This document shows positions 1 through 19,007 of a stretch of 19,007 nucleotides of DNA, one piece after another (position 1 is the first letter of the stretch; every line of letters begins with the position of its first letter). Location of the stretch: assembly GCA_037441385.1 (NCBI GenBank), contig JBBISH010000119.1, forward strand, positions 1-19,007, written 5' to 3'. The notes under the pieces are model-generated. The model ran no database searches. It saw only the letters and a list, made by a program, of their open reading frames with translations, and was not told where the DNA came from. The position numbers and the translations under genes were made by a program. Source of the stretch: Myxococcales bacterium. GTDB taxonomy: Bacteria; Myxococcota_A; UBA9042.

Positions 1-45
1 AACCTTGGCCTGCCGGACATCCGAAGCCAGGCCCGAACCGCGTAG
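1..45 (+). CDS. C-terminal end (partial) of group II intron reverse transcriptase/maturase
   Basis: Frame 1 reads NLGLPDIRSQARTA* (TAG 43-45) and ends 7 nt before intron DV. A terminal 'LGL' is typical of class C IEP C-termini. Only 14 codons are visible. Confidence 0.7.
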   Translation, partial: NLGLPDIRSQARTA

Positions 46-122
46 CACGCGAACCGCCGGATGCGGACCCGCATGTCCGGTGGTGTGGGAGGGGCGTCGG
101 GCAACCGGCGCCCCTACCCGAT
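1..122 (+). mobile_element. 3' end of a group II intron, class C (IIC)-like: domain V and domain VI
   Basis: DV 53-84: ACCGCCGGA-TGCG-GACC-CGCA-TG-TCCGGTGGT, a short DV with a CGC catalytic triad at 55-57. DVI 87-119: GGGAGGGGCGTCGG-GCAA-CCGGCGCCCCT[A]CCC with the bulged branch A at 116. Canonical 3' end ...CCCGAT at 122. Confidence 0.93.
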
Positions 123-245
123 AGGGCGATTCGATGCGGTGGCAGAGTAGGCAACTGGTAAAGCAGGCGAACTGGTACGACCTGTGCGAGTAGCATACAG
201 TGGCGAGGCGGTTGCCGCAGGCGGCATTGCCGAGGCCAGATGTGA

Positions 246-377
246 CACGCACGCTACCGGATTCACCCGTGTACGGCTTCCATGACCCGGTCTGCAGCTG
301 GCAAGAGTCAGGCGGGATCCCTGGTTCAGGCCGGAACAATTGCCGAAGTTTTCTGGCCAGTTCCAGCGGATTCCGTG
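246..377 (+). mobile_element. Family A 132-bp MITE-like element, copy 1 (divergent)
   Basis: Aligns with the other copies. Ends CACG...CGTG. TGA direct repeats at 243-245 and 378-380. Confidence 0.85.
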
Positions 378-379
378 TG

Positions 380-3300
380 ATGTCGACTGCGGCCGCCGGC
401 CTTGGCTGTCGGTCGCGGTGGTCGGGTGGCACGGGGATCTTGGCGTCTTCGCTGCTGGTCGCCGTCGCCCTGGCGGTACTGGCCGTGGCGGCTGAAGTCT
501 GGGCTCAGCCCGGTCCCAGTCAGGCTCCGGTCGCTTTGCCCAAGGATTCCACGCTCATCGAGGCCTTGGCGCCGCTGTTGTCGGTATCGCCGGACGGTCA
601 GGCCGCGATCGCCCTGGGCAGTGACCACGGCTTGGAGATTCGCGACCGCGACTCCACCGTCTACCGGCCGTCGCCGCGGCAAAATGGCGTATCTTCAGAG
701 GAAGTCGCCTGGGCGCGGATCGTGGAGCGCGGCCGGCAACAGAGCAAAGTACTGGTGCGCGGCGCGTGCGACCCGCTGCAACCTGGCCTGGTGGTTTCGC
801 TGCGCCTGCGCGTGCCTGCCTGGGCGGCCGACGAGCCGCTGATGCGCGCCTTGGCGCTGGGTTTTGTGCCCCTTGGAGTGACCGACCGCCGCCCGCTGAC
901 CTCGCTGGCCACGCTGTTGGCGCAAAACGCCGCGGCGGCACAGGGCGCGGTTACTCGGCTGACCAGCGAGTCGCGATCGGTGGCCGACCAGGCGCGGGCC
1001 ATGAACAAGGCGGTGGTCCGCGGTCGATACCTGGGCCAGTCCTTGGGCCAGGCGATGGCCGCAACCGAAGACGCCGACACGCGCGAATGCCTGCGCTACG
1101 TGGTCGCCAATCCCGAGCGATACGCCAACTCGAGCTATGCTTGGGCCGAGATCTACGCGACCTGGCTGCTGTTTGCCGACGACGATCAAGCTGTTCGCCG
1201 CCACACCGACGCGGTTGCCGCGCTTGAGCAGCAGGCCGACGCCGCCAGTAGCAGCGAGCGTTTTGGCGAGGCCACGGCACTGTGGCAGCGCTTGCTCGCC
1301 CTGGAGCCCGAACAGCAACGGGCCAAGAAGGCACTTGCGGCCTTGGCCTGGCGCAGCAACTTGTTGGCGCAGCTGGCCGAAGCGCCTCGCGACCGCGATC
1401 TGCGGTGGAGCCTGAGTGTCGCCCTCATCGACCTGGGGGCCTACGCCGCCGCCCGGCAAGTGCTAGAGACCTTGGTGGCCGACGATGCCGAAGACACCGT
1501 GGCTGCGAACAAATTGGCCCAGCTGGCCTGGTGGCAGCGGCGGGTGGCCGAGGCTGAAGCTCGCTGGCGGGACCTGGCGCACCGCACCGGCAAGGCCACC
1601 TTCGCCAAGAGCGCCGACCTGATGCGCCAGTGGCTGCACACCACCGCCCACAATCAGGACTCGCCAAGCTGCCTGGCCCTGGCCAACGCCTTTGTCGACC
1701 ATCAAATGTGGAGTGACGCCAGCGCGTGGTATGGAGAGGCCCGACGGTTTTCGACGAGCGCTGCGGCCACCGCCCTGGCGTGTCAGGGCCAAGAGCGCGT
1801 GGATCGGGCGGTGCGGGCCACGGAGCGCGCCCAGCAGGGGCGCCAAGCCGTCGACGAGTTTGCGGTGGTGGCTGTGGAGGCGGCCTTTGACGATACAGTC
1901 AAGCTACTGGCGGATCGGCCGGCGGTGGCGGCAGAGCTGTTGCGGCCGGTTGCCGATGCCGCCCGCGACAAGCGGTTGTTGCACTTGGCCGAGCGCCTGG
2001 CGGAGCGCTTGGTGGCCATGGACCCCACCAATGTCGAGATGTGGAATACCCTGGCACTGACCCAAGGGAGGCTGCGCAAGCCCACGCAAGAGCTCAAGAC
2101 TCTGCTGCAGGCGCAGGAAATCGACGACTTTGGTGGCATGGCCGCCCTTGGTCAGTTTACTGCCTACATGCGCCTGGGCCAGCTGGCCAAGGCCCGCGAG
2201 GCGGCACGGCGCCTGATTCAGAAGGCGGGCGGCGATGCCATCGGCCACATCCTGGCCGCCAAGGTCGCTGTGGCCGAAGCCCGCTATGCCGAAGCCGCCC
2301 AGCACACCGCCAAGGCTTGGGCGCGGGTCTCGTTTGAGCCCGACGACAAGCACATTGCCCTGGCCGATCGTGCCGAGGTCGAAGCGGCGATCGACGCAGG
2401 TACGCAACTGCGCAGCTTGTCGCCTCGGCAACTGGCCACGCCGCAGGGCCGGCGCCTCACGCGCCAATTGGGGATCGCCTTGGCCGAGCTTGGGGCCTTT
2501 GATGCGGCCAGCAAAGTGCTGGAGCAACTGCCGTCCGGCTCTGCCGAACGCCGCGAGCTTGCCGGCGCCCTGGCCAGCGACGACACCACGCCGCCCGACA
2601 TGGCCTTGGCCTATTGCGAGCAAGCCCAAGACGGCAGCGCTGTGCGGCAGCGGCAGCTCCAGCGGATGCGGGCGGAAGCCGCGGCCTTGCGCCATCCCGA
2701 CGACTTGGGCCTGCAGTTGCGCTGGGCCCAGCTGCTGATCCTCGACGGGCAGTTCTTGCTGGCGCGCGGGGTGTGTGCCCAAGCGTTGGCCCGCGCCGAC
2801 CGCACGGGCGACCTTGCCGTTAACCTGAGCCAAGTAGCCAAGTTGGCCGACGACGGGCTGGCGGCAGATGCCCGCTTGGCCCAGTCTCGGGCGGCGAGCG
2901 TGGTCGACAACGACGAACAGGGCGAGTCCGAGGCGGTGGCGGCCTTGGCAGTGTTTCAGCGCCTGGGTGCTCCGGCTCGCGCAGGCGACGCTGCCCTTCG
3001 CGCGGCCTCGGCGGCGGCGGCGCACGGCGAGGAGCTGCGGGCCGTGGCGCTGGCCCAGCAGGCGGTGGCGATCGCCAAGAACGAGGGCGACCCTGCCGAC
3101 GTCCTCCGCGCCGAGGAGGTGCTGGCGCATATCCGAGCGCTGCTTGGCGCCCTCGACGCCTGGGCGCCGGCGATCGAGGCGCTTGAGCGCCGCTGCCTCG
3201 ACCGCGGCCGGGTGACCTGCCTGGCCGGAACGCGCCTGCGCCTGGCCCAAGGGGCCCGCCAGCAAGGGCGATTGGCTCAGGCCCTCGCCTACGCACGGCA

Positions 3301-5608
3301 GTCGCGCCGCAACGCCGAGCTCGGTGGCGAGCCGCACTTGTTCCGCAAGGCCTTGGACGAGGAGCTGAGCATCCTGATGGCGGCGGAGGACTTGCCCGAG
3401 GCCGTGACCGTCGCCACCCAGCTCTTCGAGATGGCCAGAGCTGGCGGCGAGGGGCACCAAGAGCGCGCCGCACTCACCCGGCTGGCGGCGGTCGCCTGGC
3501 GGCTCGGGGACGATCGCTTGGCTGCCGACCGGTTCGCCGCGGCCCTGGCCTCGGCCCACGACGCCGAGCCGGCCCAGGTGCCGTGGATCCGCCTTGAGCG
3601 CGCCCAATGGTGGCTCGACGGCCACGCGGGCGAGCAGGCCGTGCAGTGGGCGCAAAAGGCCGCCGACGAGATGGCCGAAGTTGCACAAGCGTATCGTGCG
3701 CGGAGCAGCGACACTTCGCGCATCGAGGCCGAAGCGCTGCAAGCGCGGGCCCTGCTGGCCGCCGGGCAGCCGTCCGAGGCGCGGCGTGTGGCGGCTCGGG
3801 TCGAAGCCGACGCGCTGGCCCGCTCGGCGTTTGAAGACGCACTCACCGCGGCCTGGGTGCGGGCCCGCAGCGAACCGGTCGCCGCCCAGGCCGTTGCCGC
3901 TGGCGAGCGGGCCGTCGCCTTGGCCAATCGGCTCGAATTGCCGGGCTGGCGTTCGCTGGCGCTGCACGCGCTGGGGCAAGCCCACCTGCGCGCTGGCGAT
4001 GCGGCCAAGGGTCGCAAGTGGCTGTTGCAGGCTGTGGATCAAGCCGCAGAACAAGCCGTGATGGCGGTTGGCGCGGCCAGTCCGGTGTTGCGGCGCGAGC
4101 GCGAACAGGTGTTTGCCGATGCGGTGCAAGCCCTGCTCGCAGCGGGTGCGCAGGATCAGGCCCTGCAAGTGCTGGCGGTGGCGCGAGCGGTGCAAGCCCG
4201 GAACAATCGCGCCCTTGCTGGTGTGCAGGCCGGCGACGCTGAGGCCCAAGCCGCCCTGCAAGCCTATGTTTCGGCTCGACAACAGCAGCACGCCGCGCGC
4301 GCCGCGGCCAGTCACTCGTCCGGGAAGGGCGCGGCCACGGCCGAGCAGTCGGCGTGGAAGGCGCGCGCCGAGGCCAAGACGCGGGAAACCCAGAGCCAGC
4401 TGCAGACCATTCGCGCCCACTACAAGCGCCTGTGGCCGCAGGTGGCGGTGGAGCCCGAGTCGTTGCCGGCGCTGCTCAAGAGATTGCCCGACAAGACCTT
4501 GATCCTCCAGTACTTTGCTTTGCCCGATCGCCTGGTGCTGTTTGTGGTCGGGCCCGGCGGTATCCAGACCCGCGAAGTGCCCGTGGCATGGCCCGAGGTC
4601 GAGCGCGCTGTCGAGGCCTGGCGGCGCTTGGCGGTCGACGACGGTCGGCGCCTGGCAGCAGCGAATGGTTCGCGCGGTGCGGAGGCCCTGGGCGACCTGC
4701 CTGCGGCGTCCACCGCGACGGTCGCGGCCGACCAGAGCCGCGAGCAGCAGCTTCAGACCGTGGGGTTGAAGCTCTATGGTTGGCTGCTGCAGCCGGTGCA
4801 AGCCGAAATCGCTGCGGCGAACACGGTGCTGGTGGTGCCGTTTTCGCTGCTCCACTACCTGCCCCTGCACGCCTTGCCGCACCGCACGCCAAGGGGCGAG
4901 ATCCGCTATGTGATCGAAGATGTGCGCATGGGCTACCTGTCCGCGGCCACGGCCACGGCGCTCGCCGACCGCCGCGCACGCACGCCTCGCAGCCTGCGCG
5001 TGTTGGGAATCGGCAATCCCGATGGCACCTTGCCCGGTGCCCACGCCGAGCTGCAGCAGGCGCGGCAGTTCATTGCCTCTGACAGCGTGCTGCTGTTTGG
5101 CAAAGAGGGGACGGTCGCCCAATTCACGTCGCTGGCCAAAGACTTCGACGTCTTGCACCTGGCCACCCACGGTGTGCTCCAAGCTGATCCGTCGCGCAGC
5201 TACCTGCGCATGGCCGACGGGCCGCTGACCCTGTCGGCGATTTCGGCCACCGATGGCCTGGCGCTGCGGCCCCGACTTGCGGTGCTGTCGGCCTGTTCGA
5301 CGCTGCTGCAGCGCGCGGCCGAGCCGGGGGTGGCCGTGGTCGGCGACGAAATTGCGTCGCTGGCCACCGCCTTTGCCGTGGCCGGAGTGCCCACCCTTGT
5401 AGCGACGCTGTGGGACGTGGACGACCAGGCGACGGCCGCGTTGATGGCGAGTTTCTATCGGCACTTGGCCGCTGGGGCCGATACGCTCGAAGCGCTGCGC
5501 CAGGCCCAGTTGGCCCTATTGGCGGCGGGGCGAAATGGCATGGGGCGGCCGGCCTTTGCTTCGCCAGCAGCCTGGGGAGCGGTAGAGCTGGTTGGCGATC
5601 CGCGTTGA
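380..5608 (+). CDS. Secreted TPR-repeat CHAT-domain (caspase-like) protease, ~1742 aa
   Basis: N-terminal hydrophobic signal (ILASSLLVAVALAVLAVAAEVWAQ), long Ala/Leu-rich TPR-like helical region, and a C-terminal CHAT domain (LVVPFSLLHYLPLHAL, LHLATHG His at 5168-5170, VLSAC Cys at 5294-5296, ATLWDVDD, SPAAWGA). Alternative start is GTG 242, in frame through element copy 1. Confidence 0.9.
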   Translation: MSTAAAGLGCRSRWSGGTGILASSLLVAVALAVLAVAAEVWAQPGPSQAPVALPKDSTLIEALAPLLSVSPDGQAAIALGSDHGLEIRDRDSTVYRPSPRQNGVSSEEVAWARIVERGRQQSKVLVRGACDPLQPGLVVSLRLRVPAWAADEPLMRALALGFVPLGVTDRRPLTSLATLLAQNAAAAQGAVTRLTSESRSVADQARAMNKAVVRGRYLGQSLGQAMAATEDADTRECLRYVVANPERYANSSYAWAEIYATWLLFADDDQAVRRHTDAVAALEQQADAASSSERFGEATALWQRLLALEPEQQRAKKALAALAWRSNLLAQLAEAPRDRDLRWSLSVALIDLGAYAAARQVLETLVADDAEDTVAANKLAQLAWWQRRVAEAEARWRDLAHRTGKATFAKSADLMRQWLHTTAHNQDSPSCLALANAFVDHQMWSDASAWYGEARRFSTSAAATALACQGQERVDRAVRATERAQQGRQAVDEFAVVAVEAAFDDTVKLLADRPAVAAELLRPVADAARDKRLLHLAERLAERLVAMDPTNVEMWNTLALTQGRLRKPTQELKTLLQAQEIDDFGGMAALGQFTAYMRLGQLAKAREAARRLIQKAGGDAIGHILAAKVAVAEARYAEAAQHTAKAWARVSFEPDDKHIALADRAEVEAAIDAGTQLRSLSPRQLATPQGRRLTRQLGIALAELGAFDAASKVLEQLPSGSAERRELAGALASDDTTPPDMALAYCEQAQDGSAVRQRQLQRMRAEAAALRHPDDLGLQLRWAQLLILDGQFLLARGVCAQALARADRTGDLAVNLSQVAKLADDGLAADARLAQSRAASVVDNDEQGESEAVAALAVFQRLGAPARAGDAALRAASAAAAHGEELRAVALAQQAVAIAKNEGDPADVLRAEEVLAHIRALLGALDAWAPAIEALERRCLDRGRVTCLAGTRLRLAQGARQQGRLAQALAYARQSRRNAELGGEPHLFRKALDEELSILMAAEDLPEAVTVATQLFEMARAGGEGHQERAALTRLAAVAWRLGDDRLAADRFAAALASAHDAEPAQVPWIRLERAQWWLDGHAGEQAVQWAQKAADEMAEVAQAYRARSSDTSRIEAEALQARALLAAGQPSEARRVAARVEADALARSAFEDALTAAWVRARSEPVAAQAVAAGERAVALANRLELPGWRSLALHALGQAHLRAGDAAKGRKWLLQAVDQAAEQAVMAVGAASPVLRREREQVFADAVQALLAAGAQDQALQVLAVARAVQARNNRALAGVQAGDAEAQAALQAYVSARQQQHAARAAASHSSGKGAATAEQSAWKARAEAKTRETQSQLQTIRAHYKRLWPQVAVEPESLPALLKRLPDKTLILQYFALPDRLVLFVVGPGGIQTREVPVAWPEVERAVEAWRRLAVDDGRRLAAANGSRGAEALGDLPAASTATVAADQSREQQLQTVGLKLYGWLLQPVQAEIAAANTVLVVPFSLLHYLPLHALPHRTPRGEIRYVIEDVRMGYLSAATATALADRRARTPRSLRVLGIGNPDGTLPGAHAELQQARQFIASDSVLLFGKEGTVAQFTSLAKDFDVLHLATHGVLQADPSRSYLRMADGPLTLSAISATDGLALRPRLAVLSACSTLLQRAAEPGVAVVGDEIASLATAFAVAGVPTLVATLWDVDDQATAALMASFYRHLAAGADTLEALRQAQLALLAAGRNGMGRPAFASPAAWGAVELVGDPR

Positions 5609-5934
5609 CGGACGGACCTGAAATGGGGACTAGCGCGCCAACCTGGCGCGGCCCCTTGTCAGGGCTGGTCGGCGTGGGCGTCGCCAGGCCGCCCAACCAC
5701 AGCGCCCGCTTGGGCTGGTCGGGCCGCCCAGCTTGTGCCGTGGCGAGTGCCCTGCGACGGGCTCGCCCGGAAGGCCGCGGCGGGGCGGGCTCGCGCGCAT
5801 GCGCCACTGGGCCTTGCCCGCGGTTGGCATCGGCCAAGGTCGGTGCCGCACTTGACTCGCGATCGTTTCTTGCACGGGTGGCGGAGCTGTGCCAAGGGCG
5901 GCGCCTTGTCTGGAAATTCAGCAGAAATCCACGG

Positions 5935-5963
5935 TTGACGTGGGTCTGCCGGCGGCGTAGGCT
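5935..5963 (+). promoter_or_regulatory. Putative sigma70 promoter
   Basis: TTGACG-N17-TAGGCT with an A-rich stretch upstream and GGAGG at 5992-5996 downstream. Confidence 0.55.
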
Positions 5964-6001
5964 CCTCGCCATAGGCCGAAAGGTCTGGTTTGGAGGGGTG
6001 A

Positions 6002-6133
6002 TGCGGTTTCCGTCCAAATCGGCTCGAAAACTTCGGCAATTCTTCGGGCCCGAGCCGGGGTCCCCGCCTGATTCTCGCCGGTTGCAGACCGGGTCAGAGA
6101 AACCGTACAGGCGTGAATCAGACGGGGTTCGTA
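6002..6133 (-). mobile_element. Family A 132-bp element, copy 2
   Basis: Reverse-orientation full copy. TGA direct repeats at 5999-6001 and 6134-6136. Confidence 0.9.
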
Positions 6134-6194
6134 TGATGTGGGCGCTGCGCTGGTCAGGCCGGGCGACCGTGGGCGGTGGCGCCTTGCATCGGTC

Positions 6195-7325
6195 ATGATC
6201 CGCTGCAGAACCGCTGCTTTGCGCGTAGTGGCGCTGGTCGCGCTCGCAGTCGGCGCCAGCGGGTGCTTGGAGGCGACGGCCCGCGCCACCTTTGTCCACG
6301 ACTACGATTGCCCCGAAGAGGAGCTGCAGCTGCGCGAGCGGCCCGATCTGGACCCGCGCGCCTTTCGCCCACCACTTGGGCCGTGTCCCACGCCGGAGCG
6401 AGCGGACCTCTGTGCTCGCCGCGCAACGGACTGGCACGAGGCCAACCGCGTCGCACCCGACCCGGCCTACCTGCCCAGCGCCACGCTTTACGAAGTCTGG
6501 GGTTGCCGCCGTAAGGCCCTGCTCAGTTGCTTTTCGCCGCGCAAGGGCCAGCGGGGCCCCGCCGGCTGCCGCACCATCGCCTTGGACGCCCCGCCGCCCG
6601 CCATGCCGCCCGCGCGCGACGGTCCAGGCAGCGCCGATCCGTACTACCGGCCCGTCGATCCGGTGGCCGAGCGCCGGGCGAGCGCCTTCTACTTCGGCGC
6701 GCGCAGCGGAGTGTTGCCGGTCTCGGCGGGCGCGGTCAGCCAACCGGTAACCTTGGGCAGTGGCGCAACCACCCAATACTTCGCGGCTGCGCACGAGGTG
6801 ACGATCCCCTTTGGCATCGAGGCCAGCTACCAGTTCCGGCCCTCCGAGCGCTTGGCCATCGAGACGGGGTTCTCAGCCTCGGGTGGCTATGCCGCCAGTG
6901 GTTTTCCGGTGTTCGCCTTCGACTTGCCCGTCCGGCTGCTGCTGATGTTCGACCACCTGGGCGTGTACGCCGGCGGTTCGTTTCTGGTGGGGAGCTACAC
7001 GGTCGACGCCATCACACTGGCCAAGGGCGACCAACTAGGCGTATTCACTGCCCGCCAGGGCGACACGGTGCAGGCCACCACGCAATGGATGACCGTGGGC
7101 GTTGGCGCCGGAGTCCGCTACGAGTTCCAGCATTTGTATCTGCGGGTTGGACTTGCCCACTACCTGCGCAAGCATCTGGATGGATGGGAGACTTCGTATC
7201 GGCAGGCCTCGGACGGCGAGCGCCGCGGCATCAGCGAGCAGACCTACGGCAACGCGACGCCCAACGTGGACGCGGGTGGGCTGATGTTCGACCTGGCGCT
7301 GGGCATTCCGTTCAAGCTCTTCTAG
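6195..7325 (+). CDS. Lipoprotein with an N-terminal Cys-containing domain and a C-terminal outer-membrane beta-barrel-like domain
   Basis: Lipobox VGASG-C after a hydrophobic stretch; CPEEEL...YEVWGC domain; Pro-rich linker; amphipathic strands (GVGAGVRYEF, LYLRVGL); ends in aromatic F (GLMFDLALGIPFKLF). Alternative start GTG 6138. Confidence 0.75.
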   Translation: MIRCRTAALRVVALVALAVGASGCLEATARATFVHDYDCPEEELQLRERPDLDPRAFRPPLGPCPTPERADLCARRATDWHEANRVAPDPAYLPSATLYEVWGCRRKALLSCFSPRKGQRGPAGCRTIALDAPPPAMPPARDGPGSADPYYRPVDPVAERRASAFYFGARSGVLPVSAGAVSQPVTLGSGATTQYFAAAHEVTIPFGIEASYQFRPSERLAIETGFSASGGYAASGFPVFAFDLPVRLLLMFDHLGVYAGGSFLVGSYTVDAITLAKGDQLGVFTARQGDTVQATTQWMTVGVGAGVRYEFQHLYLRVGLAHYLRKHLDGWETSYRQASDGERRGISEQTYGNATPNVDAGGLMFDLALGIPFKLF

Positions 7326-7399
7326 GGCGGACGCTCCGGCGGCGGCGGATCCGCGCGCTTGCCCCAGGGTTGCTTGGGTCGCGAATCGGAGGCGAAGTG

Positions 7400-8755
7400 A
7401 TGCCACGACAAGCCCTGCAGTGCCGCTCTACCCTGCGCCGGGCGGGGCCCAAGCGCCCCAACTCCGCGACTTGGCGGAGACTCTGGGCCTTGGCGACGCT
7501 GGCGTTGCTCCTGGTCACGTCCTCAGCCCACGCGGAAGCGATCGCGTTGCTGCGCAAGGCGGGCAGCGCCGAACTTGCCGACGCCCGCTTTGCCCGCGAA
7601 TCCGGCCTGCAGATCGAGGCGGTCACCGTCGAGTTCCAGTGCGAGTCCACAGGCTTCGACCTTGCCACCACCCGCTCCGGCCACCGCTGCCGCAAGGAGC
7701 AAGTCGCGGTCTTGGTCAACCGCAGCGAGGCGGCCGTCGACCTGGTGGGCCGCGCGTGCGGTCCGTGCGTGGGGCGCTGGTGTACCCACTTCCAGGGCAG
7801 CCCAGTTGCCGAGATCGACCTGGATGACCGCGATTCAGAGGACTTGGCTGCCCAAATGCGCCGACTCACCGGCGAGCCGGGCGGTGGCGGCGTGGCCCTG
7901 TACGCTTGCGACGGCATCGCTGTGAAACTGCCACCCGGCGGACGCCTGGAAATCCGTTCGCGCAGCGGCTACTTCGACGCCAACTTCGCAGAGCCGGCCT
8001 TTGACGACAGCTGCCGTTTGAGCCGCAGTGGTGCCTCGGGCGCAGTGTCCAGTGTGCCCGGCTTCGCCGTGCGCCATCCGCTGCTCCATACCAGCGTGGC
8101 CTGCGCGACCATCGCCGATTTCGCCGTGGATGCAAGGTGGTTGCAGCTCTATCGCGGCGATGCCGTGGTGGCCGGCCGGATGCGGCACGCCAACGGTTTG
8201 GCGGCGTCGGCCGTGGGCAGCCGGCCCGCGGCGCTGCAGACCAGCGACGGCGAGGCGACCTTGCTGGTGGGCGTTGGACCGACGTGCAACGCCAATTCCC
8301 ACTGCGATCCGGCGGGGCAGGCCGCCATCCGCTTGACCCGACCGGGCACCTGGCTGCGCAACGGCGGGCCAACGGTGGCGTTTGGCTCGACCCGCCACGA
8401 TGGCAATGCCGACCGATTGCGCATCGGCTACGACGTAGGTTTTGGCCAAAGCGTCGCCATGGGTTCGCTGCACCTGGACATGAGCGTCACGGGTCCGCGC
8501 CGCCTGGTGCTGACGCCCAGCGTGTCGCTGCTGTTGCCCCTGGCCATCGCCCCGCCGCTGTTCCTCTTGCCCAGCCTGGCGCTGGGCGTGGGGGCGCCCG
8601 TGCAGGTGGTCCCCGAGCCGCGCGTCGGCGTTCGGTTGCTGGCTGACGCGACCCTGCTTTCCGTGGGTTTCGTGGTGGCGGGCGACTATTTCGGGGCCGC
8701 GGCGCAGCAGCCCGGCGAGTGGCGCTACTCGCTGCTGTTTACGGCGGGGTTGTAG
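7400..8755 (+). CDS. Exported protein with a C-terminal beta-barrel-like region, 451 aa
   Basis: GGAGG at 7388-7392; signal peptide LWALATLALLLVTSSAHA-EA; C-terminal amphipathic strands (RLRIGYDVG, WRYSLLFTAGL). The upstream part of the 6527 ORF overlaps the previous gene. Confidence 0.75.
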   Translation: MPRQALQCRSTLRRAGPKRPNSATWRRLWALATLALLLVTSSAHAEAIALLRKAGSAELADARFARESGLQIEAVTVEFQCESTGFDLATTRSGHRCRKEQVAVLVNRSEAAVDLVGRACGPCVGRWCTHFQGSPVAEIDLDDRDSEDLAAQMRRLTGEPGGGGVALYACDGIAVKLPPGGRLEIRSRSGYFDANFAEPAFDDSCRLSRSGASGAVSSVPGFAVRHPLLHTSVACATIADFAVDARWLQLYRGDAVVAGRMRHANGLAASAVGSRPAALQTSDGEATLLVGVGPTCNANSHCDPAGQAAIRLTRPGTWLRNGGPTVAFGSTRHDGNADRLRIGYDVGFGQSVAMGSLHLDMSVTGPRRLVLTPSVSLLLPLAIAPPLFLLPSLALGVGAPVQVVPEPRVGVRLLADATLLSVGFVVAGDYFGAAAQQPGEWRYSLLFTAGL

Positions 8756-8769
8756 CTCCCACTCCGTAA

Positions 8770-8834
8770 TACGGTTTCCGTCCAAATCGGCTCGAAAACT
8801 TCGGCAATTCTTCGGGCCCGAACCGGGGTTCGTC
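8770..8834 (-). mobile_element. Family A element, copy 3 (65 bp, internally deleted)
   Basis: Both termini are present (TACGGTTTCCG... and ...GGGGTTCGTC). TAA direct repeats at 8767-8769 and 8835-8837. It lacks the 67 bp between the two CGGGGT motifs seen in copy 2. Confidence 0.85.
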
Positions 8835-9401
8835 TAAGAGCGGGCATGGTCCGCGGACCTGCCTTGTGCCCAACGGGCGATAGCTACTTGACCTGCACCG
8901 TCAGCACTGGGCCCGAACTCGGCGCGGCGCGGCGCTTGCCATCCCGCAAGGCCGGTGCCCCACTTCGCTCTTGGCCCTGGCTCGCACGGGGCGGCGCTGT
9001 GCACGCCCGACGCCCACGCTAGTCGCGCACGACCTCGACGATTGTTCCCGCACTTTGCCCTTGAATGTCAGGCCGATCAGGCTCCATCGCCAGGGCCGGC
9101 GGCGCAGTGGACCGCCCTGGCGTGGCGGCCCGCACCACGAACGGCCCTTGGACCGCGTCGCGTGCAGCCACGCCGCCACACCTGCCAGCGTCATGGCCGC
9201 CGCCGGCTCGCCGCCCCCGTCCAGAACAGCGCGATTGGCATGCAGAGTTCGGCCCAGTCGCGCCATCCGCTCGTCGCTTGAGCTGGCCAGTGCCTCCAGC
9301 GCTGCGGCGTTCACGGCGGTCGCAGGGGGCGGCGCGCCCCCTTTGGCACTCTCTACCTGGACGCAAAGTCCTACGTTTGTCGCAAGATGGCGAGCGTTGC
9401 G

Positions 9402-9429
9402 TTGACCAGCACCGTTGCCGTGGCAAAAT
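9402..9429 (+). promoter_or_regulatory. Possible sigma70 promoter of the DoxX gene
   Basis: TTGACC-N16-CAAAAT with an extended -10 TG, ~30 nt upstream of ATG 9462. Confidence 0.35.
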
Positions 9430-9461
9430 CTGCGGAGCAACCCAGTGGGAGTCAACCGGCG

Positions 9462-9851
9462 ATGTGGACCGACAAGACCTTCAATCCGTGGCTGGGCCGC
9501 GTCTTCACCGGCCTGCCCGGCCTGGCGCTCGTGGCGAGTGGGGCGATGAAGCTGACCGGCAACCCCGAAATAGTCAAGATGCTCACCGAGAAGTTTGGCT
9601 TTAGGGCTGACCACTTGCCGGTGATCGCGGTCATCGAATTGGCGTGCGCGACCCTGTATTTGATCCCGCAGACCGCGGCCTTGGGCGCCGTGCTGCTCAC
9701 CGGCTACTTGGGCGGCGCTGTCGTGACCCATCTGCGCGTAGGCGACCCGGTGGTGGCGCCGGTCCTGTTGGGGGTGCTGCTGTGGCTGGGCCTGTGGTTC
9801 CGCGATAAACGCGTGCGAGGGCTGTTGCCGGTGCGCGGGCCCCAGGCGTAG
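9462..9851 (+). CDS. DoxX-like family membrane protein
   Basis: SGAMKL...IELACATLYLIPQTAALGAVLLTGYLGGAVVTHLRVGD is the typical DoxX_2 pattern with 4 TM segments. GGGAG at 9447-9451; alternative ATG 9387. Confidence 0.9.
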   Translation: MWTDKTFNPWLGRVFTGLPGLALVASGAMKLTGNPEIVKMLTEKFGFRADHLPVIAVIELACATLYLIPQTAALGAVLLTGYLGGAVVTHLRVGDPVVAPVLLGVLLWLGLWFRDKRVRGLLPVRGPQA

Positions 9852-9954
9852 CGCGGCCGTCTTGCCGATTGGCCACCTTGGCCCACGGCAAATGTGTCCG
9901 GACGGCGGCCTATTGGGGCGCCGCCCGATTGCGCCGCGCTCGCAACGGCCCAAA

Positions 9955-10002
9955 GCGGAGTGGGATCTTGGCCGGCGGAGTGGGATCCTGGCCGGCGGCG
10001 TG
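9955..10002 (+). repeat. 20-bp tandem repeat, ~2.4 units
   Basis: GCGGAGTGGGATC(T/C)TGGCCG at 9955-9974 and 9975-9994, partial third unit. Confidence 0.8.
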
Positions 10003-10259
10003 CTGTGGGGCGACCAATCAAGAATCGTTCAAGTTGCGGGGCGCTTGGACCTGCGACGTCGGGTTCGGAACCTTCAAGGCCCACATGCAGCCTGCGTTGA
10101 TCGGCCGGTGTCCCACGTCCAAGGTCATGCAAAGCTGACGACCTGGACGCTGCCTGGGTTCTTGCTGTCCCCTTGCGCCTCGCGGACCTGCCGTCGCCAT
10201 GCCGCAGGGCAGGCACTCAAGCCCCGTGGAGAAGGGGCGCTTGGGACTCCGGCGCGGGT

Positions 10260-10424
10260 CTAGAACACCAATCACGAATCTCCGAGGTTCAGAGCAACGA
10301 GAGCACTCGCTGACGAAAACTCGTGGATGCTCAGTGGGTCGCAAGCGGGCGCCCCAGAGCCCTGCACTGCCGCGACCCGCCGCGACGTTTGCCCCCAGGA
10401 CTGGGTTTCTGATCGGTGCTCTAG
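10260..10424. mobile_element. Family B CTAG-bounded MITE-like element, copy 1
   Basis: Terminal inverted repeats CTAGAACACCAATC...GATCGGTGCTCTAG; closely similar to 12605-12754. Confidence 0.8.
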
Positions 10425-10556
10425 CCACGGGCCGCGCCGTACCGCCGACCACAGGGGCCTGCGCGGCGAGCGGGATGAACCCAGCGGGCCGCAGGTGCGG
10501 CATCGGCCAGTTGTGGCCCGCAGCCACCGGCGCTACCCTGCTCCCCGGAGGTGGCC

Positions 10557-11738
10557 ATGCTCGAACTCCGCATTCCATCGGTCCTTGGCTGGTCTTCCGT
10601 GATCTTGGGAGCGGCGGCGTGCGTTGCGACGTCCACGGGCAGTAGCGGCGGCGGGGGCGGCGGGGCCGCTGTGGTCCCGGTAAACGGCGGCGCGGTGGCC
10701 AGCGCCTGCACGCAAGAGGACCAAATCGGCTGCGCCCCCGGCTCGCTGATCCGCGTCCGCTGCAAAGGCGGCGCCTGGACCCAGGAAGAGGTCTGCAGCA
10801 CCGGCAAGGCCTGCACCGAAACCTTGGATCCGCAAGGTAAAGTCACGGCCACCGTCTGCGCCATGCCCGTCACCAGCCGCGAATCCAAAGCGATCCTGTG
10901 TGCGCGGGCTAGCGCGTGCGTCAAGCCGATGACCTTCTCGGAGTGCATGAACCCGCCAACCTCGACCCTCATCAGCAAACAGATCGCCGTGTCCGGCTTG
11001 ACCGGCCCCGAAGACCTGCTCGCCACGCAAGTCGACGCTCGCTCGGCCTGCCTCCTGGCCGCGACGGATTGCAAGGCGGTGCAGGCGTGCTTTGCCGCGG
11101 GTGTTACAGCCTGCGAAAGCAACACGGCGGACTCGTGCGTGGGTTCCGTCGCGCGCATTTGCACGGGCGGCGCCACCTACTCGGTGGATTGCGCGAGCGT
11201 GGGCCTCCCCTGCACCTCGGTCAAAGCCGGCGGTGTGGGCATCTTGACCTGCGGCAGCCTGCCCACCTGTACGCAGCTCGGTACCGCGACGTGCAACGGC
11301 TCGGTTGCGCAAGGTTGCATCGGTTTGGACAAGACCACCGGGGTGCAGATCAAGGTCGATTGCGGTGTATTGGGCGGCACTTGCACGGCTTCGGGTCAGC
11401 TCAGCCTGGACCCCAACTCGGTGTGCCAGGTGGGCCCGGGCGGCGCCTGCGACGAAGCGACCTTTGTCCCCACCTGCCAAGGCAACAGTCTGAAAGCGTG
11501 TGTCAAAGGCAAGTTGCAGCAACTCGACTGCAGCTTGGTGGCCGGCACTTGCGCCCTCTCGACTGACGCCGACGGCAAGCCGGTCGCCGAATGCACGGCC
11601 ACGCCCAACTGCCCAAGCTCGCTGCCCAATGACTGCGCCGGGAACGCGGTGCAGTTCTGCGACGGCAGCCTGGGCGCGCGGTCTTTTGATTGCACCAAGG
11701 CCGGACTGAAGTGCAGCAGCGGCAAGTGTCAGTTTTGA
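10557..11738 (+). CDS. Cys-rich repeat lipoprotein, 393 aa
   Basis: GGAGG at 10547-10551, lipobox LGAAA-C, Gly-rich linker, repeated C-x-G-x(4-5)-C...DC-x4-C modules. Confidence 0.85.
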   Translation: MLELRIPSVLGWSSVILGAAACVATSTGSSGGGGGGAAVVPVNGGAVASACTQEDQIGCAPGSLIRVRCKGGAWTQEEVCSTGKACTETLDPQGKVTATVCAMPVTSRESKAILCARASACVKPMTFSECMNPPTSTLISKQIAVSGLTGPEDLLATQVDARSACLLAATDCKAVQACFAAGVTACESNTADSCVGSVARICTGGATYSVDCASVGLPCTSVKAGGVGILTCGSLPTCTQLGTATCNGSVAQGCIGLDKTTGVQIKVDCGVLGGTCTASGQLSLDPNSVCQVGPGGACDEATFVPTCQGNSLKACVKGKLQQLDCSLVAGTCALSTDADGKPVAECTATPNCPSSLPNDCAGNAVQFCDGSLGARSFDCTKAGLKCSSGKCQF

Positions 11739-11843
11739 ACGAGCCAAAGCCCGTTTCTCATTGAGCAGTTGCGTGTCTTTGCCGCGCCGTGCCCCCCTGC
11801 CGAACGTCGGCGCCAAGGATCGCGGCTGGGCAGGGATACGACC

Positions 11844-11872
11844 TTCGCATTTGGCCCGCCTGACGCTATGCT
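11844..11872 (+). promoter_or_regulatory. Possible sigma70 promoter of the two-component operon
   Basis: TTCGCA-N17-TATGCT, 34 nt upstream of ATG 11907. Confidence 0.35.
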
Positions 11873-11906
11873 GCCGCTGCACCCGCGCGCGGGACCGGAC
11901 CGCCCC

Positions 11907-12608
11907 ATGGCCACGTTGCTGCTGGTCGATGATGATCGCAACCTGTTGGAATTGCTTAGCATGGCCTGCGAGGACGCTGGGCACCGCATCCTCACGGCCG
12001 GCGATGGCCGCAGCGGGCTCGAAGTCGTCAAGCGCGAGGCGGTCGATCTGGTCATCGCCGACGTCAACATGCCGATCGTCGACGGGTTTACTTTGGTTCG
12101 CCGCCTGCGCGAGGCCGGCGCCGCGGTCCCGGTGATCCTGCTGACCGCCCGCGACCACGAGGTGGACGAAGCGCTGGGCCTGGAACTCGGTGCCGACGAC
12201 TATGTGGCCAAACCCTACAATACACGGCTGCTTTTGGCGCGGGTAGCGGCGCTGCTCCGGCGCGACCAGCTGCGCGGGCGCAACGACGGCACGCCGCGGT
12301 TGCAGCACGGCCACCTCACCTGGGACACCGAGCGCCTGGAAGTGCGGTGGCGCGACCAGCTGCTGCCGATGACCGTGAGTGAATTCCGGCTGGTCGAGGC
12401 GCTGGTGCGCCGACCGGGCGTCGTGCTGAGTCGCGAAAAGCTGATGGATCTGGTGCGGGGCGACGACAGCGTAGTCGGCGAGCGCATCATCGACACGTGG
12501 GTCCGGCGTCTGCGGCGCAAATTCGAGGGTGCGGACGCCAGCTTTGATCGCATCGACACCGTGGTGGGCGCCGGCTACCGCTGGCGCAGTGACGGCGAAA
12601 CACGCTAG
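11907..12608 (+). CDS. OmpR/PhoB-family response regulator (ChvI/CreB-like), 233 aa
   Basis: Receiver domain LLVDDD...IADVNMP...LLTAR...GADDYVAKP; winged-helix domain TVSEFRLVEALVRRPGVVLSREKL...RRLRRKF...IDTVVGAGYRW. Confidence 0.95.
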   Translation: MATLLLVDDDRNLLELLSMACEDAGHRILTAGDGRSGLEVVKREAVDLVIADVNMPIVDGFTLVRRLREAGAAVPVILLTARDHEVDEALGLELGADDYVAKPYNTRLLLARVAALLRRDQLRGRNDGTPRLQHGHLTWDTERLEVRWRDQLLPMTVSEFRLVEALVRRPGVVLSREKLMDLVRGDDSVVGERIIDTWVRRLRRKFEGADASFDRIDTVVGAGYRWRSDGETR

Positions 12609-12754
12609 AACACCCATCGCAAATCTCCGAGGTCCAGAGCAACGCAACCACTCGCTGACGAAGACTCGTTGATGCTCAGTGGGTCGCAAGCCGGCGCTCG
12701 CGCGACCCGCCGCGACGTTTGCCCGCAGATCCGGGGTTCTGATCGGTGCTCCAG
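12605..12754. mobile_element. Family B MITE-like element, copy 2
   Basis: CTAGAACACCCATC...GATCGGTGCTCCAG, 15 bp shorter than copy 1. Its left CTAG contains the regulator's TAG stop. Confidence 0.8.
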
Positions 12755-12851
12755 GCGCGAGTCGGACTATCCCGACACGCTCCTAGTCGCACCCAAGCCG
12801 GCGAAGGTACTGGACCTGGACTTGCCCGTTGGCGGGCCGCGGTGAGGTAGC

Positions 12852-13946
12852 ATGGGACGGAGCCCACCCCCAGAGACCCACCTGCCTGCGCCCCGTGCCC
12901 GGCCGCTGTGGCCCCAGCGGCGCCGTGGGTGGTTGCGTTCGCTGCGGTTGCGGGCCCTGCTGGTGACCGTGGCGGTGGCGCTGTGGCCGCTGGCGGTGTG
13001 GCAAGAGCTGGGCTGGCGAGCCTGGCTGGCGCAGGTGCTGCCGGTCGCGCTGGGGCTGGGTTGGTGGTTGGGTTGGCGCATGGTGCGACCCATCGAACTG
13101 CTCAACGATCAAGCTCAGCGCCGCAGTGGGCCGGCGGCCGACGACTTTGACCTGGACCCGCACCGCAGCGACGAGTTTGGCGAGTTGGCGGCTTCGCTCA
13201 ATGGCTTGCTGCATCGCCTGGACCAGCGGTCGCAAGCCAACGCGCGCTTTACGGCCGACGTGGCCCACGAACTGAAGAATCAGCTCGCGGCGGTACGCGG
13301 GGTGGCCGAACGTCTGCGCGACGGGCCGCCCAGCGCCGAACGGGCGGCGCGCCTGGCCGAGATCCTGTTGGGAAGCTCGCGCCGCCTGAATGAATTGGTT
13401 AGTGATTTATTGGAGTTGACACGTGCCGAGGCCGGTATGCCCGGCGAAACCCGGCAACGGGTCGACCTGGCGAGCTTGTGCACCGCCTTGGTGGCGCAAC
13501 TGGCCGCGGACCCGCGCTGGAGCGAGCGGCTGACGTTGACGGCGAGCGCGCCGCAGTCGCTCTACGCCGACGGGGTGGCCGTGCGCCTGGAGGCGGCGAT
13601 TCGCAATCTGATTGAAAACGCTTGCCATTTTGCCGTACGCCATGTCGCAGTCCACGTCGAGTCGAGCGGAGATCGGGTGCGCATCACGGTCGCCGACGAT
13701 GGACCGGGTGTTCCGCCCGAGCAAGCAAACCAAGTGTTCGAGCGCTTCTACACCACCCGGCCGGGCCAGGGCACTGGGCTGGGGCTGCCGCTGGTGCGGG
13801 CGATTGCCGAGGGTCATGGTGGAGTTGCGATGCTGTTGCCGGTTCGCGAGGGGGCGACGTTTGCCCTGGAGCTCCCGCTGGCGACCGAGCTCGAAACGGG
13901 CGCCCCGGCTGCCCCGGCTCGTATGTCGGATACCAACCTCGTCTGA
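12852..13946 (+). CDS. Sensor histidine kinase (2 TM, HAMP, HisKA, HATPase), ChvG/CreC-like
   Basis: HAMP (RPIELL...DEFGELAASLN), H-box ADVAHELKNQL, N-box NLIENA, G1 DDGPG, F-box FERFY, G2 GTGLGL. Confidence 0.93.
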   Translation: MGRSPPPETHLPAPRARPLWPQRRRGWLRSLRLRALLVTVAVALWPLAVWQELGWRAWLAQVLPVALGLGWWLGWRMVRPIELLNDQAQRRSGPAADDFDLDPHRSDEFGELAASLNGLLHRLDQRSQANARFTADVAHELKNQLAAVRGVAERLRDGPPSAERAARLAEILLGSSRRLNELVSDLLELTRAEAGMPGETRQRVDLASLCTALVAQLAADPRWSERLTLTASAPQSLYADGVAVRLEAAIRNLIENACHFAVRHVAVHVESSGDRVRITVADDGPGVPPEQANQVFERFYTTRPGQGTGLGLPLVRAIAEGHGGVAMLLPVREGATFALELPLATELETGAPAAPARMSDTNLV

Positions 13947-14062
13947 TTCACGCCTGTACGGTTTCTCTGACCCGGTCTGCAACCGGCGAGAATCAGGCGG
14001 GTACTCCGGTTCGGGCCCGAAGAATTGCCGGAGTTTTCGAGCTGAATTAGGCGGATTCCGTA
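13931..14062 (+). mobile_element. Family A 132-bp element, copy 4
   Basis: Full copy with GGA direct repeats at 13928-13930 and 14063-14065; overlaps the kinase 3' end. Confidence 0.9.
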
Positions 14063-14104
14063 GGAGCAGCGGCAGCCGGGTCGCGCTGGCGCGCGGCTGC
14101 TGGG

Positions 14105-15250
14105 TCAGTCGCGCTGTGCCTTGGGGCAGGTCCACTGCGGCTCGGGGTAGCTGGCGCCGCTGCCGAAGTCGCTGATCAGGTCGACACGGCCGCTGATGCT
14201 GCGGTCGCGGCGGCGCAGTTCGTGGGCCATCGATCCCGCCAGTTCGCCTTGCCACAGATAGGCCAAGCTGCCGCGGTGCGAGTCCATGTCCCAATGGGCG
14301 GTCGAGCCGCGCAGCGCCTGGATATCAAAACCAAAGCTGCTCGCCACCAAGGTCGCCAGCGGCGTGGCCGGGCCGCGGATGTCCATCTGCAGGTGGGCGG
14401 CGCCGTAGTCGCGCTCCACGCTGCCCTCGGCCGTCATCACCAAGTCGGTCAGGTTGCCAAAAGGGCCGAATACGCCGGGCTTGGCCGTGCCCATCGCCAC
14501 CTCGGCAAAGTCCCACAGCGACGCGTCGAACGCGATCGGGTTGGGCACGGTGCCGTCGGGCCCCGCCAAGATGTGGCCCAGCGGGCCAAGCGCTTCATAA
14601 GAGAACTCATAGTGATTCTTGGCCTCCATGCTGCCCCGCATTTCCTTGAAGCTCAGGCTGGTGGTCACCTTGGCGCCCACCAAGTAGGCGTCGAGCTCGA
14701 AGGGATTGGCCAGGATCAGCGCGCCGACTTGGCCTTTGCCGGCGGGTTGCAGCAGCGGGTCGTGGAACGACACCCAGAAGTCCATGCTGGACAGGGGGCC
14801 GGGCACGCTGACGTGCCAACGGCCGCCGTCGTGGCTCAGCGAAGAGGCGTCGATCATCAGGCCCAGGCCCTTGGCCAGTTCTTTGAGCTGGGCGACGGTC
14901 GCGTCCTCAAAGCCAAACGCCGCTTGGTTGCTGAGGAACACGGCCACCAGAAGGCTCTGCGCCAGGCGGGTCTGGGTCTGGCCGCAGGCCACCAGCTCGT
15001 GCAGGCAGCTGCCCGCCGCGTCGCCCAGCTCCGCCAACTCGGCCTCGTCACTCTGCGGCAGACCGCACACCATCGAGCCAGCGAAGGTGGAATTGGCGTC
15101 GTTGTTGGGGGGCTGGCTCCAGGTCTGGGTCGGATACGTCGGCCCGCCCGACGCCTTGACGGGCTCTGTGTCCACGGCGCAGGCAGACAGCGTAACGCCG
15201 CAAAGGATTGCCACAATTCCCCGCTCGATGGTGCCAGCAAAACGCAACAT
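14105..15250 (-). CDS. Lipoprotein of unknown function, 381 aa
   Basis: GGAGG shortly upstream of the ATG (GCGGAGGTACACATG on the minus strand), lipobox TLSA-C, globular-looking composition. Confidence 0.85.
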   Translation of the reverse strand: MLRFAGTIERGIVAILCGVTLSACAVDTEPVKASGGPTYPTQTWSQPPNNDANSTFAGSMVCGLPQSDEAELAELGDAAGSCLHELVACGQTQTRLAQSLLVAVFLSNQAAFGFEDATVAQLKELAKGLGLMIDASSLSHDGGRWHVSVPGPLSSMDFWVSFHDPLLQPAGKGQVGALILANPFELDAYLVGAKVTTSLSFKEMRGSMEAKNHYEFSYEALGPLGHILAGPDGTVPNPIAFDASLWDFAEVAMGTAKPGVFGPFGNLTDLVMTAEGSVERDYGAAHLQMDIRGPATPLATLVASSFGFDIQALRGSTAHWDMDSHRGSLAYLWQGELAGSMAHELRRRDRSISGRVDLISDFGSGASYPEPQWTCPKAQRD

Positions 15251-15340
15251 GTGTACCTCCGCGGCGGTCGGTCCCCAACTGCGGGGCGTCGTGCCGTGGA
15301 GTCACCTTGCCCGTCCCCTTTGAACGCCCAAGCGCGGCCA

Positions 15341-15362
15341 TGTGAATCGTGTGTGAATCGTG
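15341..15362 (-). promoter_or_regulatory. 11-bp tandem direct repeat containing a perfect cre-tag (TTCAC-N6-TTCAC)
   Basis: TGTGAATCGTG x2 on the + strand, equal to TTCACacacgaTTCAC (15357-15342) on the - strand, ~90 nt upstream of ATG 15250. Confidence 0.65.
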
Positions 15363-15468
15363 GCGGACGCGGAGTAGTCGGCCGCGCCGTGCAGTTGCCG
15401 CTGGGTGTTGCCCCGGCGTAGCCTATGGTCTGTGGAACGCAGCGAGTGCGGGAGCTTGGACCACATGA

Positions 15469-15600
15469 TACGCACCCCACCTGATTCGCGCCTGTACGAC
15501 TTTTCTGATCCGTTCTGCAACTGGCGAGAATCAGGCGGGGACCCCGGTTCGGGCCCGAAGAACTGCCCGAGTTTTCGATCCGATTCGGACGGAATTGGCA
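15469..15600 (+). mobile_element. Family A 132-bp element, copy 5
   Basis: Full copy with TGA direct repeats at 15466-15468 and 15601-15603. Confidence 0.9.
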
Positions 15601-16499
15601 TGAGCGCAAGAAGGCCGCCGATGGCGCGACGCCGCTGGGTAGGGATTGGGGTGCTGGCCGCCAGTTGCTGGCTTGCTCTGGCTGCGCCCGTCCGGGCAGG
15701 CGAGCCCGGCGAGGTGAGTTGGCTGACGCGCCCTGCGCGGCTCAGCGTGCAGCACAGCGGGCCGATGGGGCAGCATCAGCTGTGGGCCTTGGACGATGGG
15801 CGCGTAGTCACCCTGGAATGGATCAGCGGTTCGATGGAACTAGGGCCTGCCGACCAGGGGCCGACCGCCAGCCTGTGCCGCGTGCCCGCCGCCCAAGTGG
15901 CCAAGGCCGTCGCTGCACTGCGGCGCGGTAGTCTGTGCAAAACTCCTAGCAATTCAGGTAATTCAGTGGGCGGTGCCATCGCCATCGCGGCCGATCTGGG
16001 CGACGGCCAGCACTGCGTGGTCCGCCGGCGATCGCGCACCTGGAGCGCCGCCGACAGCAAGCTGTTGAGCCAGGTGGAAAACCTTGTCCACAGCGGGACT
16101 TGCGTGGCATTGCCGGACGAGGTGAGCGCGGCGGCCCTGGGGGCCATGCCCAAACTGGACCCGCAGGTCGAATGGCTCCAGGGGGGCACCCTGACGGAGT
16201 CTTTCGGCTTTGACCCGACCGGCGAACTGCTGGCCTGGCAATTCTTGCAGCCGCTGCCGCAGCGCAGCGTCCAGGCCGCCTTGGCCCAGCAGGCCGCCGA
16301 GCTGGCAAATCGCCTGCGGAGCGTACCCTGTCAACCGAACGTGCAAGATGGCCGCGAGGGCGAGGTTCAAGTGCGCGTACGTATGGGCAAAGTCGGCCTT
16401 GGCCCCTGGAACGCGGCCACCTGGCAGCGGTCGCCTTGCTTGCAGCCCGTGTGGCGGTGGCTCCATGCGCTGCGGGCGCCGGCCCAGGGTGACAAGTAG
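15600..16499 (+). CDS. Secreted protein of unknown function, ~299 aa
   Basis: Signal peptide RRRWVGIGVLAASCWLALAAPVRA-GE. Alternative starts: ATG 15465 (in frame through the element) and ATG 15621. Confidence 0.7.
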   Translation: MSARRPPMARRRWVGIGVLAASCWLALAAPVRAGEPGEVSWLTRPARLSVQHSGPMGQHQLWALDDGRVVTLEWISGSMELGPADQGPTASLCRVPAAQVAKAVAALRRGSLCKTPSNSGNSVGGAIAIAADLGDGQHCVVRRRSRTWSAADSKLLSQVENLVHSGTCVALPDEVSAAALGAMPKLDPQVEWLQGGTLTESFGFDPTGELLAWQFLQPLPQRSVQAALAQQAAELANRLRSVPCQPNVQDGREGEVQVRVRMGKVGLGPWNAATWQRSPCLQPVWRWLHALRAPAQGDK

Positions 16500-16619
16500 C
16501 TTCGGTCGGTGTTTTGCGGCGGCAGCGATGCCTTTGCCCGGCGGTGCTCGAAGTGCGCCGGCCCGGCCACGCACCTGTGTGCTGTGCACCTTCCGCTACC
16601 GCGCCAGCTCGCGACTTTG

Positions 16620-16628
16620 TGCTAGACT
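16620..16628 (+). promoter_or_regulatory. Extended -10 promoter of the retron
   Basis: TG-C-TAGACT, 6 nt upstream of the first base of the a1/a2 repeat (16635). Confidence 0.55.
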
Positions 16629-16634
16629 GGCTGC

Positions 16635-16797
16635 GGGTTGCGGCGCGCGCCAAGCAGACCTCAGGCAGCTTGCCTCGGTCTCTCTGGGGCTACCCCAGGG
16701 CAATTCATCGGCTTATCGGGCCATCGCAGGACCCGCTGCGTGGCCTCTCACGCGACCGGTCCTGCACGACGAGCGAGGTTGGCGCGTGCCGCAATCC
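16635..16797 (+). ncRNA. Retron msr-msd ncRNA
   Basis: 19-bp a1/a2 inverted repeat 16635-16653 / 16779-16797 (17 Watson-Crick + 2 G-U pairs); G16654 in an AGC context directly after the 5' arm; msr stem-loops 16657-16680 and 16682-16700; msd hairpin with GCAGGACC/GGTCCTGC and GCGTG/CACGC stems; upstream of a retron RT. Confidence 0.88.
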
Positions 16798-16803
16798 TTC
16801 CCA

Positions 16804-16935
16804 AGCCAGATCCACTCGAATCCGCTCGAAGAAGTCGGCGACTCTTGGGTCCTGAACCGGGTTTCCGGCCTGATTCTTGCCAGTTGCAGTGTGAGTCCAA
16901 CAGGCGATGCACGGGCGAATCCGCTGGGGAGCGCA
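16804..16935 (-). mobile_element. Family A 132-bp element, copy 6 (divergent)
   Basis: Degenerate reverse copy of the same length; CCA direct repeats at 16801-16803 and 16936-16938. Confidence 0.8.
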
Positions 16936-16955
16936 CCAACCAGCCGGGGTGCGGC

Positions 16956-18293
16956 ATGACCACGCCGCAGTCGCGCTGGCGCCAACGCCTGGCTCGGGCG
17001 CTGGGTGCCGCGTTTCTGTCTGGGCCGTGGCAACACGCCGACCTGGTCGCGCGCGGGGCTGCGTGCCTGGGTGACAAACCGCCATGGTTGTCGATTGCAG
17101 CCCGCTGGACGCGCCACGCCTTCCCGTCGCCTCCCGCCACCGTCGCGCCCGTGGCCGAGCGTCTGTTGCGCTTGCCCTCGTTCCAGGCTGCCACCAGCGG
17201 CCGATCGCCTAAGCCTAGATGCCGCAAAGCCTTCTTGTTCGCTCCGCCGACAACGGCCCCCGCTTTTGGCCTGCCGCCGCTTGCGTCCGAGGCGGCGCTG
17301 GCTCAGTGGCTCGCGGTGCCGGAGCCGCTGCTGGAATGGCTGGCCGATGTGCGCAGCCTGGTCCGCCACAGCAGCGAGTCGCGCCTGCACCACTACCACC
17401 CGCGCTGGTTGCCCAAGCCCCACGGCGGAGTGCGCCTGCTCGAAGAGCCCAAACCCCTGTTGAAGCAGGTGCAACGGCGCTTGTTGGCTGGCCTTCTCGC
17501 CCACTTGCCGCCCCACGCGGCCGCCCATGCGTTCCGCCGCGGCCACTCGGTACTGACTCACGCCGCCGTCCACGCCGGGCAGGCCGTGGTGATTCGCCTT
17601 GATCTTGCGGACTTCTTTGGCAGCATCGGCAGGGGGCGCGTGCGGGCCCTGTTTGAATCGGTGGGCTATCCTCGTCCGGTGGCGGCCGCACTGGCCGGCT
17701 TGTGCACGACTGCCACCCCTCCCAGCGTGGTCGCCCGCTTGCCGCGGCCGGTCGATGCGGCCGAGGTGCCCTTGGTCGCCAGCCAGCGGCGCCACTTGCT
17801 TGCGCCGCACCTGCCGCAGGGTGCGCCCACCTCGCCGGCTGTGGCCAACCTCTGTGCCTGGGAGCTGGACGTGCGCCTTGCCGCGCTGGCCGCTGTGTTT
17901 GGCGCGCGCTACTCGCGCTACGCCGATGATCTCACGTTTTCGGGTAGTTCCGAGGTGGCGCGCCGGGCGAATGCACTCGTCGAGCTTGCGATGTTCGTCG
18001 TCTATTCGTGTGGCTTTGCCGTGCGGCATGGCAAGACGCGGGTGCAGCGCGCGGGCGCTCGCCAAAGGGTGACTGGGCTGGTCGTCAACGAGCGACCGCA
18101 CGTGGCGCGCGCCGAGCGGGACGCGCTGAAAGCGACTCTGCACAACTGCCTGCTCTACGGTCCGGCTGGCCAAAATCGCAACGGCCATCCAGATTTCCGC
18201 GCCTACCTGCTTGGACGGATCGGCTGGGTGGCTGCGGCAGACCCCCACCACGGTGCCAAGCTGCGGGCCCTGTTCGACGGCATTGCATGGTAG
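16956..18293 (+). CDS. Retron-type reverse transcriptase with an N-terminal extension, 445 aa
   Basis: KPHGGVRLLEEPKPLLKQVQR, AHAFRRG, region-X-like HAAVH (17559-17573), DLADFF, LPQGAPTSP, YADD (17919-17930), retron region Y VTGLVVN (from 18069). Confidence 0.93.
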   Translation: MTTPQSRWRQRLARALGAAFLSGPWQHADLVARGAACLGDKPPWLSIAARWTRHAFPSPPATVAPVAERLLRLPSFQAATSGRSPKPRCRKAFLFAPPTTAPAFGLPPLASEAALAQWLAVPEPLLEWLADVRSLVRHSSESRLHHYHPRWLPKPHGGVRLLEEPKPLLKQVQRRLLAGLLAHLPPHAAAHAFRRGHSVLTHAAVHAGQAVVIRLDLADFFGSIGRGRVRALFESVGYPRPVAAALAGLCTTATPPSVVARLPRPVDAAEVPLVASQRRHLLAPHLPQGAPTSPAVANLCAWELDVRLAALAAVFGARYSRYADDLTFSGSSEVARRANALVELAMFVVYSCGFAVRHGKTRVQRAGARQRVTGLVVNERPHVARAERDALKATLHNCLLYGPAGQNRNGHPDFRAYLLGRIGWVAAADPHHGAKLRALFDGIAW

Positions 18294-18438
18294 GGGTGGC
18301 CCGCGTCGCTGCACCAAGCCGCCTGGCGCCCAAGCTGGCGAGCATTTTGCTGAGTGCCGTCGCGATTGCGGTTGACCCAACCCATCTCACAGCGTAGCCT
18401 GGGCCCCTGAAACAGCCCGAATGGCTGTGGATTCCGCG

Positions 18439-18903
18439 ATGTCGAGCGTAGCCCGATTGCGCAGGTGGTGGTGGGGTGGGCCCTGGGCCGCCTGCTGCGC
18501 GCTTGTGGTGGGGTGCTCCGACGATGGTGCCGCCGCCACCGGAAGCGTGGCCGACGGCGGCTGGGCGATCCAAACCGATCTGCTGAGCGCAGGCGCGGAC
18601 TTGACTGGCTTGGGCGACAGCGCGGCGGGCACGATCCCGCTATGCCCCGCCAGCCCGGTGTGCAGCTGCAGCGGCGCAGCCGAGGGGGCGACCTGCAATT
18701 CGGGCGAACCGTGCGCCGTCGCCAGCGCCTGCCAGGCCGGCTCTTGCCAAGTGCTCTCGGTGCGGTCCTGCCCCAGTTTGGGCTGCCAGTTAGGCACTTG
18801 CGACCCGCAATCTGGTCAGTGCGTCTACCACCCCACCGCCACGGGCACGCCGTGCGACGATGGCAGCGCCTGCACCGTCGACGGAACCTGTCAACCTTTC
18901 TGA
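18439..18903 (+). CDS. Cys-rich repeat lipoprotein (possibly C-terminally truncated)
   Basis: Lipobox LVVG-C; repeats CNSGEPCAVASACQAGSC and CDDGSACTVDGTC. Alternative ATG 18421. Confidence 0.7.
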   Translation: MSSVARLRRWWWGGPWAACCALVVGCSDDGAAATGSVADGGWAIQTDLLSAGADLTGLGDSAAGTIPLCPASPVCSCSGAAEGATCNSGEPCAVASACQAGSCQVLSVRSCPSLGCQLGTCDPQSGQCVYHPTATGTPCDDGSACTVDGTCQPF

Positions 18904-19007
18904 GACACGAAACTTCAAAATTTACCCTCCAACCCGGTCGGGCGCGGGCTTGGGCCCAGGTCGCGGCGGCGGGTTGATCCAAGCGGCCTCCGGTGCCGTC
19001 AGGCGGG

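Follow-up and report, generated by a model that had tools for sequence, protein, structure and literature searches.

We find that a 132-bp repeat, present at 436 loci in a 6.63-Mb genome, is a MITE: a non-autonomous DNA transposon and ordinary selfish DNA, short (132 and 65 bp), high in copy number and without a transposase gene. Its insertions duplicate the triplet T-N-A, and it is probably moved in trans by a TNA-duplicating branch of the IS630-family (Tc1/mariner-type) transposases, a mobiliser that we infer from sequence comparison, since no transposase of that IS630 branch was found in this assembly. The preliminary description of the window (the whole stretch of 19,007 nucleotides analyzed here) put the density of the repeat at about one per 3 kb, which holds locally in the window; genome-wide, the density is about one per 15 kb.

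Re-checking of the window recovered all six copies with the coordinates, lengths (five of 132 bp, one of 65 bp) and orientations first claimed, together with every flanking triplet, in the order TGA/TGA, TGA/TGA, TAA/TAA, GGA/GGA, TGA/TGA and CCA/CCA. The better-conserved copies also show the CCTGATTC...GAATCAGG stem, the TTCGGGCCCGAA palindrome and imperfect repeats at their termini. The copy at 246..377 (+ strand) is old, at 74% against the majority sequence, and lies between TGA triplets at 243-245 and 378-380; the right-hand TGA contributes its A to the start of an ATG at 380 that is in frame with a CHAT/TPR gene. Two copies are young: that at 6002..6133 (- strand; TGA/TGA in the + strand reading), at 97.7% to its nearest other copy, and that at 15469..15600 (+ strand), at 98.5%. 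The target of the latter was the TGA within an ATGA, and the terminal A of this copy and the duplicated TG restore an in-frame ATG at 15600. A histidine-kinase ORF at 12852-13946 ends inside the copy at 13931..14062 (+ strand; GGA/GGA) and takes its final codons and its TGA stop (13944-13946) from it, and the copy at 16804..16935 (- strand; CCA/CCA), the most diverged at 70%, sits between a retron-like noncoding RNA and its reverse transcriptase. The short form at 8770..8834 (- strand; TAA/TAA) equals the long form minus 67 nt between two ACCCC direct repeats, and is identical to a long subfamily at 64 of 65 positions; it would likely come from a deletion across the ACCCC repeats at the hairpin base. 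A search of 15400-17000 for a sigma-70 promoter or a terminator found none.

Across the genome, the three-base flanks are identical in about 126 of 273 near-full copies, which is far beyond chance: over 2000 shuffles in which left and right flanks were re-paired at random, the count averaged 39 and never exceeded 57. At other lengths, identical flanks were seen in 10/273 copies at one base, 4/273 at two bases and 0/273 at four to ten bases. Copies with TNA on both sides have the same N in 115 of 127 cases, and flank identity drops with copy age, from 31/40 to 4/33; the non-identical flanks of 147/273 full copies may reflect decay, misplaced boundaries, recombination or joins made in assembly, taken together here.

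Empty sites carry a single triplet. The 136 copies tested gave 14 evaluable paralogous empty sites; at 13 of these the gap measures 3 nt, against the 8 that a TA model would require. Six of the 13 are the same site within a single host repeat and are possibly non-independent. Comparison of G007 with G000 (33 loci given) yielded 14 colinear sites, with an overlap of exactly 3 nt in five, of 2 nt in one, and other spacer lengths in the remaining eight. The G007 orthologue of the site at 16804..16935 is empty, with a single CCA and a spacer shorter by 135 nt. Among the matches listed from three sequencing runs against the window, no joint was informative as an empty site, which counts neither for nor against. 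Genome-wide flanks and single-triplet empty sites agree with the initial proposal of a non-autonomous mobile element with a TNA target.

The terminal inverted repeats of the MITE are about 19 bp long, imperfect, and of the form TAC...GTA. The internal hairpin repeats the left end in inverted orientation, so that the main stem reflects this internal duplication and not a covarying RNA structure; a 78-bp search for the left end on both sides gave an output dominated by full copies. Single copies fold only modestly better than shuffled sequences (z +1.5 to -2.8 over six strands), and one reading frame per strand is open in 105/109 and 103/109 copies. We consider it very unlikely that the repeats are REP/REPIN-like sequences served by a Y1 (RAYT/TIRYT) tyrosine transposase, or a structured RNA under host selection. 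Y1 transposase matches (PF01797) do occur, with 6 in G000 and 10 in G007, and stem arm 54-70 is the most conserved segment of the element (8% departure vs. 10-17% elsewhere), but the MITE flanks 0 of 16 Y1 loci (best match E 0.52), and insertion sites differ between G000 and G007. Against a structured RNA, double-sided compensatory changes in the main stem are rare (0-5 per pair vs. 4-24 broken, among 204 distinct copies), and Rfam holds no match to the MITE; plasmid sequences likewise gave none.

The retron next to the copy at 16804..16935 comprises a retron-like msr-msd RNA at 16627..16808 (+ strand), with a long a1/a2-type closing stem (fold z -6.2), and a retron-type reverse transcriptase at 16956..18293 (+ strand), with YADD and VTG motifs and matches to retron NCBIfam models below their cut-offs; both belong to the host and lie outside the MITE. 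This placement, the end of a group II intron with which the window opens, and the ability of the element to fold would fit an origin of the repeats by retroposition of RNA (SINE-like sequences or amplified msDNA), with the reverse transcriptase of the adjoining retron or of a group II intron as the agent of spread. Such an origin is nonetheless extremely improbable: the retron RNA is a separate upstream sequence, the MITE ends are inverted repeats that DDE elements share, and the 3'-only matches form no ladder of 5' truncations, most of them being contig ends, nested insertions or the 65-bp form, whose left end is normal. The identity with msr/msd that marks msd-derived repeats, which Nannocystis is said to carry, was not found in the MITE. 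The adjacent retron is a bystander: its G007 orthologue is without a MITE copy.

In the G000 and G007 assemblies, both carriers of the MITE family and incomplete at 91% and 81%, searches with PF13358, tblastn and protein queries found no IS630 transposase. An end-profile scan of G000 for an autonomous element outside the known copies gave 42 matches and no long paired element, and the pairing of 5'-only with 3'-only matches there gave nested repeats only. A contig scan with the end pattern listed at least 10 matches, 9 of them due to chance and one (L016) a true copy, and a scan of viral sequences gave four, none with paired ends. Two PF01609 genes in G000/G007, which from their motifs we take to be one IS1182-like and one IS1634-like, were rejected as movers, as their ends are unlike those of the MITE, and an IS4/IS50-like remnant by a G023 end (L073) was judged coincidental.

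The IS1031/ISL2 groups of IS5, the ISAzo13 group and the PIF/Harbinger group make 3-base TNA or TWA duplications, which suit the target of the MITE, and the preliminary description had looked to IS5 or PIF/Harbinger for the mover. IS5-type (L033, L036) and ISAzo13-type (L024) elements with TAA/TTA flanks also occur in the same family as this genome. However, the ends of these IS5/ISAzo13 relatives begin GAG or GGG (ends resolved for 3 of 23 loci), unlike TAC...GTA; neither G000 nor G007 contains a match to PF13340, PF07592 or PF13359; and the long elements that share the MITE ends and TNA flanks encode IS630 transposases, not those of IS5, Harbinger or ISAzo13. A mover from an IS5-family (IS1031/ISL2-like), PIF/Harbinger-like or ISAzo13-type element is very unlikely, and the earlier pointer to IS5 or PIF/Harbinger is not supported.

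The evidence for a branch of IS630 comes from long elements with matching ends. A metagenome scan returned four with both ends, 1148-1186 bp in length, all of which encode an IS630 transposase. The proposed partner's transposase consists of an HTH part and a DDE part, with D and E aligned, and a frameshift at a run of A often interrupts it; NF033545 scores above its cut-off in four of the five pieces tested, and the N-terminal piece falls below. A protein search alone also finds IS630 elements with such ends and flanks, in Methylocystis (L300; TGA/TGA), Stanieria, Thermus and Sinorhizobium, as well as ISAva6. On a complete Sinorhizobium plasmid, 7/7 full IS630 copies lie between identical TNA triplets, in which N is T, A or C; in Thermus, flanks are identical in 6/9 copies and TNA in 16 of 18 flanks; and in Stanieria, all nine visible flanks are TNA, with identical flanks in only two of four complete copies. 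The empty site of ISAva6 has one TGA in 3/3 intact orthologous mobV genes. The TA dinucleotide duplication of IS630 was not found in the proposed partner, whose empty sites carry one TNA and no TA and whose flanks covary in N, while the TA-type IS630 controls G106 and G127 show classical behavior.

Scored against a profile of the MITE ends, the median for the ends of TNA-type IS630 elements is 8.8 bits (24 ends; partly circular, one end of L158, L198, L212 and L217 having been picked by a MITE-like-end pattern) vs. -16 for TA-type IS630 ends (12 ends). The 99th percentile of the null is 5.0 bits, and several TNA-type ends (ISAva6, Thermus) lie below it. The right end of the Methylocystis element has its last 10 bases in common with one MITE right-end variant. 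Alignment gave the TNA-type elements a D-to-E spacing of 31, with a single case of 32; in the TA-type controls it was 30 or 37. The TNA-type elements do not all fall in one strongly supported clade of the tree (25 rows at 84/79, with L319 outside). Within the same family as this genome, the IS630 copies are remnants: pieces of the TNA-type branch occur in G021, G013 and G023, with matching ends in two, and those of G021 and G013 group with TNA elements in a 100/100 clade. Three sequencing runs searched with L158 gave only three short pieces, which count neither for nor against. A search of the published literature, separate from the entries of ISfinder, found no TNA-duplicating IS630.

For movement by such an IS630-type enzyme, we propose that a transposase dimer would bind both MITE ends and excise the element, which would then join a palindromic TNA with a 3-nt stagger, host repair yielding the duplicate; the terminal TA would be the element's own and not the target's. 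The transposase gene would be unassembled, lost or transiently supplied. Most surviving copies are found outside genes or at gene edges, which probably reflects how little harm insertions do there. Copies on an in-frame stop number 19/120 vs. 74/4000 random TNA sites, with a crude non-coding baseline of 8.5% and tests that differ, and given this baseline, targeting of stop codons is not established; a possible start-codon effect is seen in 11/120 copies vs. 4.8% at random TNA sites. A broader proposal, to which we give about an even chance, is that a widespread IS630/Tc1-mariner branch (D-31-E; cyanobacteria, Thermus, rhizobia, methanotrophs and this lineage) breaks the TA rule, cutting at T-N-A with a 3-base stagger and carrying TA as its own terminus, a behavior masked by TA annotation. 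Its MITEs would land on stops and ATGA starts and leave the gene intact, the terminal A and duplicated TG rebuilding the start, which would explain the hundreds of copies.

Textbooks present IS630/Tc1/mariner as duplicating TA, and against this rule stand named IS630 members from complete genomes, and their MITEs, that duplicate T-N-A. If this is confirmed, element boundaries in the branch under the TA reading are off by two bases per end, a candidate mover becomes available for many orphan TNA MITEs at present attributed to IS5, and the branch becomes a natural test case for how mariner-type target stagger is set. For this genome, a testable IS630 candidate replaces a mobiliser given as unknown or IS5.

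Among known systems, the IS1031/ISL2 groups of IS5 and PIF/Harbinger resemble the MITE in the length of their duplication, and differ in that the ends of the relatives examined begin with G. ISAva6 (Trichormus variabilis) and the IS630 elements of Thermus, Methylocystis, Stanieria and the Sinorhizobium plasmid belong to the proposed transposase branch and share the TNA flanks; unlike the MITE, they are autonomous and 1.1-1.2 kb long, and the ends of ISAva6 and the Thermus element are not close to its own. A Thermus IS630, ISTth6, which may be the same element as L302, is listed with a 2-bp repeat in a Thermus survey (PMC6352166). ISHsp2, with TTAA repeats, is another published exception within IS630, according to extracts of PMC3606827. 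The proposed partner resembles IS630 and ISY100 in its IS630-type transposase and imperfect terminal repeats, and the passages of PMC2170065 on ISY100 describe cut-and-paste chemistry and a duplicated TA, in ISY100 and IS630 alike, that lies outside the element. By contrast, the MITE and its proposed partner branch duplicate T-N-A, and the terminal TA would lie within the element. A parallel is RUP, a pneumococcal MITE attributed to IS630-Spn1, which is likewise small, high in copy number, mostly intergenic and linked to IS630 only through the similarity of its ends (PMC2229807). RUP itself is 107 bp long, targets TA and has a stop in every one of its six frames (PMC2229807), whereas the MITE is 132 bp long, GC-rich and TNA-duplicating, with one frame per strand mostly open.

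The 132-bp gene-less repeat and its 65-bp short form (together, the MITE) constitute a family that is real and abundant in the source assembly (G000; 6.63 Mb, 67% GC, 91% complete), in which the window is the entire contig C119. All six window copies of the preliminary description (246-377, 6002-6133, 8770-8834, 13931-14062, 15469-15600, and 16804-16935) were confirmed on the contig sequence in position, length, strand, and flanking triplets. A profile built from the five long window copies gave 415 matches over 149 contigs, and the rebuilt profile gave 436 non-overlapping loci (284 full-length, 49 short-type, 52 left part only, 44 right part only, and 7 other). The genome-wide density is ∼1 per 15 kb; the ∼1 per 3 kb proposed earlier is local only, the window being ∼5 times denser than average. 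One cluster, composed of the MITE and repeats linked to it, accounts for 43 of 442 contig ends, so the counts given here are minima, and IS elements present in several copies may, given such contig ends, be missing from the assembly. The family is present in the same-genus assembly G007, absent from the other 59 relatives searched, and without a match in Rfam. It is an ordinary kind of element and probably undescribed so far, and the MITE census in the supplements of bioRxiv 2024.01.18.576219 might include it.

The left end reads TACG(A/C)ACCCC... and the right ...GGA(A)YYGGTA or ...CCGTA, the ends being imperfect over ∼19 bases. Positions ∼54-70, which form the long stem, are the left end copied in inverted orientation. 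Because double-sided compensatory changes are rare (0-5 per pair vs. 4-24 broken, in 204 distinct copies), we read this stem as an internal copy of the MITE end and not as selected RNA. The 65-bp form is the long form without 67 nt between two ACCCC repeats, with one copy identical to a long subfamily at 65/65 positions and the window copy at 64/65. Fusion of a ∼78-bp unit with a 65-bp unit may have given rise to the 132-bp form. Degenerate ∼78-bp elements, bounded on each side by a left-type end, are found in G000 at C7:83839, C205:2577, C101:21878, and C113:5741. A partner at ≥98% identity exists for 61 of 212 full 132-bp copies, and the lowest tenth of these copies have <75% identity to the majority sequence, indicating both recent and old waves. 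G000 (C41:37940-38004) and G007 (locus L100) both have a 65-bp short copy following one shared TGA, yet each copy resembles the subfamily of the genome it sits in, a pattern suggestive of gene conversion or repeated insertion.

The 3-base duplication at MITE insertions is genuine. Flanking triplets are identical in 126-127 of 273 near-full copies (TGA 51, TCA 43, TTA 12, TAA 10, others 11), and flank identity at 4-10 bases occurs in none of the 273. Shifting the register of the comparison leaves only 2-32 matches, and random re-pairing of flanks yields on average 39 identical pairs (at most 57) vs. 126 observed, which upholds genome-wide the earlier claim that copies carry their own 3-bp duplications. 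Where both flanks are TNA (127 copies), the middle base agrees in 115. Identity drops with copy age, from 31/40 in the best-scoring class to 4/33 in the worst; in the 147/273 copies whose flanks differ, decay, recombination, errors in boundary placement, or assembly joins may each contribute.

The single triplet anticipated in the preliminary description was seen at empty sites, both in paralogues and in G007. Among 136 copies with identical flanks, 14 lie in evaluable host repeats, and at 13 of these the flanks are exactly 3 bases apart in paralogues that lack the insertion (6 of the 13 being one site of a single host repeat); the exception, window copy 6002, has 4 bases, from one diverged paralogue. 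Colinear flanks in G000 were found for 14 of 33 G007 copies, with an overlap of exactly 3 bases in 5, 2 bases in 1, and other spacers in 8, 3 of which carry an element in G000 as well. The G007 orthologue of the retron locus, without window copy 16804-16935, has a single CCA, its spacer being shorter by 135 nt. The target is therefore T-N-A, and the terminal TA belongs to the element rather than to the target DNA.

Of 37 family genomes, just G000 and G007 have that retron-like ncRNA with its reverse transcriptase (16627-18293; in G007 on contig C89, locus L363; E 1e-40), and no obvious effector gene was seen beside it. Derivation of the MITE from a retron or group II intron is unlikely: the ncRNA (fold z -6.2) is separate from the MITE, and the orthologous retron does without it. 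The contig begins with a group II intron 3′ end (RF00029). Each of the five such 3′ ends found in G000 abuts one and the same site in a ∼290-bp repeat bounded by CCTGCCTTACCGG-type ends, a site that two intron 5′ ends also match, so that this repeat, which is other than the MITE, appears to be the intron's target (window 52-122 and 123-168, and contigs C113, C145, C154, C178, C187, and C199).

The MITE and its duplication together measure 135 nt. Each strand has one open frame, in 105/109 copies on one strand and 103/109 on the other. One window copy supplies a histidine kinase stop codon, and another, inserted at ATGA, remakes an ATG at 15600 (a putative start). A third copy has an ATG at 380, a putative start whose A is the final base of the duplicated triplet and which precedes the signal-like peptide of a CHAT/TPR gene. 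In-frame stops are occupied by 19/120 copies, with 8.5% as a crude non-coding baseline, and 11/120 form putative starts of these kinds; the stop-codon excess is at most modest and may represent survival of harmless insertions. A second repeat family in the window (10260-10434, 12605-12764, and 7578-7616) is multi-copy in G007 too. Six 132-bp MITE copies lie at one TGA within what appears to be this family, which points either to an insertion hot spot or to the spread of a composite.

Scanning with the end profile and pairing of partial matches revealed no long element with MITE ends in the G000 assembly, and family-profile, tblastn, and protein searches no IS630 gene in G000 or G007. Transposase genes of IS1182-like, IS1634-like, Y1, IS5, and ISAzo13 types in G000 or relatives carry different ends or have no MITE copy beside them. 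Mobilization by an IS5/ISAzo13/Harbinger-type transposase would account for the target, which is the same, but not for the ends, which where resolved (3 of 23 loci) are unlike those of the MITE; a tie to RAYT (Y1) transposases finds no support, the Y1 loci of G000 and G007 lacking flanking copies. A relaxed end pattern recovered small elements of ∼310 and 200 bp in another genome, G023, with MITE-like ends, TNA flanks, and different interiors. The generalized pattern matched in G000, 5 of 28 other family genomes, and 1 of 372 others in the phylum sample, and in metagenomes at ≥115 loci, including several further MITE families with these ends. IS630-family transposase genes lie in 6 of the 115 metagenome loci listed. 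Among the matches listed, four elements of 1148-1186 bp have both ends, flanks of TGA/TGA, TTA/TTA, TTA/TTA, and TGA/TAA, and an IS630-family transposase, frameshifted at an A-run in three. TAC...GTA/TNA elements with internal REP-like GTCATTCCCGCG hairpins were also seen (G023 L117 and L120; G011 L266 and L274; metagenome L256).

Since the end pattern derived from MITE-like ends, we ran the test again starting from the protein. Plasmid IS630 elements found by tblastn have ends starting TA and TNA flanks (Methylocystis TGA/TGA, Stanieria TAA/TAA, ISAva6 TGA/TGA, and Thermus TNA-type). On complete plasmids, flanks are identical in 7/7 full Sinorhizobium copies (N = T, A, or C), in 6/9 Thermus copies (16/18 flanks TNA), and in 2/4 Stanieria copies (9/9 visible flanks TNA). 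Thermus plasmid W03 copies L350, L354, and L356 have TNA on both sides with differing middle bases, as expected from recombination between copies. ISAva6 splits a mobV gene; in all three intact orthologues just one TGA occupies the insertion point. The TA-type controls (five G106 copies and those of G127) are classical, with unrelated bases beyond TA. On the MITE-end profile, TNA-type ends score a median of 8.8 bits (24 ends) and TA-type ends -16 (12 ends), the 99th percentile of random TA-starting 20-mers being 5.0; protein-found ends reach 17.3 (Methylocystis), 19.7 (G021), 9.0 (G023), and 10.8 bits (Stanieria), with low scores for ISAva6 and Thermus. In a DDE-segment tree (34 rows, 7/41 omitted as duplicates, long branches flagged), G021 and G013 fall with most TNA-type elements in a 21-row clade (support 100/100); a wider 25-row group has just 84/79, with L319 outside. 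TNA-type rows have a D-to-E spacing of 31 (L212 excepted, at 32), and rows of TA type one of 30 or 37. Within the window's family, three genomes carry remnants of the TNA-type branch. Taken from these sequence comparisons, the mover of the MITE is likely an IS630 branch that departs from the family's TA rule.

In published accounts, ISY100 and IS630 duplicate TA (PMC2170065), ISTth6 is given with a 2-bp repeat (PMC6352166), and ISHsp2 generates TTAA repeats, described as a departure from TA (PMC3606827). Neither TNA-type IS630 nor Myxococcota was found in the portions available of PMC13343696, PMC10969869, and bioRxiv 2024.01.18.576219, and a literature search outside ISfinder and the main IS reviews found no TNA-, trinucleotide-, or 3-bp-duplicating IS630. 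As G000 and G007 yielded no IS630 gene, the link between MITE and IS630 rests on ends and target; the pneumococcal repeat unit RUP, connected with IS630-Spn1 and with TA (PMC2229807), is likewise linked to its IS630 by ends and target.

Follow-up and report, generated by a model that had tools for sequence, protein, structure and literature searches.

A MITE-like repeat inserted at the putative start codon of an orphan myxobacterial gene, with an ATG at either junction

The window analysed here is a stretch of 19,007 nucleotides forming one contig (C119) of the draft genome of an uncultured myxobacterium (6.63 Mb in 221 contigs, 66.9% G+C, 91% complete, with insertion sequences (ISs) collapsed at contig ends). 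It holds five full copies and a half copy of a short repeat, one of which, copy 5, abuts an orphan gene that we refer to as the host gene (Table 1). The host protein is probably secreted, its N-terminus resembling a signal peptide whether it is read from 15600 or from 15621. A search of 5.8 billion proteins returned only two for the host gene, the window's own and one relative (genome G007, labelled as a deltaproteobacterial MAG) that starts at residue 84, where it is cut by the end of its contig. The public gene call (P0001) starts at 15621, is 100% identical to the translated sequence and covers 85% of the 344-aa query.

Table 1. Features of the window, with the three deep in-frame copies found elsewhere in the genome. 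TSD, target-site duplication.
Feature	Position	Strand	Remarks
Copy 1	246..377	+	TSD TGA/TGA; on the probable GTG-A start of a CHAT/TPR gene; empty site gaggccagatGTGatgtcg, GAGG at −10
Copy 2	6002..6133	-	TSD TCA/TCA; intergenic
Half copy	8767..8831	-	Model positions 76–140
Copy 4	13931..14062	+	TSD GGA/GGA; 3′ end of a histidine-kinase gene, which now stops inside the element
GGAG, Shine-Dalgarno-like motif of the pre-insertion site	15451..15454	+	Now 10 nt upstream of ATG 15465
Upstream ATG	15465..15467	+	Native A plus TG of the left target duplication; opens the 45-codon frame
Left copy of the 3-bp target-site duplication, TGA	15466..15468	.	TSD TGA/TGA
Copy 5, mobile repeat body	15469..15600	+	nhmmer E = 1.9e-46; two internal hairpins, no coding signature
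Regenerated ATG	15600..15602	+	Terminal A of the element plus TG of the right duplication; element GGAA at −9
Right copy of the target-site duplication, TGA	15601..15603	.
Host gene, orphan	15600..16499	+	ORF of 299 aa (292 aa from 15621); no Pfam family
AAGAAGG, purine-rich stretch	15608..15614	+	Rare Arg codons (AGA AGG) if the start is 15600, or Shine-Dalgarno motif of ATG 15621
Alternative start ATG (MARRRWVGIG...)	15621..15623	+	Used by the public gene call
Copy 6, diverged	16804..16935	-	TSD TGG/TGG; upstream of a reverse-transcriptase gene
In-frame insertion	C145		HATPase_c domain of a CheA-like hybrid kinase
In-frame insertion	C17		HATPase_c domain of a 7TMR-DISM hybrid kinase, split at profile position 35/36
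In-frame insertion	C10		C-terminal linker of a Ser/Thr kinase

Inspection of the sequence around copy 5 places the GGAG motif, the upstream ATG and a first TGA ahead of a body of 132 nt, the last base of which begins a second ATG that overlaps the second TGA and is followed by AGC GCA. Body and 3-nt duplication together measure 135 nt, or 45 codons, and the frame is kept. On translation, the 45 codons from ATG 15465 are stop-free (MIRTPPDSRLYDFSDPFCNWRESGGDPGSGPKNCPSFRSDSDGIG) and run into MSARRPPMARRRW at ATG 15600. Deleting the body and one TGA in silico yields the empty site gggagcttggaccacATGagcgca, which reads GGAG-N10-ATGAGC. A preliminary description of this DNA had reported both the restoration of this site on removal of copy 5 and the stop-free passage into ATG 15600, and both are confirmed here, as is its observation that the same frame (+2) is stop-free in all five full copies of the window. 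The antisense frame that it noted is also open, in the −2 frame, but in all five full copies and not just in copies 2, 4, 5 and 6. The resemblance of copy 5 to the rest of its family is beyond chance, and copy 5 is a real insertion of a mobile repeat. Its regenerated ATG needs no special mechanism, because a 3-bp TNA duplication and the terminal A of the element are sufficient to produce it. Contigs from three DNA runs break inside the repeat and are uninformative on the empty allele; no joint skipping copy 5 was seen in them.

A family profile built from the window copies was used to search the genome with nhmmer, and the 448 matches collapsed to 437 distinct loci, with a median identity to the consensus of 92%. 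Of the 238 copies that retain both ends, 194 have a body of exactly 132 nt; the consensus starts with TACG (TACGMACCCC...) and ends with GGTA, and A is the last base of every copy. The two flanking triplets match in 126 of the 238 full copies, compared with five of 238 one triplet further out; of the 126 matching pairs, 115 read T-N-A (TGA, n = 51; TCA, n = 42; TTA, n = 12; TAA, n = 10). The inverted repeats at its termini are weak, with pairing at 11 of 25 end positions in the consensus (TAC...GTA and scattered matches), and the consensus is predicted to fold into two internal hairpins with an RNA minimum free energy of −53 kcal/mol. At gathering thresholds Rfam contained no family for the repeat, its sole match in the window being a group II intron piece at 52–122, and the literature that we searched held no description of this repeat family.

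The family occurred in only three of the 31 genomes searched: the present one (G000) and two congeners, being abundant in G007 and found once, weakly, in G001. One site could be compared directly between genomes: ATGAAAGAC is uninterrupted at coaX in the congeners G007 and G005, whereas the present genome carries the element exactly in that TGA. The repeat is hence mobile, carries no gene, duplicates a 3-bp TNA target and is MITE-like, being shorter than 300 bp and present in hundreds of near-identical copies, with no coding signature, a target duplication, and empty and filled orthologous sites (coaX).

In this draft genome, 91% complete and with its ISs collapsed at contig ends, no longer element with the ends of the repeat was found, and when its 5′ end was sought elsewhere than in the known copies, 19 degenerate sites turned up but no long element. 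Transposases with the PF01609 domain were considered as a parent and rejected, their two loci lacking the ends of the repeat, and a PF13359 search of the genome returned no loci. A PF13586 search, however, revealed an IS in multiple copies that is flanked by TNA duplications, has GAG... ends (GAGGGTGTGTACA) and encodes a DDE_Tnp_1_2 C-terminus. It was found at no fewer than 16 contig ends, and at six of 16 of those IS ends a copy of the repeat adjoins the IS at its duplicated triplet. As a parent with the same ends this IS was also rejected, since TACGMACCCC of the repeat and GAGGGTGTGTACA of the IS share only an inverted resemblance of about 9 nt. It is a candidate mobiliser of the repeat, but with differing ends. 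A 3-bp target duplication like that of the repeat is found in the IS1031 group (IS5 family, DDE) and in PIF/Harbinger elements, and the target triplet of the IS1031 group is TNA. The terminal sequences of the repeat nevertheless do not match those of the IS1031-type IS of this genome. For the IS1031 group of the IS5 family, a three-nucleotide insertion site has been described as typical (PMC2516522).

To place the copies relative to genes we relied on our own rough codon-usage caller for both gene calls and coding classes (4708 genes, 85% coding). When 229 empty sites were reconstructed and classified, 140 were non-coding on both sides, 75 lay at a gene edge, 10 fell between coding sequences in different frames and four were classed as intragenic, compared with intragenic shares of 56% for 3000 random sites and 58.5% for 3000 random TNA sites. 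All four sites classed as intragenic proved to be flanked by tandem genes and to have a stop at the element edge, and the 10 mixed-frame sites are convergent, divergent or tandem gene pairs. The threshold of this classifier missed in-frame insertions in kinase genes, which are included when all 437 loci are compared with the called genes: 318 are outside genes, 111 overlap the edge of one and eight fall within. Three of these eight are deep, stop-free, in-frame insertions, all in kinase genes (Table 1).

A 135-nt insert preserves the frame, and four of six combinations of frame and orientation are open, hence about half of the copies would be expected in genes if insertion were neutral. Deep in-frame copies make up less than 1% of loci, and the family is almost excluded from coding DNA. 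The preliminary description had proposed a repeat tolerated in coding sequence, analogous to the palindromic elements of Rickettsia (RPEs). General tolerance is not supported by these counts (3 of 437 loci, against 56–58.5% of random sites in genes) and the analogy fails as a rule, holding only for the three rare kinase copies; that in-frame copies exist inside genes elsewhere in the genome, as it anticipated, is borne out by the same three.

The stop-free frame is not more than expected by chance and is inherited from the consensus. The latter is open in four of six frames, and 86–94% of 194 copies inherit this openness. Any one frame is open in 23.5% of mononucleotide shuffles and in 60% of random genomic 132-mers. 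Since the element is near-palindromic, its frames on the two strands depend on each other, and the probability of finding two of three independent frames open, calculated from the shuffle rate of 23.5%, is about 0.14. Furthermore, the codon-position bias that substitutions among copies might have revealed is lacking: divergence from the consensus across the three codon phases is 0.081, 0.113 and 0.105 (186 copies, Kruskal p = 0.88), and the ratio of synonymous to non-synonymous changes is alike in all six frames, at 564:1036 in the +2 frame and 532:1068 in a frame that contains stops. Codon usage in the +2 frame, scored with a log-odds table trained on long ORFs of high GC3, is non-coding-like, with a family median of −0.34 and a value of −0.14 for copy 5, where the 5th percentile of genes is 0.14. 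The 45-aa peptide does occur inside another protein, but in only one longer protein among the 5.8 billion searched, an 840-aa DUF2330 protein of the same genome in which it occupies residues 750–794.

The edges of genes present a different picture. Of 209 TNA-flanked copies, 51 have a called stop codon as their duplicated triplet, compared with approximately 10% expected among non-disruptive TNA sites, and by a second method a stop codon lies at 57 of 121 element ends that face the 3′ end of a gene. Where a junction ATG faces the 5′ end of a gene, it is in frame in 16 cases and out of frame in six (null 1:2, p = 1.8e-4). In 14 of the 20 junction-start cases that were inspected, the codon at the reconstructed empty site was ATG, GTG or TTG, the other six having CTG, and an SD-like motif lay upstream in 10 of the 14 native NTG starts. 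Copy 1 of the window, which is also readable in frame, is probably a second start-codon case alongside copy 5, on the GTG-A of the CHAT/TPR gene. If start codons were as harmless a target as intergenic TNA, 13.0 of 155 copies would be expected there and 14 were seen (p = 0.42, a rough estimate based on our own gene calls). Start-codon landing therefore appears not to be targeted, yet to be tolerated about as well as intergenic landing.

The junction ATG also seems to be a working start in several conserved genes. In coaX and two response regulators that begin at a junction ATG, position 1 of the Pfam profile falls at residue 5, and in a polyphosphate kinase read from such an ATG it falls at residue 18, and these are true N-termini. 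Six of 19 start-abutting copies, including those of coaX and one response regulator, allow no read-through, two owing to a stop and four owing to lengths of 131, 133 or 134; these copies have been retained, and the junction ATG must therefore work without read-through. The other 13 of 19 are open, compared with approximately 74% expected from the family, which is no enrichment. An orientation bias among start-abutting copies was not significant (10 versus 4), and loss of the upstream duplicated start was seen in one of 14, which gives no signal.

Both ends of the element could contribute to ribosome binding. In this genome, GGAG, GAGG or AGGA occurs at −18 to −4 in 52.5% of 748 unambiguous ATG starts, compared with 6.4% in a control window, with a GGAG peak at −10, and AAGG at −10 is likewise enriched at real starts. 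GGAG starting at −14 was found at nine of the 748 starts against a background of about one, hence it is enriched though off the peak. Duplex energies were computed with a generic anti-SD core, as opposed to one taken from this genome, and had a median of −5.9 kcal/mol for the 748 real starts and −2.5 for controls. By this measure the 3′ end of the element reaches −5.7 kcal/mol, binding more strongly than 43% of the real starts and than 92% of control windows do, and the 5′ end read outward reaches −7.7 kcal/mol. Both ends are thus predicted to place a motif of SD strength 6–12 nt before the junction ATG. A consensus scan of 15200–15700 detected no sigma-70-like promoter and no terminator-like site.

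At the host gene itself, three in-frame ATGs are candidate starts. ATG 15465 has the native GGAG at −14 and the best anti-SD energy of the three (−6.6 kcal/mol), ATG 15600 has GGAA of the element at −9 (−5.7), and ATG 15621 has AAGG at −10 and the weakest energy (−4.5). The predicted RNA fold of 15400–15700 does not discriminate between them, with an unpaired fraction of 0.50 for the SD zone of 15465 and 0.83 for its start codon, and of 0.69 for the SD zone of 15621, the most open.

The best overall explanation, to which we assign a probability of about 0.75, is a single insertion of a MITE-like repeat at a TNA target that rebuilt an ATG, the open frame being incidental. A staggered cut would have been made at a 3-bp T-N-A target, which was then duplicated; for copy 5 the target would be the TGA in GGAG-N10-A-TGA-GC. 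The right junction would then read A+TG and rebuild an ATG ahead of an untouched reading frame, while the left junction would retain the old A+TG behind the old ribosome-binding site. Where the TGA comprises the last two bases of an NTG start and the A that follows, the start would be rebuilt as ATG even from GTG or TTG. The length of 135 nt and the stop-free frame would be properties of the family consensus and not adaptations of copy 5. Purifying selection would remove the element almost everywhere in genes and spare it in intergenic DNA, at stop codons and at NTG-A starts, in the last two cases because the gene stays intact. The host gene is presumably still expressed, from ATG 15600 with the SD-strength motif of the element end or from ATG 15621 with its own AAGG, and the 45-codon frame opened by ATG 15465, whether or not it is translated, would in that case be a leader that arose by chance. 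Weaknesses of this explanation are the weak terminal inverted repeats and the failure to find an autonomous element with the same ends.

ATG 15600 may not have been the native start, ATG 15621 being the one called in the database; the case for ATG 15600 as native is based on its in-frame position and on the GGAG-N10-ATG of the reconstructed site. Should the gene begin at 15621 with AAGAAGG as its SD motif, the element would have landed 21 nt upstream, in a TGA of the leader, and the ATGA there would be a coincidence. The database call of 292 aa and the rare codons favour this start: the seven codons of 15600–15620, which include GCA, AGA (log-odds −4.55) and AGG (−3.45), sum to −9.4 bits, and AAGG lies at the favoured SD position within the most accessible SD zone. 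Rare codons are, however, common in the first few positions of genes, ATG 15600 is in frame and had GGAG upstream of it before the insertion, junction ATGs across the family are in frame far above chance (16 versus 6), and the anti-SD energy of 15621 is the weakest of the three. On balance we regard a start at 15621 as a serious possibility that falls somewhat short of an even chance.

A further possibility is that initiation takes place at 15465, from the old GGAG-N10-ATG, and adds 45 element codons to give a 344-aa protein with the signal-peptide-like segment in its interior. The initiation context of this ATG is identical to that before insertion up to +4, it has the strongest anti-SD energy among the three, and structure prediction leaves its SD zone and start codon fairly open. 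Its frame is open, as in 13 of 19 start-abutting copies, the peptide can evidently be tolerated given the three kinase copies, and the published MITE literature describes frames fused to gene ends (PMC2229807, PMC3184786). Against this, an acidic leader of 45 aa rich in Pro, Gly and Ser ahead of the signal-peptide-like N-terminus would probably block export, the element has non-coding-like codon usage and no coding constraint, the public gene call starts at 15621, and six of 19 comparable insertions work without read-through. The extension put forward in the preliminary description thus stands in that an upstream ATG with the native GGAG reads in frame and could add 45 aa, while the accompanying reading of the repeat as coding lacks any signal in codon phase or codon usage; we consider production of the extended protein unlikely. 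Far less credible, and largely refuted, is the idea of a domesticated coding module resembling an RPE and kept open by selection. The four open frames of the consensus, a body and duplication that make a multiple of three, the three intragenic in-frame copies and the peptide within the 840-aa protein are all compatible with it, but deep copies in genes are found at three of 437 loci where about half would be expected under neutrality, codon-phase bias is absent, two open frames of three have a probability of about 0.14 by chance, and the peptide is found in just one longer protein among 5.8 billion.

The preferred reading, a MITE-like insertion with an incidental open frame, agrees with much that is in print on other bacterial repeats. 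MITEs such as Correia/NEMIS of Neisseria, ERIC, RUP, BOX and Nezha are, like the present repeat, small and mainly intergenic, with hundreds of copies, no transposase gene, a target-site duplication and stable hairpins; unlike them, the repeat has weak terminal inverted repeats, a TNA and not a TA target, and an uncultured myxobacterium as host. RPEs share with it a palindromic structure and a frame-preserving length, and the three kinase copies are in frame as RPEs are, but RPEs typically lie inside protein genes, from which the repeat is almost excluded and in which it shows no coding constraint. Like REP2 of Neisseria and the upstream repeats of Borrelia, both of which bring a ribosome-binding site together with an ATG, and like the MIRUs of mycobacteria, whose ends overlap the stop and start codons of neighbouring genes, it lies directly in front of genes and contributes part of their translation start. 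In contrast to REP2, it gives only the A of the ATG, has no promoter-like site in copy 5 (consensus scan) and is clearly mobile, with target duplications. The reviews of bacterial MITEs by Delihas describe open frames occasionally joined in frame to genes at their 5′ and 3′ ends, REP2 repeats bearing a ribosome-binding site together with an ATG, and MIRU ends that overlap neighbouring genes (PMC2229807, PMC3184786), and BOX repeats provide the stop codon of 36 genes in pneumococcus (PMC3049150). In its general features the repeat is hence in line with bacterial MITEs, such behaviour at gene ends has already been published for other families, and what is seen at copy 5 is an ordinary by-product of the insertion of an abundant repeat and not a new way of making protein.

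For repeat-rich, GC-rich genomes these results provide an annotation rule: an element that duplicates TNA and ends in A rebuilds both start and stop codons. ORFs that run through such repeats, such as the 364-aa and 344-aa versions of the host gene, are thus in most cases produced by gene calling and do not represent new protein. In coaX and two response regulators, all conserved genes, insertion exactly on the start codon appears to be as tolerated as intergenic insertion, which makes the translation-start activity of the element ends a testable question, and the copies in the ATPase domains of two histidine kinases represent natural 45-residue loop insertions. More speculatively, and we think this rather improbable, both ends may act as a portable translation start that lands harmlessly on any NTG-A and turns GTG or TTG into ATG, with the readable copies (about two thirds) adding an isoform extended by 45 aa. 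If true, the repeat would continually supply this myxobacterial lineage with new N-terminal peptides and, rarely, with internal kinase loops.

Three copies of the 132-nt repeat are inserted in frame within signalling kinase genes of the genome, each free of stop codons and adding 45 residues (table). Copy 4 lies in the 3' end of a HAMP/HisKA/HATPase_c histidine-kinase gene, flanked by a duplication of GGA, which is unusual for this repeat. The gene now stops five codons inside the element, and in the reconstructed empty site its frame would run on for 28 codons. Copy 1 occupies the probable GTG|A start of a CHAT/TPR gene (1700 aa), which has a Shine-Dalgarno GAGG at -10, and this insertion, like that of copy 5, leaves a readable 45-codon frame. 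As the terminal A of copy 1 has mutated to G, the junction reads GTG ATG.

Stop codons were counted genome-wide with a rough gene caller. TAG was the commonest (2562 of 4708), followed by TGA (1675) and TAA (471), hence only ~46% of stops are TNA targets. Such a prevalence of TAG is unusual at 67% G+C.

Coordinates of repeats and associated features in the window and in other contigs (C) of the genome
Feature	Location	Context
In-frame kinase copy	C145:6272-6403	CheA-like hybrid kinase, within HATPase_c domain
In-frame kinase copy	C17:40524-40657	7TMR-DISM hybrid histidine kinase, within HATPase_c domain
In-frame kinase copy	C10:47751-47880	Ser/Thr kinase, C-terminal linker
Copy 4	window 13928-14065	histidine-kinase gene
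Copy 1	window 243-380	CHAT/TPR gene
Group II intron piece	window 52-122	Rfam, 43.2 bits
Reverse-transcriptase ORF	window, near 16968-18293	RVT_1, E = 2e-13
~175-nt repeat	window 10260-10434; 12605-12764	
~175-nt repeat, part	C158, near 11700-11860	beside IS end
IS1031-like element (examples)	C156:1-200; C174:1-200; C28:57140-57329; C158:11867-12056	contig ends

The window also carries a catalytic piece of a group II intron and a separate ORF with a reverse-transcriptase domain, directly upstream of which is a diverged copy of the 132-nt repeat. A second repeat has two window copies (81–85% identical), each preceding a gene. A portion of this repeat is also present on another contig, therefore it may be another interspersed family.

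The assembly is broken at at least 16 contig ends by a multi-copy IS5-family (IS1031-like) element. Its ends read GAGGGTGTGTACA, it is flanked by TNA duplications and it encodes a DDE_Tnp_1_2 C-terminus. At six of 16 such contig ends a copy of the 132-nt repeat adjoins the element, precisely at the repeat's duplicated triplet, which suggests either a common target preference or recognition of the repeat by the IS transposase.

Follow-up and report, generated by a model that had tools for sequence, protein, structure and literature searches.

The 19,007-nt stretch of DNA analyzed here (the window) carries a retron that is almost certainly a stand-alone member of clade 11, and it represents a new example within an already described partner-less retron lineage rather than a new kind of retron. 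The element is an intact two-part system without a linked effector, and its predicted msDNA-RT complex may well sense, or serve as a decoy for, the product of an unlinked gene instead of acting as a lock on a neighboring toxin, a proposal that we regard as evenly balanced. The intact cassette starts with a −10 box of its own and extends through the stop codon of the RT. It is the single retron copy detected in the source genome of the window (G000) by a search with our RNA model (R1), and the RT is the sole RVT_1 match in that genome.

Stand-alone (msr-msd)-RT cassettes have been described in clade 11 and in one branch of clade 2, with effectors in trans and a different function left open as explanations (Mestre et al., 2020; PMC7736814). 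A 2026 survey distinguishes clade11-A (71) and clade11-B (39), both without an accessory domain, and provides the RNA models OutgroupA and OutgroupB (PMC13712802). The census supplement table of PMC10849725 places Myxococcus xanthus DZ2 and Micromonospora among clade 11 members, and M. xanthus and Micromonospora taxa also occur among the family matches found here; the same paper gives "intermediate production" for clades left unnamed, clade 11 among them, and the accessible part of PMC12548924 holds nothing further on clade 11. An earlier note on this DNA proposed a complete retron without a linked effector. The RT class, a covarying non-coding RNA and a neighborhood test with a working control all uphold that proposal; the surprise it implied does not hold, since PMC7736814 and PMC13712802 already describe such cassettes. 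The features of the locus, all on the + strand, are as follows.

16620–16628, +: extended −10 element (TG-n-TAGACT), with TAnnnT at the matching offset in relatives.
16635–16653, +: a1 inverted-repeat arm, from the fold and a stem search, with compensatory changes in all 14 modeled a1/a2 pairs.
16654, +: predicted branching guanosine (2′-OH primer), directly after a1 and an invariant column in 68 aligned RNAs.
16656–16681, +: msr hairpin 1, from the fold, with length and sequence varying within the family.
16682–16700, +: msr hairpin 2 (G4-triloop-C4), the predicted RT recognition stem, its motif in 67/70 loci and 99.6% of its cells paired.
16701–16777, +: msd template region of at most 77 nt, containing a conserved hairpin (16726–16765).
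16778–16797, +: invariant G opposite the branch point (16778) and the a2 arm (16779–16797).
16804–16935, +: 132-bp MITE-like repeat, a diverged copy between a2 and the RT start, with a CCA direct repeat at 16801–16803 and 16936–16938.
16956–18293, +: retron reverse transcriptase of clade 11 ("outgroup"), 445 residues, with YADD at 322–325, VTG at 372–374 and no C-terminal fusion.
16956–17210, +: family-specific cationic five-helix domain of the RT, residues ~1–85, with a pLDDT of ~95 over the helices.

The RT reading frame is intact from its ATG at 16956, and the 445-residue product has both of the motifs, YADD and VTG, listed in the earlier note. Its best PADLOC models are RT_other (500 bits) and RT_outgroup (472 bits), followed by RT_XIII (303 bits), with all others lower. 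Among 26 related RTs scanned, 17 family-like enzymes scored best on RT_other and nine type XIII-like enzymes on RT_XIII. In a quick maximum-likelihood tree of 77 proteins the branch between the family and type XIII has a support of 100, with one long-branch viral row falling inside the family; the clade 11 placement is by PADLOC profile and this tree of our own, not in the reference tree of Mestre et al. The ten best structural matches to the predicted RT structure are all retron RTs (E = 1.7e-18 to 7v9x). With retron models and structures as its best matches, the enzyme groups with retron RTs; a position outside retrons was the outcome that the earlier note had named as speaking against its own reading. 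The YADD motif is present in 89/90 family loci. Region Y, VTG in this enzyme, often reads LAG, VAG or VCG across the family, with the glycine kept, and region X reads HAAVH as opposed to NAxxH, His206 being invariant, whereas the asparagine is kept in hardly any of the aligned members. With few exceptions, family proteins stop within ~10 residues of the end of the family model, and because the RT ends at W445 together with that model, a C-terminal effector fusion is excluded. Of the options left by the earlier note, i.e. an effector-less retron or one with an effector that is fused or acts in trans, the absence of a linked effector stands and C-terminal fusion falls away. At the nearest relative locus with the same element (L001), in a genome labeled Myxococcota, the RT is 80% identical at the amino acid level and the retron RNA is 89% identical; RT dN/dS against L001 is 0.14, with a dS of 0.93. 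As judged from such sequence comparisons, the RNA structure and the RT are conserved and under purifying selection.

Folding of the upstream region gave the canonical retron RNA arrangement. The a1/a2 stem has 19 bp, of which 17 are Watson-Crick and two are G-U, in line with the earlier description. A stem of equal score occurred in 0/300 random 435-nt windows of G000 (best score 15.8 versus 17.6 here), and region 16630–16800 folds at −99 kcal/mol (z = −5.93), with 0/200 shuffles as good. The branching G16654 proposed earlier, with G16778 opposite, and the two proposed msr hairpins are likewise borne out; an msd hairpin is present too, but the span first assigned to it (~16708–16776) is that of the msd region, within which the conserved hairpin is shorter and a small hairpin (16710–16722) lies outside the family consensus. 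The role of hairpin 2 as the RT recognition stem is proposed by analogy. The G opposite the branch point is presumably not copied into DNA, as in Ec86, in which case the first DNA base would likely be complementary to 16777 and the product would lack one C of the previously predicted start. The locus probably makes msDNA in its host. The retron RNA has no Rfam match, and the OutgroupA and OutgroupB models are absent from Rfam.

Comparison across relatives supports this structure. Loci were gathered from genomes (9), from matches in 401 genomes (30 of these) and from metagenomes (the best 80 of 586). An unanchored best-stem search returned the G...G junction end in 70/79 family loci with enough upstream DNA, and 68 of these 70 were aligned, one near-duplicate and one sequence with a shortened hairpin being dropped. 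The earlier note had suggested a covariance model of the homologues' upstream regions, and this revealed a conserved, co-varying structure: 28 of the 32 consensus pairs show compensatory changes among the 68 relatives, and 94.6% of cells are paired compared with 40–46% in slid controls. Since presence of an a1/a2 stem was itself a selection criterion for the sequences, covariation is more fairly judged from the inner hairpins, and these co-vary too, with compensatory changes in 10/10 pairs of the msd hairpin; msr hairpin 1 is missing from the consensus because its length varies. The sequence of the msd hairpin is partly fixed across the family, its length and sequence being kept beyond what pairing needs, and in 61/70 loci hairpin 2 is separated from the G preceding a2 by 70-odd nucleotides. 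Model R1 recovered 16 left-out family loci at E < 1e-10, plus two weaker ones, and matched neither the 22 loci L185–L206, of which L185 and L186 have family-like RTs, nor any of 11 viral retron loci.

The extended −10 box identified earlier is also kept in position. TAnnnT occurs 24–33 nt before the branching G in 65/70 relatives, compared with 6/70 in a control window, and the extended form TGnTAnnnT in 36/70. The hexamer lies ~7 nt before a1 in 65/70 loci, and therefore each cassette likely carries its own promoter. Transcription is predicted to start at ~16634–16635, at the start of a1. A generic sigma-70 scan, which needs a −35, returned 0 sites at this −10, and DNA homology with L001 begins at 16622.

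The insert between a2 and the RT start, which the earlier note does not mention, is a MITE: short, non-coding and of high copy number, with a target-site duplication and an empty site in a relative. In G000 the repeat gives 402 profile matches, with 228 full copies and a modal length of 132 bp; flanks of 3 bp are identical in 55/87 scored copies, 50 of them T-N-A. It is also present in genome G007. At 68.7 bits, versus a median of 137, the copy in the retron leader is diverged. The L001 site is empty: there the same CCA stands 17 nt ahead of the ATG, a spacing also seen downstream of the repeat in the window, and its a2 arm lies ~24 nt from the ATG; the a2-to-RT distance in the window, 176 nt, is the longest among 70 loci (median 22). 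No autonomous partner was found in the G000 repeat survey. The repeat can fold on itself; the predicted retron RNA fold is unchanged with it attached, and no terminator-like site was found in it. With the RNA fold intact and the RT free of decay, the insertion appears to be tolerated.

Other repeats and features occur elsewhere in the window. Five further MITE copies, one of them partial, lie at 244–378, 6000–6135, 8768–8830, 13930–14063 and 15467–15602, and one window copy extends up to the start codon (ATG) of the gene that precedes the retron. A large TPR-CHAT (caspase-like) protein is encoded at 200–5608, and a MITE copy immediately precedes its likely start. A second dispersed repeat of ~165 bp (10260–10434 and 12605–12764) has 67 blast hits in G000. 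Positions 52–122 match a group II intron 3′ domain (Rfam RF00029, 43 bits), and positions 1–200 have 16 blast hits in G000, where no intron RT was found; these may be ORF-less intron remnants. A Cys-rich lipoprotein-like ORF at 18421–18903 stops abruptly after its first repeats, is followed by low-GC sequence and is possibly truncated.

We clustered six-frame ORFs of at least 70 residues from the flanks of 90 family loci, 46 of which have at least 1.4 kb on both sides. This comparison of homologue neighborhoods, which the earlier note had called for, yielded no conserved effector: the largest shared neighbor family reaches 5/90 loci, at differing positions and orientations, whereas the same script applied to 23 lower-scoring loci as a positive control found one upstream gene, SWIM_XIII, in 17/23. 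Most other neighbor families come from small groups of closely related loci that have a site in common, and the immediate neighbors in the window joined none of the families from the 90 loci. Both of these neighbors begin with signal-peptide-like or lipobox-like N termini, in agreement with their earlier description as exported proteins read from the sequence, and neither matches a Pfam, NCBIfam or PADLOC family. Adjacent genes lie in the same or opposite orientation in 38 and 27 cases upstream, and in 35 and 41 cases downstream. A set of 141 adjacent proteins from 87 loci, based on crude gene calls with length limited to 450 residues, was also compared with families. Metabolic and housekeeping proteins predominate among those with a Pfam name, which include no integrase or transposase; 5/141 are toxin-antitoxin-like (AbiEii 2, Uma2 2, PIN 1) and 3/141 match PADLOC, each via a generic MacB, ABC-ATPase or methyltransferase domain, both counts standing without a matched background rate. 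The family loci are not in defense islands. SWIM_XIII was not found in 5/5 carrier genomes.

The family is widespread but patchy. Among 8,000 scored clusters, 5,197 match at E ≤ 1e-60, some of which may be type XIII, and copies occur in 2/11 genomes of the genus and in ~10/401 of the phylum sample. Searches of the 80 best viral loci, of 50,697 phage records and of mobilizable plasmids found no member of the family. Locus pairs at 73–87% RT identity keep the same housekeeping neighbor. Between the window and L001, homology runs from the −10 box to 10 nt after the RT stop, and both flanking genes differ. At L042:2102–6654 a urocanase gene and an amidohydrolase gene flank the cassette, which apparently sits within a histidine-utilization operon. 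An internally deleted clade 11 remnant occurs at L012:1336–1737 (G034:C9), where the RNA runs directly into the final ~75 codons of the RT, which carry a frameshift, and both flanks have similar hairpins. A third genome of the genus may hold a further remnant (L015; G004:C710:286–510), a weak match to RT residues 9–82 only, with a stop and no RNA match.

Among known retrons, the clade 11 cassettes (PMC7736814; PADLOC RT_outgroup/RT_other) are the closest to this locus: the RT matches over its whole length, N-terminal domain included, and as in those cassettes a canonical msr-msd lies directly upstream and an associated protein cluster is absent. Clade 11 is called essentially actinobacterial in PMC7736814, whereas the host here belongs to the Myxococcota; PMC13712802 already widens the host range. 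The 132-bp MITE between the RNA and the RT distinguishes this locus from the other cassettes. Retron-Eco5 (Ec107) and the Ec107-like branch of clade 2 are also without a linked effector and are not prophage-related (PMC7736814), but belong to a different RT clade, RT_Ec107-like scoring 198 bits versus 472 with a 307-position model that misses the N-terminal domain. Type XIII (clade 10: Mx162, Mx65, Sa163, Ne144) is the nearest other RT group at 303 bits and is common in the same phylum, yet its loci have an adjacent SWIM effector (17/23 control loci), a charged helical N terminus and no R1 match, i.e. a different RNA. A type XIII identity was rejected, there being no adjacent SWIM effector, a separate position of the RT in profiles and tree, and no SWIM_XIII in G000. 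The tripartite retrons Ec86, Ec67, Ec78 and Ec83 share the RT fold and the a1/a2, branching G, msr and msd architecture, but in contrast to them the locus lacks an adjacent or C-terminally fused effector, and its family is not in defense islands or prophages.

By analogy with these known retrons, one transcript starting at a1 would yield both the retron RNA and the mRNA, and a1/a2 pairing would expose G16654. The RT would bind msr hairpin 2, prime on the 2′-OH of G16654 and copy the template from ~16777 towards 16701, giving a DNA of at most ~77 nt with a 40-nt hairpin; the branched RNA-DNA would stay bound to the enzyme. The msd hairpin and the N-terminal domain could then together contact a putative DNA-processing protein of the host or a phage, encoded away from the retron. 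Conservation of the msd in length and sequence beyond pairing suggests a binding partner, although it could instead reflect binding by the RT alone. Given the lack of an adjacent toxin, the strong selection, the long retention beside housekeeping genes in some lineages and the absence from mobile contexts, we judge action of the RT-msDNA particle in trans on an unlinked protein to be the likeliest of the readings weighed, ahead of a fused N-terminal effector, a selfish passenger and a silenced copy, though its odds are slightly below even. The patchy distribution and decayed copies such as L012 speak against this reading.

The five-helix N-terminal domain offers a different explanation, in which the retron is a single-gene abortive defense system: the domain would be a fused effector, possibly membrane-active and saposin-like, that is held by the RT-msDNA and freed on infection. 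Fused retrons of this kind exist in types I-C, XI and XII (PMC7736814). The domain has no Pfam family and no significant structural match, but saposin-like or circular-bacteriocin chains (2mp8, 3s63, 1nkl) recur among the weak matches. It is predicted to fold alone (pLDDT 88) and is cationic (median net charge of +7 in 80 members), and its dN/dS is close to that of the RT core (0.142 versus 0.138). Of 983 profile matches to it, the top 150 without exception align at the beginning of the model for this RT family; 54/150 run into unrelated sequence, mostly frameshift-like. The domain is unlike the charged N termini of type XIII and is duplicated in tandem in a family-like RT with no clear R1 RNA match (L185:1210–2718). 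The N termini of two other retron-like RTs (L186 and L187) resemble a transmembrane helix, and the outgroup and type XIII models give L186 equal scores. We consider a fused effector unlikely, and more doubtful still the broader idea that clade 11 as a whole consists of one-gene systems, with a previously unrecognized saposin-like N-terminal effector gated by msDNA, in more than 5,000 clusters located amid housekeeping genes and outside defense islands.

Similarly improbable is that the retron is a passenger, selfish or near-neutral: a minimal cassette moving between chromosomal sites and lineages, kept under purifying selection only because it must stay active to spread, and of no benefit to the host. 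Its homology with L001 is confined to the cassette itself between different genes, family loci occupy many unrelated housekeeping sites (that between urocanase and amidohydrolase being one), and the patchy distribution and decayed copies (the L012 remnant and the 54/150 interrupted N-domain matches) also fit a dispensable or selfish element. However, many genes in the two nearest genomes have rearranged surroundings, so movement of the retron is not required to explain its differing sites. The single copy in G000, flanking direct and inverted repeats that are not above chance in 65 loci, the lack of an integrase or transposase among Pfam-named adjacent proteins, and long retention at one site in some lineages also argue against a passenger. 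That the MITE silenced this particular copy, by uncoupling RT translation or ending transcription and leaving a relic, is very unlikely despite the long a2-to-RT distance and the self-folding repeat, as the MITE is old by its score and the RT is still without a stop or frameshift, scores 643 bits versus 635 for an uninterrupted relative and has a similar branch length (0.14 versus 0.11), and the RNA fold and the lack of a terminator-like site are as described above.

The role of effector-less retrons is a question raised by Mestre et al. (2020; PMC7736814), which this locus sharpens rather than answers. The MITE copy provides a natural test of whether the RNA and the RT start must adjoin, and a compact, toxin-less retron with a fixed ~75-nt template may suit genome editing in high-GC hosts. 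The family to which the in-trans reading would apply is large, self-promoted and strongly selected, has housekeeping genes around it and gave no matches on phages, and its msd hairpin and N-terminal domain are two conserved surfaces open to direct testing.
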